A DNA stretch of 64,000 bases from Vermamoeba vermiformis (Eukaryota), in NCBI GenBank assembly GCA_045837725.1, contig JBEWZL010000294.1, forward strand, positions 186,001 through 250,000. The letters are read 5' to 3'. The notes below the pieces were generated by a model. The model saw only the letters and a list, made by a program, of their open reading frames with translations. It did not search any database and was not told the origin of the DNA. Below, in pieces: positions 1 through 64,000 of this stretch (position 1 is the first letter of the stretch; each line of letters begins with the position of its first letter). A program made the translations under genes and the position numbers.

Positions 1-3000
1 GTCGAACGACAGCAACGAGTCCACCGAGCCCTGGTTGACTGTATTGTATGGCGAGCCCTGGTTGATCGTGTTGAATGGCGAGCCCTGGTTGATCGTGTTG
101 AATGGCGAGCCCTGGTTGATCGTGTTGAGTGGTGAGCCCTGGTTGATCGTGTTGAGTGGTGAGCCCTGGCTGATGGTGCTCAGCGGCGAACTTTGCGTCA
201 CGTGCTCGTTGGTGTGCAGCGGACTGGACGAGTCAGGCACGTGCTCGTTGGTGCTGGTCGGCGTGCGCTTTTTCTTTGCTTTAGTTTTCTTGGTGGCACC
301 TTCGAACAGCAGTGCGGCCATCAATTCCTCTTGCGTGGGCTGGTGATTGACAGGTGCCACTTGATCACGTGCTCGCACACTCGGACTGGCGCGCGGTGGT
401 GTCACAGTGCCAGGCGTGGACTCACGTGGTGCGGAATTACTCGGCGTGACAGGAGTGACAGGTGCCACTGGCTTGGGCGCGGCAGCTCCGTAGCCAGATT
501 TCGACCAGGGTCCACTGACCTGCTTGAGACTCGCAGCGGAGAGTGGTCCCGAGGGCACTGCGGCAGGCGTGGTGGCACTTGGCACGTTAAAAATAGACTT
601 GCTCTCCTCGGCAGTCTGCTCGAAGATTGATCCGCTCGATTTGGTGGCACTTCCCGTGGTGGGTGGTGCTTTGTAGGTCTCGAAACGCAAAGACTGTTCG
701 CGGCCAGGCTGCACTCCCGATTTGGTAGTGTCACGTGATGTATCCACGCGCTGATAGTCACGTGCTCCTTGACGCAGTGCTTGGCGCGTGTACTCGTCCA
801 AAAATGTCAATTTGCGATCTACTTTGACGGGTCGATCGAACAACGTGGCTAATTTGGACACAATCACGTGATCGCGCGGGAGATTGTTCAGGATGGTTAC
901 CAAATTAGTCAAGTCACGTGCAATTTGCTGAGTGACCACGTGACGCGAGGCAGTGTATTTGAGCACAGTCTCGAGGGTGGTCGAGGAGACAGGTGCCACC
1001 TGCCAGTCACGTGACACGCGCTTGGCGAGTGCCATCAGAATCCACGCGCGCACTTCACCGCGCGAGTACTGTCGGTCGAGCAGATCTGTCAACATGTCAC
1101 TCGCGGTCACGTGACGATATTGCTCGAGATCGCGCAGGAGATTTCCGTACTCGCCGAGAATCCACGCAATGACTTGGGCCAGTAAGTCGGGCACGGATTG
1201 TTCTTGCAGCTTGTCATTACCATTTTTGGCAATGAGGTATTTCATGGCGTGCTTGACCGCGTGACGGCGCAGCGTGAGATCTTGCTGGAGATCTCCCGTG
1301 CCAGTCTGCAGCACGGTGAGCAGCTGATCGAGGTGCGAGGGTTGCACCAATTCTGCGCCTAAATATAGACACTTGAGCATGGCAGCAATGTACCAGGCAG
1401 GGGAAGGTGCAAATTTCTCGCAGAGAGCGGTGATCTTGCCGATGAGATCGCGGCGGAGATAGAGGTCCGTGCTGCTCTTGAGGTGCGCGAGCATCTTGGT
1501 GACGACGAGCGTGATGTTCTTGGGGCCCGTCATCTTGTACAAGAGCTCGAGGGTCTTGCGCTGAATGGAGTCATCGGGGTCATTGAGACACTTGAACAGC
1601 AGCACTTGGTGTTGAATCACGTGGCGCGGATTGATCTCGATCAGATCGGACAGCGAGTGCAGCGCCAAGTACTTGAGATTCGGATCTTGCGTGGCACTGC
1701 GCGCACGTGTCGACTGCGCACTGACACCGCTCTTGGGATCGAAGGTCAGCATGTGACTCACGTGCGTGGCAGCCTCGTCGACCAGGGCCTCGGTGTTGCG
1801 ATCATTTGCAGCGTGCTTGTAGACGCGCACAATGGTGTTGACCGTCTCGTGCAGCACCGAGTAGGCCGCGTTGTAGCTGGCAGTGTCCGAGTTCTGCGTG
1901 AGGTACGCGATCGATTTGTTCAGCGTCTCGTGCAACACGTGGTACAGATCACGTGCGGCACTGGCGTCGAGTTGACCGAGCACACCGAAGATCTTCAACA
2001 GCGATATTTGCAGCCACGGTGCAGCGACGCGGTGATAGTCGTAGTCTTTGAGGTGATGGTCCAGCACTTGCTTCTGGATCGCACTCAGCGCACTCAACAG
2101 CTCGCGACGCGTCTTGGCAGTGAATCGCGCACCGTATTTGGCAATGAGGGGCTGCAGCACCGAGACGACAGCCATCATGACAGCAGGGTCCTTGTCGTAC
2201 AGCGCGGCCAGCAGTTTGCTCCACAGTCCGTGTCCTGCTTCGAGCTCTTCTTCCACGCCCGTGCTGTCCTCGCCGATCACGTGCTCGTGCAGGGCAATGA
2301 AGTGACCAATCGCGTGCACGGTCCACTTGCGAATCAGTGCGCGCGGGTGTTGCAGCAGGGCACAGGTCGGCTCTACCAGGGCTGGTGCTGTCTCGCGCGT
2401 GACGAGTGCGCTGAGTGCCCCGAGAGCAGCCCACTGATCGAGTATGGAACTGTTCTCGAGATCGCGGCGCAGACTGTTGGTGGCCAGCACGGACCACTCG
2501 CCCACGCCGCGCAGACACAGCGACGCGCAGATGTAGGCGACTTTCTTCTCTGAGGTCTTGGCCTCTTGCGTGGCACTCAATGCAGTGACGTAGGCATAGG
2601 GCACAGGTACTCCTAACATCTCGCAGTAGACCATGCGGATCAGCACCTCACGCAATTTCTTCTACAATTTCAAATAAATATGAGCAACTGTCATCAGGAA
2701 TATTATTTGTATTAAAGATGTAGTATAAGTATTGTAGCATAGCACTTGCTACTAGCAACAAGGATAAGCAAGCCAGCCAAATTCATCAAAAAAATAATGT
2801 AATTGACAAGTCAGATCTACCTTGTTATCAATAGGCTGAGCGAGCGTTTGTTTGAGTTGCTGCGACTCTTTCAATATGATAGCAGACTCCTCTTGCTTCG
2901 AGCGCGCCTCACCAATGTTCTTGATCAGCTCGAAGAACTCTTTGGAGACTTGACCAGCCCCGAGACTGGTGAGCCAGGTCGAGAGCTCCTGTTTGAACTG

Positions 3001-3012
3001 TTGGAACGACAT
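1..3012 (-). CDS. AP4E1: AP-4 adaptor complex epsilon subunit (3' end runs off the window)
   Basis: Exon 1 3012-2821 reads MSFQQF...SKEFFELIKNIGEARSKQEESAII. A GT-AG intron spans 2820-2662, then a long open frame KKLREVLIRMVYCEMLG...EKKVAY...TNSLRRDL typical of the epsilon-adaptin trunk. The frame appears open to the window edge. Confidence 0.88.
25..190. repeat. 27-bp coding tandem repeat (about 6 copies) in the AP4E low-complexity hinge
   Basis: Unit GGCGAGCCCTGGTTGATCGTGTTGAAT and variants; encodes NQGSP(F/L)NTI on the minus strand. Confidence 0.9.
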
Positions 3013-3235
3013 ACTCGCAGCTACTCGTCGCAGTGGTGGGGGGTATAAGGGGGAGGCGTGGGTGACGTCGAGCTGCGCAATTGAAAATTAGTTGCCAAGA
3101 GCAGATCTGTCACTTTGAACACAACTCCGTGGACTCGAGTATTGTTCGCGTGTGGCGTATTATCATTGAAAACTACTATTCCGCACCGTATCAGGCCTAT
3201 TACTAGCACATCCAAGAAGGTTTCCAGTCCTCATC

Positions 3236-3727
3236 ATGATCTACGATCTGAGCAGCGCTGAAGTGGAGCAGAGTGCGGCTATTAATAGCAACACTGAACT
3301 GTACAATCACGTGCTCAAACACGCTGCGACTAAGCGACGAGTCAAGACCAACACCGAGTCTGAACTCAAGTGTACGGTCCACAGGCGTCACTGACCTCCA
3401 AGCTTTGCAGTAATTTATTTATTACTATTTTTAGGCATCACCTGCGATGATGGGCCGTGCAACGTCGAGAGCATAGTGAGAAGGTAAATCTGACCCCCTC
3501 CAACCGTGCCAGTGCCCTAACGGTCCTGTTGCAGCTGTCAATGCACTGCCTCGCCCTGTGAGGCGCACGAGTGCCACTGCCAGCCACATCCAGCCTGCGC
3601 GCGCTGTTTGATCACGCAGCTCTGGACCGCGACTAACTCCGCGCAACGTCAACGAGGAGTGTTCCGCGCCAAGTGTCCTACATGCCGCGCCGAGTATTGT
3701 CAGCACGATCTTGTGCTGTACAAATGA
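3236..3727 (+). CDS. Small cysteine-rich RING-like protein resembling the TMEM129 C-terminal RING; 3 exons
   Basis: Splicing introns 3372-3434 and about 3484-3534 gives ...ELKCITCDDGPCNVESIVRSCQCTASPCEAHECHCQPHPACARCLITQLW...RAKCPTCRAEYCQHDLVLYK*. Absent from the ORF track; start codon uncertain. Confidence 0.7.
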
Positions 3728-3813
3728 GCTCGATCCAGCGGTCTGTGGGTCATTCATTGAATTCGTGGCAACAACACAAACACACCACGGCTAGCATTTA
3801 CTCTACAGCAAGC

Positions 3814-4732
3814 ATGGACGAATATGCTGATAGATACTTTGAGACCACTCTCAAGTGCTTGACGAGCAACATGCCCGATCTGTTCAATGTAGACTTGTCG
3901 CACCACGATCTGAGTCAAGGTAATAATTGCACTTATTATTTATGTGTAATTATGCGCTTGTAAATTAGCAATAAATTAACTCATAATTCGAACATTAATG
4001 AGGTTGTTAACAGCGCTATTCTATTGCAGACAAACTCGTTCGTTTGGCAGGTGAGATCCGCTCCAATCACGTGATGCCTCGTCCCGATGCGCTGTACTTG
4101 CCTTATTGGTACACTAACACCTTGTATTTCCATATTTAGAAGCACTGTGGCACAACACGCACTTGCAAGCGCTGGATCTGTTCGCCAACAACGCGCATCA
4201 GGGTCAATTTGCTGGCTGGAAGAAGTAAGTGTCACTGCGCTAGCTGCTGTTTGACACCTGTCATTTGCAGGCTCGGACAGGCCCTGGCACGCTTGCCTAA
4301 ATTGGTAGAGATCGACCTCGGCAACTGTCAGCTCGGTGACGCGGGTCTGGTGCAGCTGTTGGGCGAGGACGAACTGAGCGCTGGTCCCGATCACGTGCCG
4401 AGCTTGAGTCACGTGACAGTGAACTTGACCACGATCGATCTCTCCAACAACGCGTTCACTGAACTGTCTGCGCACCTCATTGCCAAATTTGTCAAGCGTC
4501 AGCAACACCTCGAAGAATTGGCGCTGCACACCAACCTCTGGACTGATCACGTGATTCCAATCTTTGCAGATGCCTTGGCCAACAAACCTCACGTAAGTCG
4601 ATTGCCTAATTAGGAAATGATCGCTGACGTTCGCAGCTGCGAAAAGTGTGGTTGCAAAAGAGTGGTCTGAGTGCTGAGGGCGTGACACAACTGCGCAGTC
4701 TGCTGCCCGAGCACGTGACACTCATGGTGTAG
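3814..4732 (+). CDS. Leucine-rich repeat (RNI-like) protein, multi-exon
   Basis: LRR motifs LVEIDLGNCQLGDAG, LTTIDLSNNAFT, LEELALHTN and LRKVWLQKSGLSAEG, joined by short GT-AG introns. Confidence 0.75.
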
Positions 4733-4957
4733 ACCTGGCACGTGATGGAGTTGCCTTATTTGGGCAAATCATTGAACTGTTCTCTCGGAGTAAATCTTGC
4801 GTGTATCATATGATAGGCTGACCAGTAAATGTGGCTGTAAATAATCAGTAGAGTGTTTGGAGTTACTATTAGCATATTATTATAGTAATAGGATGTTTAT
4901 TAAACAAAAATTCGGTGTTGAATAGCAGATGCAGAGCAGATCGTTAATTTAGCGCGA

Positions 4958-5427
4958 TTATTCGTGGTCCTCCTTGTGTTCCTCGTCGTAAGTGCGACCG
5001 AGCTTGCGACCAAGCAACATGAACAATTCGCTGTCACCATCAGCCCACGGGTACTTCTTGGAGCGGATGTGGGCATAAGGATACGGATTGCGGTGATAAG
5101 CGTGTTCCTCCTCAGCGAGCACGTAAACAAAGACAGCAGCGCAAATAGCTGAGCCAGCAATAGTGGCCTTAATCCATTGCTTAGAACCAGCTAATAAAAA
5201 TAATTAATTATTATTGAATTACAATAATAATTACAAATCGCTAGAGTAATGCTTTAAAAATTCATATCGTACACTATAATACATTATAATGCATTACAAT
5301 ACTTACCTAAGGCTTCTTCTTCAGAAAGAACGCCACCAGAATAAGCTCGCTTTTGAATGCGGCTGGTAAGAGTGTTTTGAATGAACTTGCGTTGGAAAGG
5401 AGCGGTCAAACGAGCAGCCCAACTCAT
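4958..5427 (-). CDS. COX6A: Cytochrome c oxidase subunit 6A (Cox13-like), 2 exons
   Basis: Exons 5427-5307 and 5190-4958. Arg-rich presequence, one TM helix (WIKATIAGSAICAAVFVYVL), then the COX6A signature YPYAHIRSKKYPWADGDSELF. Confidence 0.85.
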
Positions 5428-5569
5428 ATTTGTGTTTGTGGTGTATAGTGAGTATGATAAATAAAAATAGCCGCCGACAACAAAATCAGTTTGTTTTGAA
5501 AAATGTTCAGTGAACGGCACACACTGGGCTAACAAGACTTTATACAACGAGAGAGGGTACATAACGTGA

Positions 5570-7539
5570 TTAATACAATAGCTTGGACATGTACGGGCCA
5601 TCGAGTTCGTAGCCCAACTTCCTGTAGTAATGACGCGTGCCCACACCCGCAATCACCGCCAGTTTGAAGCTGCCGTGCTCTTCGCGTGCAATGCGCTCTG
5701 CCTCTTCCATCAACAGCGTGCCATAGCCCTGGTGTTGGAACAGCTTCGGATCGCGACTGTGCAGCGGTACTGCTGTGCCGTACACGTGCAGTTCACGCAC
5801 AATCGAGACGCGCGGTCCGTCCTCGTCCTCGGCGTGATCTCCGAGCTCGGTGGCACCTGTCAGTGTGCCTTGGGGCTCGTCTTCGTCCTCCTCCTCGCGC
5901 TCATCGCTGCCCGTGGTGCTGGTGTTGTTGCTGTTGAGCGTGAAGGGTGCAGTCAGTTCGGGTCTGAATGTGGCCGCGCTGCAGCGTCTGAGTCGCAAGA
6001 GGCCAATCAGAATGTCCTGCTTCGGATCTTCGTACGACAGGAAGGTCTCCCAGCCTCCATTCGCGTTGTAGTCGCGACGAATCAGCTCCACTTGATCGGG
6101 CTTGACTTTGTGGTGTATGTCCTTGATGCCCACTTCACGCGTGCGCACATCGCGACACTTGTAGCCGAGGTCGTGCATGCGCTTCAAACACAACTCGCGC
6201 AGATTGCCGTACTCGACACCTGACGTCACTAGGGGCATGGGGATGTCGCGTTGAATGCGGTAGATGCGCGTCCAGGGCGGCACGAGGGCCAACAACTTGG
6301 CGAGCAAGTCGACGAGCTCATCGGGGTGATAGTTCTTGTACTTGCCTGCCTTCCACAGCTCGTACAGGCCAGTGCCGCGAATGACGAGTGTGGGATAGAT
6401 CTTCAAGCCGTCAGCGCGGAACTTGGGGTCCTCGAAGAACTGCTTGAAGCCATTCATGTCGCGCTCGTAGCCTACATTGGGCAAGTCGGGCATGAGGTGC
6501 GACACGACTTTGAAGCCTGCGTCCTTGGCGAGATGAAAGCACTCGGTGACTGCGCGCACGGTGTGGCCGCGATTGGTGTCACGTGCCACGTCCTCGTACA
6601 CGGACTGCACGCCAATCTCCAAGCGCGTGCAGCCGTAGCGCAACATTTCACCGAGATGTGGCTTGAGACAGTAGTCAGGACGCGTCTCAATGGTGAGGCC
6701 AATGCACTTGACATTGCTCTGCTCCATGTACTTGACGGCCTCGTCCACGTTGTTGCTGCAGTGACCGGACAGCGCGTCGTGCAAGTTGCGGATAAAGTAG
6801 TCTCGGTAGTCGGCTGCGAGCGACATGAAGGTGCCACCCATCACAATGAACTCCACCTTGTCCGTAGAGTGGCCGAGTCGCTTCAGTTGATCCACACGAT
6901 TGCGCGTCTGCAAGTAGGGATTGTAACGCGCTCGAATGGCGCGCATGGATGTGGGCTCGTAACCCGTGTAGGACTGCGTGCTGTATTCAAAGTCACTGTC
7001 TGGACCTCCAGGGCAGTAGATACACACATTGCCAGTGAGTGCAATATGCGGACAGCGATGTGGCTTGGACATGACTGCAACCACTGCGATCTGCGACAAA
7101 TCTCAGAATAAATCGAATTGTTTGAATAATCGAGAAATAATGGCTTATACGATTATAATTATAATTGATTTGGATATTACAGTATACGTAAAATAAAATA
7201 GAGTTTAGTTAACTTACACCGGATGCAGTTCGAACAGGTTTAGCTTTGATTTTTGGTAATATAGCGCTTTTATATTGTTCAGGAATGGCTGCAATAATAT
7301 CGATAGTTTTTGGTTGGCGTGGCAAGCCATTCTCACGCGCAGCATCGATTTTAATTTTGGACAGATTGATCGACTTGCCTTCTTTGTGCGCGGTGATGAG
7401 CTGATTAACAATCTCGCCTATAATCTGCACCATCTTGCCGGTGCTGTTTGGTACCTCTTCTGCAACCATCAACGGGTTAATGACTAGATCCAGTCGTAAT
7501 CATTGTGTGGTACTTACTGCCTTTAGCTTTGGTGGCCAT
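5570..7539 (-). CDS. ELP3: Elongator complex protein 3 (radical SAM + KAT)
   Basis: [64 protein letters not shown] and [10 protein letters not shown]...FQHQGYG...[16 protein letters not shown]. Putative 34-nt first intron 7517-7484 and a second intron at about 7217-7091. Confidence 0.97.
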
Positions 7540-7723
7540 GACGAGCACTATTTTTTCTATATGTGTTGTAGTGCAGTCTATATATTTTATTACAACATTC
7601 GCTGGCAGACCAAAGCGTTCATAGCACGTGGTTGGAAATTTCATCCTGACCTTCAGAATTCGAGCTGTGAGCAACAGAAGTCATTCTAATCTCTTATCTA
7701 TATACTCGCTACTACACACTAGC

Positions 7724-8659
7724 ATGCAGCACACAGGAGCGATGCCGCTGAGTGGTGTGTCCGAGTGTGGACTGCCGCGCGAGTTGTGGGAGGTGATCGT
7801 GCAGCTGGACAGTGCGGCGCTGAATGTCGTGACGCAGGTGTGCGTGTTCTGTCACAAACTCTGCTTCGACAACGCTGTGCTCTGGCGACGCAAATGTCAC
7901 GCGCGGTATGGCACTGACGGCGCGAAACCTGCACTGCTCACTTGGAAACAGTACTATTATGCTGGTACGTCGTGCGGTGATTGTAGCTGTAATTATTGGA
8001 ATTATTGCGTAATATTTAAAATTAATTCAACCGTTTGGAAATAACACCTTACTTAGGCAATGATTTGTTCCCCTATCGCGGCATAATACTCGGTGTGAGT
8101 ACCTATGATCAGCTGATGCGTGTTGCAGGGGCAGAGAGCAAGACTCTCAATTCAGCGGACAAATACGTGGTGATAGACCAGATGTCGTTCTGGCTGCGTG
8201 ACGGCGTGTGTGATTCTGTGAGCCTGTCGCAGTATATCCCTAGGTACGTCATATACTGCATTAATAGCTGCAGTTAGACTCACTAGCACTGCAGACGATG
8301 GCAGCTCAAAGGCCTGACTTGGGCTGCGTCCTTCAACGCGTACAAGGCACTCTTTCAGCGCTGGACTGGCAACTATTGCGTGCATGACCGACCTCGCATG
8401 AAACAGCTCAAGAAGAATAAGCAGCAGTGGAGTGCTGGGCTGAGAACTGTCGTCAAGTCAGATGTGGGTTATTACGAGATTTCATTAATGTTCTTCAGCC
8501 TGAACGGTGGTAAGCGATCTTCAGCAGTAAATATAAGGTATTCATTGCACGACACTAGGCAGCGAAGATCGTCCTCACATGCTGAGTTCTATCTCACTCT
8601 CAGCGCGCAACACTGCCGCACTCGAACTGACTTACAATGCGCGCCAATGCGTGGAGTAG
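7724..8659 (+). CDS. F-box domain protein, multi-exon
   Basis: N-terminal LPRELWEVIVQLDSAALNVVTQVCVFCHKLCFDNAVLWRRKC fits an F-box. The C-terminal part is not recognised. Confidence 0.65.
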
Positions 8660-8971
8660 AGGCCGTTGTATTGGTGCACTTATGTATATAGAGTTGTATT
8701 AGAGGCTCATTGTTAATCTGTACTGGAAAGCTATCATCGCAATAAAGCACTTGTTCCTTTAGTCGAGTATGGTCGGTCTTAACTGACTCATCTTATTCAT
8801 TCAAATAGCTCACATGTATCGTGCATACCCTTGCAAGGTACGGCATGCGACATCGGTTATTAAGTCGGTTAATAATAATTACGCGTGCACGAGTATCAAG
8901 GTTGAATTCTCAGAACACTCGATTTATCTGCGTAGCAACAAGTGAGCACAACTCCACTTAGAACAGCGAAC

Positions 8972-10604
8972 ATGGAACCACCCAAGAATATACTCGTCAA
9001 GATACCACCGCTCATGGTAATTAGCAAGATGTTGCTGTGAACTGACTGCAGATCTGATTTTTAATTTAATTTTATTGTAGTACTTGCATGTGCTCAACAG
9101 AAATTCGCAAGTAGTGAGAGTCGAGGTGGTGAGTATCTATTTATTGTAATTGAGTCAAATAATTTTATTAGTCTTTAATTTCGTTCCTTGAAAATTCCCT
9201 TCAAATCCGCGTCTTAACACCAGCATTAATCGCATGTTTGAGTAGGGACCACAAACATTTTTCTGTCGTCAGGAAGAGCAGGTCCTCACAGGTCCCACCA
9301 ATATGATCGTCATTCCACCCCGTCACTACACGGTGGTTGAGAATCCAGTGGTGCGCGATGAACAGGGCCACGTGGTGCTCGATCGATTCGGCCAAGCTAA
9401 ATTAAGACACGGCGATGAAGAGGTGCGCGAGAGCCAAGACCCATTCCCGCTCTGGCCCGGTGAGCGCGTCAAATCCGGCATTCAGCCGCTGCAGATCGTG
9501 GAAGTGAACACCGCGCTGAGACTGCAAGCAGTGCGCGACTTTGACGACGAGATTGAAGTGCCACCACGTGACGCCAAGAGCCAGCCCACACGTGTCAAAG
9601 TGTCGCGCCACGCGGGCGAGGAGTGGCTGTTCTTGGGCCCGCAGACCTATCACCCGAGTCCCAATGTGCGCGTGGTGCACACGGTCAAAGCGCAGGTGAT
9701 GCAGCCTGGTGAAGGTGCGTGAGTGACAGGTGACACGTGTCAAATACTGACTTGTACAAACTACTAGCTCTGCGACTGCGCGCACGCAAAGACATGACAG
9801 ATGTCAACGGGAAATCTCGCCGCGCAGGTGAAGAGTGGCTGTACCGCAGCGAGGGGTGAGTGCCAGCATTACCTAATTAGGCAATCACTGACAGCAGTGC
9901 AGTCTGTACATGCCGCACGTGGATGAAGTGGTGCTGGGCGTGGAGCGCGGCTACATTTTGACCGAGAAGAACGCGCTGCACTTGGTGGCCAATCAGAGCT
10001 TTGTGGACATATTTGGCAAGCCGAGATTGGCGGGAGATCAGTGGCTCGTGACACGTGCTGACAGCGAGGTCTACATCCCCGACGTTCATGAACGCGTGCA
10101 CAATCAAGTGTCCCTCGTGTCCCTCACCAAGCGTCAGTACTGCATCATTCAACACCCCTACGACAGCACGCGGCACGTGACGCAGTGGGGAGCACAGCGC
10201 GTGCAGCGAGGTGTGGGTGACGAGCACGTGGACAACTTCTTTCTGCGCCCTGGTGAAGAGCTCGTGACGCAGAGCGAGGTGATTGTGCTCAACGAGGACG
10301 AGGCACTCAAACTCCGCGCGGTGCAGGGTAAGCATTTCCTAATTTGGTGCGGCTATTCATAGCTCTTGCAGAGTTCGACGATCAGGTGCCGAACAGCGAC
10401 AAAACAGTGCGACGCAGACCCGGTGAAGTGTGGTACATCTACGGCCCTGCAGAGTACTGGCCGTGTTTGGAAGCACGCATCGATCGGAGAATTCGCGCGA
10501 TCAGAATTGAAGGACTGCGCTGGTACTTGTTCCGTCCTGACAAAGTCGTGCTGGCCGTGCTGGCATTCTTCGCGCTCTTGGTGCTGCGATACATCTTGTT
10601 TTAA
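8972..10604 (+). CDS. Truncated major vault protein-like protein (7 vault repeats plus C-terminal hydrophobic tail)
   Basis: KIPPLMYLHVLNRNSQVVRVEVGPQT, IPPRHYTVVENPVVRD...QDPFPLWPGE, ALRL...AGEEWL...GP, ALHL...AGDQWLV and PGEVWYIYGPAEYWP match MVP repeats R1-R7. The frame ends VVLAVLAFFALLVLRYILF*. Confidence 0.88.
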
Positions 10605-10674
10605 TTGTAATTAGATACTTATTAAACCTTTGTACCATGACATTGTCTCGCTGTCTTTGCATGAATTTTCTCAT

Positions 10675-10720
10675 TTTCGCGCGGGTCTTCTACGCGGGAA
10701 TTTAAAAATTTCATTTCAAA
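10675..10720 (+). promoter_or_regulatory. E2F-like sites plus CHR-like element upstream of the CH-coiled-coil gene
   Basis: TTTCGCGC at 10675-10682, GCGGGAATTTAAA at 10694-10706 and TTTCAAA near 10714-10720. Confidence 0.4.
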
Positions 10721-10828
10721 ATCAAGTTTCACTGACACGAGCATTTGATTAGTACGTTGTGTACATAGGACCAACTAGGGTGATATTCATTTACTCTACA
10801 CGCAACAGTTCTACAGCAGTACACTCAG

Positions 10829-13800
10829 ATGTCCTCTCATAATCAGGTACGCAATTTCTTCGTATTGCAATTAAATATAAGTAGCATAATATATAAAAAT
10901 ATATTTGGTAATTACTACCTATTACAATATTTGAAATTGAAAATTTTTTAAATACTTATTAATAATAATTAAATAATTCAGATCCTGATTGAATGGCTGA
11001 ACTGGGCCCTCACCAAGCCACTAATACTGCCTCGTGGCTACGAGCCCTCCACTGACATAGCTCGCGTTCAAAATCTCGATGAAGATCTGCGCGATGGTGG
11101 CACGGTGCTCGAAGTGATCATGCGGCTCGAACAAGCACGGCGCGGCATTCACAGCGCGCAACAGCACGGCGAGGCACTCAGCAGCGAGGCCCTCGGTGTG
11201 ATTGAGTACAAGAAGCGGCCCAAGAGCGAGAAGTTCAAGCTGCACAACTGGGAACAGATCCAGCACGTGCTCGACACCGCACTGCAGTCACGTGATCTGG
11301 TGGCAGGCGTGCCAGGTGCCACCACTGCCCTGGTAGAACAGCTCGTGCAGCGCTACACCATTGGTGACAGCAATCACCTGCGCGAGTCGCTGCTTGACAC
11401 GTTGACACCGCACCGCGCACTCGATGCGGCTATTAATAGCGCTGTGGAGACACTGGCTGTTGAGTGGCAACTCTCGTGCGTACCTCACTCTGACACGTGT
11501 CATCTAGTCTTCGCACTAACAATCTCATTTGCAGTGCATTTGCAGATCCACTCGTGTGGCTCGCAGTGCTCCATCACCGCGCACGTGATGTGGTGGTCGA
11601 TGTGACACCATTCAGTGCTGTAAGTGTCACGTGATCGGGAATTCAGTGAAACTCATTTGTGAACAGATGACGGGCGCGCAGGAGAGGGCTCGTCACGTGA
11701 TTGAGACTTTGCAGAAATTCAAGAGCATTCCTTCTTTGGTGCACAGCGAACAACAGTTGCTAAATTTGGAACAAGAATTGACGCTGATTGACATTCAGCT
11801 AATCTTTGCGTTAATTTTACAAGCAACTGAACAATCTGCTGCACCGACCTCCGAGAGCGAAGAATTGACGAAACAAGTGCAAAGTCAGCAAGAAGAATTG
11901 CAAAGATTAAACGACACCCTCGTGGCACTCGATCAAGAGAAGCACGAGACAAGTCAGCAATTGACAGGTGTCAACGGACAGTTGTTGAGTCAAGCACCGA
12001 GCGAGTCGACCGATGACGCACAACTGCAAAGATTGAGGGCTGAACACGCACGTCTGCAAAGTGACCTCACTGCACGACGCGAGCACGTGACGCAGCGACA
12101 ACAAGAGTTGCAACAGCTGCGCGAACAATTGTCACGTGATCAATCGGCCCTGGCAGAGCGACAGCGAGCAGCGGAAGAATTGTTGGCACAAAAACAAGCA
12201 CGTGACGCAGAGTCCAAGCAGCTCGATGGGGAGATTGCAGCTCTGACCGAGCAACTGCAGCGCGATCAGTCCGAGGAGCACGTGATCAACGAACAGATGC
12301 AACGATTGCGCGAAGAGTTGCAAGGACTCGACGAGCAGTCGCGTGATGCAGAAAAACGCCGCGAGGAGATTCAGCGCGAGATTGAGGGAGAAAAATCCCG
12401 AGCGGAAGAACTCAAGCAGATTCATGAACAGCGCGCACGTGCTCAAGAGTCTGTGACACATCTCCGCGCAGAACAGCAACAACTAGATGAGCGCGTGCAG
12501 CAACAGCGTGACATGTTGACAGGTGTCAAACAGCAGCTCGGAACACTCGAAGAAGAATTGACGCGAGCACGTGATGCGGTGTCCAGCACGGAGCAGGGTG
12601 ATGTGAGTGCCCTGGAAGAGCAGAAAAAGACCCTGGCGGAACAACTCGAACAGCGCCGTGCTGAAGAGCGAGCCCTGGTCGAAGAACTGCAAACACTCAA
12701 GTCACGTGTCGAACAGCTGAGCAGCGAACGAGACCAATTGCGCAGTGAGCAAGAACGAGCCCTGGGAGATCGACAGCGAGCAGCGGAACAACTGTCACGC
12801 GATGTGGAGGCATTATCCACGGAGCTTACCACTGCCACGGAACACGTGACACGAGCACGTGATCAAGAACAGCAGTTAACAGGTGAACTGCAACGATTAA
12901 ATGAAGAGGTGACAGGTGTCAAAGAGCGAACTGCGCGCGAAGAGCAAGAGTTGACAGTGCGCGAGAGTGAGCTGCAAACACGACAGCAAGAACTGCAAAC
13001 AGCCCTGGTAGAGCAGCGCGAGAAGAGTGCGCAATTGACACGTGACATTGAAGCTCGTCAACAGGAGCTGACAGCGGCTAAAAATAGCTCTAGCCAACTC
13101 ACCGACCAACAGACCCAGGTGCGCGAACTGCAGTCACGTGTTAGCGAATTGGAGCAAAGCTTGAGTGCCACCACGCAAGAACTGGAGAGCGAGACGAACA
13201 CGTGTCAAACATTGCAGCAAAGATTGGCGCAGTTGACCGAAGAACTGCGCGCTGGCCCCGGTGAAGATCTGCAAAGATCAATCGAACAGCAGCAAAAAGA
13301 ACAGCAAAGATTGAGTGAGCTCAAAGCACAACTGCTGTCGCAGGTGGAGCAGAAGCGACAGCAGCTGCACGATACCAAATTAGGCAATCACCAACTGAGT
13401 CAACAGATCGAAACACTGCTCGATCAGGTGGCACAGGTCAAGCTGAGTGCGCAACAGCTGCAAGATGATTTGCAGCAGGAACAACTGCAAACGAACAAAC
13501 TCCGCGAGCACGTGGAGCAGCTGCGCGGTCAAGTGACAGATTTGGAAAGTGAACTCACGCAGCGCAGTGATCTGAGTGCCAGTGCCACGCCCGAACAAGT
13601 GCAAAGACTCGAACTCGATCTGCAACAGTTGACAGGTGTCAAACGCAGTGCTGAACAGTCACTGCTCAATGAACGCGCCGTGCAGCAACAACTCGACCGC
13701 GAACTCAAATCTGCAAAGCAACAGCTGATTGACCTGCAAAAGCAAGTGGAGGATAAAAATAGCCTTAAAAATGCGCGCAAAGAATTGAACCGCGTGAAAA

Positions 13801-14612
13801 AAGAATTCGAGGGCAAAATGAAGACAGAACAAGCCCTGATCGATGGTTTGCAGCGTGATTTGCAGCGCGAAGTCAGTGCCACTCAGCGCACACGTCGCGC
13901 CAATGAAGAACTGCAAAAACAGATCAATCATCTGCAAGAAGAATTACGCGTACGTGCGGAAAAAATATCCAATTTGAACGCAGCACGTGACAGCACAGCA
14001 CAAGAGTCACGTGCTTGGGTGAGTCGTGCGGATGAAATTGCACAACTGCAACAACAAGTGACCGAACAGACCCAGTCACGTGTTGAAGAAGAAACACGTG
14101 GTGTGACCTTGACACATGAAGCGGAGAATCTGCGCGAACAACTCGAAGTGACACGTGTCAACACACCTGTCAAGAAGACACCTAAGAAAGTTGTCAAACA
14201 GACACCTGTCAAACAAACACCTTTGAAACAGGAAGTTAACATCCACACTGAAGTGACACCTGTCAAACAGGCACCTGTCCAATCGAATTCGGTGAAACAA
14301 GATGTCAAGACACCTGTCAAACACACACCCGTCAAAGAGGTGTCAAACACTGAACTTGTGACACCTGTCAAACCTCGTAGTGCACCAGTGCAAACACCGC
14401 TCAAACCTGTGGTGCCACCATCAACTGCCAAAAAGAGAAAATCCAAGGCAATCACCAGTTCCGAACCCGTTCACGAACCAACGATAGATCACGTGACAGC
14501 GAATCAGCGCGCAGGCACGGACTGGGCCCTGGTGACAGTCGGTGTCATGTCCGCACTCGCACTAGTGCTCATGCTCGTCAACTGGCAGCAGAATATGACT
14601 GCGCACGAGTGA
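10829..14612 (+). CDS. Calponin-homology-like domain + long coiled coil + TPxK repeats + C-terminal TM helix
   Basis: ILIEWLNWAL...VQNLDEDLRDGGTVLEVIMRL...KFKLHNWEQI resembles a CH domain. About 800 aa of Q/E/L-rich heptads follow, then repeated TPVK/TPLK, then WALVTVGVMSALALVLMLV and a 10-aa tail. Confidence 0.8.
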
Positions 14613-14683
14613 CATGCAGCACGTGTTTTCAGTGAATAAAACTTGCGATTTTATGTGTAGAGCGATCTGTATCACACGAGTTC

Positions 14684-16464
14684 CTAGTCCAGTGCCGCGA
14701 CAGCTTTGTACATGGCTGCAGTGAGTGCTGCACGCCGCGGATCATCGAAGTGCACGCCCATCGAATTCATCACGTATGACATGGCTATCTGATGTGTCGC
14801 ATCGCCCCAACCGAAGCTGCCACCAGAACCACTGTGGTAGAACGCGGTGGGATATTTCGGGGTTTTGATGAACCCGGCCCGCGAGTAATTGCGATGGACG
14901 TGTATCACTTCATCACGACCTTCCACTGCCACCTGGGTAGCGTGTTCAATCACCTGCGGGTCTTTGATGAGCACGTGATCATCGACTCGTCCCCCGCAGG
15001 CAAGATAGTTGTACAGCTTGGCAATCTCGCGCGCATTGGATACACCGACCGTGGAGGGCATCTCCAAGTGCAGAAAGGCCTTGTCATCCCACTTGAAGCC
15101 CAAGTTGTTCCATATCTTGAATGTGAGTGAGGTCGGATTCATCATCTGTTTGAAGAATTCTCCTCCCTCGAACGACAGATCTGACAGCAGTGCACCGATC
15201 TTGGAGGGATCAAAAGAGATTAATTGAGCCAATCTGCCGTGTACAATACGATCAGTCAAATTATAACAGGGCTGAATTAATAAATGATGGACACCCATCA
15301 ACATCACGTACTGTGTTCTGTCAACGGAGTCCTCGAGGCGCATGTGAAAGCCAATGCCGAGTGGTGCAGCGATCTCTTCGCGCCAGTAGTCGCTGATCGT
15401 GCGGTGTTGCGGATCAATGCGACGGACCAGTTGTGAAAGATAGAAGCCTACCAATATTGGGGAGTAGCCGTGCTTGCCCTCTGACAGCTGCCACAATGGT
15501 TGCTGTGCCGCCAGAGCTCGTGCCAGAGTGCTGTCTAACGTGACACGTGCCTGCAAATGTGAGCTAAAACGGTGACATGGTGCGCCGTACCTCTTCAATC
15601 ATGGCAACAGTGATAGGCGTGTCTAAATAGGACAGACCTGCTCGATGTGACAGCAGATCTGTGATGCGAATTGAATTCTTGCCAGCAGCACTGAACTCGG
15701 GCCAATAGTCCACCACTCGGTCCTCTAGTGTACACAGGCCCCGATCGATCAAGTGCAGCATGCAAGTGATTGCCTGTAAGATGAGCGATAAATAAGAAAC
15801 AGGTCTTGCTAAAATACTAATAAAGCAATTTTAGATAAAAAGAGAAAGATCTTTTTGCAGATCACCTTTTTGCCTGAATCGTGCTCGTCTGAAGTCGGAT
15901 CGTTGCTAGCTGACAAGAAGCAGAAACTTGTCAACAACAGCAGAATCACAAACCATTTTGTGTACCCTGCTGGCAAGTTTCGGAGCAACCGCGACTTCAG
16001 ATCTGCACGTTTCAGCCAAAAGGAGGTTTTGATATTTTACGTCATTCTTTAAAGCCTCTTGTTATCTAAAACGATTATTTTATGCGACCGTACCATGCCC
16101 TTAGTGGTCGAATAGGTGTTGATCATAGTGTCTTCTTGCCATAACACCTTCTCTGCTGGCTTCGCATAGCCTCCCCACAGATCTACTACTTTTCGACCCT
16201 TGTCTGTTACAAAATCGTTAAGTGGCTAATAGTAAATATTGATAAACACTAATACATACGATACCCAACAAAGCAAGCACCCACTTCATTGCGCGCCTTG
16301 AAGTTTTGAATGAAAGCCTCTAATACTGACTCGAAGCCCTTCGTTACACTGCCGTGCACGTTGAATTCAGCGGAGAGAAGGTTGGTACTCATGGCTCGGT
16401 GTTGCCGTGAATGCTTGCGGACCTGCTGTAATGCTTGGAGGGAACGTGTTACGCACCGTAGCAT
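14684..16464 (-). CDS. Beta-lactamase class C / EstA-family serine hydrolase with putative mitochondrial presequence
   Basis: VVDLWGG, SxxK motif YSTTKG, VVDYWPEF, LLSHRAGL, HGYS and FYHSGSGGSFGWGD. The N-terminus MLRCVTRSLQALQQVRKHSRQHRAMS is basic and lacks acidic residues. Confidence 0.88.
15865..16023. other. Intronic structured element (long imperfect stem plus two internal hairpins)
   Basis: Arms 15865-15907 and 15984-16023 are reverse-complementary. Inner hairpins pair 15909-15917 with 15927-15935 and 15938-15952 with 15957-15972. Confidence 0.7.
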
Positions 16465-16902
16465 GTCCTGATAGGAACAAATAAATGATACTAAAGATAC
16501 GCACCGTGGACAATTTTTGTACTAAAATTTGACAGTCAAATTTGACAATAATACCTATTTTTGGAAACACTCACGCTACCGTTACACGTGTACAACAAAA
16601 ATGGTACGGAACGTAGGTTGAAGGTAGTTCGTTTATAGTGGACGGTATTCCATCGTGTTATGGGTGACTAATATATAAGCGTTTTAGCGCAATTGTTCCT
16701 TTTTCTGCCGATCTCTGACAGGATCTACTAGTGGTCATATGATGCAATCGATCTGCTAGATTTGTATAATATACTCTATATTGGTCAAAAATGACTTTTT
16801 GTATTTGGAATTCTATTTATTGACCAATCTTTGGCACGTGACTTGCACGAATGAAAATTTCTGTGAAGTCACTGCCATCACAACTTACCTATTGCCAACA
16901 AG

Positions 16903-17208
16903 ATGACAGACCTCAATAAGCTGCTGAATAATATCGATCAATTGCTCGATGATTCTACTCTGTCAAAAGTAGATACCACCTTGGACAATCGTACGATGAC
17001 AGAGGGGGTGAATACAGACGAAATAGATGTCAACAAAGAGCACCAACAATCATCTTCAAATATGAACCAATGTACTCAGGAATTGCAGGCCTTGGACCGG
17101 TGCGTGGAAGAAGCGAGAGAACGCGGAGTACGAGATATTACTGAATTAGAAAAATCATGTGCGGATAAAATGGACACGTTCTGGAGCTGCATCAACCCGT
17201 CTAAATAA
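16903..17208 (+). CDS. Hypothetical 101-aa protein
   Basis: Single ATG-initiated ORF between two genes, followed by an AATAAA-like signal. No family recognised. Confidence 0.5.
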   Translation: MTDLNKLLNNIDQLLDDSTLSKVDTTLDNRTMTEGVNTDEIDVNKEHQQSSSNMNQCTQELQALDRCVEEARERGVRDITELEKSCADKMDTFWSCINPSK

Positions 17209-17260
17209 TAAATGTAAATAATTTTTGAATTTTTTTAGAATTTTTATTTTGACACTGATT

Positions 17261-18175
17261 CTACGCTAATTGTTGCAACAATCGCTTTTCAGTATTTTGA
17301 ACGGCCCATTGATGTTGCACGAGTTCCAAGTTCTCTTTTTCAGCCTTAAAGAACTTCCAGCTTTCAGTCTGCATCTGCATTCCCGCGGTGGGATCCATCT
17401 GTTGCTGCATCATCTTGGTGTCGTCAGCGGCATTGTTCTGGCCGAGGACGAGGTTGTTGACACCACGGAGACCAAACAGCGTGAGCAGGTACCACGAGAG
17501 CGACGAGACATAGGTCGGATCCAACGACGTCAAATCGATGCCGCGCTGCAACATGTCTTTGAAGCCATTGGTGAGTGGAAAGGGCAGCTTGACGGCGACA
17601 AAGCCCGAGAAGAAGCTGTCGACCCACGAGTAGAGCAAGAGATTAGAGACCACCATCGTAGCATTGCGCTTCATCATGTTGGACATGTTGGACGGATCCA
17701 TCATTGGATTCATCATCGGATTCATCATTGGATTGGCTCCTTGTTCTGCTGGCTGACGGGACTTGGTAGTTAATAGTCCCTCTTCACCATTGAAGAACTG
17801 TTTGCGCTTGTTGAATGCTTGCGGGGACAATCTGTGTCCATTGGCGCGCAGTCGTCGTGCTCGCAACAGAATTTGACTGCAATTTAATAGTAATTATTTA
17901 AAATACACTCGTTGATATTGGTGTGACGTTGCAGTAGAATGGAGTGAATAATAATGACGGAGTATTTTTAGATAATTATTTCTTAATTTCTCGCGTTAAT
18001 TCCGCGCCAGCAGCAGTACTTACCCTTCACGAATTTTGTTCAGATCTGCCTTCTTGTCGTTGCTGATAGTACTCGACATGTAGTGGCGGAATAAGGATAT
18101 GAAAAACATTATCACTACAATCGGTATGAGTACCGAATTTCTGATTTGAGGATCAAGCACCAAATCCACAGGCAT
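17261..18175 (-). CDS. EMC3: ER membrane protein complex subunit 3
   Basis: MPVDLVLDPQIRNSVLIPIVVIM...|QILLRARRLRANG...FSGFVAVKLPFPLT..FKDMLQRGIDL..LDPTYVSSLSWY; one intron. Confidence 0.95.
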
Positions 18176-18543
18176 GTTAAATAACAATATTTACAACTCT
18201 ACACGTGTGCTTGACTGGCTGATCTGTTTTACAAAATTGATTTTTGTCTGTTTGAGCTCTTGCACCAACAGAAACAGCACTTATAAGCACCAAAGTCTTA
18301 TCTTAAGGACAAGCGAGTACATCTAAGTGGGCTTACATATTAAACTACCAGTAAGTTCTTTCGTTTGTAATAAATTAAACTTTGTCAAAACGTTGAAAAT
18401 TTATTTAAATGCATATCGCTGTGATACTTGATTCGTATATACTGATTGGCTGCAAAAATTAGCATTAGAAATTAGGACTAGAAATTATTTTTCCTACTAC
18501 GTCAGATCTCTTTACTGTGTTTGAACTAACCTCCTTTTAAGAA

Positions 18544-20373
18544 ATGCGACTCGGACGCAGATTATTAGGTCTCACTGCAGTAGTGTTGGGACTATATTTC
18601 ATTCTATTCAGTACCATATTCTCTTCACTGCCGCAAGAAGACACGCCAGATCCGCTCTTGACGGAGCTGCAGCGTCACAACAAGATTGAAGAACAGCGCA
18701 ATTATGAGCAGGAATTATTTGCACCAAAAGGTGTCAAGCAATCCAAAGTACCCAAGCCCGCGTCAAAGCCAACAACGACGCAGACCGAAGACGAGACCGA
18801 GCGACACGAGACCGTGAGCGAGTTCAAAGGCTGGAGACCGCAGCGCCGACTCAACAGCAACAATCAGCCCTGCAACGACCCTGCACGCGACTACAAGGTG
18901 TGGCCAATACGCGTGGAGGGCTGGTTCAGTGGTCCACACGAGCCCTGCGATGTGCCGTGTGTGGGTGGCGCAGGAGGGCCCATTGGCACGCCTAAAGGTG
19001 ACTTCTCGCTCGGCACTCGCTACGCAGATGTGAGCTCGGGACAAGGCAGTGTGTGCACACCGCAGTTCATGTACACGATGGAGAATGTCGGCACGCACAT
19101 TGAGCACGACTATCACGCGCGATACGAAGACCGTTCGAAGGTCCTCAAGTTGAGTGGCACTACCAGCTATGAGACGTAAGTCGAGTCTTAGTATCCCCTC
19201 ACATTGCTCACCGCATTCAGTGACTTCCCTTTGCCGTACTTCTCGTGGGCAGAGTACCCCATCATGTATCCATATAACAAGGCCAAGACTGCCACTGCTC
19301 TTGTCGCGGCATTCATTTCCAACTGTGGCCCACAGAAGAGATTGCAGTGGATGAAAGAGCTGCAAGCCAATGGTGTCAGTGTGCACTCCTACGGCCGATG
19401 CGACAACAACATTCAAGTAGCGCGCGAGAAGAACTGGTTGGTGCAAAAGAACGAGCTGACCAAGACGTACAAGTTCACCTTTGCATTTGAGAACTCTGAG
19501 ACTGACGACTATGTTACTGAAAAGCTCTTCGGTCCATTTGTTGCAGGGTAGGTGACTCATCACTGCATATATATAGGTCCAGCAATTAACAGCATTGCGT
19601 GCAGTTCGGTGCCGCTGTACGATGGTGCGCGCAATGCTCACGAATACGTGCCCTCGAAGAAATCTGCCATCTACGCATTCGATTTCCCTTCCGCTAAAGA
19701 GCTGGCTGCGTACTTGTTGTATTTAGACAAGAATGATACGGCTTATCAAGAGTACTTAACGTGGAAGGGTAAGTTCGTCAGTACATCTGCGTGACTTTGT
19801 GACTAATTGTGAATGCTTTAGAGGATGGCTTGTCCGCCGACTTTATCGCGCACTCTGATATTGCTCGAGTGCACTCAAAGTGTCGATTGTGCATTCGCAC
19901 TGCTGACTTGCAGCGTCTGGATGTGGGCAAACAGTTCACTGGCAATCCCTGGCAAGAAGAGAATGATCAAGCCGCTAAGAACAGAAGCCCCGGATCTAGA
20001 CGTAAGTGTTGTTAATTAGAGCACTGGTTGGTACTAACAGCGACTAGTGCTCCGAATTCGCGAGAGGGGAAAGTTCTGGCTACGAGAGATCTACGTGAAC
20101 ACTTTGACCTACAACGAACTCAACGAGAGAATTATAGAAAAGTATCAAGATCACCCGCATTTGTTGCCCATGCACTCTTTCTACAACTTGTGGGACCCAA
20201 AGCGAAAACCTATCACAACGGATGCGCAGGTTCAAAAGCTGTTTGAAGATGCTTACCCTGAAATCGAAATAATTTTCACTGAGCCTGCATCTACGGATCG
20301 CTATTCTTATTCGGAGTGGTATTACAAAAAGAACGGCTTGCCGATCCCGCCGATCCCACCACCAATCATGTAA
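18544..20373 (+). CDS. Alpha-1,3-fucosyltransferase (GT10), type II membrane protein, plant core-FucT-like
   Basis: N-terminal TM helix; FISNC, YGRC and YKFTFAFENSETDDYVTEKLF GT10 motifs; HSKCRLCI and RERGKF C-terminal features recall plant core alpha-1,3-FucT. Confidence 0.9.
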
Positions 20374-20599
20374 ACTGCACCAAATCGTCCGAATTGTATA
20401 TAAAGTACTTACTAACCGTTGTAAACTGATATTTTTTGCCTCTATTCTCGAGAACAAAATGTGGACGAAGAAATTTCATTAGCTGTTCTGCTATTGGTTG
20501 ATTATTTTATCAATTTTAACAAACGACTTTTTTTGGTTTTTGTTATCTTGGACTGTTTCGTGCTCTTTTTTTGTTAGCCAATACACGTCTTCTCCAACA

Positions 20600-21672
20600 A
20601 TGCAAAAGGCCGCTGATACCAAGTATGTGATAATCTGTTACGGTTTAAATACGCGTTAGATAAAAAACACCGCATCCAGATTCGTCGATCGAGATTAATA
20701 ACAATATTTTCAGGGTTGCTGTCCCCGAGACCCTCCTCAAGAACAAAAAGACCGTCGAAAGACGCGCTGCTGAAAAGAAGGAGAGAGTTAAGCAACTCCG
20801 CAAGGTAATTATAACATACAATAATAATTATTAATTATTAAATTATTGGGTTGTGTATTTTGTTTGCTTCTCGTTTATACACTGACTACAGGGCAACAAT
20901 ATTAATATTCATTATTACGCGTAGAAAAACAAAACAAACAGAAAGGTCATCCTCAAGCGAGCTGAGCGTTACGTCAAGGAATACAGAGCGTTGGAGAGAT
21001 CCGAAATCAGACTCCGCCGCTTGGCTAAGCAAGGTGGCAACTTCTACAAAGCTGCTGAGCCTAAGGTTGCTTTTGTTGTCCGCATCAGAGGGTAAGATCG
21101 CAGATCGAATCAACAATAATTAATTTTTTAGTTTGATGGATATAACCAAACATGATATAACTGTTATTCACCGGTTATTATTCTATGCCGTTATTAATTT
21201 ATTGTTCGAATCCAGTATCAACCAAGTCAGCCCCAAGGTCAAGAAGATCCTCCAATTGTTGCGTCTCCGTCAAATCTTCAACGGTGTCTTCGTCAAGTTG
21301 AACCGCGCCACCCTCCAAATGTTGAAGCTTGTCGAGCCCTACATCACTTACGGTGCTCCCAACCTTAAGTCTGTTCGCGAATTGGTTTACAAGCGCGGCT
21401 TTGCTAAGGTCAACGGCCAACGCTTGCCCATCACTGACAACCGCATCATTGAGGAGAACTTGGGCAAACACGGTATTCTCTGCGTTGAAGATATCATCCA
21501 CGAGCTCGTCACTGTTGGTCCTAAATTCAAGGTCGTCAACAAGTTCTTGTGGCCCTTCAAGTTGAACAGCCCTCTCGGTGGCTTCAACAAGAAGTTGACT
21601 CACGTTGTTGAAGGTGGTGATGCTGGCAACAGAGAAGACGGAATTAACGAATTGATCTCCAGAATGAACTAA
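20600..21672 (+). CDS. RPL7: 60S ribosomal protein L7 (uL30), 4 exons
   Basis: VPETLLK...[10 protein letters not shown]...[37 protein letters not shown]...LWPFKL...[15 protein letters not shown]; strongly biased codon usage. Confidence 0.97.
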
Positions 21673-21974
21673 AATACTCATTTTTAAATAATAAAAAAGC
21701 AGCCTAAAAAATAACTTTCTTGTCTGTACTGTTACTGATTGAAACTACATAAGTACTGTACTATTAGGTATGTAAAATTCTACGTGGTTTCGTCGGCGAC
21801 GGTCGTTGCACCAAACCGTTCTTTTTGATTGTGACCGCCAAAAATTCAAATTTGTTGGTAGTTGTTTATTATTCATCAACAAGAAGCTGAACACAGCCAT
21901 AAGGCAACTTACACCTGTTAGTCGAGCTTCTTGTTATATATAGTAAATTACTAGCTAGCGAATTTGGTAACAGG

Positions 21975-24900
21975 ATGTCGAGTGACGAGATTGACGACAG
22001 TTTTTCAGACTCTAATTTCAGCGTACGTCCTTCATCGAATATAATTCAAAACAATTATTTTGCACGCGAAATATGTTTTTCGTGATTTATAAGAATTATT
22101 TTTTCATCTGGATCCAACCTCTCTACGCTGTATAGGAGGGTGGCGAGGAATCTTACGCAAGCAGTGAAGGATCTATCAAAGCTGATTCAGAAAGCGATAG
22201 TCCTGCTTCAGACGAGGAGGAAGATGATGACGACGATGAATCTGACGACGAGCGCAAGGCCAGCGGAAGAGCGAAGAGCAGCTCCGTCATATCGATTCAA
22301 CAACGTCAGTACTGCTTTGTTATTACTACGTGACTCAATGCAATTACCGCAGGGATATTCGGCTTTCGCTACTCACCCCCAGATAAGAAACATCCAACTG
22401 TCGCCGTTACGCGCAACTCACGCAAGAGAAAAGAGCCCACACCTGATCCAGACACATACGAGGCTGAGTGGCTCTCTTCGAAGAAACGACGAGTGGAGCC
22501 AGCCCCTGCCCCACGCGGTAACAAAATAACTGCAAAGAAACCGATTGACCTGGACGAGTAAGTCACGCCTCAATCATTCAGCCAGTAGCATTAATGTGGC
22601 GCAGTGACTCGAGTGATGAGATAGCTGCGCTGATGAGTCCAATCAAACCAGTCAAAAAGCCGACACGTCACAACGACAGTCCAATCAAGCACGACGACAG
22701 TGTGGACGAGGAAGATATCGAGGCCTTGGTGAGTCCAATCAAGAACAGAACACGCCTGCGCCGATTGGGCAGTTTGGATGACATTGCACAAGAGCGCGAA
22801 GACAAGTTGCGTCAGTTGCAGACCATGGGCTTCAGTGATCGCAGCAAGGCATCGGAAGCACTCCAGCACAACGACAACAATGTCGAGGCTGCCGTGGACT
22901 GGCTGTTAGCAGCTACGCGCAAGAGCGAGAGCGAGGAGAGCAGCGAGGATGTGCAAGTCACGCGAACAACTGTGCGCACTCGTAATGGCACTGTGACCGT
23001 GCAGAGACAAGAAGAGAAGCGTGCACGTGATGAACCAGCCCCAGTGGAAACTGAGCTGGAGAAGTTGATTCAAAAGTGCGAGGAGTACTCGAAGCGATTG
23101 GGCAGCGTGATGACAGCATTCATGAACCAGAGTGACAGTGAAGCCAATAATAGCAGCACTCAAATGGAACGTCAGCCCAAGATGTTGCAACGAGAGTTGA
23201 AGGACTATCAATTGATCGGCATGAACTGGCTGCACACCCTGCACAAAGAGGGATTGAACGGCATTCTGGCCGATGAAAGTAAGTCTCGCTTTGACACGTG
23301 TCACATTTCGAGAGTCTGACACTTGACACTTAACAGTGGGCCTTGGCAAAACAATTCAAACAATTTCCTTGCTGGCCCTCTTAAAAGAGAAGGGTATCGG
23401 AGGGGCCAATCTCATCGTGGTGCCTGCATCGAGTAAGTTCTGCGTGACACGTGTCACTCACGGCATTATTAACCCGCACAACAGCTTTGTCGAACTGGTC
23501 CAATGAACTCGAGAAATGGGCACCAAAATTGCGCGTGGAACGGTAATAAAACATTCGGTCCTATGACGCAATTAACACGTTGTTTGCAGCTATTACGGTG
23601 GCCAACAAGAGCGCATTGGCATGCAGCGCCGATTGTTGAAGAAGCGCGTGAAAAAAGACGACGTGAGTGACAGCAGCATCGAAGAACAATCAGATGACGA
23701 CGAGCACGTGTCACCGTACTGCTTCGATGTGATGCTCACCACCTATCAGACTGCATTTCAGAAGTTTGACCGCGCATTTCTGCGAAAGTTTGATCTGTCG
23801 TATTTGATCTTGGACGAGGCACACAACATCAAAAACAAGTCTTCGATCAGCTTTCAAGCGCTGTTCAAGCTCAATACACAGTGAGTACCGTTAGATCCAC
23901 TGAACCCCACTCGCTTATATTAATATTCTTGCTGTCACTAGACATCGATTGCTGTTGACTGGCACACCGCTGCAGGTACTGTTGTTATTGCTGTGTATAT
24001 ACGAGCTAACGCGGTTGCATCAGAACAATCTCGATGAGTTGTGGGCGCTGCTCTACTTCATCATGCCCAACATGTTCGGTTCATTCCGCAACTTTCAGCT
24101 CGTCACCGCGCAGTTTGCCAAGAAAAACAAGCGATCAGCCGCCCTGTCTGAGACCGAAGTCATTCAGCGCACCAAACAGATTTTGACGCCGTTCATTCTG
24201 CGCCGATTGAAATCTACGGTACGTGGTGCATGTTGCGGCTGTTGGATCTGCTAACATTCAACAGGTGTCGCTGGGACTGAAACCAAAAATAGAAAAGGTG
24301 ATCAAGTGTCAGTTGACGGAGATGCAGCAAGAACACTATCAAGACCTGTACAAACAAAGTCGCACCATGTGGCAAAAACACATCGAAGAATTGTCCAAAA
24401 AAGGCAAGCCGCACAAATCAGAGGACTCGGACTCCGAGGCTGAAAAGAGAAAAAAGAAGAAAAAGACCGTGAACATTTCAGTGCTGCTCAACAACATCTT
24501 GGTACGTCACGTGATCGGTGCTGATTGCCAAATTAAGTCAATTAATCCGCGCAACAGATGCAACTCCGCAAAGTAGCCAATCATCCGCTCATGTTGCGCA
24601 CGCAGTACACGCGCGACAAGTTGAGTGCCATGGCCAAGCAGTTGAAAGCGCGCGAAAAAGACTACAAGACCGAGGCCCTGCCGCACATCATTGAGGACTT
24701 GGAGGCCTATTCGGACTTTCAGCTGCACGAACTCTGTCTCAGCCACAGCTACTTGAAGGAGTATCGGCTCTCGAATGGTGAGTGACACCTGTCAACGCGA
24801 AGTTCGCACGATGATTTGACATGTTTGACAGATCTGCTCTACAACTCGTCGGGCAAGTTGTTGGCGCTCAAAAAGCTGCTCAAAGAACTGTTCCAAGCCG

Positions 24901-25691
24901 AGCATCGCGTGCTCATCTTCTCGCAGATGACCAAGTAAGGCTATATCGCCACGCACAGGGCACCCCGTATTAACTGCGCGCACAGAGTGTTGGACATACT
25001 CGAGCACTACGTGGCCCATCTCGACTACAAGTATCTGCGCCTCGACGGTCAGACCCCAGTGAGTGAGCGGCAAGAGAAGATTGATCAGTTCAACTCTGAT
25101 CGCTCCGTGTTCATCTTCTTGCTCTCCACGCGGGCTGGTGGACTCGGCATCAATCTCGCCACCGCAGACACAGCGGTCTTTTACGACATTTCTTTCAATC
25201 CGCAAGTCGATCGCCAAGCTGAGGACAGATGTCACCGCTTGGGCCAAGAGAAGCAAGTGCGCATCTTCAAGCTGATTGCCGAGGGCTCGATTGACGAGCA
25301 CATGCTGAAGATGGCAGTCGAGAAGAAAGAGTTGAATGACGTGGTGCTCGAAGAGGGCGATTACGACGGCAACGTGCGCGACAGCGAGGCCGATGTGTTG
25401 AACGACACGCGTGACGGCGCCGAGGACTTGTTCGACGTCATGTTCAACAGCCAGCCCGAGAACAACAACGGCCACAAGACGAAGAAAGAGCACACATCGA
25501 ACGGACACAGCGAGAGCAAGAAGAGCGCGGTCAAACAATCAACACCCAACACCTCGACTGCGAGCAACAACGACAACAATGCCAGTCGCGGCTCAGATCT
25601 GTTCACACTCGAGGGCTCATTGGCACTCTCAGAGGACGAGGATGTCGTGCAGTTGAATGACAACTCCGATGACATTGTGGTACTCGATTGA
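21975..25691 (+). CDS. SMARCAD1: SNF2-family remodeller of SMARCAD1/Fun30 type with an N-terminal UBA-like domain
   Basis: [59 protein letters not shown] and [18 protein letters not shown]. Confidence 0.88.
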
Positions 25692-25725
25692 TCAATCAAC
25701 GAGGGTCAATAAAGCATTTACTATA

Positions 25726-27272
25726 TCAGTTGTCTATGTGCAAGTACTTGAGCTGCGTGAGTTGTTTGAGCGCACCAATGAGTTGTTCGTCGAGGAGGTG
25801 ACGCCGACACTCGATCACCAGTGCGGTGAGTGAGTTGTGGCACGCGGAGTGGAGTGCGGGCACATTCAGGGGCGTCAAGTTGTGCTCCAACAACAGCTTG
25901 AGCTGTTCTAACTGATACAATTGCGACAGGTAGTCGCCGCTGAGCGTGACATCGGTGAGCGCTAGTCGTCGCAGCTGGTGCAGTTGATTGACGCACGTGC
26001 CACTCACCGTGCATTTCATCAAGTGCAACGAAGTAAGAGAAGAACACGATGCCAGCCACACCAGCCCCTCGTCTTGTGCTCCTTGCCAACTGAGGTGCGT
26101 CAAGTGCGGCAATGCAGAGAGATATTGCAACGACTTGGCTTCGAGTGCGATGCAGCGCTTGAATGTCAACTGTTCCAAGTTAGTCAACACGCGCAGTTCA
26201 CGCGCATTGTAGATCGGCACGTAATTGAGAGTGAGGCGGTGTATCGCAGTGAATGCGCTCCAATTGGCCGTCGAGTCCTCGTCCACCAGTGTGACACGTG
26301 TCAAGTGCGAGCTGACAACGAACTGACGATGTTTGCCACTCGCGCCGAGTTTGAGTCGTGCCAATTGTGTCATTTGTGACAGATCGACACACGACGGGAA
26401 ATCTGCAGACAACCACACCGCCAGCGCTGTCAAGCACGTGAATTCAGTGAACGACTGCATGTCTGAACGAGGGAACGACAAGGAGCGCAGAGCGAGGCCG
26501 TGCAGTTGTGTCGCGTAGATGTGACGCAGGGTGCTAACTGCTGTCAAACGTGTCAAGCTGCTGAGTGACTCGACACCGATGCGGGTGTCGATCCTTTCTA
26601 AATTAGGAAATAGTGTTGCCAGATCAGGATATTCTTGGCGTCCTTGCAGTGTGATGCGCGTGACACGTGTCAATGGCGCAGTGAAAAGCTCGGTCACATT
26701 CAGCGCACCGAAAAGACTATCCAATCTCAGTCGACGGAGATTGGTCAGTGCGGTGAGTGGTGGCACTTGCCTAATTAGGGGTGCACCAAGTGTCAGATGT
26801 GCTGCGAGTGAGGGGTTGACACGTGTCACATCGAACTCCTCTGCGGCACTCTCAATGCACTGCAGTTGCGTCAGTCGCGGCAACATTGTTACTATTTTGG
26901 GTGCTTTGGCGTATCCGATGTCCAAATAAGTCAATCGACTAAATTTCTGCAATGTCTCTAACGCTGCCACCGACAAGTGCGCGTGGAAGTAGTGCTTACA
27001 AAGCACCAAGTATAATTGTTCCAAATTAGGCATGTATCGTGCTAGACGCGGCAGAATTTTGTCCAAATTAATGTCGTTGACGCGATACTTGTGCATGTGT
27101 TTGATGGCGAGGCGAAGTGTCCACCGCGCCAAACGAGCAAGACTAAATAGGGGCTATTAATTTTATAAATTACAATTAAATGCGTATATTAATGCTCTTA
27201 CACCCAGAAATTAGACGGCTCTGTTAGCATATTTATGAGAATATATTCGAGAATTTCAACCGGCAGATCCAT
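25726..27272 (-). CDS. F-box/LRR protein
   Basis: Exon 1 MDLPVEILEYIL (F-box start), then many LxxLxL repeats (LTYLDI, LRRLRL, LTSLHL, LKYLHI). Confidence 0.75.
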
Positions 27273-27785
27273 TCGTTTTGTTTGTTGCTTTCCAAATTTA
27301 CTCCTTACCGGCACCTTAATATATCGTATGAACAGTGCTCCTCTAGTGCTAGCGTAAAGCAATTATGAATGATTTTGTATTTGTTCTAGTATCGAAACAG
27401 GACTGTAATTTGGTCTTGCGATGACATTTTGAATTTTTGAGCTTTAAGTTCAGTGTTGAATAAGAACACTATGAATATGGTGCTCGAGACATAACAATCT
27501 CGTCCTGTGAGCACCTTATTGATACGTGAGTACTGCGCACTACTTCCCCACATTTCAAATGACACTTTGTCACCGCTACTGCCGTAACTCACTGGTGGTA
27601 CCGATTTTTCTACAATGTAGAAAAAAATTTAGTCTCGGTGTGGTGCATCGCTCCTTTTAGACCTCAAAATAAAATTGATAAAAAAATGTCGTTTGGTGCG
27701 GAAAAAACGAAAATGAAAATTCGCCACTTTAACAAACCTTGTCAATACAAACAACCACAACCACAGAACCATACAATAATTACAT

Positions 27786-28927
27786 ATGGCTGACGTAGAT
27801 ACTTACGACTATTTATTCAAAAGTACGTTGTTGAATGGATTTGCAACGCATCTTGACGCAGCATGGTATTAATTTTTTTTGTGTAGTTGTGCTCGTCGGA
27901 GACAGTGGCGTCGGCAAGAGCAACTTGTTGTCGCGTTTTACAAAGGGCGAGTTCTTTGAAGAGACTAAATCCACCATCGGAGTCGAGTTTGCTGTAAAAA
28001 GCGTAGTCGTTGATGGCAAAACTATTAAAGCTCAAACGTGGGATACAGGTACTTACACATTACATAATAATTAATTAATGCTCCCTTCTCTAATTCCATT
28101 TCGCATTTTAAATTTTTTATTTGAAAAAATCGTTATTTTGCGTTCGAATACTGATCTTTGCTTTTATATGAATTAATTACACTATTTTATCGTTGCATTA
28201 AATGATATGCATCTAAACATATGACCGAGAATCTAATTATTCAATTTTTAATAATTAGTAGCTGAATCTGTCGGGTATTTAGTTCTTATACCGTTATTGA
28301 CAAAATCTCGCTAATTAATTTGAAAATTTAGCTAAAAAATATTCCAATATAATTATACTATCAATGTGGTCTTTCTAACTCATTTTTTACCGTTGATCAG
28401 CTGGTCAAGAACGATACCGCGCAATTACATCTGCTTACTACCGCAGTGCAGTCGGTGCCATGCTCGTATATGACATTAGCAAGAAGGACACATTCGACAA
28501 TATTGAGCGTTGGTTAACAGAGTTGCGTCAACACGCAGATTCGAATATTATAATTATGCTTGTCGGCAACAAGTCTGGTACGATCTGCTTGGCTTTGCAT
28601 TGCCAATAGCTGTTTGTAGTGACATATGTACTAACAATACTATATACAGACTTGAAACACTTGCGCGAAGTGCCTCAAGAACGCGCACGTGCCTTCTGCG
28701 AGGAGAACGGACTGAATCTGGTGGAGACCTCAGCCAAGGACAACACCAACGTAGAATTCGCGTTCCAAAAGCTGATTACAGACATTTACAACGAGACGGT
28801 CAAGAAGAACACGCTCGACACCGACACCGTCGGCACCACTGACACCATCCCTGGCCGCGGTCAAACACTCGAATTGCGCCCTCCTAGCGAAGGCAGTGCC
28901 AGCACTCAAGGCAACTGCAAGTGTTAA
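27786..28927 (+). CDS. RAB11: Rab11-family small GTPase, 4 exons
   Basis: [61 protein letters not shown] and C-terminal CKC. Confidence 0.93.
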
Positions 28928-29257
28928 GGACTTGAAGGGGCATATTCAGCGAGAATACTGCGCTGATTTTGTCAATTCAAATTTAAAATAGCAGATCTGC
29001 GTCGATTTATTTATTAATTTGAAAATCAATTGTTAGTGACTTCCATTAAGTCTTATGTACATATCTTTGTGCTCCTTTTTATAATAAACTATGACTTGAA
29101 AGCACGCCAGTTCATCGCATTCAATCGCTGAAAATTAGTTGCTTAATTTAGCTCGACAAAATCTAAACCTCATTTTAAACACATACAAAGTCGGTTGAAC
29201 ACCACTAGTGTATAATTCGAGTAGATAACAGGTCCTGGTCTGAATGCAACAGCGGCG

Positions 29258-32200
29258 ATGGTGATCTGGGGTGCAGATTACAATTTGGAGTCCACCACGC
29301 CCTTTTGGATCAGTTTGGCTGGTACTCTAGTGGTGGTCAGTGGCTGCACATTTGTCTATCATGTCATATTTACTTGGATGTTGCCGTCAATACTCTATTG
29401 CTTCGGTTATGACAGAGCTGCAGAATCCAGCTGGCGCATTAAATTTATCACCAAGTTTTCAAATACTAAAGGTCCAGCAGTAATTGTAAGTGATTAGTGA
29501 TGAGAATTATTAAGCAATTATATCAACGTTTCGGCATATTTCAATAATTTTTTTTAATTTTTGGATCCAACAATGTCAGAACGTTGAAATTTAAAACTGC
29601 TAACCAATTCATGCAGGTATTTGTAGTTGTATTGATCAGTGCATATTCATGTGGATTATTTATATGGGAGACAACTAGAGTTCAAAAGCTGTCAGATGCT
29701 GGCAACCCGAAAGATCAAGTTCAAAGCATATTCCGCGACCCATTTGTTATTTGGTCTGAATTCTCAGTTTCAGCACTTTCATTACTTGAATATATGTTCC
29801 AGTTCGCTGTAGCACCGAATAAGTAAGGTCCAGTCAAAGATCCAAAATCATCGGCTAAATTCAATTTTAGGGTCAAATACACGCTGAATCCAATCAAACT
29901 CGTGCAAATGGTGCCAGTGATACCAGGCATATTGGGGCCAGCCATGGGCTTCTATTACTTTGGTTTTCAGTTCCTCCGCTTCATTCAGCTCTACAACTCG
30001 CTCACTTTTCTCAAAAAACTCGACGGCAGCTTCTTTGTGGGTGCGTAGTGTCGCTGAATATAGTGCCTAGTGCTCACGAATATGCAGGTCTGTCCGCGGA
30101 GCTCGTCTTGTTAGTGGGTGCAGTCACGAGCATCATCTTCTCCACTGCAGGCATCATCTTCATATTGGAGAACAAGCACTTCAACGACGGGGGCAAATTC
30201 GACAATTTGTTCGAGTGCATTTACTACGTGGTGATCGTATCCGAAATATTACTGATGGACACGCTCGTCCTGATTATATTTATTATTGTTATTGTTATTG
30301 TACCTTAACCTCGCCTTAGACATTCACTACTGTAGGTTTCGGAGATTTCTCGCCAGTTTCCTTATTAGGCAAACTGTTCATTATCATCGGACTGTTCGCT
30401 AACTTCATTTTGCTGCCCACGCACGTCACATCTGCCATTCAGCGCGTGAAGATCTGGCGAAGTGAGTTGATTAGTGTCGCTCGATTACAACAGCTAATCT
30501 ATTTTTAGATCAGCGCAAGTACGGCGGTGAAGGTCACGTGATCGTATTCAGCCGCGGAGATTTCTTCGTAGATTTCATTCACGAGTTCTACACCGAGGCC
30601 TTGGGTGCGTGGCGTGGTCGCAACATGTGCTTGATGACGCAGCGCCGCATCAGCAGCGACGACAAGGCCGCGCTGCACGTGCCCTCGTACAAACTGCGCA
30701 TCAGTCACATGAATGGCGACATGATCGTACGTACCGCTGATTGACACGTGTCATAGTCGCGTCACTAATTGTTCGCGTAGAACTTGGCAGACACGAAGAG
30801 AACGCGCGCCAAGAAAGCAGACGCGTGCTTCATTCTGCTGAGCACACTGGCGCACAATCACGATCAGATGGACGCGAACAACATTCTCAGAGCTGTTTCA
30901 CTGAAAAGACAAAATCCCAAGCTCAAGATCTACATGCAACTCTTCTCGAGCCAGTACAAGTTCATGCTCAAAAATGTGTGCGACAATGTCATTTACGCGC
31001 GTGACATGCGTGCTGCAATCTTGGCGCAGAATGCTGTCGCACCAGGCTTCACGACCTTATTTGGCAATCTCATCGTCTCGCAGAAACCAACGGACGATGT
31101 TGCGAGCAAAGGCTGGCTCGCGGAGTACAGTACGTGCTGGCGATGAGCTATTTTTAGATACTGACCAATCACGACAGAGCTCGGTCTGCAGCAATCACTG
31201 CACACGAATGTAGACTTGTCGAACTTTGTTGGTGCGAGCTTCTTTGATGTACTATATGTAAGTGTCATTGTACATTGCAGGACTGTGTTTGACACGTGTC
31301 ATTAGCATCTCTTCATCAACGAAGGCGCGTTGTTGGTGTCAGTGAGATCACGTGTCGATGGCTCGCACGAGCTGTTAGATGACACGGCCATTGACATCAC
31401 ACTGTCCGCCGAGTCCAGTGAAGTCGAGCTGTCTGAGATTGGACACAAAAAAACCCATAAAAGGAAATCACGTGGCTGTTGCAGCTGTTGTAACTCCGAC
31501 AAGCAGAATGAGGAGCAAGACGATGCTAAATATGGCCCTTACAGAATGGGCATTGCGGGCAGTCAAAAGTAAGTTGTATCGGTTGACTCGCACTGAGCGC
31601 CAATTGACACGTGTCATTCAGAATCCGCGATGGCGATCAAGGCGTGTTCATCTACCGCAAGAAGACCAAGACCCTGCAGAAGAAGATCGATCGACTGCGC
31701 CTCGATGACTTCAATTCACTGAAAGAGAACAGCAATGCTTGGCAACAGCGCACCAGTGTCGACGAGGACGCAGCGACACGTGTCAGCAAGCGTGCTTTGT
31801 CCCTGCAGACCACCAGAGCGCTGAATGCAATTCTGCAAGACAAATTTGTTGAGCGTAAGTGCAGCGATATTAACTTTAAAGACCACGATGAATATTGACT
31901 TGGATATTCAGCCCCACCAGTGGCACCTGAAGTTCACGACGAACCTCGTAGTGGCGAAAATACCGTCGACAACAATAACAAGCACAAAGCTAACTTCGAT
32001 CCGCGCTGCATGTTGTTGGGTGATGTACGTGTTTGATGAATAGTCACGTGATTCAGTGAACTAACGAGCTCCCAGCGATCCCTCGAAACACTGTCAGGTC
32101 ACGTGGTGGTGTGTGTGCTCGACAATCACGTGGCCACGCACTTCGACTTGCCCGATGGTGCTGATGCAGAGCCCGGTGCCAACAAGCTGCAGTTGGAGCA

Positions 32201-33258
32201 GTCGCACTTGACACCCTCACAGCTGCACGCCCCTGATCTGATTGGTCTCTTGAAGGCGTTGAGATCGCGTGCTGAATTGCGCGAGACACCTGTCATCTTC
32301 CTGATGCTGCGTCCTCCCAGTCCTTTGCAGCTACAAGAATTCGAGCCTTATCGTGGACTGGTCTATTTTGTGGCTGTAAGTCCTCTCGCTCGTGTCTGGC
32401 TCGTATCATACTCACACTCTCCTCTCGCAGGGCTCACCCTCTGATGCATTTGATCTTCAACGCGCTGGTGCCACGCAAGCCAAGGCAGTGCTCATTCTGG
32501 CTACAGACGGGCCTAACTCCACGGTGCATGTCAGCGAGGACGGAGAGGCCAATCTGATTGCACACGATGCCAACAGCTTGATGATCTATCGGCTGCTCGA
32601 GTATTTGCCCACCTACCCCGTCATTCAGCTCGTGTTCCCCGACAACTGTCGCTTCCTCAATCAATCGAGCAAGAGTTACTTCTACAACCCGCACTACGTC
32701 TCAGGCCACATCTTCATTCGCAGCTCATTGCACTACATCTTGGCCCAGGCCTATTACAAAGAGAACTTCTTGCCAGTGGTCGAGAAGTTGACGCACGCCA
32801 ATATTTCACACGTCAAAGTGAGTGACTTGCACGAGTTCAGCCAGCCTCTCGACACCGTAAGTATATAGAATATGCTGCCAATGTCTCATATGACTCACCT
32901 CTGGCTGCAGGACCAGTCGCGCAAGAACAAAAAGAAGAAGAAGGCCGTTGAAGAGGAGATCTATCACTACAAAGACCTCGTCAAACAGCTCTTGGCGCGC
33001 GGTCAACTGCCCCTCGGTCTGTACCGCACACGACACGACAGAACGAAGAAGGGCTCGCGGAATATCTTCCACGGCCTGAAGAACTTGTTGCGCAATGGTC
33101 ACATGCCCAGTCATCTGATGGACTCGGCGAGTGGCACGGCAGTACCGGATCACAGCGCGGCCTCGTTCAGAAAACGATTTGTGTTCACTAATCCTCCACC
33201 CACTACTGTGCTGCAGTCTGATGATATCGTTTTTGTCATCTCTCCACGCCACAAGTGA
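29258..33258 (+). CDS. Slo/BK-type K+ channel (S0-S6 plus RCK domains), many exons
   Basis: TM helices, pore YVVITFTTVGFGDFSP, RCK motifs (ADACFIL, D.NNILRAVSLK, ILAQNAVAPGFTTLFGNL, GSPSDAFDLQRAG) and terminal VFTNPPPTTVLQSDDIVFV. Confidence 0.9.
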
Positions 33259-33403
33259 TATGTTCATATGATGTAAAATAGTAAACTTATTTATTGGTCC
33301 CTTTCACAAACCGCCATTCGTTTGTTTTTTCGTTCCATTTTATTAATTTAAAAGCGACAGGAGCGACATACCAGCATATATTTATATTGTCTAAATCCTG
33401 TAA

Positions 33404-34822
33404 ATGACAACAAGACATGCAGTTATATTGGTGCTGGCTCTCAGTCTGTTGCTGAGTCACGCTCCGACAGCAGATGCGCGCTGGTACGATTGGGTGCAGG
33501 ATAAAGTTCAGAATATAGGCAATGCCTTTCATGACCTCATTGCGAGTTGTCCTACACGCGAAGGATACAAAGATACATTGCGTAGTGGACTCGAGAAGCA
33601 GATTTTCGGTCAAGAGCAAGCAATCAATCGCATCGTGTCAGGATTCCAAACACATCCTGCTGGCAAACCATTGTCATTTCACTTTGTAGGAGTAAGTATC
33701 ATAGTGACAGGATGGTGCTATATAATTAAATACAAATATTTTCAAAAAAATTGAAAATAATTGCGCAAAATTCAAAATGCAACACGAACCGCTTAAACGT
33801 TGTTAATTACAACAAGGGGATTAAATATATATTTTTTAAAAAAATTGTGATGACGTCACTGAACTCGGATCCAGGACAATGGCACAGGCAAGACTAAGAC
33901 CGCGAAGATCCTCGCAGAACTCAAGTTCTCCAAGCGCGATCAAGACAATATACCGCGTGGACTGCTCTACTTGCGCGGCAATCACTTCAGAATTGGCGAG
34001 CAGTTGTTTAGTGCTGGCGAAGTCAAACTTCAGAGCAACAACGCGAGCAGCAGTGCGCACCAGAACGGCACGCAAGAGAACCAGAGCTCACTCTCGAGAC
34101 TGCGAACATTAATCCGCGAACAGTTGTTGACGCAGTTAGCGCTGTGTCCCGAGAGCGTGATCATCATTGACGAGTTCGAATTGTTTCACCGTCGCACCGT
34201 CACGGTGTTCCAAGAATTTCTCGATGCCACGTACCCCGTCATTACGTACAACAGTAAGTCGTTGCAATCTACTCTATCCAGTGCCATCGACTCACACTAG
34301 CCCGCACCAGATCTGAAAGCACGCCTCGATAAGGCCACGTACATCTTCATCTCAGACTTTGGCACAGCAGGCATGACCAGTCAAATGTCACTCGCGGAGA
34401 TTCACGCGCTGGTGGTGGCTGAGTGTGCACGTGCTTGGCAAGACAGCAAATTGACAGCTCTGCTCTCACATGTCGTGCCATTCCACCCTCTCTCGCGCGC
34501 TGGACTTGTTGACTTCACGAACCACTTGTTGACATCTTTGACAGCTCATCCAAGACTCGCGGAGGCACGTGTCAAAGTGTCAGCTGTCACCGTGCAGTCT
34601 CAACAGGCCTTTGACAAATTAATCGACACGCTGTGGCAAGCCAGTCAGTCCCCGCCACTGATTGGTTGGAACTATCGCGGTGTCGAGCAGTTGTTCGAGT
34701 CATTGGTTGCCGAGCCTTTTTTGGCAACTGTTCAAGAACAGGCTGATCACGTGCTTAATGTAGCGCTGGTGGATAGCAAGACTGGCTGGGACTTTCAAGC
34801 AACACATGTGAGTGACAAGTAG
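33404..34822 (+). CDS. Torsin-like AAA+ ATPase with signal peptide (3' end uncertain)
   Basis: Signal peptide, then LEKQIFGQEQA, KPLSFHFVGDNGTGKT (Walker A across intron 33692-33874), CPESVIIIDEFE (Walker B), YIFISD and VVPFHPLSR. Confidence 0.72.
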
Positions 34823-35405
34823 AGTCGTGTGTAGGAAGTGAAATTACCATGCAAGTGCGTTACTGACACGTGTCAAATGCCCGCCCCCACAGCAGAGTTC
34901 AGCAAGGGTTGCACTGAGAAGAACAAGAGCACGTCTAATATCGTTGTACAGTATAAACAACATTGTATTGTGCTTGCGAGGTCATTTTGTTCCAGTTTGT
35001 GGGTTAATGCTCGACATCCGCTCGTTCATGAAAGAACGTCGCGGAGAATAGCAGTGATTCTTGGGCTAAATGCCGATAGCGCTAGAGCTCGATCGGGCAA
35101 GTACTAGCACCCTCAATAAGAATTCAGTCGTCTTTTCAGTGCTGCGTCGCGGCTCTTGTCTAGATTGGGCAAAAGGCGCCATTGACGCGCAGAACAGTTT
35201 GTTATTATTGGCCGAGGTGAATAACACCACTGGGAACAACAAGTCACGGGGTGTGAAAACAATTTATTTTAGAACGTAAGTAGGGATACTGCAGGATTCA
35301 GCACTATTCTGTGGTTGGCTAACGAGATTAGTGAAACAGATGAGGTGATCTCGATTATAAAATAATAATAACCGAAGCAAAGTCATCGAATAAGAAGAAT
35401 TTGAT

Positions 35406-37509
35406 ATGACAGAAACAACAGAAGAGCTCAATGTTGAGCCTTTTCAAAATAATGGGCTCTCCATTATGCACATCAAGCTAAACGAAGTTCTTATGAAGAA
35501 GTTATCTTCAGGTCTAGCAACAGCATCTATTGTATTCAATGGTCTAAAGGCGGTAAGTACTATTTTAAGAAATTAATGTCCGCGAAAGTCGATCAAGCCG
35601 GATTTATTTAGTATTTTATTTTGGAGGTCTAAAATTGCTGGCAGACCTGATTACTCAAAATCTAAAAGTTATTTACGGGTGACATGCAATACACGAAGCT
35701 TTACAACCCTCTATTTCTGACTATTCGCAAAATTAAAAATCTTTTCATCTGAAATGACCTCGCAAACAGTCAGCCATCAAAATCACGTAATAATACGTGC
35801 ATTATATATTCTCATAAAATGGTGTAATTAACGCATCATTTTGTGGTGTACAATCGGTTCTAAGTTGGGTTTTTCGAACGGAATTTACACAACTCTGAAA
35901 TTTCAACTAAAATTAACCCGATGGACGCACTGCACATAGTATTATAACATAACAATAATGTACTCGCTACAGTGCGAGTTAATCCGGCTTTAATTGTCAG
36001 CAAATTTTTGTTCTGCATAAAATAACAGTTTCCATATTTGGACCTACAGTCACGTGCTAACACCTCAATTCTTGCAGACGCTGAATGTGGGTGGTGAGAG
36101 CTACACCGTGCAAGTCACGCATTCACAGCCGCGCAAACACGTGTGTCTTGCCCCTGACGCGGACAAAGAGAACTGCGTGCAACAGCTGGGCTGGGTGGAC
36201 AAGCGACTGCAAGTGCAAACAGCGCTGAGCCACTCCATGAAAGAGCGCATGAAGCAGACCTGGCGCGAAGAGGAACAGAGTAAGTCGTGACTATTAAGTG
36301 CCAGTGTAGTGTTGTTAATCGCTGGACAGAGGAGAAAAGTGCGCAGAACACGGCCAAGTTCATTGACTCCAGGGCTGACTTGCGCAAAGAACGTAAGTAC
36401 AACTGTTGTTGTTGTGCATATGAAGGGACAGTGCATCTAACAGCGCTGCAGACTTCAAGTCCATGGAAGAGGCCAAGAAAAAAGCGAGTGTCACTCCCAA
36501 GCAGGTCGAGAAGAAGCGCGAAATCAAAACAGTGCAAATACGCAAAGAGTGAGTACTAACAGCTCCATATATATAATGCCCTAATGTCGCAGCACTGACC
36601 TCTCCGCAGAGACACACGAGCCACCAATGGTCGAGCAGCAATACCACCGATCACTAAGACAGCACCAGATATCAAACAAGAGCGCACTGGCCAAAAAAGG
36701 AAATCAGTGTCACCGCCCAGATCAGCAGATCGCGGCATCAAACGCGACAACAAATCAGCCACAGAGGACTCAGAGCCACCGAGGAAACGACCGCGATCAA
36801 ATTCACCGAAAAAAGATGACCCTGCACCGGTGACAGCTGTCAAACCGAGTGCTGCACCACAACCAACACGTGCTCAGCCCCCACAATCCAACGGTCGTAG
36901 TGACAGCACGAGTGTGTCGCGCAGTCTAGATCCAGCGCGCGATGAACCAGCCAAGCGCGAGCGGAGCAAATCAGCCATTCAGAGCACGAACAGCAGTCGT
37001 ACGATGAGTTCAGCGTCGAACGGTGAGAGTGCAGGACGGGGGCGCAGTGCAAGCAGCATATCAGGCACGAACAGTGGGGGCATTGACCCACTCGATGCGA
37101 TTGATCTCAATGCACCGCTGTCGGATGTGGACACGTCGAAGGAGATCGAGTCAATAGAGCAATTCATCGAGTACAACAGTGCTTGGGATAGCAAATACAA
37201 CATGTATATAAAACTGTATAAACAACTGGACAAGAACAAGAAGCAGATCGAGCTGCTCAAAGACAACTATTCAACAGCCAGCGGCGACCAGCGACAGCGA
37301 ACTGCAGAACAAGTCAAAAACCTGTATATAGAACGCAATCAAGTACGTATATACTTGTTATTATAGTAACACGAGCTCATCGGTGGTGTTCTTAGGTGGT
37401 TCAGAACATGCGCGCCAAGTACGAGCAGTTGCACGGTGAACTGACCGATTTGAAAGCGAAAATCAACTCTTTTATCGCCAAAGAGATCGAAAAGCAATAT
37501 ACTAAGTGA
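35406..37509 (+). CDS. RNA polymerase II elongation factor ELL-like protein (C-terminal occludin/ELL domain)
   Basis: N-terminal HIKL...QLGWVDKRLQVQ, a low-complexity middle, and a C-terminal IESIEQFIEYNSAWDSKYNMYIKLYKQL...YEQLHGELTDLKAKINSF. Confidence 0.7.
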
Positions 37510-38044
37510 GGACACTATGTAGTGTATATAGAGACATGTCTAGTGTGCCTTGTTTGGTGTCGATTGATTTGCAGACCAGATCTGGAGGCGATGCATCCTG
37601 TGACATTAATAAACCTTGTAAGTAAGCCAATCATCGTCGTCATCCCAATACAGCACAATACACGTCACAATCAGCTCAATATTGTGGGTTACAAGACCGT
37701 TCTGTACAATATCCGCTAATCGAGGATTTCACTGGAATTTCAGTTGGATCTGACCAAAGTCGTCACTGATGACGCGTTAATCGGCGAATCATAAAGACCT
37801 ATCTTTGCAGGAATGATCTCTTCATATGGACGAATGATATCAGAGCGTGACGTGGCCCATGATCAAACCGCTAAAAAATTAAGAAAAGGTGCGTGCAAGT
37901 TCCACGCGACAAAAATCAACTTTCAGCGGCACATCATTTGTTTAATACGCCAAAAGACACCACAACACCTTATTGGTTCATATAAGACGAACTTCGTCGT
38001 TATATACTTCACCTTACTTAACGTTAAGACAATCCACAAGAAGT

Positions 38045-39214
38045 ATGAAATTCCTCGACATCAGCAGTCTGGCGATATTGACGACTCAATTGACGCGTAT
38101 CGATGCTGGAGACAGTTATATATATGGGAGGATAGAAGCCTATTCATGTACGAAACAAATCAAGCGAATCGATGGCGCTCGATCTTCCGCCGACGAAAAT
38201 GATAAATAATTAATACGCCCTTATATCAATAGGTAAAAAGGCAGGCTCAGACAAAAAACTTTACAAATCATTAGAACAACAATATCAAGATGAAATTGCG
38301 CGCTCGCCTGACATGGCGCTGCTTTCATCTTCTCCATTCGGACCTCTCAACGAAAAACAGAGCCGTTTAACTCTTATTGAACTAATATCTACTCTCAATG
38401 CTGCTTTTCAAGATTATGACTTTAGGTACGCATTCAATTTCAGTTGGTGAACCCTAAATAATTTTTATTAAACTTGGATTTGCAACGGGCACTCCATGGA
38501 TAATGATTCTAATAACTCAATTAGATTAAATATCTCAATAATCATCTTACTTAACGAAGATACAATCTAATTCACACAAGTGAATTCAAACTCGAATTTT
38601 ACTAATTATTTTCAATAATTTTTCGGCGTACAACGGCTAGTCGTCTTAGTTATGCGCCACGAATCACTTTTAATTCACTACAAAACACAAATATAATTTC
38701 TGGTCGATATAGTATTAATACGTAATGTTTCAGCGACCTCAAGCCCGAACAATTCCGCAAAGAGCCGTCAATACACGCGATCTGCTTGCATATTGACAGC
38801 ATGCTGAGTTCTCACATTCCAAACTACGAGGAGTTCAAGGGCAAGATGTGGACCGCTATTGATCAAGAAATTCAACTCAGAGACAGCCTAATTTATTCGT
38901 TGGTTCTGGCTGATCCTGATTCCGATCCTTTCGCTGAAGACGGCAATGTGTAAGTTTGACATGAGAATATGATATAGCAATGTATATTACATCGACTAAC
39001 GATCACTATATACATTTAGATGGAACTTTAACTACTTTTTCTACAATAAAAAACTGAAGCGGATCATGCTGTTTACCTGTCGTGCGCAACGAAAGGAGGT
39101 AGCAGCTGAAGGGTAAGTAGCGCAATACATATAGTCACTGTGGAGTATATGCTGATGTGAGCACTTAGTCTGACGTACGACGATATGATCGGCGAAGAAA
39201 TGGAGTTGGACTAA
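38045..39214 (+). CDS. MAF1: Repressor of RNA polymerase III transcription MAF1, multi-exon
   Basis: MKFLD...GRIEAYSCKKAGSDKKLYK, GPL...SRLTLIELISTLNAAFQDYDFS, WTAIDQEI, PDSDPF and WNFNYFFYNKKLKRI. Confidence 0.95.
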
Positions 39215-39700
39215 TGGATCCGCAACGAGTTCAACTCGGACACTAATTGGCGCTACACGATTAGTCTCTGTAGTATTATTGTGGCATATTTATAACACGT
39301 TGTTGCGCTGACTAAGACTGATAATTACATTAGTTTAATGTATTAGTCTTGTTCGTAGTGGCGTGTTCGTATTGATGTAGATAGAGTTTTTGTATTATAT
39401 ACAGCTGTAGTTAGTTAGTTAGGAGAAATAAATCTCATTTCTATTAACTAGGCCTATAGACGACGTAATTGTAACAACAAAAAGAAATGTGACCTCGATC
39501 CACGATACTGGTTGCAGCTTTCAATAATTGGCAGGCTCAGTTTGGCAACATGATGACCTATATTAATATCAGCGGTATTGAAATCTCATTGGTGAATCTG
39601 CCCCTACAAATCCTATATTTTTAAGACTGTCGACGAATATTTTATTTGCTTTTCAAAAACATTTATCAGACCACACAGCTAACCATTTGTTCATTAAAGC

Positions 39701-40702
39701 ATGGAAAATAATAATACAAATCAGAGTACCAACACTAACAACAACAATGGCGATTACTTGACGAGATTGCCGGCAGATGTGCTGCAAAATATTTTCAAAT
39801 ATATTCCTGCGGCCAATCGCATGAAAACGTGCGTTAATTTGCGTCGTGCAAGCAAAGGAGCGTATTCAATAGGCACAGATGAATTATTGAAAGCAATTAT
39901 CGACCAGATCAACACTGCTTTACTCGCATTGCAAGAACGGATTTTGCAACTTCAAAACAGAGCCAATCAGCAACAGAACAGCGTATTGACCTCTGTATTT
40001 CACAACTTGCCCAAGTACCACGAGCGACTCACTGTCGTGCAAAATCGCGTCAGACAGCAGCAACAATTGCGCCAAGCCTTGTACAACCAAGATCCACTGC
40101 CCTTTGAGGTCAAACAACAGCTCGTAGCATTAGTGCCTCTCACCTCTGAACTACTCAATGCGCAGATGTTATTGAACGCCGTCAAGTAAGATTTTGATGC
40201 AAAAGTCCCTTCCATCTGAACGTGTCTAACACTGACCGCTATTTACAGGACTGAAGACATTCGCATCACTGCTGCATTCACGTGTAAGTATTAGCTCGCT
40301 AGTACTCCTTGTTTATCTGTCTAATTACCTTAATTAGACGATCCGTATCGAGATCCACTGCGCGTACAGCCAATGCCCCATGTACCCTTCCCGTACATGC
40401 CAGATCCACTCAATCCCACTCCTTTTGCACCACAACCACCCATATTCCCGCAACCAGGACCCTATTATGGCGAGCCTAGTCCTGATGAGTTACGGCCTCC
40501 TGGCTTTGACGATGACTATGGTGCGCGTGACTTGGATCCACTCGGTATCGGAGGTGCTCCGTTCCCTTACGGTCCATTTGTACCAGGCCCTGGTGGTCGC
40601 GGTCGTGGTCGTGGTGTATTCCCACCTCCCAATCCTAACATGCCTCCTCCTAACCCGTTCAACCCACATCCAACTCGTCCGACCGGTCCTCGCTGGTTGT
40701 AA
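39701..40702 (+). CDS. F-box protein with proline-rich, PI31/FBXO7-like C-terminal region
   Basis: LTRLPADVLQNIFKYIP (F-box). The last exon is Pro/Gly-rich with RPPGFD, YGARDLDPLG and GRGRGRG. Linked by introns near 40185-40248 and 40284-40337. Confidence 0.65.
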
Positions 40703-40785
40703 ACACATTTTTGTTATGGTAATCCAAAATTAGAAACAAGTGCTTTTAGGAATAAACAAACAGTTTACTAAATATGATTACAAGA

Positions 40786-43700
40786 TTACGCTTTGTTGAA
40801 CTTGCCAAGCAGTTCTTCAACACGAGCAGTCAAGTACTGCGGCGTCAACTCTTCATCTGACTCTTCGGCGGTGATGGCACGTGCCAAGCGGTGTGACATG
40901 TTGTGCAGTGTGGCTTTGAGCGCTGATTTGTCGCTGCGACGCACCTTCTTGTCTTGACTCGGCGCCATTGTAGCAATTGCACGCAAGACGCGATAAGCAG
41001 CGGGCAAGAGCTCGTTGTCTTGCTTCGACAGGTAGGACTCGACAAAACTGCCAAACTCAGCCGTGGTGACTGCTGATCGGCTGACTACTGCCAACACAAA
41101 GTCCGCGTCGTACGTCAAGCCAGTGCTCGTGGTGGGCAATTCCTCGGGCAAGTTGTCAGGCACGTCAATGTTCTCGATGACACGTGTCAAGACGTGGTTT
41201 ACGAGACTGCGCAGAGCTGAACGTTGTTTGCTGAGCACAATCAAGTCTTGCAAGCGAATAATCTCGTGGTGCCGAGCCATGGCCTCATCAGTGACGTCTT
41301 CTTGGTCTCGCAAGAATGACAGCGTGTCATCAACGAGCTTGAGACACTTCTTGTGCGGAATAATGCTGCTGTCTTCTTCTGTGTCGCCGCGGTGATAGAG
41401 CTGATAGACCAATTTGAACGAGCAGCCAATCACTTGCATCACCGTCTCAGCTACAATACAAACGTTGAATAAATGCGGTATGATGGTAAAGGGCGTTACT
41501 TACTGGACAGGTGCGAGGCACGAGACACCACTGTGGCAGCCATTTCGAGCACGTGACTGATGACACCACCACTGCGAACAAGACGCATGGTGATGACATC
41601 TGTCAAAGTCGTGAACATAGTCAATAAGACGCGTTCAACCAATTGCTGCAATGTGCGTGATTGACGCTTTTCAGTGAACGGAATGACGTGCTCTTCCGTC
41701 CAGTCCACAAAGTCGCCGAATGAGGGCACCTCTTGCGAGGCAGTGCCAGCAACGTGCACCAAAAGTCGCCAGTAAGTGGTCATCAATCGCACGGCACTGT
41801 TCGCCTCTTCTTCGTCAGTCTCACGGGCCTCGAGACTGGCTTCAATAGCGCTCGTCCATTGTTCGTGAAGTGCAACGATGAGTTCTTGGATCTGATCTTC
41901 GTGCAACAACCACTCGCGCAGCTCAGCGTCAGCAATCACGTGATCAATGGTAGTGTTGTTGAGCTGGTCAGTCATGCGGCCCAAGATTGAAGCAGTCTTG
42001 CCCCAGCTGGTCAACAATCTCAACGCGGCACGAGATGCGCCAGTAGCAGAGTCGCTGTTGGAAGAGATGTTCTTGGTCACGAGTGCTGTCACGTGCTTGA
42101 GCAATTTGGGACAGTTCTCGACAGGCATGTGACGAGCAATGGTCCAAACAGCTGTCAACAACTTGGAGCTGGTCTTTTCAGCTGCCTTGGTGGCCATCAG
42201 CAATGCATTGTCGTCCATGACATCGGTCAATATCTTGTACAGGGGTTGATGTTCCTTCTCTTGCAATTGACCAGAGACAGGTTCGAGAATGGTGACAATG
42301 ATCTCAGTCAATGCTGTCGCGGTGTCGGAGTCTTGCAAGCTCAATGAGGCCTCAGCTAGTTTACAATGTCAATACACGGCATTATAAATATTATGGCACT
42401 TACCAGTCTTAGCACGCTTGGCATTGGGCTCCTGGTCGTCCTTGTCCTCGCCAGCTTCAGAAGCATCATCGGGTTTGCTCGCGACACCAGTGACTTTGAG
42501 TTTGTACCAAGGCACGAGAATCTTCTTGAACAGCTTGCCGATGAATTTGACGGCAATGCTAGGCACGAGTTGAGGTGCCAAAGCACGGTAGAACTCGAGT
42601 GCAGCCATGTGATCAGCCTCGACGAGAGTGATGCAACGAATGACCCACTGGCTGGCTGATTTCTTCACGGGGAAGTACGTGTCGGACAACAAGGCCACGA
42701 GACCTTCGACGACTTTGTTGGACTCGGGACTGGTCAAAGCAGCTCCGTCTTGCAATGAGTGCAACGACTCTTCGCGCAGTCTGGCCAACAAGTGATCAAT
42801 TGGCACCACCTCCCAGAACTTGATGGCCTTGATGCGCTTGATCTCGTTCAACAGCAACACAAAGGCGAGTCTGACCTTCTCAGAGCTGTCATGCATCAAC
42901 ACTGCAAGACGTGGCAAGTGCGCCTTCAAGAAGTTGTGTGACAAGTGATTGTCCAGCACGAGTCTCAACGCTTGGAACACTGCTTCGCGCACACGGTAAT
43001 CACTGGCGTCGAAGGCAAGTTCGTCGATCAAGTGCAGCAAGAGCGAGGACTGATAGACTGTTGGCACGAGTTCCCAGTACAGCGACAAGATGCGGCCAGT
43101 AGCGAGCACACCTTTGACGCGCACGAGGGGCACGGGGTCATTCTGCAATTGTTTCACGTGCTCGAGTTGTTCTTCGAGCTGCTCTTGCATGAGACGTGGG
43201 GGCAGGTTAGCCGGCAGCAAGGGGAACACGTAGCCGAGTTGAATGGCAGCGTTGCATCTGACACGCGGATTGGCTACTTTGAGTGACCGCCAAATGATAG
43301 GCTCGTAGAGGCGTGTCAAAAGATCGTCCAACTGTTTGATGCGCACTTTTTCTTCGACAATGCGTGCCAAGATATGCTGCACGGCTTTGAGAATACGAGT
43401 GTTCTTGACGTGAATCGAGTGGTGGATCAGATCTTGCAAGCAGTTGTGTTCTATTATCGATCCACGTGTTAGCTAGTCCATAACTCGGGTTTGATTCTTA
43501 CCAATGCGGACCAAGCAAGCTCCTTGTGCAGCCTTCCAAGCACGCAGATAAATTTCAGCAAAGGCATCGAGCTGAGACTTCTTCGCGGTCGTGATCTGCA
43601 ATAGCTCGTGAGTACAGCAATGCATTGGACAGTGCATGATTGATAACTTACGCCCGACTTAATGGTACGATGCAACTCGTCAACGAGTGGTGCGCTGATG

Positions 43701-44667
43701 GTGAACAAGTACGACAATAACTTCTTGCCTTCGTCTTTCATCAAAAAGAACGGATGTACCACGCAGCGTTGCAACAATTGCTTAAGAGCGACAGAGCTGT
43801 GGATTATTAGTACATATATACTTTAATACAATAATAATGGCGTACCTTGGAGCAACAAAGTCGATGAGACTCAAACCCTCCTTCAAAGCATAAAGTCGCT
43901 TCAGATCTGCAACTTTTGGTGTCTCGTCATCGAGGGTCTTGCAGACGAGATAATAGATAGTCTGCGGTACTAAGGCCTCGCGACCATCGCGTTGTTGATG
44001 ATACCACAACTCGCACAGCTCACAAATATCGGCTTGTAACGCTCTGTTATCGTCACCAAGTACCAACAACAGATCTACGATAAATATTAGCGACCATGTT
44101 CTTAATCATATTAATCGCACTTACCGTGAAGGGTGCAGACAGTAGTATAAACACTCTCTGGTGCAATGCGCTTCGAGTTCTTAACGAAGGCAGTGACTAC
44201 GCGTGTAGCAGATCTGATAGCAGCCACTTCTTTCTTTGAAAACTTCTTTGTCTCTTCATCATCTGCATTATTATGTCTGCGACTGTTCTCTTTGTCCGAA
44301 TCTTCCTCTGCGTTCTCTTTGGCGGTGATAAATGAAGTGACATATTTGTTCAACAGATCACCAAGCTCTGGGTGGTCCTTGGCTGGAATGCCGTCGAATA
44401 ATTCCTCTAATTTATCGGCAGTAGTTGCCTAAAGCAAAAGCAGTGAATAAACGAAGGATTGTTAAATTTATTAGTTTTTTTTGTTGTTTTGTGTTTGAAT
44501 GCAATCAGTTTCCGTGGTCAAAGAATATATTGTTATGTATTTTGATGATTTATATAGTATCTGCAATAATTTTGGGCAAGATTTACCTGTTCTTGCACGA
44601 ATGTAACAAATTCGTTACTTCCAACATTCTTTAATGTTGAAAACAATTGCTTGCGTGCCTTCTGCAT
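40786..44667 (-). CDS. NCAPG2: Condensin II complex subunit G2, multi-exon HEAT protein
   Basis: LCELWY..GREALVPQT, RLYEPIIWRSLKVANPRVRCNAA, DPVPLVR, LAFDAS..VR, HDSSEKVRLAFV.LL..IK and IKFWEVVPIDHLLARL. Confidence 0.9.
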
Positions 44668-44714
44668 GATTGAATAAAGCAAGCCTCTTCTCTATCACTA
44701 AGAGCAATTAAAAA

Positions 44715-44759
44715 TTCAAAAAACTCAAAAGTTCCCGTTGGCGCGAAAAAATTGGCGCG
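44715..44759 (-). promoter_or_regulatory. Tandem E2F-like sites and a CHR-like TTTGAA in the NCAPG2 promoter
   Basis: TTGGCGCGAAA at 44738-44748, TTGGCGCG at 44752-44759 and TTCAAA at 44715-44720 (TTTGAA on the gene strand), all within 100 bp of the ATG. Confidence 0.5.
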
Positions 44760-44949
44760 TTTCTTTTCATTGTTTCTAGTCTTCATAATTGGACTATAGT
44801 CCTGTTTATTGCATTATGAATTACTTCATAGCTTTGCACGTTATCTCTTGGCAGAAAGTGCTGGTTCACGCGTGCATTCGAACAGCTCCGCGCCAATCTG
44901 ATCTCATCTGCTTAAATACACTGTAATACTTCTTCAGCGATTGGGCTTT

Positions 44950-47170
44950 CTAGGGTTTGTTCTTCAAGGATATTAGAAACTTTAGGAGCTGCTCCTGAGC
45001 GAAGTCAGTTGGCAAGTAGACGCTGTTGCTGTCTTTGTCCAGGTCAAATCGGTTCGAGATGATGATGTTTATCTTGGAGAGATCGATGCGCTTCAATATC
45101 GATGCATGAGCGAGGAGATTGACGGCTCCAGTGACCTGCGCAAACCTGTCGTGAAACAGCTCTGGATCAAACAGCAACGACTTGGCTTTGAGTTCTTGTC
45201 GCAGCCTCTCCATCATCCCCGACAAGATCTCCAAGTACTGCGTGTTGAATGGGTTGATGAGGTGCCAGGTCGCAATGGCGTCTGAATTGTCCTTCAAAAA
45301 CTGCACGACTTGATCGATCGACACCGTGTTGGCCAAGACGAGTGTAGCACCTTTAGAAGTGCGCACGAATCTACATAGCACTCCTTGTTGCGACTCTTGG
45401 CTCTCCTGCTCCTCGCTCTCACCGATCTTGCTTTGATCCTCCTCGATGACATCTTTAGTGATATTCTCGCCTTCAATCAGCACCGTGGACTTGTTGTTGA
45501 ACAGTGGGTTCTTGTCACTGACAATACGCAACTTGATGCCCTCAAGATTAAAGTCTTTGAGCTGTGTTATGCCACCAAGTAATTCTTCCATCGTGTTGAT
45601 TGCCTTCGCGATGCTGACATCTCCATAAGAAATTTCACCTAGTCTGAGTCGTGACCTCAGCTGAGTCTCGCAGAACTCGGTGAGCACCACTTCCTCACGA
45701 ATCTGCGTGCGTTGTTTGCCAATTACACCGAGGTAACCATCCAAATAGGTGCAGAAATCCTCCCACTGTCAGATCGGTATTAGTAAATGTTTCAATAGCG
45801 TTACGCGGGCACTTACAGTTGCGTGGAATGGCACTATAACAAATCCCGGCATTTGATCGGGTTTTACAAACTGGTCGGTGTCAATAAACAGCACTGGAAT
45901 TTTGTTGTTTTGGATGAAGTCCCACTGATACTTGCGATCAGAGAATGTTTCCAAGGACTTGAACGTGTTCAACGCTGCTTCTTGTTGCTCGCCACTGAGT
46001 GTCGGCGCATAGAAGTACATCTGCGAGTAGAAGAAGTCCATGTAGGTCAACATCTCGCCTGTTTTCACGAACTTTGCCAGCTTCAAGTGCGGCATAATTG
46101 AGCGCGGAACAACTTTCATTTGTTCGTCGATCATATCTGCACAATATGATTAGTTCGTGTTAAAATCGATCGCTATTGACGTTTAGTTATTGTGTTGATA
46201 TCGCAAGTCGTTTATACACGAACAGCATTGGCAAAGCCGCTGAATCGTGGGATTAATACTTGCTTCTCGAGGCTCCATAGTAAAGCAACACCTATTCCTA
46301 TACCTGATATGGCCTTTTTGACTCGTTTGTGCGCATTTTTATCAACGGTGAATGCGCCCTTGGGTTTATAACCCTGTTTGGCAGAGAGCTGTTTGTCAGT
46401 GTGCAGCAAGTCCTTGAAGAGGTCTTCAGACAGCTCAACACGTGCCTCTTTGAACAGTCGACGGATGTATAGCGCTGCTTCACGTTCCAAGACCCACACT
46501 GGATTCTGCTTCATAAAAAAGTCGTTCGGAAAACTGTATTCGAGCTTGATCCGCTCAAAACCATCAACTAGTGCAGCACTCATCTCAGCCTCAGTCTGCT
46601 CTTCGTCCTTAACACTGTCTTGCTTGTCTATGCGTTGTTGAATGGACTCGATTCTCTCTCGTACAACAGAGGCGCTGTCAGGTACATCCAACTTCGGTTT
46701 GGCCAGTGCCTCGTTTTCCTCTTTCTTGGGCTTATCCATGGGTCGCAAATAAAACTCGACTGCAAATTGCTGAGTCACTTTGTTCTTGTCGAAAGTGAAG
46801 TAGTTAGGCACCTCCGGATTCCAACCTGATCGCGATCAACAATTTTAGAATAATTTTCCAATATTCCACGTTATTCGCAGAATAAATGTATTGCTTGATC
46901 AAATCACTTACCGGTCCCAGAGTGATTTTCAAGGACATCCAAAAATGAGTTCAATTGTTTTAACGACTTCTCGTTGATAGACTGCATATTGGGCTGAGCC
47001 GTGAAGAAGTCAGGGTGCACTTTCAATAAAAATTGATTCAATGTCTTGCGCAAACGACCAATGTTCTCAGAGGCATAAGATCTCCTGGATTGCTTGACAA
47101 ATTCAGGAGTTGATACCCTAGAACCAAGCCTCCATAGGCACGTAGCCTTCACAAATACAGACTTGAACAT
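44950..47170 (-). CDS. TCAIM-like mitochondrial protein (DUF4460/DUF4461)
   Basis: Mitochondrial-type presequence, then LNQFLLKVHPDFF...INEKSLKQLNSFLD (DUF4460 J-like HPD segment). 4 exons. Confidence 0.7.
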
Positions 47171-47339
47171 ATTAAAGTCTGTTTAGTGTGAGTGCGTGTC
47201 AGGCAAGATCGCCAAAATGACATAAAAAATTTTTACTTTGTTTTTATCAAGTTGCCAGTAACAGGCACAGCTGACAGTCAATTTCGCGTTGTTAATTATA
47301 AATATCTATCGCAAATATCGCTAGTATCGTTTTAGTACC

Positions 47340-47779
47340 ATGGCCTCGCTACGGAGTCAGGTGATACAGCTCTACAAACAAGTACGCAGCACATCTGAAG
47401 CCGAACCCTCAAAATTTCATCATAGAGATGAATAAAAGCATTACCCATATTTTCCATAATTAAGAAAATTTCTGTTGCATTTTTCGATAAATTTCTGCAC
47501 GAAATTTGGTAATCTTGATTTTTATTTAGATCTGCAATTCCTAACTTTCCTATTAACTAGTTCCTATGGGCATCTAAGTCCTACCCATCTGGCTATGCTG
47601 CTGCCAGAGTTAAAGTCAAAGACGGCTTTATGAAAATGAAGGATGAGAAAGACCCCACAAAAATAACAGAGGCTATTGAACGCGGCAAATACATTATTAA
47701 AGAGCTCGAAGCATTGCATCAGCTGCATAAATATCGCTCTCTCAAAAAGAGTTACTACGGCTCTGATCCCGCAGAATGA
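47340..47779 (+). CDS. ETFRF1: LYR-motif protein 5 / ETF regulatory factor 1, 2 exons
   Basis: MASLRSQVIQLYKQ|FLWASKSYPSGY...FMKMKDEKDP..I..AIERGKYIIKELEALHQLHKYRSLKKSYY; intron 47382-47560. Absent from the ORF track. Confidence 0.88.
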
Positions 47780-48529
47780 TTCTATCTTGTACAGCGCCTT
47801 ATTGTAATATATACAACCCCTTAACCAGCCATCGATAGCTTATATACGTACGAGATGTCGTCTAAAGAAGTACACCGCAAACAAGCAACATCGACCGTGC
47901 ACCCGGCCGCGGCAAGGTTCTAGCCGTTACCTCAAATTACAGAAGTGATTACTGGACCTTATAATACGGTACATATCAATGCATGATGAAAAAAGCGAGA
48001 ATACATAGATCATAATACTCTGAGGCTACAAATTGTAACACGGAGCAAACGCCATCCGCGCGAAGGGGCGCATCTACGATCGCTTAGAAGGCCAATAGTT
48101 GAAGATCGCAAGCAGCCAAAATTCTCCATAAATATCAGCAACGTATATCTGCTATGAACCGTCGTACAGCTTAGAGTTCGATCTGCCACAGATTTGGCAA
48201 CGGGGATGTTGGCTTTGTTGCCCAGACAAACTCGTGCCAATAAAGCGATCGAATGCGACATTCATACATCTACGAGAAGGAGGAAAATGCCTTGTGTTCG
48301 TAGCGCGTGATAAATAATATTGATAATTGCACGGGCCCAATCAATCGCGTGCGAGACAGAAAAAAAAACTGACGAATAAGGGACTAGTCCAAGCAACAAA
48401 CAAAACTTGAATCATCCCGTCCAGTAAAACAACCACCCCCAACCCACCGAACACCTCAGTTCTCCTCTATTTCGACTAGTTCGGAATTATTTTCGCATTT
48501 GATCGAAACGGAGTTAAATCAAGTCCAAC

Positions 48530-50707
48530 ATGACTACCTTGGAACCTGGACCAGACTTTACAATCAATAACCGCTGGGTTCTTGGTGCTAAAATAGCCAG
48601 CGGTGGCTTTGGAGCTATTTATAAAGGTATGTCCGCGTAACAACAGATAGTTTCAAATGCATTCAGAATCAAGCTTGGACCGATGATTAACCAAATTTTA
48701 ACCCTAGGCGTCGACTTAAAAACAAAAGAAGATGTTGCCATTAAAGTTGTAAGTCTTCGTTTTAACTTTTTACCGTTTTTAAACTCGGATGAGCTCCATC
48801 GAATCTGTGGCTTATTTCTGTCACTTTAGGAAAGTCGCAAAGAGAGAAACTACCTCGAAAAAGAGGCTCAGATGTACACAGACCTCTCAAAAGCAACAAG
48901 TAAGCACCAAGACTCCTCACACGAATTTCAAATTCCAAACCATCCAATAATTGATCCTGCGCTATTAAATCTCCGTATTTGTCCGTGGCTCCGCGACCTT
49001 ATGCACATAATCAATAGTTACCATCACGATATCCATCAAATAATGCATTTCGGGGTGCATAATCAGTGCTAGCTTGATCGAGAGACACGGCAAAGAAAAT
49101 TCGTTTCTTTTTGAAGATTCTTGCAATCATTTTTCAAAAGATACATAACAATAGCACATCAAATGTACATCGCGAGGATCGAACATTTATAATGCGGATG
49201 TGGCTAGTTTAAACAGTTTAACTTGCTGGGTGCACATCTAACTAAATTAACCAGTCCTCATAGGTGAAGAAGAAGACATCGGCGTACCTAGAGTAAGATG
49301 GTACGGCAAAGAAGGCCTTTTCCGCGTTGTCGTCTTAGATTTGATGGGTCCTAGCCTTTCGGATCTTTTCTACAGCGTTGGCAAGCAATTCTCGCTAAAA
49401 ACGACCTTGATGCTCGCTGAACAGATGGTAAGCATTGATTCAATATCGATTAAGATCCTATAATTGCTTCAGTAAATCACTAAGATCATCATTATTGATT
49501 TACGGATGGAATTTATGAATCTGTCGCTAACTTTCCTTAATAGATCAACCGCCTTGAATTTGTCCACAAGAAGCGCATTGTTCATCGTGACGTTAAGCCC
49601 GGTAACTTTGTAAGTATTTCAAGCTTGAATAAGTTCATGAAATTCAGCGGCTTATTATTGATTGTGTAGGTGATGGGCTTGGGTCGTAACGAAGGCAAAG
49701 TGTTTATTATTGATTTTGGTCTGTCAAACTACTATCAAGATCTAGCTGGTAAACACATTGGCTACAACGAAGACGCATCTTTCCACGGCACTCACCGCTA
49801 CGCATCTGTAAATAGTCATTTCAAAGTTGGTAAGTATTTGGCGTTAAACTCAAGCTTTTATATTGAATTTTTAGCAAGCGTTGCATCATTTAAAATAGTG
49901 ACAAATCTAACGTCTCATCCAGAACAAAGCAGAAGAGATGATCTCGAATCACTCGGCTATGTCCTCGTGTACTTCTTGCGCGGTGGATTGCCTTGGCAAA
50001 ACGTTAAGGCCAAGAAAAAGAAGAGAAGAGTCGTTATTGGTGAAATGAAGCGCGAACTCTCGATCGAGCAGCTGACTGCCGGTTTGCCCAGCGAATTTGC
50101 TACTTACATGCATTACGTCCGAGGACTTAACTTCTTGGACGTGCCTGACTACGAGTACATGCGCCGCTTGTTCCGCACTTGCATGCTCAAACACCAATTC
50201 GCGCCTGACGGCAAGTTTGATTGGTCTGCCAAGCCCAGCGCAGTTACTGCTAGCGTGTCCACGGCAGTCACCGCTGCTCCACTCCTCACTGGCGTCACTC
50301 AGTCTTACATGCAGCCCAGTTTGTTGCCGTCTTTGCAAACCTTGGCAGCGCTCGACCAACAACATCGCCTCTTCTCGGGAGATCCATTAGCCATTGCGCC
50401 GTCACTGCCGCTGTTGACTCCGATGCATCAGATCATGCCCTCAATGCCGCAGATCATGCCCAATCTGATGACCTATCAATCAAAGCCCATCGCCATTGCA
50501 CCTGCTTCGTACCCGCCCTTGACGGTGTCTATTCCTCAAGCCTCGATCAAGCAGGCCATCACAGCCACGGCCTCGAGTGTCACAATCACACCTGCTGTCG
50601 CTGCGACTGCTGGCCCTGTTACACGCAAGCGAAAGGCAGCTGAAATCGAGCCCAAACAACAGCCCCAACGCAATGTACGCCGAACCCGCGCCACTGCACA
50701 GAAATAG
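48530..50707 (+). CDS. Casein kinase 1 family Ser/Thr kinase
   Basis: [75 protein letters not shown] and LPWQ, with a low-complexity basic tail. Confidence 0.95.
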
Positions 50708-50888
50708 ATGTGCAATGAACACCCCATGTAATATAGAGTACATAGTCTTTTTTATTTAACCACCCCTTCTTCTTGCCAACCAACCCTGCGAAACCGGATT
50801 TAAAACCTGACTTGTAAATAAACTTGTTCGGAATTTAAAAATTAGCTTGCGTTAAATCTATTTCACATTTTATTCTGTACAATTGCTA

Positions 50889-53085
50889 CTATGACGCTAG
50901 AATCATTTTCAAAGCATCAACTAATAGGCCAGGAGTTTCATTCATCGCATCTGGATCTTGATCTGAGTCCGAAAGTATAGCACGCATTAAATACTCTTCC
51001 AACGGAGCAAAGAATGGCTTGGTATCGGCGAAAGACGCCAAGTTCTTGATTACAGCAGCAGCTTTCAATGCAATGTCGCTCTCTTCTTTGGCGTGTTCTG
51101 CCAGCAGTTCTGTCACGTGTCGCAGCAAGTTTTTAACTTTGCAGAAATTGACTGCAGTAGCACTGGGCAGATTGGCTGTGAGATGCATAATCGCGGTGAT
51201 TGCTAGCCCTTGAATATCGAGTTCTTCGTGCGAGGCCAACAATGCGCTCAATTCATGCGCCAGTGTTTGCAACAATTCTTCGTGTTTGTGAATCATCGCT
51301 GCGTTCTCCGGCACCGCTGTGAAGTTCGCAAAGAATTCAATTGCAAAGTTCCTTCGTGTGTTGTCGATGTCTGTCATGTCATCTTTGATGAACGAGACGA
51401 ACAGTGGCAGCGCTTTCTCGGCCAATTCATCGCCTGTAAAGTATCGCGAGCACGGGGCTAACATGTCTCGCAAATTGGTTGTGAATTCTTTTTGATCCAG
51501 GGCAATGTTGTCGTATTCAATGAACAGTCGCGAGCACTGATCTGCATCGTGACTGTGTGCTTGCAAATTTGTCGCGTCTTCAATAATCCGTGTGAAGATG
51601 AATGTAATTAACTTCTTGTTCTCGGCCAGTACTTTGTGATTGGCTCCAATAGCCACTAAATTCCGCAATACTTGTGTGATTTTGACTAACTTTGACTTGT
51701 TACTTTGTTGTTGCAAATTAAATATCCGTTCTCTTCGTTCTACGCGTGTATTTCCATTCTTAGTATTGTCTGCTGTGACTGTATTGTACAATTGCACCAA
51801 ATAATCCACCAGCGGATCCAAGAGTCCGATGGCACTCACTGTAAGATCAATGCCATTTTCATACGACTTTAAGAGCAATAAATTGATAGCAACTTGTTTG
51901 TCTGATTCGCTGCCCCACATGAATATTTGTCTGATTTTTTTGTACAAGAAGTTATCTGATATCGCAAGTAATTAATAACACCGAATAAGAAACAACCAAG
52001 TCGTTAAACTACCTTTGTTGAGCAGTGAAGATTGAGCAGGGATAGGTGTTCTAGTGTAATCTAATACGGACGAGTTAGCACGAGTAACAAGAGTGGCAAG
52101 AGTGCGTACCTCGAGTGTGGGACGTGAGCATGAAAGGATTGTGCAGCGGTGTGATTTGACCGAGTGAGGTCGAGCCACTGATTGGCTGTGACTTGGGACG
52201 GTCACTGACACGCGGTGTGCTTGGCGGCGATGACATGGTGACAGGGGCACTGAACCCCCCTGGTGAGTTAGGAGGTGATGCCTCGTCGAATAAGAGCTCG
52301 TATTTGCCGCCTTGTTTCTTTTTTGGCGTGTAATCAATACCGTCGTCTGGCAGTCCAAACAGATGCACCCTGAAAATGGATTAGCACCCAGCAGAACAGA
52401 ATAACGACCGCTAAAATGTTTAAAAGAATTATTTTAGATGCTATTTCATGGTTTTACCTTTCGTAAGCATAGAGATACTTCATATAATGAATACGCAAAG
52501 TGAATCCAGCGTTAGTACACGTCTTCGGGAAGTTAAATACACGAGCTACGTTCTTCCAATTTTTCCCTTCAATTACATGCTGCAGTCCGCCTTGGCGAGC
52601 GACTTCGGTGTATAATAAAAATAGATCGACTTCTCTGTGACCTTTATAGCGGTAATTAGATTCGATTCGAGTAATTCCATAATAATTTAAATAGCAGTAC
52701 TTGGGTATATTATTAACTTACCTAATTGTGGGACACGACCGATAGGAGTCCTACGAAAAAAAATAATTATTGATTAATTCTAATTGCTGCGGTAAATACA
52801 AATAGCGATAGCAATAAATTATATTACGCATTAAAAAATGTTATAAAATATTTTGAGCCTATTGAAAACTTCTGAAATTTAACGGATGCGTAAAATATGC
52901 TAGGTGAATTGCTTGCGTTAATATTTGATTGATAGATTAACATACTTTCGCTTTTTCATAAATGTAAATAAGTGGTCGGCAAAGGCCTTTCGTTCCATGT
53001 CTGGATCGACGGGATTGACCCACGGATGGTTTGCCGCAAACCGAGCCGCCAATAACGGGTCTTCGAACTGAAGCATGCCCGTCAT
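50889..53085 (-). CDS. ARID domain + armadillo-repeat protein (SWI/SNF ARID1/ARID2-like)
   Basis: FADHLFTFMKKR|TPIGRVPQLG|HREVDLFLLYTEVARQGG...WKNVARVFNFPKTCTNAGFTLRIHYMKYLYAYE is an ARID domain. The C-terminal half is helical and ARM-like. Confidence 0.82.
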
Positions 53086-53239
53086 GTTGGTTACTTTAAA
53101 GTTACAATAAAACGTTTTGTTCTTAGCTTCGTTCCCAATTGGCGTCCACTAGCGTGTCCACCCTGGTTGATTTTTTGTGGATCCTGTCCCGAGTTTAGTT
53201 TACAATCTATCAAGAAACAACTACAATATTGCACGCAAG

Positions 53240-56200
53240 ATGAATTCCGAAGAACAGTGAGTTGAACTAAGTCACCAAAAAAAGTCTTACTAGCGACGCG
53301 ATCGCGTCGAGCAGGGCTGGCTTACGGCTTGGTAAACCAACCAAACGATTTATGCAACATCCCGACAGCAAATATAACCACTCGTTAATTGAAATTCTAA
53401 ATTGACGATGCAAAATCTAAAGTTTTACGTTTTATTTTTATTATTATTTCTAATGATTTTTTCAGCAAAGGCCTCGATCTGCAACGCGCAACCCCGCTCC
53501 AAAAAGCCATATACGATAAAGACATAAATCGAGTGAAAGAAATTATTCCTCAGCTTGACGCCAAGCAGCTAAAATGGGAGCTAATCCACTCTAAGTTGGA
53601 TATGCTTTCCAGCACGAGTTTGGTAATTGTTTTGCCCCTGACGAAATATATATAGCAAGCCAAATCTAACTTTTTTCTTAAGGCTCTCAAGTTTGATCGT
53701 ACGCGCCAAATTGCTTCGTACATTCTTCGCTTTGTTGTTGATCCCGAGAAGGTCGAGGAACAAAGCGTACTAACATGGTTCCAGCTGTTTGGTACGTAAC
53801 GCACGTCGTAACTGTCGTAGTCATTACTGACAGCACCTCTATCGATAGAGCTGACAGATAAAATGTATCGACACTTCCAAGCGCATCTAACGTCAAAACG
53901 CATGGCTACGGTGCTGATGGGTCTGCGGCCGTACATTCAAAACGATGAGCTCGAGTTAAATGAACTCGTCGCGAGACCAAAGTTCTTCAAAGCTGCCTGG
54001 ATGCTCGGTGCCAAATACGTTCCCAAGTATCACGGTAAGGGACGTGATGTCACTCGTGCCAGTCTAATCACTTTGACAGGGGACTCCTTTGCCTCGCATG
54101 TGTACTGGGCTCAAAACATTACTAGGCCCGAGAAAAGGAAGCTGTTTGATTGGATGCGCAGTGTTAGCATGTACCACGCGAACCCGTTGGACTTTGACAT
54201 TCAAGCCGAACTCACCTCGGGCACTGCCGCACGGAGCCGTTGTGATTTCTTAATGCACCTCCCGCAAGAGAAAGGTACGTAGCGTCGTCAAGCAAGTGAC
54301 GCGGTGTCTAACGGCTGAACAGAGTGGGACGAGGAAGGCTTCAACTTGTTCCACTGCGCCGCATACAGACGAAAACCGTCTTCGTTTTATGGCGCAGTCA
54401 CTCATTACAGTGTTGTGGGCTATCCAAAAAACTTTATTGTAGATATGCTGTTGCTCAAGTAAGTCTTGACCATCGGACACGTATCAGTGGGATTAATCGG
54501 CGATCGCAGAAATGTTCACGGAATCACGCCATTGTCTGTAGCGTTGATCAAACACGCCATGACGGATTATCTCGTATTCCCTAAAGGTAAGGCGAGAACT
54601 ATTATTAGATAATACGCCAATTAACCAACAAATATTCTCACTCAGAGGTCACTCTTGCTATTCGCAAAATAGTGAAAACTGGAGCCCTCGAGTTGATCGA
54701 GCCCGTTTTCAATTCACACGTGATGCGCTATTGTAAGCCCTTCGTGTACTACTTGTACTCGAGTGGCGTGACACCAGAGATGTTCTCTAAGGCCTTTGGA
54801 GATCGATACGGCAATCCGTTTGAAGAGGCATTGACGACTCACGCGAGTTATCAACCACCCAGCGAGTCAAATGCCATGGAGACCTACGACCCCACGGCAC
54901 CGTCGTTCAATATCGACGAGTTACTGACCGAGCTCGTTTATGAGATAGCGATGCTGTTGAGTCCCGAAGATATGTTCAGCCTGTTCACCGTGTCCAAGAA
55001 GCTGACGAAGCTCTTGCGCCAGCCAAATGACGTGTTCTGGAACAAATATCACGCGGCTCATTATCATCCGTTGAATGCACCTTGTCCTTCACTGAGACAA
55101 CGTGTCATTTTAGAGGTCAAGTAAGGCTGCATTGTCTAATTTTAAAGGGTCACACTCATACTTGTTTAAGGGGTCGACGCAACTGGCAGTCAAACAAGTA
55201 TCACGATTTGAAATTGAAAAAGCACCATTTCTCGGTCATGGATGACAACTGGATGATTTTATCGACGAGAAACACCTCTCTTGACGAGGCATTTTTGAAA
55301 AGCAAACCAATTCGTGTGTCGTATCACTATTGGAACTGCCACACGCAGCAGATGCACCGTGGAAATGAGGACTTGGGAGTATTTCCTAGTTTGATACTGA
55401 GCAACTACAATTACAACAGTAGCGCAGGCCCCGTGTACTTTGGCGATGGCAGTCTTGACGGGAAGTACCGAATCGTTCGCGGCCAAGAAGTGATTGACTG
55501 CACGGCCCTGGAAGAATTCTTGGTTGGCAGACCAGCGACACCGTACTTCCGCATCAACTACGAGCTGATCGATCATCGCATGTTTGTCAGTGAGCGTGAG
55601 TATAACAAGCATTGTTGATCAGTACGAGGGACTCATATTGCAATACATGACAGGCTCAGCAATCTATGACCCAGAGTGCGACAAGATTGTTGGTCACTTG
55701 TCCAGTGTGCCAGCCTTCCACTTCACAGCTCGATATGGCACTTACTTGCCGTACTCCAAACAAATGTTGGTGCTTAACAACAACATCGAAGTGGAGCTTT
55801 ACGACTTGAACCACAACAGAGTAGCCACATTGCCCTCGATGGTCGGACTGGACCGCGTGCCAGTGCAAGTCGACGAGCACACCCTCGCTTATTACTACAT
55901 CGCTGAGTCCCATCACAAAATTGGGTTTTTTGATCTGCGCATGAACCAGTTCGTCGAGCATTTGGGAGATCACATCAAGGTAATGCATTGAGTTGTATGT
56001 ATGCGGGGTCTAATTTCCTCCCAGCAACTGGTCAACATTCCAACAGTGAGCTTGAACGGCGAGCGAGTTATATTCGGACATCCAACGCTACGCATCATCA
56101 CTTCGTGGAACCTTCGCACACGTCGTTGGGAGTTTGTGGACGACAATTGGTTCTTTCCGAGCGCGTGCAATCAACGCTATCTCGTTGGTGATTATGGAGA

Positions 56201-56249
56201 CAGCGTTATTATTCGTGACTTTTGCTCAAACAGCATTAAGTATGACTAA
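53240..56249 (+). CDS. Ankyrin-like repeats + internal F-box + beta-rich C-terminal domain (start uncertain; could be two genes)
   Basis: TPLQKAIYDKDINRVKEII, GFNLFHCAA and HGITPLSVAL are ankyrin-like. IDELLTELVYEIAMLLSPEDMFSLFTVSKKL...FWNK fits an F-box. The C-terminus is beta-strand-rich. Confidence 0.55.
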
Positions 56250-56561
56250 CGATGACGTTTGTGTTGCAATAAATATATTTGGTACGTTAATTCGTTGTGT
56301 CGCATAGAACTACTAACTGAGGGTGTTTCGACATTTCAGACTAAAAGGTATTATTTTACGTAAAACAATCTGAACACAATTGCGATGGACATTATTTTCA
56401 CTAACGCTCTAGTGGATAATGGAGCACAATATTGAAAATGTAAGCTCCTCTTCGGATCCAGTGCCAAGATGCTTTCTATGAGACTCCTATGTATTCGGAC
56501 ATTCAACACTACAGTGTTGTAATTCGTGACTTTTGTTCAAGCCCATTAAGCGACTACTCAT

Positions 56562-57977
56562 TCAGTGAATCACTTGTTCACTGAACGATGCACTGGAGTT
56601 AGTCGCCAGTGCCGACTCGATCTGCTGCAGCCAATCAACAATCTCTTTGTGAAATTCTTCGTGCTTCTCTAGCATCACTAAGTGACTACCGCCAGGTATC
56701 ACAACGACTTTTGAATGTTCACCGCTCAATTTAGCGCGAAATTGCTGCTCTGAAAACCTATCACAAAACAGCTTCGGTGAGCCCCTGAGTCATCACGCAA
56801 TCTATTTTTATGACTTACCTAAAGTCATGCTCGCCGACTATGACAAGCTTAGGAATATTAGGCACCGCTAGACAATCAGCATAGTACTGCGCATCGAGTC
56901 CAGTCATGACCTCGACACATTCAGACCAGCGATCGTAAATCATTTCTGTGCGCAAGCAACATTCTTTCAACTTGGCCTATCGATTGTATTATTAGTACTG
57001 CTCTTAGTATACGATATTGTAGTTCGAACCTGGTCGCAAGTCTTCGCGTATTTGTTCCACACAAATAACGCTTGTTTGTTGCGCGGAGTTAATTTGTAGA
57101 CAAATGAAATCAAGCCAGACATCAGTTTAGACACTAATAGGCGTTAGAATAATTCTGTCTAAACATGCAGTTACGTACTAGTCCCAAACCATTCGTTCAT
57201 TGCGCCTCCAACGATAATTGCCTCGCACAATTCTGGATGTGTTCGAGCGAAACTCATAGCTACGTAGCCGCCCATTGAATAGCCAAAAATAATTGCTTTC
57301 TTATTAGGCGTATGATCTAATATCATGTCGCGTACAGCTTCAAGTGCTGTCTGTTTTGATAATTTCTCTTTGTAGCGAGATCCAAGCCCTAAAATGAAAA
57401 AGAGCAGTTATAGGCAAATTTCCATGGAAATATAGTATCTTATAATTACTACATACCAGGCAAGTCCATCGTAATCACTCTGTAGTATTTTGACAGCTCT
57501 TTAAATGTGAAATGCATTGCTTGCCTTGATCCCAATGCTCCAGATAATAAAATAATCGTGTGCTTATAGTCATCATTGGGGCTGGCTATTTCAACTAAAA
57601 TTGACGAATTTGTAAGTATCATCGGTTGCTGGAAAAGTCACTTACAATTTCGCGAGTAATCTAGACTTGAATGACGGGTCATACAGCCCTCGCATACGCG
57701 TTGAGGAATGTCAGAAGGATAGTCAAATTGTTCTATAAGATTGCCGTGAATAAACTAATTTATAACGGACATTGGATCTACCATTGATTAATTAAATACC
57801 TGGTAGAGTAATAAAATGATCGGCACAAGTCGTGCAAAATATTAATCCACATGCCCGACAATTTGTTTTGCGAGAAAATAAGCCAAAAGACGAATTGCAC
57901 TGGTTACACTGTGCAGCGTCCTGCTTCTTTTGTAGATGCGGCTTGATCTTTTGAGTCTGATTGGTTTGGACTTCCAT
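56562..57977 (-). CDS. FYVE-like zinc finger fused to an alpha/beta hydrolase
   Basis: CNQC..FGLFSRKTNCRACGLIFCTTC...RVCEGC, then YRVITMDLPG, GYSMGG nucleophile elbow, LVIVGEHD and GGSHL. Confidence 0.8.
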
Positions 57978-58447
57978 CGTGTTTTATGTTTGAATCGAGC
58001 TGAAAAATGAACTTAACCGACGGCTCAAACATTTGACATGCGTCAAGTTTTTTTTGGCGCTAAAATGCTACTTCGAATTAACCGCAGCCTCCTAAGAACG
58101 AGAGAGAACCTTCATTCTCCTGAGTTTTTATCAAAATAGAGAACTTGCATGTTTCTCTTACCCGCGTTGCAATCCATTGCACCAAGTCGACCGTACGCAG
58201 CTATTTTTAGAACTGGATCCGCACAGGAAGTGCCCAGTTTTTCGAAACCACGGAAACTTGATTGAATGAGTCGCGAACAGGAGCGTCTTGATGTTTCTGA
58301 AAGATTTGTCATCATTTGAAGCGAGTTCTCTTCAAAAACGAGATCTGGCCAATCATTGCGGAGCTTGTTCAGTGAACCGTCATTTGAACAGACTTAAAAG
58401 CGCGAACAATTTCCGTCATTTCTATGCTTCTGCGCAACACCACGATC

Positions 58448-59502
58448 ATGGAGCAACTTCTCAAACACCTTAATCTTCAAAGGCCAGAGAAAGAGAAAGT
58501 CCGACTGAACGTCAATGTCAAAGAGGAGCTGGTTCGTCTCCTGCGCGTTTGTAAGTGCTCTTAGAATACTTACTTCAATTACTAATTATATTTAGATTTA
58601 GCTTTTCATAGCGGCGCTGTAGCTATCGCAAGCGGCAGGGAACGTATGTTCGATCGCATCCACTCTACTTGTTGACTTACCTTCCTTCAGTTCCAAGCGA
58701 AATACAAAGAATCCTTGAAAGCTTGCGAGGTAAAATATCCATGATGTACTTAACCCTTCACCGTGGAGTTACGGTGATCCCGCGTTTGGAGACTTTGGAA
58801 AAAGCTCGCGTCACTGAGAAAGCTGGTAAGCCTATTAAATATAGCGTGCTAGCAACTGAACGTACCAATTCTCATCTATTAGGTCCTCGTTTGTATCGCA
58901 TCAACCAAGATCTAGCTTCTCGTCCGCATTTCAAGATCTTGAAAACTCAAGTGCTTGGCCGTGCGTCTTATGCCCCCTTGACCAAGGTAGCCGTGCAATA
59001 CAATAGCAACGAGATGAACAGCACGTACAAGAACCTTGAAGAGCTGCGCACTTTCCTTCAAGCCGTGTTGCCCGTTGTAACGCATCTGGACACGACCGCC
59101 AAGCCAGAGATCATCGAAGACTGGATCAACAGCGTTGCTCTCGACTCACCTACTTCTCATCGTGCGTGGCTTGCCATCGACGACAAGCTCGGCGACAAGG
59201 CAGAGCGCGCCAAGCTGAACAATCTCCTGCAAGTGTTGTTCGAGGCGGAAGAGAAGCTCGCTGTGTTGGTGCATCGCTTCTCCGACACTGCCGCAGACCA
59301 CAAGAAGGTGCTCGGAGTCATCGAAGTGGCCATCTTTGCCGCGAAGAAGTTGCCGACGGCCCAGCTGCGCAAGGTGCTTGACAAGTTGAAAGGGCAGCTC
59401 TGTTTCTTGCACGGAGCGCACGTCGTCTCGTTCATCGCGAAGAGTGACACCAACGATCAGGTCTTCATGCTTGGTGACGGCGACTCCGAGAAGCCTCTCT
59501 AA
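58448..59502 (+). CDS. Hypothetical protein, multi-exon
   Basis: ATG at 58448, short GT-AG introns and a long final exon with coding-like codon bias. No family recognised. Confidence 0.6.
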
Positions 59503-59593
59503 CTATTTCTCGATGTGTTTCTGATTAGTCTTAGACTCACCTGTAACTAAAATTTTGCCTATTTTGTGCAACTCCAAATCGATTCCTTTACTT

Positions 59594-62523
59594 TCAGTTC
59601 ACTCGCAAACGGACTAACGTTTCCAAGTCCTTCAACGATACCTTCGTAATGTTGTATTTCATCGATAAGAATTTGTGCGCTGAATCCACGGTCAATTTTT
59701 TGTCCTTGTCGTTCATCTTCTCCAGTTGCTGTTTGAATTCAGCTAGTTGTTCTGCGTTCATTGTAAGCACGGTAAGTGACTCTTTTAGCCTAAAGAGCTC
59801 ATTAGTATTATTATATAATTATCACGTGTAACCACTTACTCCTTGAAATAATTCTCCGGCGTGCTCGAGAACGGTCTGAAAATTGAAAACAAACCCTTCA
59901 TGTCGAATGCAAATTGCAGCGCACCTATAAAAAGGGTCATATTAGCATCGCTTAAAGGCCATCGACGTCATTCCTACCGTTGTAATTGAAGTACTGTTGG
60001 AGCACTAGTTGCTGGAACAAGTAATTGTTGATCATCAGCGCCAATTTCTTCCAGTACTTGTAGAACATTTTTTCAGCCAATGTCGATGAGGTGCGCGTGA
60101 TAACATCTTGCAGCACAGACAAAGCGTCCTCGAGTTCTGAACTGATGTGCAAGGTCGTGTCATCTTTCAACAAAGTCGATGAAATTATGCGCCTAAAAAA
60201 GCCATGCGTTAGTAAAGCGCTGTTTGAAACAATTATAATGGACTTACTTTTTATAAATGTAGTTGTTTGAAGTCGATTTGAATGCACGCATGGTGAACTC
60301 TCTGAGGTTGGTCATCATCTCTTTGATAAATTGCTTCACTTTGTTGATTATCGGCGTGAATATCGTGCCCTTCAAGGTCAACAGCTTTTCTTCGTTCACT
60401 GAACTGTCTCTGAATTCTTCATAGTACTTCAATTCCAAAAAGAACTATCGAAGGTTAACATCGATGTTGTTTCAGTTATATTACGTACCATTTGGTCACC
60501 CCACTCGGTCAAGGTATTGATCACATAATGGCAACTGTTAATTAACATGCACAAATTGGTTATTTTTTCCGCATCCAGAATGGTCAATTTGTCGTGATAC
60601 ATGTTGAAAATCTACAGCAATATATTAGTACAAATGCTGACACCATAATGCTATTCGTACCTCGTTTAAATAGTCAGCAATCAAAGCATTATTCGCTTGC
60701 ACGAAGAAATAATATCGTTGACTGAGAGCAGGGATAGTCTGTGCTTTCTCCGTCAATTGCAGCAGAATATTAAACAGGTGGTACACTGATCGTGAAGGAT
60801 TTGTTTCTTTCAACGAATTGGTTTCTACGCTCTATCACGGCGCGTGTTAAATTAGTAACAGTTCGAAATTAAGTTGAAAGACACGTACCTCTTCAAGGTC
60901 GGGCCAAATGGACGTCAGCGCATCTTTCTTATGTAGTTCTCTTTCAATGCTTGTCTTGGAAGCTAAGCAATCGTGTGAGTTAATCAGCAAAAAAATGTGA
61001 AGAGGTACTTACTTGAGGCCTCGTACTCAACCCACTTGCTCAGAACAGTGTGGTTCCGCAATAGAATGGACATAGCTCTCGGCCTCTCATCACCATATTT
61101 ATCTAACGACGCATCTAACGCTCCTGCACCAGCGACAACACGTGTCAAGAGCTGTGGTCTGATAGCTACTTCGTTCATCTCCGCAGCCCACTTGGCGGCC
61201 AGTTCATCGAACAGTCCAGCGGCTACACATACTTGAGGACTATAGGCAGGCAAGTCTATCGAATTGAGAATATCTTGCACGAGTACGAAGAATTTTTCGT
61301 GATCCGTAAAGTTGGAAGCAATGAACGCGAAGTACCACTCGGGCTATTGAGGACATTAATAACGTGATCAATATAGATGTACGGAATGTTACCTTGTCAG
61401 CGCGGTTAGTCTCTTGTTTGGTTCTGAAATGAAATCTGAAGCGAAGAAGAATGGGCTCGAGCAGCCAGTCCATCGGCCACAACGGGCAGTATTTGCCTGT
61501 GAGCTTCGTACGGTCTTGAAGCCTAGTTCAGAGGGGAATTAAAATCGGTTATTCAATGAATTTGATGTTTAGGACTTGCATTAATTGGAACGTCATGGCG
61601 ATGATAAACAAGGACTTAAATCTTTGTAGCTTTTCTTCTGTAACGTCTTTTAACTTCGCAAATGGCTTCGGCCAGTCTAATAGGCTTAGAGAGCTCATAT
61701 ATGCTCTATAAAATAATAAGGTTAGATTTTTAAATTGGATCTGGAACTGCGTGCCACGTGCTTTTTGAGTCGCTGTTCGATGATTTGCTTCCATTCTTCA
61801 ACCTTTTGTCGGATCACTTTATTGAGGTGGTGCGACCTATTAGTAATATAAGTTGATATGAGCGAAATTGGCATTGTTGTACCTGAATTTACTAAGCGCA
61901 TGCTCGATCTTAACGAGATCGCTAAAAGGTTCCAATAATTGATTGAACAATTGCTCTTCTTGTTTTAAAGTTGCAATAACAATATCAAGTGATGCTTCCT
62001 TGCTTATTTCCGGTTGTTTCGAGTTGAATATTTTGTGCAGCGAGGAAAGCAGATCTTCGACGCGCAAATAAATTTTTAAATAATAATCTGTATTCTTTAA
62101 AAGTGATATTTGTTGATTAAACTGCTCTAATTTTCCTCGTAGCGTTTGAGATGATGCCTTCTTTGCTCTAATATCGTCGCTTAGTTGTTTGATCTCGATC
62201 TCCAATTGCTCTAATTCGCTCAAGGATTGCTTTGCTAATTTTTGACCGACGTTTAATTTTTCAGGCAAATTTTGCTCTAATTTTTGAAGCTCCTAATGAT
62301 ACAATAATATTTAAAATTAATTTCAGACTGATCAACCACAGGGAAGCATTAAGTTGTTCCCATTAGCGTATTTAATTGTAAAAATATAAGATAAAATTAC
62401 CTCGGAAAGGTCATTGCGTTCTTTTTCTAATTGAGTTGCGAGGGTAAGAGATCTGTCACTGACCACGTCAGCAATCTCGACAAAATGTTTATTTAAGAAA
62501 GTCTTCACGCTATCTTCGTCCAT
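59594..62523 (-). CDS. RINT1: RINT1/TIP20 (Dsl1/NRZ tethering complex subunit), many exons
   Basis: N-terminal coiled coil, LDWPKP, LEPILLRFRFHF...TNRADK|PEWYF, L.EWGD..FF and GALQFAFDM..LF. Confidence 0.88.
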
Positions 62524-63845
62524 ATTGTTGTGGTTAGACAAAATATAATTAATTCCGTCAGGTTGGCTAGCTGGTAAAGTTGACAAATCAATGAAAATAA
62601 GTTTATAGTTCTGAACACTTGCCCAGAACCACGTCAGTATGAAAATACACTACATTAATAAAGGTTACTCAAGGAGGCGGGTATCTATCCTTATATGCGA
62701 GGGGTAACAATGTAGTTTAAGGCGATAGAAGAAATTGTAAATGCCTCAGAAGAAGACGTACTTTAAATAGTAAGTACGAATAAGAGCTTTACGTTCCTGA
62801 CAGGGCAAAATATATAAAATGAAATACAAGAATGATACATTTTTGATCTGAATTATTTTATTTAATTTGAATTGTCTCAGCAAGTCAATATAGCCCTCAT
62901 TTTTTATAGTGCGATTGAATTAAAAATATTAATCGTATTTGAAAATAGCGGAATTTTTGTACGTTCTTCGCGCCTGGTATCTTGTGCAGGAGGATTCGGC
63001 AAAGTGATCGTGTCACCTCTGCGCTCCAAAAACACACGAATATCTGCTTGCAAGAATGTCCTATACAATAACAATATTCGATTAGAATCGTTGGTAGTGC
63101 GAGGGAACTCTTAGAGTGGTTTTTCGTCGCTCGATCTACGTCCTCAGTCTTAGGAGGCAAAAGAGTAGTCTCGTTTTCAGTAACAAAAGTATGGGTAAAT
63201 GGCAACGAACTAAAGCCACACATTCAATATCACTCCAACGACCGCCAATGAATCATTGCCGACTAATATAACCAATGCCACGAGCACTAATGAGTCGCTT
63301 CCTACTGGTTCTGACGCTAACCTGCTACCTTAAGTACGTTAAAATTAAATTTTAATTTTGAAGCCCAAATCTTGCCTTTTTCAGTAATTACCAGAAATGT
63401 TTACTAGTCGCTAATTTAAGGGCTATTTCAGCGCTGAGTAATATTTCTATCTACATTATTATCTATCTACCGTAATAAGATAAAGCTAGACTCCGTCAAG
63501 ACGATCCGCGCAACGCAGAAATTTTTAAATTGACACTGAAGTTGATTGAGGCTCTATGGATCTATTATACCATCTTATTTCGATGCGTCAGTTTCAATTT
63601 GCGAGTTTTCTGAAGAACGTTTGACTGAAATAATAGCCCGCAAGGAATCCAGAAAACTAGTAATTTGACACTTGGATGTTCATCAGAGGCGATCAGTTGT
63701 GATGTCTGCACTCGCTCACACGAGTTCTCTTCAAAATGGATGGCTGACCAATCAGCGACGAGCTCGTTCAGTGAACCAATGCCGTTACGCGACGCCAAAT
63801 CCTTAATTTTTATTCTTTTCAGTTTGCCTCAACCAACTACAACAA

Positions 63846-64000
63846 ATGGACGTAGACGATTATATGAACCAAATATACGAAGCTATGGCTAACCATGCCG
63901 AGCGCTACTCGGCTCACCTTAACAAGAAAAGTAAGAAACGTTGCCACGCAGGTCTCCAGTACCGAACTAATGCCTTTTTTAGAGACTGACTTGCAGAGAG
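63846..64000 (+). CDS. 5' end of an unidentified gene (runs off the window)
   Basis: MDVDDYMNQIYEAMANHAERYSAHLNKK followed by a GTAAG donor and a TAG acceptor near 63982. Confidence 0.45.

Follow-up and report, generated by a model that had tools for sequence, protein, structure and literature searches.

Gene content and the iterated 12-mer

The window, that is, the whole 64-kb stretch of DNA that was analysed, carries genes for COX6A (4961-5203) and RPL7 (21124-21669), both recognised by Pfam, and a CK1-like ORF (49670-50707) identified from its translation, without a Pfam hit. The palindromic sites described here are found in exons (in every frame that the code allows), tiny introns and spacers, and in genes on both strands; these three classes come from a crude gene model made for this analysis. 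An earlier note on this DNA had listed 13 perfect copies of a 12-mer, TGACACGTGTCA, and nine variants, and exactly these counts and coordinates were recovered. Dinucleotide shuffles of the window gave a mean of 0.01 perfect copies, with 0 of 100 shuffles reaching 13, and a mean of 0.04 (again 0 of 100) for the 22 copies of TGACASSTGTCA, perfect and variant together. The last perfect copy ends at 41189, in agreement with the note, which had seen none past 41.2 kb.

Perfect copies
9731..9742, gene on + strand: TGACACGTGTCA, predicted 53-nt intron (9715-9767), major vault protein gene
11491..11502, gene on + strand: predicted 59-nt intron (11476-11534), CH-domain/coiled-coil gene
14149..14160: coiled-coil exon, E-V-T-R-V-N, within a degenerate TPVK-type repeat
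23292..23303, gene on + strand: predicted 58-nt intron (23279-23336), SNF2-type helicase gene
23445..23456, gene on + strand: predicted 52-nt intron (23433-23484), SNF2-type helicase gene
26292..26303, gene on - strand: exon, leucine-rich-repeat (LRR) ORF 25726-27153, L-T-R-V-T
26661..26672, gene on - strand: exon, LRR ORF 25726-27153, L-T-R-V-T
26817..26828, gene on - strand: exon, LRR ORF 25726-27153, V-T-R-V-N
30742..30753, gene on + strand: predicted 54-nt intron (30727-30780), K+-channel-like gene
31290..31301: predicted 3' splice site (TTAG) 4 nt downstream; 5' boundary of this intron uncertain
31605..31616: predicted 53-nt intron (31569-31621), 5 nt from the intron's 3' end
34864..34875: 42 nt after the stop of ORF 34301-34822, non-genic in the model; could be 3' UTR or an unrecognised intron
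41178..41189, gene on - strand: exon, condensin-II-subunit-like gene, L-T-R-V-I

Variants
4252..4263, gene on + strand: TGACACCTGTCA, predicted 46-nt intron, LRR gene
11962..11973: TGACAGGTGTCA, coiled-coil exon, L-T-G-V-N
12517..12528: TGACAGGTGTCA, coiled-coil exon, L-T-G-V-K
12910..12921: TGACAGGTGTCA, coiled-coil exon, V-T-G-V-K
13630..13641: TGACAGGTGTCA, coiled-coil exon, L-T-G-V-K
14254..14265: TGACACCTGTCA, V-T-P-V-K in the degenerate TPVK repeat, a protein-level repeat at least in part
14359..14370: TGACACCTGTCA, V-T-P-V-K, degenerate TPVK repeat of the coiled-coil gene
24783..24794, SNF2 gene: TGACACCTGTCA, overlaps a 54-nt intron's 5' splice site (GTGAGT)
36831..36842: TGACAGCTGTCA, within ORF 36599-37366, exon/intron assignment doubtful

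The copies at 14149, 14254 and 14359 are not independent events, because all three fall in a degenerate T-P-V-K peptide repeat. A single coiled-coil gene accounts for six or seven of the nine variants, and several of the GG/CC variants are in part peptide motifs of that gene.

A wider excess of CACGTG underlies the 12-mer

The larger signal beneath the 12-mer consists of an excess of CACGTG, with 109 copies in the window against 24.7 expected (order-2 Markov), and of the class TGACA-N2-TGTCA. With a spacer of two bases, inverted TGACA half-sites number 24, against 0-2 at each other spacer from 0 to 8; 13 of the 24 have CG at the centre and only one has GC. Related words are abundant, as the note had remarked (TCACGTGA, 16 against 1.9 expected; ACGTGTCA, 38 against 3.3, both strands counted), and a third palindrome, CAGATCTG, which contains GATC, has 13 copies against 1.2. 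Six control palindromes (CAGCTG, CAATTG, GACGTC, AACGTT, GAGCTC and GTGCAC) are all at expectation in the window, words one mismatch away from CACGTG show no depletion (0.65-1.45 times expectation), and CpG observed/expected is ~1 everywhere. Around CACGTG, symmetric flank pairing is seen for TGA alone, 13 times against ~2.8 expected from half-site frequencies. The 12-mer that the note took as the unit is thus real, but the unit is wider, and one conserved intron site has TA rather than SS at its centre in a relative.

Their palindromic form and their presence within introns might suggest that the copies derive from a mobile element family (MITE or introner), as its ends, footprints or solo terminal repeats, and in seven of the 24 matches listed a metagenome or RNA contig has a loose end no more than 8 nt from a 12-mer site. 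However, the 13 perfect copies share no flanks: over 60 flanking bases, 18.0 are identical compared with 16.9 at random sites, and the maximum of 25 lies below the 99.9th percentile of random sites (27). Since the flanks are unrelated, the copies are not the single transposon family that the note had considered. Exonic copies are in frame, reading x-T-R-V-x, differences from the relative at the sites are point substitutions and not 12-base insertions, and the far more numerous bare CACGTG has no element-like structure. A mobile origin is very improbable.

The excess is confined to one domain

Both nested words, the hexamer CACGTG and the 12-mer TGACA-CG-TGTCA (in general form TGACA-N2-TGTCA), occupy a domain of the chromosome that spans 44 kb or more.

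1..44300: domain A, motif-rich; CACGTG 103 against 21.1 expected; all 22 TGACASSTGTCA
44301..64000: domain B, motif-poor; CACGTG at chance, 6 against 4.2

By first-order Markov expectation, domain A has 82 CACGTG in 29.3 kb of exons (16.5 expected; 2.8 per kb), 13 in 5.8 kb of introns of the predicted gene model (1.6 expected, 8-fold) and 8 in 9.0 kb of spacers (1.6 expected, 5-fold). Of the CAGATCTG copies, 13 of 14 fall within 1-44000, and the last is at 44209. Domain B (44301-64000) contains no 12-mer and no TGACA-N2-TGTCA, and at the class rates of domain A it would hold 36.5 CACGTG (Poisson P = 5e-10 for the 6 observed). Its genes are native to the lineage, since relatives of the ORF at 50892-51971 with 90% identity are present in three sources; its tetranucleotide signature resembles that of A (exon r = 0.89-0.93), with lower GC3 and longer predicted introns. 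Its weakly conserved proteins, introns and spacers show no excess either. The genome-wide extent proposed in the note is therefore only a possibility, and as a uniform property it is contradicted within the window itself.

Density also varies inside domain A and from gene to gene. A patch at 15601-22500 (EMC3, an unknown gene and RPL7) has 3 sites compared with 15.1 at domain rates; AP4E has 6 CACGTG per kb, while EMC3, RPL7 and CK1 have none, and the hexamer is absent from RPL7, COX6A and CK1, the three genes in which the note had seen no copy. GC3 at gene level does not predict density, because the coiled-coil gene is dense at low GC3 (7 per kb, 0.51) and ELP3 is sparse at high GC3 (1.3 per kb, 0.74). 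This patchiness by gene and domain is fitted better by site-specific selection than by a uniform mutational bias.

The constraint acts on DNA and has altered proteins

When synonymous codons were shuffled in 19,992 nt of exon pieces, CACGTG fell from 70 observed to 25.2±3.8, a deviation of 12 standard deviations, and the 12-mer from 5 to 0.14, with 0 of 500 shuffles reaching the observed count in either case. Because the excess survives this codon-aware null, and introns and spacers are also enriched, the data support a DNA-level property and no protein or codon-usage effect, as the note had argued from the introns.

Proteins nevertheless carry an imprint. His-Val occurs 41 times compared with 16.4±3.9 in residue shuffles, and [SPTA]-Arg-[VADEG] 75 times compared with 36.1±5.6 (0 of 500 for both), whereas the reversed peptide patterns are not enriched in this test. 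CAC GTG codes for 33 of the 41 His-Val, where codon usage predicts 18.7, and NCA CGT G for 37 of the 75 tripeptides (5.1 expected). Amino-acid replacements are needed at ~64 of the 70 exonic sites, and the DNA constraint has been strong enough to alter ~1% of codons. The flanks of exonic CACGTG do not lean to the 12-mer optimum, Asp codons coming next more often than Val.

An account with no special process (codon usage, peptide repeats, chance, or an error of assembly or polishing) could hold for the three sites in the TPVK-type repeat, and four GG variants share an L/V-T-G-V-K/N peptide in one gene. For the bulk of the sites these tests do not support such an account, which stands only for two or three TPVK-repeat copies. 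The same excess and conserved positions recur in an independent metagenome assembly, and RNA contigs from a separate run show 3 differences from the coiled-coil gene over 1765 nt. As a general explanation it is the least credible of those considered.

The 12-mer in introns

All nine copies proposed as intronic by the note lie within predicted introns (GT..AG, 46-96 nt long). Direct RNA support exists for a single one of these introns, a joint 24775->24831 at the 24783 variant (3 reads of run X21); the other eight placements are based on the gene model and visible GTAAGT/GTGCGT...YAG contexts. The perfect 12-mer makes up 7 of the 13 intronic CACGTG of domain A, compared with 5 of the 82 exonic ones, and the full 12-mer is preferred where coding poses no obstacle.

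An element acting in RNA (putative word UGACACGUGUCA), whether a pre-mRNA splicing signal, a branch-point mimic or an RNA-binding-protein site, might be suspected, since tiny introns hold 7 of the 13 perfect copies, and TGACA-SS-TGTCA is present in ~12% of domain A's predicted introns. In three introns, 4-7 nt separate the end of the word from the 3' splice site, and its TGAC could act as branch point there. But spacers are enriched as well, six introns have a separate CTRAC/TTAAC-type branch sequence downstream, and the RNA-verified introns of the highly expressed RPL7 contain no copy. Two-fold symmetry would be purposeless for a single-stranded reader, and 12 nt is too short for a stable hairpin. 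We consider this explanation quite unlikely.

Conservation in relatives

The excess recurs in a relative, independently assembled from a metagenome, that is 80% identical in DNA. In the aligned part, 16 of 22 sites are kept, whereas among all hexamers the figure is 1431 of 4245 (34%; P = 2e-4). Two conserved sites have CACGTG unchanged with a difference in the encoded residues (S/A, RA/KS), and at the intron site 4252 the window has TGACACCTGTCA and the relative TGACATATGTCA, the half-sites being kept and the centre being GG versus TA. Six sites in the aligned part are private to the window and none to the relative (two-sided P = 0.03); at these six the relative has no CA/TG deamination variants. 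In the next relative (39% protein identity) the protein imprint is absent, so the trait arose recently. A lineage-specific, DNA-level constraint holds both words at very high density, and the interpretation given in the note is, overall, partly supported.

Possible explanations: selected binding sites or directed drive

The best reading, which we favour tentatively, is that the words are selected binding sites of dimeric DNA-binding proteins. A putative reader of E-box/G-box type would recognise CACGTG and a second one the TGACA inverted repeat with its two-base spacer; the 12-mer would fit both. Half-sites at spacer 2, a free centre at the conserved intron site and the symmetric TGA flank make up the geometry usual for sites bound by dimers. 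The words would be retained by purifying selection, acting either on the sites or on their density. Since sites fill gene bodies, not promoters, and stop abruptly at ~44.3 kb, the function may lie at the level of chromatin or domain (marking, loading or organising a chromosomal domain), not in classical promoter control. Several points weigh against binding sites. Their exon density is much higher than that of known transcription-factor sites, and the selective load would be large, given 2.8 sites per kb of exon and replacements at most of them. Conservation and peptide imprint are equally expected under strong directed drive, and hexamer and 12-mer may be two unrelated systems, because exonic flanks lack any lean to the 12-mer.

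The main rival, possible but in our judgement less likely, is directed molecular drive, the stricter analogy to HIP1 (below). A sequence-specific enzyme system would convert near-matches or heteroduplexes to the palindrome; this could be an orphan DNA methyltransferase working with a repair nuclease specific for mismatches, or else meiotic gene conversion biased to the motif. Words would spread without use to each gene, at a density set by purifying selection in constrained genes and by the local recombination rate. Drive would suit an excess in every sequence class, spacers included, proteins overridden on a large scale, a recent origin, and a domain shared by several unrelated palindromes (CACGTG, TGACA-N2-TGTCA and CAGATCTG). 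It would also suit the scarcity or absence of sites in the most conserved or most expressed genes (ELP3, RPL7, EMC3 and CK1). The one-sided private sites look like ongoing gain in one direction, which drive would explain more naturally, and the lower GC3 and longer introns of domain B, as in a low-recombination region, are predicted by a recombination-linked process and not by binding-site selection. However, near-misses at expectation and the lack of CA/TG variants at unshared sites give no sign of a repair process using one-off variants, and with CpG at ~1 there is no trace of methylation, deamination and repair. Density does not follow gene-level GC3, and constraint alone cannot explain the patchiness, because even the weakly conserved proteins, introns and spacers of domain B lack the excess. 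The strict two-base TGACA spacing with a free centre is what protein binding predicts, not the copying of a fixed word.

Comparison with known systems

The TALE-homeodomain dimer site TGACAGCTGTCA (TGIF/MEIS/PKNOX type) has the same inverted TGACA half-sites two bases apart. In passages of one paper, TGIF1 binds TGACA and the 12-mer TGACAGCTGTCA appears (PMC6158717). In the window, by contrast, the centre is predominantly CG, the sites lie in gene bodies and introns, and the likeness is one of sequence only.

E-boxes and G-boxes of bHLH(-ZIP)/bZIP factors (USF, TFE, Cbf1, plant G-box/ABRE binders) share the core hexamer CACGTG. The window flanks (G/A)TCACGTG and ACACGTGTC resemble Cbf1/USF and plant ABRE flank preferences, and GACACGTGTC turns up in parts of the plant stress-promoter literature. 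Known sites of this type occur at low density in promoters and enhancers, whereas 82 of the 103 sites of the rich domain are exonic and alter proteins.

The DNA uptake sequences of bacteria (DUS in Neisseria, USS in Pasteurellaceae) and their Chi sites are over-represented 8-12-mers that invade coding regions and bias peptides. Recently acquired DNA has fewer of them, and a recombination-linked drive keeps them. Those words are non-palindromic and strand-oriented, unlike the palindromes of the window, and we know of no eukaryotic counterpart of their mechanisms (uptake receptor, RecBCD). In animals, the C. elegans pairing-centre and rex/MEX motifs, the Ruby motif of piRNA clusters and the Drosophila MSL recognition elements are domain-restricted words with a dedicated DNA-binding reader. 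Like the words of the window, they are short and enriched over a chromosomal domain but not next door; they are, however, essentially non-coding and non-palindromic, and to our knowledge do not remodel protein sequences.

HIP1 (GCGATCGC) is the highly iterated palindrome of cyanobacteria, according to passages of two papers (PMC4390886, PMC13756078). The analogy drawn in the note holds phenomenologically, with a short palindrome in coding and non-coding DNA, a peptide imprint, conserved sites and poor patches. HIP1 itself exceeds Markov and codon-aware expectation by orders of magnitude, leaves a peptide imprint, is conserved in orthologues above background and is missing from some genomic patches. 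The window differs in being eukaryotic nuclear DNA with spliceosomal introns, in having two nested words (6-mer and 12-mer) plus the third, CAGATCTG, and in an excess that vanishes across 20 kb of native genes, its frequency here coming from 64 kb alone. A further difference is that we know of no cognate methyltransferases for the window's words. Palindromes kept far above chance despite their cost to proteins resemble the iterated palindromes of cyanobacteria, but here they occur in a eukaryote.

Over-representation and geometry of the palindrome

The earlier note had counted, by eye, 13 perfect copies of the palindromic 12-mer TGACACGTGTCA (TGACA-CG-TGTCA) and, including nine variants of the central dinucleotide, 22 copies of TGACASSTGTCA (TGACA-SS-TGTCA). 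Counts and coordinates were both exact in the window, and no perfect copy was found past 41.2 kb, as claimed, the last one ending at 41189. Dinucleotide-preserving shuffles gave means of 0.01 for the perfect 12-mer and 0.04 for the wider pattern, with none of 100 shuffles reaching 13 or 22, respectively. This 12-mer is the tip of a larger CACGTG signal. A k-mer survey of the window under an order-2 Markov model returned CACGTG as the top hexamer (109 vs. 24.7 expected, z = 17), and extensions of CACGTG ranked first at each length. CACGTGA was found 79 times (13.8 expected) and ACACGTGTCA 30 times (0.3 expected, both strands counted). The related words previously seen alongside the 12-mer are also enriched, with 38 copies of ACGTGTCA on both strands (3.3 expected) and 16 of TCACGTGA (1.9 expected).

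Inverted TGACA half-sites occur 24 times in the window at a 2-base spacer, and 0–2 times at spacers of 0, 1 and 3–8 bases. The centres of these 24 TGACA-N2-TGTCA sites are CG (13), CC (4), GG (4), GA (1), GC (1) and TC (1). At CACGTG sites, TGA is the only flank that pairs with itself, giving 13 symmetric 12-mers where ~2.8 are predicted from the half-site frequencies (35/218). One-mismatch neighbours of CACGTG are not depleted in the window (0.65–1.45 times expectation), and no VSP-like depletion of one-off variants was seen. By eye, the coordinates of the CACGTG sites in the window show no regular spacing.

Had the copies been the ends of one transposon family, they would be expected to share flanks. 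The 60-base flanks of the 13 perfect copies have a mean best identity of 18.0/60, compared with 16.9/60 for random sites, and a maximum of 25, compared with a 99.9th percentile of 27. As these flanks are no more alike than random, the perfect copies are not members of a repeat or transposon family. The ±50-nt surroundings of the 12-mer sites differ from one another throughout, and TRF found no tandem arrays at them outside 14149, 14254 and 14359. With flanks unlike and relatives that differ by substitutions and not by insertions, transposon, MITE or introner termini were rejected, and mobile-element ends are an unlikely source of the words in general.

Placement in exons, introns and spacers

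The DNA of the window is nuclear and eukaryotic, and its introns are short and of the GT..AG type. Exons and introns were modeled by simple dynamic programming, a rough procedure to which two manual corrections were made.

Genes of the window (coordinates, strand, product, basis)
1–2661, minus, AP-4 epsilon-type adaptin, Pfam
about 4140–4610, plus, LRR gene, Pfam
4961–5203, minus, COX6A, Pfam
5570–7102, minus, ELP3, Pfam
9246–10359, plus, major vault protein, Pfam
14684–15598, minus, beta-lactamase-like gene, Pfam
17261–17893, minus, EMC3, Pfam
21124–21669, plus, RPL7, Pfam
22549–25688, plus, SNF2 helicase with UBA domain, Pfam
25726–27153, minus, LRR ORF, translation only
28610–28924, plus, Ras-family GTPase, Pfam
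32380–32868, plus, RCK-domain channel, Pfam
42369–43472, minus, condensin-II subunit, Pfam
49670–50707, CK1-like kinase, translation only

All nine sites that had been assigned to introns fall inside predicted introns of 46–96 nt, and the intron holding variant 24783 is also confirmed by 3 RNA reads. Seven of the 13 perfect copies are in predicted introns, five are exonic and one lies just past a stop codon. All five exonic copies are read in the frame x-Thr-Arg-Val-x (EVTRVN, LTRVT twice, VTRVN and LTRVI); of the other frames, one begins with the stop codon TGA and the third requires Cys. The full 12-mer is preferred where coding is no obstacle, making up 7/13 of intronic CACGTG sites vs. 5/82 of exonic ones (1–44 kb).

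CACGTG in 1–44 kb (location, sites, length, first-order Markov expectation)
Exons, 82 sites, 29.3 kb, 16.5
Introns, 13 sites, 5.8 kb, 1.6
Spacers, 8 sites, 9.0 kb, 1.6

RNA reads were compared over 11401–31400. Among the joints listed, they confirm three introns in RPL7 and one at 28.6 kb; since depth is low outside RPL7, only one motif-bearing intron is confirmed among them. The RNA-verified RPL7 introns (20803–21214) are 91–124 nt long and very AT-rich, with TAATTA-type runs, unlike the ~50-nt introns of motif-rich genes. The RPL7 region (20560–21215) also has many RNA joints between opposite strands, such as 20597/20990 and 20560/20936, with dozens of reads each; these probably arose by strand switching while cDNA was made from a very abundant transcript. 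RNA run X21 has the same species label as the source DNA, but 8606 of its 11,277 aligned reads are 95–99% identical to the window over this stretch, so the run comes from another strain or a cryptic species; EMC3 shows dense fixed differences between the two.

Loose ends of metagenome and RNA contigs were also seen in 11401–31400. Seven among the 24 listed are at most 8 nt from TGACA-SS-TGTCA (11974, 12532, 14141, 23461, 26287, 30754 and 31307), and two further listed ends are at bare CACGTG sites; such sites make up ~2% of the stretch. These ends could come from many other loci whose similarity to the window is limited to the word, or from contig breaks at it. One contig, from run X4, joins 30754 to 24186 with 35 foreign letters, and its comparison with the window is uninterpretable.

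The DNA word has changed proteins

For a codon-aware null, the synonymous codons of 25 exon pieces (19,992 nt) were permuted 500 times, each piece by itself, which preserves every protein and the codon usage of each gene. The excess of CACGTG persists under this null as it does under the Markov model, and the control palindromes CAGCTG, GTGCAC, GACGTC, CAATTG, AACGTT and GAGCTC are at expectation in the same kind of shuffle.

Words in exon pieces under synonymous shuffling (word, shuffled mean, observed, shuffles reaching the observed count)
CACGTG, 25.2±3.8, 70, 0/500
Perfect 12-mer, 0.14, 5, 0/500
TGACA..TGTCA, 0.48, 12, 0/500

The CACGTG word has changed proteins. His-Val occurs 41 times vs. 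16.4±3.9 in residue shuffles, and [SPTA]-Arg-[VADEG] 75 times vs. 36.1±5.6 (0/500 for each), while the reversed peptide patterns are not enriched (13 vs. 16.4 and 28 vs. 36.3, respectively). CAC GTG encodes 33 of the 41 His-Val pairs, where codon usage predicts 18.7, and NCA CGT G encodes 37 of the 75 tripeptides, where 5.1 are expected. Every His-Val is coded CACGTG in AP-4 epsilon (9/9), the vault protein (4/4) and the coiled-coil gene (9/9), a plus-strand CH-domain gene.

The synonymous and residue shuffles exclude codon usage or protein sequence as the explanation, except for three copies in the coiled-coil gene. There, the perfect copy at 14149 and the CC variants at 14254 and 14359 lie inside a degenerate (T-P-V-K)-type repeat, and because they share this repeat they are not independent. 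Trivial causes of the excess as a whole are unlikely. The coiled-coil gene holds seven of the nine variants. Each of its four GG variants is read L/V-T-G-V-K/N, and their surroundings are otherwise unrelated; we infer that the DNA word accounts more easily than the protein for a glycine pentapeptide found four times in one coiled coil.

Conservation in a relative

Two metagenome contigs found with the adaptin ORF, mutually identical at 1950/1950 overlapping bases, represent a relative that is 80% identical to the window (2982/3749 bases, both contigs together). These contigs also show the excess, with 15 and 8 CACGTG vs. 2.3 and 1.0 expected. Eleven loci of distant homologues (24–37% identity, with one short match at 63%) have 0–8 CACGTG vs. 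0.2–9.0 expected. Over the 4.2 kb compared with this one relative, 16/22 CACGTG sites are kept, compared with 1431/4245 (34%) of all hexamers (binomial P = 2e-4) and 109/317 CpG-centred hexamers. In the adaptin exon alone, 11/17 are kept against a background of 41% (P = 0.04).

All 16 sites of the relative are present in the window, so only the window has private sites, namely the six that are not shared (two-sided P = 0.03). Three of these six differ synonymously and three non-synonymously; CA/TG transition variants are not among them. The hexamer is intact at two conserved sites despite a residue change (TSRD/TARD and RARD/KSRD). Variant 4252, in a predicted 46-nt intron of the LRR gene, is TGACATATGTCA in the relative, with half-sites intact and a different centre. 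Two extra CC-centred sites in the relative are one substitution away from the window, with no insertion.

The peptide imprint is also seen in the relative at 88% protein identity, which has 10 His-Val vs. 2.9 expected (0/1000 shuffles). It was not seen in the 39% homologue or in three more distant ones, and the trait therefore arose, or survives, only in a narrow lineage. AP-4 epsilon has a single close relative (88%), with the next homologue at 39%, so this lineage is poorly sampled. ELP3 shares 98% identity with a EukProt transcript and 84% with a JGI protein. Dictyostelid and Physarum entries are 77–79% identical, but so are several other proteins, and chytrid and other eukaryotic sequences are 73–79% identical; by sequence similarity, these matches weakly hint at Amoebozoa. 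COX6A lies directly 3' of ELP3 on the minus strand (4961–7102), with a spacer so short that the gene model fused them. The 3' end of the adaptin gene has a 27-nt tandem repeat of 5.7 copies (25–178) encoding (N-T-I-N-Q-G-S-P)n, which explains the enriched words CCAGGGCTCG and AACCAGGGCT in the k-mer survey. Scans of the window for tRNAs and Rfam families gave no matches.

A sharp switch along the window and further palindromes

The density of CACGTG changes abruptly along the window. Counts per 4 kb are 18, 9, 14, 22, 3, 4, 6, 9, 7, 3 and 8, followed by 1, 1, 1, 1 and 2. There are 103 sites in 1–44 kb vs. 21.1 expected, and 6 in 44–64 kb vs. 4.2 expected; at the class-specific rates of the rich part, the last 20 kb would have 36.5 (P = 5e-10). 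The codon shuffle of the poor part gives 1.56 CACGTG vs. 3 observed, and the peptide imprint was not seen in 44–64 kb. In the rich part, CACGTG is found for the last time at 43463 and a second palindrome, CAGATCTG, at 44209, which places the switch at the spacer separating the condensin gene from the next one.

A chimera or foreign origin of 44–64 kb is unsupported, given its similar tetranucleotide signature and native-type relatives. The signature of its exons correlates at 0.89–0.93 with the rich part, compared with 0.95 within the rich part, and an ORF at 50892–51971 finds relatives at 90% identity in JGI, Logan and EukProt, the kinds of sources in which genes of the rich part also have theirs. 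GC3 is somewhat lower in the poor part, and its predicted introns are longer (median 79.5 vs. 57 nt). The rich part itself contains a poor patch at 15.6–22.5 kb (EMC3, an unknown gene and RPL7), with 3 sites vs. 15.1 expected; by RNA depth, these genes are among the better expressed ones in 11401–31400. Gene-level GC3 shows no relation to site density.

The second over-represented palindrome, CAGATCTG, contains GATC. Its 14 copies are spread over exons, introns and spacers, and their flanks are unrelated. Thirteen are in 1–44 kb vs. 1.2 expected, with none beyond 44209. Exon pieces have 3 vs. 0.39 in the codon shuffle (5/500 reach 3), and one of two copies aligned to the relative is conserved.

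Copies of CAGATCTG (position)
1081, 3102, 9049, 15176, 15654, 15998, 18041
24829, 25594, 28992, 34308, 37577, 43902, 44209

A homeodomain-like TAATTA palindrome, CCTAATTAGG, has three copies (4605, 9872 and 26770) vs. ~0.01 expected. Two are in predicted tiny introns, ~12–17 nt after the 5' splice site, and the relative retains the copy at 4605 intact. The third falls within the LRR ORF, which runs on the opposite strand, and its surroundings also resemble a plus-strand intron. Viral contigs were considered as carriers of the signature and scanned for a 12-mer followed by CACGTG within 10–40 nt. The 20 stretches found have a single 12-mer each and CACGTG near expectation, consistent with chance, and this candidate was rejected.

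What maintains the words

These facts demand a force that acts on double-stranded DNA, recognises at least a hexamer and is recent in the lineage. Double-stranded DNA is implied by the two-fold symmetry, the equal excess for genes on either strand and the presence of the words in spacers; a role of the words at the RNA level is unlikely.

We tentatively favour the reading that the words are putative binding sites of dimeric DNA-binding proteins, which would be kept by selection. This is suggested by half-sites held strictly two bases apart around a free centre, a preference for the full 12-mer where nothing prevents it, near-misses at normal frequency, the specific distribution over genes and domains, and the lack of any trace of methylation decay; observed/expected CpG is ~1, giving no hint of 5mC decay.

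The main rival, a directed repair or gene-conversion drive, is somewhat less probable. CACGTG, TGACACGTGTCA and perhaps CAGATCTG would then be self-propagating palindromes, spread by sequence-specific methylation/repair or gene conversion that is active in some chromosomal domains only and arose after the split from the nearest sampled sister lineage, and they would have rewritten ~1% of codons in the affected genes (His-Val, x-Arg-Asp and Thr-Arg-Val). Such a drive would fit the sheer burden on proteins, the finding of several palindromes together, one of them bearing GATC, the one-sided gains (six private to the window, none to the relative), the scarcity of words in the most constrained genes, and the poor domain's lower GC3 and longer introns. 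However, it sits poorly with one-off variants at normal frequency and with methylation decay leaving no visible trace. The remaining probability goes to mechanisms beyond those named.

Selected binding sites would amount to a new kind of gene-body or domain-marking system. Driven words would be a type of molecular drive new to eukaryotes, and the first counterpart there of cyanobacterial HIP1 and the bacterial DUS class. The effect is large enough to show in proteins and is conserved in the relative, and the sharp switch-off inside one contig provides an internal control of a kind not available in bacteria. A practical consequence for this lineage is that a DNA word distorts peptide composition, codon-pair statistics and motif-discovery backgrounds.

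Comparison with known systems

The E-box recognised in the motif is real as to sequence, CACGTG being the core common to the words of the window. Its location is not that of an E-box or G-box, which lie in promoters and regulatory non-coding DNA: of the 103 sites in the rich domain, exons hold 82 and spacers 8. The proposed match to a TALE-homeodomain dimer site holds for the inverted TGACA half-sites with a 2-bp spacer (24 copies) and fails at the centre, where the consensus GC (TGACAGCTGTCA) is found in 1/24 and CG in 13/24.

Bacteria have iterated palindromes that override coding constraints, namely HIP1 and, functionally, DUS/USS and Chi; what these are for is still under debate. In the literature searched, which leaves many subscription papers uncovered, we found no report of a nuclear eukaryotic case, no link of iterated palindromes to eukaryotes and no CACGTG excess tied to amoebae, and the exact 12-mer appeared only in primers.

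The closest phenomenon is HIP1 of cyanobacteria, as had been suggested, with the difference that the excess is not seen in 44–64 kb. Four of the features that define HIP1 are found here. CACGTG and the 12-mer exceed both Markov and codon-aware expectation, they occur in coding DNA (in all permissible frames and on both strands) as well as in non-coding DNA, with a peptide imprint, and their orthologous sites are conserved above background in one relative, over 4.2 kb.

Follow-up and report, generated by a model that had tools for sequence, protein, structure and literature searches.

Vermamoeba vermiformis has a real, expressed gene for a short major vault protein (MVP) that comprises vault repeats R1-R7 and very likely is a genuine tail-anchored membrane protein. 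It belongs to a conserved amoebal family whose probable role is to tie walls of the vault type to the endoplasmic reticulum (ER), and the reading that we moderately favour is that of an ER tail-anchored paralogue of the vault wall, acting as a membrane-side partner of vaults. The source DNA was contig JBEWZL010000294.1 of assembly GCA_045837725.1 (forward-strand positions 186,001-250,000); this whole stretch of 64,000 nt is referred to as the window.

Gene structure, transcript and selection

The short MVP gene occupied positions 8972-10604 (+) and consisted of six exons separated by five introns, each of the GT..AG type and 44-117 nt long (Table 1). The CDS of 1308 nt encoded a protein of 435 aa. 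A single RNA contig of X1 (1355 nt, depth 50.7) spanned 8957-10636 without any intron and contained the complete CDS. All four X1 junctions given in Table 1 were found again in X5, and three of them also in X9, a run recorded as RNA-Seq. The row for the joint between exons 1 and 2 was itself left out owing to a masked repeat; the 64-nt intron 1 was judged to be spliced out because just four contig letters separate 9016 and 9085.

The X1 transcript ended 32 nt 3' of the stop codon, where ATTAAA at 10621-10626 may serve as the poly(A) signal. No contig or read linked the last exon to downstream sequence among the RNA contigs of X1, X5, and X9. An alternative GT donor within the last exon was used by no contig. 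The next gene, with its ATG at 10829 (225 nt past the stop codon), had a separate transcript. In addition, the gene is under strong purifying selection: variants in the RNA contigs were synonymous at 14 of 16 sites (pN/pS ~0.04; binomial p 1e-7), including four out of four in the tail segment.

The initial annotation, which was made from the sequence alone, had described R1-R7 ending in a clean stop, with no frameshift in the spliced model and the next gene following after 225 nt. The gene model and the Pfam matches agreed with this description and with its coordinates, and the spliced RNA contigs reproduced all exons. Transcript evidence for the last exon and a selection analysis had also been proposed there, and both spoke for the gene as modelled, through the X1 contig end at 10636 with no downstream splicing and the low pN/pS.

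Table 1. Features of the short MVP gene of V. vermiformis (window positions).
Feature	Position	Strand	Evidence
5' untranslated start of RNA contig	8957..8971	+	X1 contig starts at 8957; a contig cannot prove the true 5' end
Exon 1, start codon and start of R1	8972..9016	+	Gene model; X1/X5 contigs span 8957-9016
Exon 2, R1	9081..9128	+	Gene model; contig pieces span 9085-9127
Exon 3, end of R1, R2, R3, start of R4	9246..9714	+	Vault_2 6.7e-25, Vault 3.2e-13
Exon 3 joint	9127/9245		In X1, X5, X9
Exon 4, R4	9768..9855	+	Vault 9.7e-10; joint 9712/9766 in X1, X5, X9
Exon 5, R5, R6, start of R7	9903..10327	+	Vault 3.3e-16, Vault_2 8.1e-06; joint 9854/9902 in X1, X5
Exon 6 first part, remainder of R7	10372..10481	+	Vault 6.9e-06; joint 10326/10371 in X1, X5, X9
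Juxtamembrane motif, residues ~396-416	10482..10544	+	Aligns with R8 start of full-length MVPs
C-terminal transmembrane segment (predicted), residues 417-435	10545..10601	+	KD 2.74; AF2 helix 414-434
Stop codon TAA	10602..10604	+	
3' untranslated region	10605..10636	+	X1 contig end at 10636; ATTAAA at 10621-10626

Vault repeats, missing vault parts and the predicted C-terminal anchor

Six Vault/Vault_2 matches were obtained with Pfam in exons 3-6, five of which passed the curated cut-off (R7 scored 26.4 against a cut-off of 27), and R1 was aligned to MVPs by tblastn and MAFFT. Compared with canonical MVP (Vault, Vault_2, Vault_3, Vault_4, MVP_shoulder), R1-R7 were ~45-50% identical over ~385-400 residues and had the same fold, whereas R8-R9 past one hairpin, the shoulder, the cap helix and the cap ring were absent. 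MVP_shoulder (PF11978, SPFH-like) gave no Pfam match in the short MVP, and tblastn with the residues beyond ~411 of three full-length MVPs returned nothing in the 64 kb (best E 6.7). The protein stops at residue 435, and no match to the cap-helix coiled coil or the cap ring was found elsewhere in the window. The precomputed Pfam assignments of tail-bearing relatives were PF17794 and PF01505 only. Since shoulder and cap helix are missing, the short MVP would be unable to close a vault alone. The initial annotation had likewise reasoned that a protein cut after R7 builds no normal vault, which is in accordance with the transcript end and the tblastn result. R7 is indeed the last full repeat, but the cut is not exact: ~15-20 residues homologous to the first R8 hairpin survive as a juxtamembrane motif, which was conserved in the family alignment and formed two short strands in AF2 models.

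For P0131, the closest relative with a complete sequence (53% BLAST identity), the AF2 model had a mean pLDDT of 92.4 and showed beta repeats at residues 11-407 and a helix at 410-432. The top Foldseek matches of this model were the murine MVP R1-R7 crystals 3GNG, 3GF5, and 3GNF (TM-score on target 0.82-0.85), and phmmer aligned residues 9-394 of P0131 to MVP residues 5-377. The murine fragment covers the same span and was the best match to the P0131 model (50% identity), but it is a laboratory truncation, whereas the short MVP is the product of a natural gene and carries the juxtamembrane motif and the anchor. A two-copy complex prediction of P0131, in which the alignment was not used and controls were not run, gave a score of 0.00, which counts neither way as to self-association.

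Residues 417-435, with a Kyte-Doolittle (KD) mean of 2.74, formed the sole segment of this kind in the protein. The eight top-scoring 19-residue KD windows all fell within residues 410-435, indicating a single C-terminal span and no N-terminal hydrophobic segment. From the V. vermiformis last exon and the family alignment, AF2 predicted a helix at residues 414-434 (pLDDT 97-98); canonical full-length MVPs, in contrast, have no C-terminal transmembrane helix. The uncharged core of the V. vermiformis anchor is just 14 residues long and is followed by Arg, while uncharged stretches in the family are mostly 16-24 residues, usually with K or R next.

A C-terminal [DE]L after a short extension was found in 24 of 86 tail-bearing proteins versus 5 of the 414 other proteins (Fisher p 1.4e-15, with some near-identical rows among them). 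Just some of these ends conform to the classical K/HDEL retrieval pattern; most are looser (KKEL, QQEL, KSDL, TVEL, and others). Because such ends make sense in no other way, the C-terminus of these relatives would lie in the ER lumen and the repeats in the cytosol. This topology is well supported, and an ER or nuclear-envelope location of the short MVP is likely. The V. vermiformis protein itself stops where the anchor stops and has no [DE]L. In its closest relatives, P0131, P0132, and the Arcella-type clade, 0-8 residues follow the anchor, and [DE]L is missing there too. The V. vermiformis protein in particular would thus owe its ER address to its relatives and to general tail-anchor rules, among them that high hydrophobicity of a tail anchor favours the ER route. 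The tail anchor and the cytosolic display of the repeats had both been proposed in the initial annotation; the high-confidence helix, the same build in dozens of relatives, and the [DE]L ends behind the anchor in many of them all point the same way. No localisation or binding experiment on any family member was found in open-licence PMC papers and bioRxiv.

The extension-bearing members share with HDEL/KDEL tail-anchored ER proteins a cytosolic N-domain, one C-terminal span, and a short lumenal retrieval tail, but there is no sequence relationship, and the V. vermiformis copy has no retrieval motif. Yeast Sec20 is reportedly an example of such a type II/tail-anchored ER protein with a C-terminal HDEL/KDEL. 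SPFH cages (erlin, prohibitin, stomatin, flotillin, and HflK/C), which are described as relatives of the MVP shoulder, are permanently membrane-anchored and build rings or cages on membranes (PMC13100048). Their anchor, however, lies N-terminal to the SPFH domain, whereas the short MVP has no SPFH-like shoulder and its anchor is C-terminal to the repeats.

An amoebozoan family of short MVPs

The initial annotation had suggested a search for vault repeats combined with a C-terminal transmembrane segment. R1-R7 followed by such a tail were present in 48 of 122 proteins examined, so there are at least 48 relatives of the same build. In an exhaustive profile search, the tail was found in 38 of the 150 best cluster representatives, of which at least three look false. 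A protein atlas yielded generic clusters of vault repeats only. Every named tail-bearing member belonged to Amoebozoa, including Acanthamoeba (XP_004339473.1), Balamuthia (KAL6070840.1), and Pelomyxa (KAH3746010.1), as well as Arcella, Pyxidicula (two copies), Rhizamoeba, Luapelamoeba, Nolandella, Flabellula, Clydonella, and Mastigella. The sequences of the family are currently annotated as "major vault protein" or "colicin uptake protein." Full-length MVPs occurred beside the short form in Arcella (P0251 and P0263 with P0123) and Balamuthia (P0302 with P0137). In V. vermiformis, run X1 also contained a second short paralogue.

In a tree of R1-R7, 29 tail-bearing rows including V. vermiformis, plus P0384, formed one clade (SH-aLRT 95), in which V. 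vermiformis was nearest to P0131 (58% over 374 columns). A single FastTree branch (support 94) divided 51 tail-bearing from 47 full-length rows. One Pyxidicula copy had the extension and the other did not, and both fell into the same clade. A quick tree separated the clade from the full-length MVPs of Amoebozoa, as an ancient, pre-amoebozoan duplication would. However, the tree joining the two had a log-likelihood 19.5 higher and was not rejected (AU p 0.72), and we therefore claim no more than that the family arose in the common ancestor of Amoebozoa or earlier. No residue separated the tail-anchored clade cleanly from full-length MVPs (at least 80% versus at most 10%). Within the clade, R1 and R2 were most conserved (entropy 1.41 and 1.27) compared with R4-R7 (1.60-1.77). 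Some short MVPs (P0370, P0424, P0436, P0404, and P0464) had no anchor and kept the juxtamembrane motif. The composition of P0464 was N-rich, as in Dictyostelium proteins.

Short amoebozoan forms are likewise entered as "MVPshort (truncated MVP homolog)" in Table S3 of PMC12547018 (Dictyostelium DDB_G0282033 and Mastigamoeba MBAL_000468 and MBAL_014565), where they cover ~residues 4-414 of TbMVP1 and stand beside two full-length MVPs and TEP1; the table makes no mention of an anchor, and neither "membrane" nor "transmembrane" occurs in the main text. The Mastigamoeba "MVPshort," P0281 in our set, runs as modelled into a CN_hydrolase domain and has no anchor, and this junction is probably a gene-model fusion. 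No description of a membrane-anchored MVP was found in CC-licensed PMC papers and bioRxiv.

Relation to vaults and competing readings

A cryo-ET study of 2026 reports that Dictyostelium vaults stand upright on membranes of the ER and nuclear envelope, no membrane motif being known for them (PMC13100048). These vaults are ~75 nm long; the membrane-bound ones rise ~50 nm, equator included, above a continuous membrane with no cap resolved, and the contact appears as a thicker ring on an indented bilayer, which the authors view as an intact vault with a rearranged lower cap (PMC13100048). The organism is of the same supergroup, the membranes are those predicted by the [DE]L ends of the short MVPs, and the bound vaults have a defined height, so that these vaults may be connected with the short MVP family. 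In the Fig. 5D source data, Q54T29 was enriched with MVPA-TurboID (log2FC +1.09, q 4.7e-7; TEP1 +1.61 and MVPB +7.49 for comparison; PMC13100048). Q54T29 is DDB_G0282033 (also XP_640422.1), the "MVPshort" of Dictyostelium in Table S3 of PMC12547018 and a putative member of the tail-anchored family. The roles suggested in the initial annotation, which would be those of a membrane dock for vaults or of a membrane-bound ring, gain some indirect backing from the ER-bound vaults and from this enrichment. As the tag sits at the MVPA cap and labels within a radius of ~10 nm (PMC13100048), this enrichment says nothing on tip-to-tip docking. The short paralogue is not mentioned in the main text of PMC13100048, in which "paralog" and "MVPC" each occur zero times.

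Human half-vault contact positions were taken from PMC13347060 and PMC12280208. The tail-anchored clade had Asn22 in 25 of 28 sequences, an acid at position 39 in 23 (Gln in V. vermiformis), and a hydrophobic residue at position 7 in 26. Position 38 changed from Gln to Leu, Lys, or Met, and position 37 was Cys in 20 of 28, where 10 of 10 full-length MVPs of Amoebozoa have Arg. The contact positions are thus kept only in part, which counts against the favoured reading. The cap helix accounts for 144 lateral contacts in the vault versus 132 for residues 1-646 (PMC13347060), and self-assembly of the short MVP into a ring is doubtful because the helix that carries so many of them is missing here.

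The gene model, its expression, the purifying selection, the fold, the conserved tail, and the [DE]L ends of relatives are shown, whereas we infer the docking function, insertion route, and oligomeric state and the ER location of the V. vermiformis protein. A rigid all-beta R1-R7 rod would stand in the cytosol, with the R8-hairpin remnant against the membrane and one C-terminal helix within it. As there is no signal peptide, insertion would take place after translation via the GET or EMC route, with the ER and nuclear envelope as the most likely targets. The R1 tip, where half-vaults normally meet, would face away from the membrane, and in amoebae the protein would most likely serve vault particles, or proteins binding to the vault wall, as their partner on the membrane side. 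A functional link to vaults is a tentative proposal, though one that could well prove right.

Alternatively, and with an appreciable but minor probability, the protein works on its own as a scaffold or adaptor on the membrane and makes no contact with vaults, its rod being a spacer or a platform that recruits wall-binding proteins, such as the INT/MINT domains of vault PARPs, to the surface of the ER. The short MVP retains R3-R5, to which the MINT domain of PARP4 binds in human vaults (PMC12280208), and vPARP-clade genes are reported from Dictyostelium (PMC2964712). At the four MINT contact positions the tail-anchored clade is like amoebozoan full-length MVPs (K/R at 164, K at 169 in 14 of 28, Q at 172 in 20 of 28, and E at 214 in 11 of 28; K, Q, E, and G in V. 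vermiformis), and at positions 37 and 38 the R1 tip departs from the full-length form. However, the MINT positions are kept loosely, conservation within the clade is highest in R1 and R2, which fits a role of the tip, and proximity labelling with MVPA enriched the short MVP of Dictyostelium. It is improbable that the V. vermiformis copy is anchored outside the ER, for instance in peroxisomes, lipid droplets, or the outer membrane of mitochondria; such a location would agree with the missing [DE]L of this protein and its closest relatives and with the 14-residue uncharged core with basic flanks, but the high KD value favours the ER, and the two Pyxidicula copies, with and without the extension, share one clade and the juxtamembrane motif is common to the family.

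A far smaller probability attaches to a hydrophobic end that is a buried oligomerisation or amphipathic element and does not span a membrane. The topology is a predicted one, and some relatives stop at the juxtamembrane motif with no hydrophobic stretch; against this stand the 16-24 uncharged residues forming one high-confidence helix followed by K or R, and the [DE]L ends, which on tail-bearing proteins are hard to account for if the end does not reach the ER lumen. Databases contain many truncated MVP fragments, often artefacts (PMC3762200, PMC12547018), yet the idea that the gene is a truncated copy in decay, a wrongly assembled model, or the source of a short isoform from a full-length MVP gene is already contradicted here by the complete CDS in one spliced contig, the separate transcript of the next gene, the purifying selection extending into the tail, the same end conserved across the amoebozoan clade, and the absence of any shoulder or cap match from the window.

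An unlikely but specific possibility is that the "two-thirds vaults" on the Dictyostelium ER and nuclear envelope are hybrids and not intact vaults with a rearranged cap. A membrane-embedded ring of short MVP (R1-R7) would form the lower, capless part of the barrel and hold a normal half-vault docked via the R1-R1 waist contact. The geometry fits: a half of ~37.5 nm in a bound height of ~50 nm leaves ~12.5 nm for the part beneath the equator, and seven vault repeats at roughly 2 nm each come close to this. The continuous membrane, the unresolved cap, and the thicker contact ring fit as well. If so, amoebal ER would bear a membrane-capped vault compartment, and the family would supply the membrane motif that has been missing from vaults.

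To our knowledge, no function has been settled for vaults since they were first described in the 1980s, and we know of no membrane-binding element in them. A conserved paralogue that ties the vault wall to a membrane would be a concrete handle on this function. The family predicts that part of vault biology takes place on the ER and nuclear envelope, makes the short MVP a molecular candidate behind the ER-bound vaults of Dictyostelium, and suggests that short MVPs should count as a separate, membrane-bound class.

Gene structure, expression and surroundings of the short MVP

The window was eukaryotic in character, with short GT..AG introns. The short MVP gene, a proposed tail-anchored copy of major vault protein (MVP) with repeats R1-R7, had a reading frame of 1308 nt in the spliced model, encoding a 435-aa protein. 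Vault_2 and Vault repeats were detected by Pfam in exons 3 to 6, and no Pfam match to the shoulder domain was obtained. The sole strongly hydrophobic segment comprised the last 19 residues (Kyte-Doolittle 2.74), where the protein stops, and the next ATG lay 225 nt 3' of the gene. The initial annotation had described MVP repeats followed by a C-terminal tail anchor and a clean stop, which was confirmed. In tblastn searches of the 64 kb with three full-length MVP queries, the short MVP gene was the only MVP-like gene matched, and no match was obtained for MVP residues beyond ~411 (best such hit, E 6.7), in agreement with the proposed lack of shoulder and cap.

RNA contigs from the public sequencing runs X1, X5, and X9 (X9 recorded as RNA-Seq) were compared with positions 8800-11200. 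A single 1355-nt contig of X1 (depth 50.7) spanned 8957-10636 with all introns removed, and consisted of a 15-nt leader, the whole reading frame, and a 32-nt trailer. Splice joints were found again in X5 (four) and X9 (three), and no contig of the three runs in this region joined the last exon to downstream sequence. An ATTAAA hexamer was located 10 nt upstream of the X1 contig end, although contig ends are not proof of a poly(A) site. The contigs differed from the window at 16 sites, 14 of them synonymous and two conservative replacements; within the tail codons, all four differing sites were synonymous. The corresponding pN/pS was ~0.04 (binomial p 1e-7). The gene is expressed, its introns are removed as in the model, and its coding sequence evolves under purifying selection. 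A second X1 contig (1339 nt, depth 36.2) matched only 9636-9656 and 10033-10050 and was divergent elsewhere; it appears to be another paralogue of short MVP, with a similar transcript size, in the same run.

Among the 98 ORFs with a length of 110 aa or more, 37 were covered by the Pfam scan of neighbouring genes (see table). The gene directly 3' of the short MVP gene encoded a long coiled-coil protein (open frame of 1007 aa from 11589) without a Pfam family match, in which a C-terminal hydrophobic segment was followed by ~10 residues. It had a separate RNA contig starting at 10768, and the splice 10842/10978 was present in an X5 contig. Judging from its sequence, it is apparently a second tail-anchored protein adjoining the first. 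Further, an ORF of the EMC3/TMCO1 family, an ER membrane insertase subunit type, was located ~7 kb from the short MVP gene, a closeness that is probably coincidence.

Features of the window (positions in the window)
Feature	Position	Strand	Basis
Adaptin N-terminal region	1-2661	-	Pfam
ELP3-type radical SAM plus GNAT protein	5573-7102	-	Pfam
Short MVP gene, six exons	8972-9016, 9081-9128, 9246-9714, 9768-9855, 9903-10327, 10372-10604	+	Spliced model
Coiled-coil protein gene	10829-14609	+	
Beta-lactamase-family protein	14687-15598	-	Pfam
EMC3/TMCO1-family ORF	17264-17893	-	Pfam (7.3e-35)
Ribosomal protein uL30	21124-21669	+	Pfam
Condensin II subunit	42372-43472	-	Pfam

Predicted structure and tail architecture

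P0131, the nearest complete relative of the window protein, was used as structure proxy and folded with a 46-row family alignment. The model (mean pLDDT 92.4) contained beta repeats at 11-407 and one helix at 410-432, and its best Foldseek matches were the murine MVP R1-R7 crystal structures 3GNG, 3GF5, and 3GNF, followed by vault cages. By sequence comparison, P0131 residues 9-394 corresponded to MVP residues 5-377. When the last exon of the window's gene was itself folded using the family alignment, a helix was predicted at protein residues 414-434 (pLDDT 97-98). Since only two or three residues separated the last strand from the helix in the predicted structure, the rod should stand near the membrane with R1 at the far end.

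Vault repeats followed by a C-terminal transmembrane segment were also found in other proteins. When exon 3 was used as query, proteins of 434 and 394 aa outranked full-length MVPs and another of 427 aa was placed further down; in each of the three, the protein terminated after R7 in a hydrophobic tail. Their profile retrieved 294 proteins, and the tail was present in 48 of the 122 proteins examined (the best 120 of the 294 matches were listed). When 1.84 billion cluster representatives were searched exhaustively with a profile, 2517 hits had E <=0.001 (407 with E <=1e-30). Of the best 150, 38 were flagged as tail-bearing; at least three of these look false, namely one full-length protein and two unusual sequences. 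Several atlas clusters near P0131 whose few taxon-labelled members were mostly viral (Uroviricota) scored 0.91-0.93, with Vault-type Pfam repeats in 24-35% of members; this is a lead only.

In the common build of the family, R7 was followed by a conserved juxtamembrane motif, which aligned with the first hairpin of R8 of full-length MVPs, then by an uncharged stretch of mostly 16-24 residues, usually K or R, and either a few residues or a longer extension. Among 500 proteins of at least 250 aa, some of them near-identical, 24 of 86 tail-bearing proteins ended in [DE]L (e.g., KDEL, YDEL, KKEL, QQEL, and KSDL) versus 5 of 414 others (Fisher p 1.4e-15). A C-terminal [DE]L has significance only on the lumenal side of the ER. 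Its excess among tail-bearing proteins provides the strongest computational argument that the tail spans a membrane and that this membrane is the ER, and together with the helix at 414-434 it supports the tail anchor proposed in the initial annotation. No such extension was found in the window's own copy and its nearest relatives. Pyxidicula had two copies, one with and one without it.

Eight database proteins (P0370, P0367, P0424, P0436, P0404, P0384, P0365, and P0464) kept the juxtamembrane motif without an anchor, ending in a short, often basic, non-hydrophobic tail or right at the motif; the latter applied exactly to P0464, which is N-rich like Dictyostelium proteins. These may be a real anchorless sister class, or models and ORFs from unspliced DNA that miss the end. 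In Mastigamoeba balamuthi P0281 (m51a1_g468, 696 aa), R1-R7 and the motif were joined to a CN_hydrolase domain without an anchor. As an anchor comes after this motif in the closely related P0241 and P0242, the P0281 model is probably a fusion of neighbouring genes.

Distribution and phylogeny

All named family members were amoebozoan, including Acanthamoeba castellanii (XP_004339473.1 / L8GWT3, 477 aa, annotated 'major vault protein alpha, putative'), Balamuthia (KAL6070840.1), Pelomyxa (KAH3746010.1), and, in EukProt, Arcella, Pyxidicula, Rhizamoeba, Luapelamoeba, Nolandella, Flabellula, Clydonella, and Mastigella. Full-length MVPs were present beside the short MVP in Arcella and Balamuthia. 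In a FastTree of R1-R7 columns, from hand-picked rows leaving out most fish MVPs and unclassifiable fragments, one branch (support 94) split 51 tail-bearing from 47 full-length rows. A quick IQ-TREE of 74 rows placed 29 tail-bearing rows, including the window, and one apparently truncated row in one clade (SH-aLRT 95), and amoebozoan full-length MVPs in a separate clade (support 98); three tail-bearing and five anchorless short rows fell elsewhere on weak branches. The window sequence grouped with two sequences adjoining Tubulinea members. Holding the two clades together scored better and was not rejected (AU p 0.72), so the simplest history would be one duplication with truncation at or before the amoebozoan ancestor.

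Possible relationship to ER-bound vaults

No publication on a membrane-anchored MVP was found among CC-licensed PMC papers and bioRxiv. Daly et al. (PMC3762200) mention many MVP fragments. Table S3 of a study of trypanosome vaults (PMC12547018) lists 'MVPshort' for Dictyostelium (DDB_G0282033) and for Mastigamoeba, in addition to two full-length MVPs and TEP1; membranes are never mentioned in its main text. Members of the family are present in databases with generic names, and one supplementary table lists them, but no description as an anchored class was found. In Geissler et al. 2026 (PMC13100048), 14 of 999 Dictyostelium vaults stood upright on ER or nuclear-envelope membranes. These were ~50 nm high, equator included, with the lower cap unresolved, a continuous bilayer below, and a ring of increased thickness at the contact site, and according to the authors, the vault has no known membrane-associating motif. 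According to their Fig. 5D source data, the Dictyostelium short MVP (Q54T29) was significantly enriched with MVPA-TurboID (log2FC +1.09, q 4.7e-7), changing in the same direction as MVPB (+7.49) and TEP1 (+1.61); it is not discussed in the main text.

The data show that the protein is expressed, constrained, and conserved, that it has the fold of R1-R7 and a C-terminal helix with transmembrane properties, and that many relatives carry lumen-type ends. Such a protein would be inserted post-translationally into ER and nuclear-envelope membranes; its rod would be cytosolic and its R1 tip would point outward. We favour a function as membrane-side partner of vaults. In the boldest version, a ring of short MVP would substitute for the lower half-vault in ER-bound particles, which we consider unlikely. 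Dictyostelium vaults are ~75 nm long, which places the membrane ~12.5 nm from the equator in bound particles. Seven MVP repeats, each presumably roughly 2 nm in height, would come close to this distance.

Several observations argue against the vault-partner function. Human MVP waist-contact positions (PMC13347060, PMC12280208) were only partly kept: position 37 (window residue 38), which adjoins the residues joining two half-vaults, was Arg in all 10 amoebozoan full-length MVPs but Cys in the window protein and in 20 of the 28 clade members; of 26 further full-length rows, two had Cys. In addition, the window protein had no acid at position 39. The cap helix missing in short MVP makes 144 lateral contacts, versus 132 for all of residues 1-646 (PMC13347060), and the TurboID tag was at the cap (PMC13100048), far from the site of the proposed ring. 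The existence of short MVPs without an anchor also speaks against this function. A serious rival is that short MVP is an adaptor for wall-binding proteins, with which the loose similarity of PARP4 MINT-contact positions between the clade and amoebozoan full-length MVPs is consistent. Overall, the family constitutes a membrane-bound version of a known protein and, as it may be connected with the recently described ER-bound vaults, merits study by experiment.
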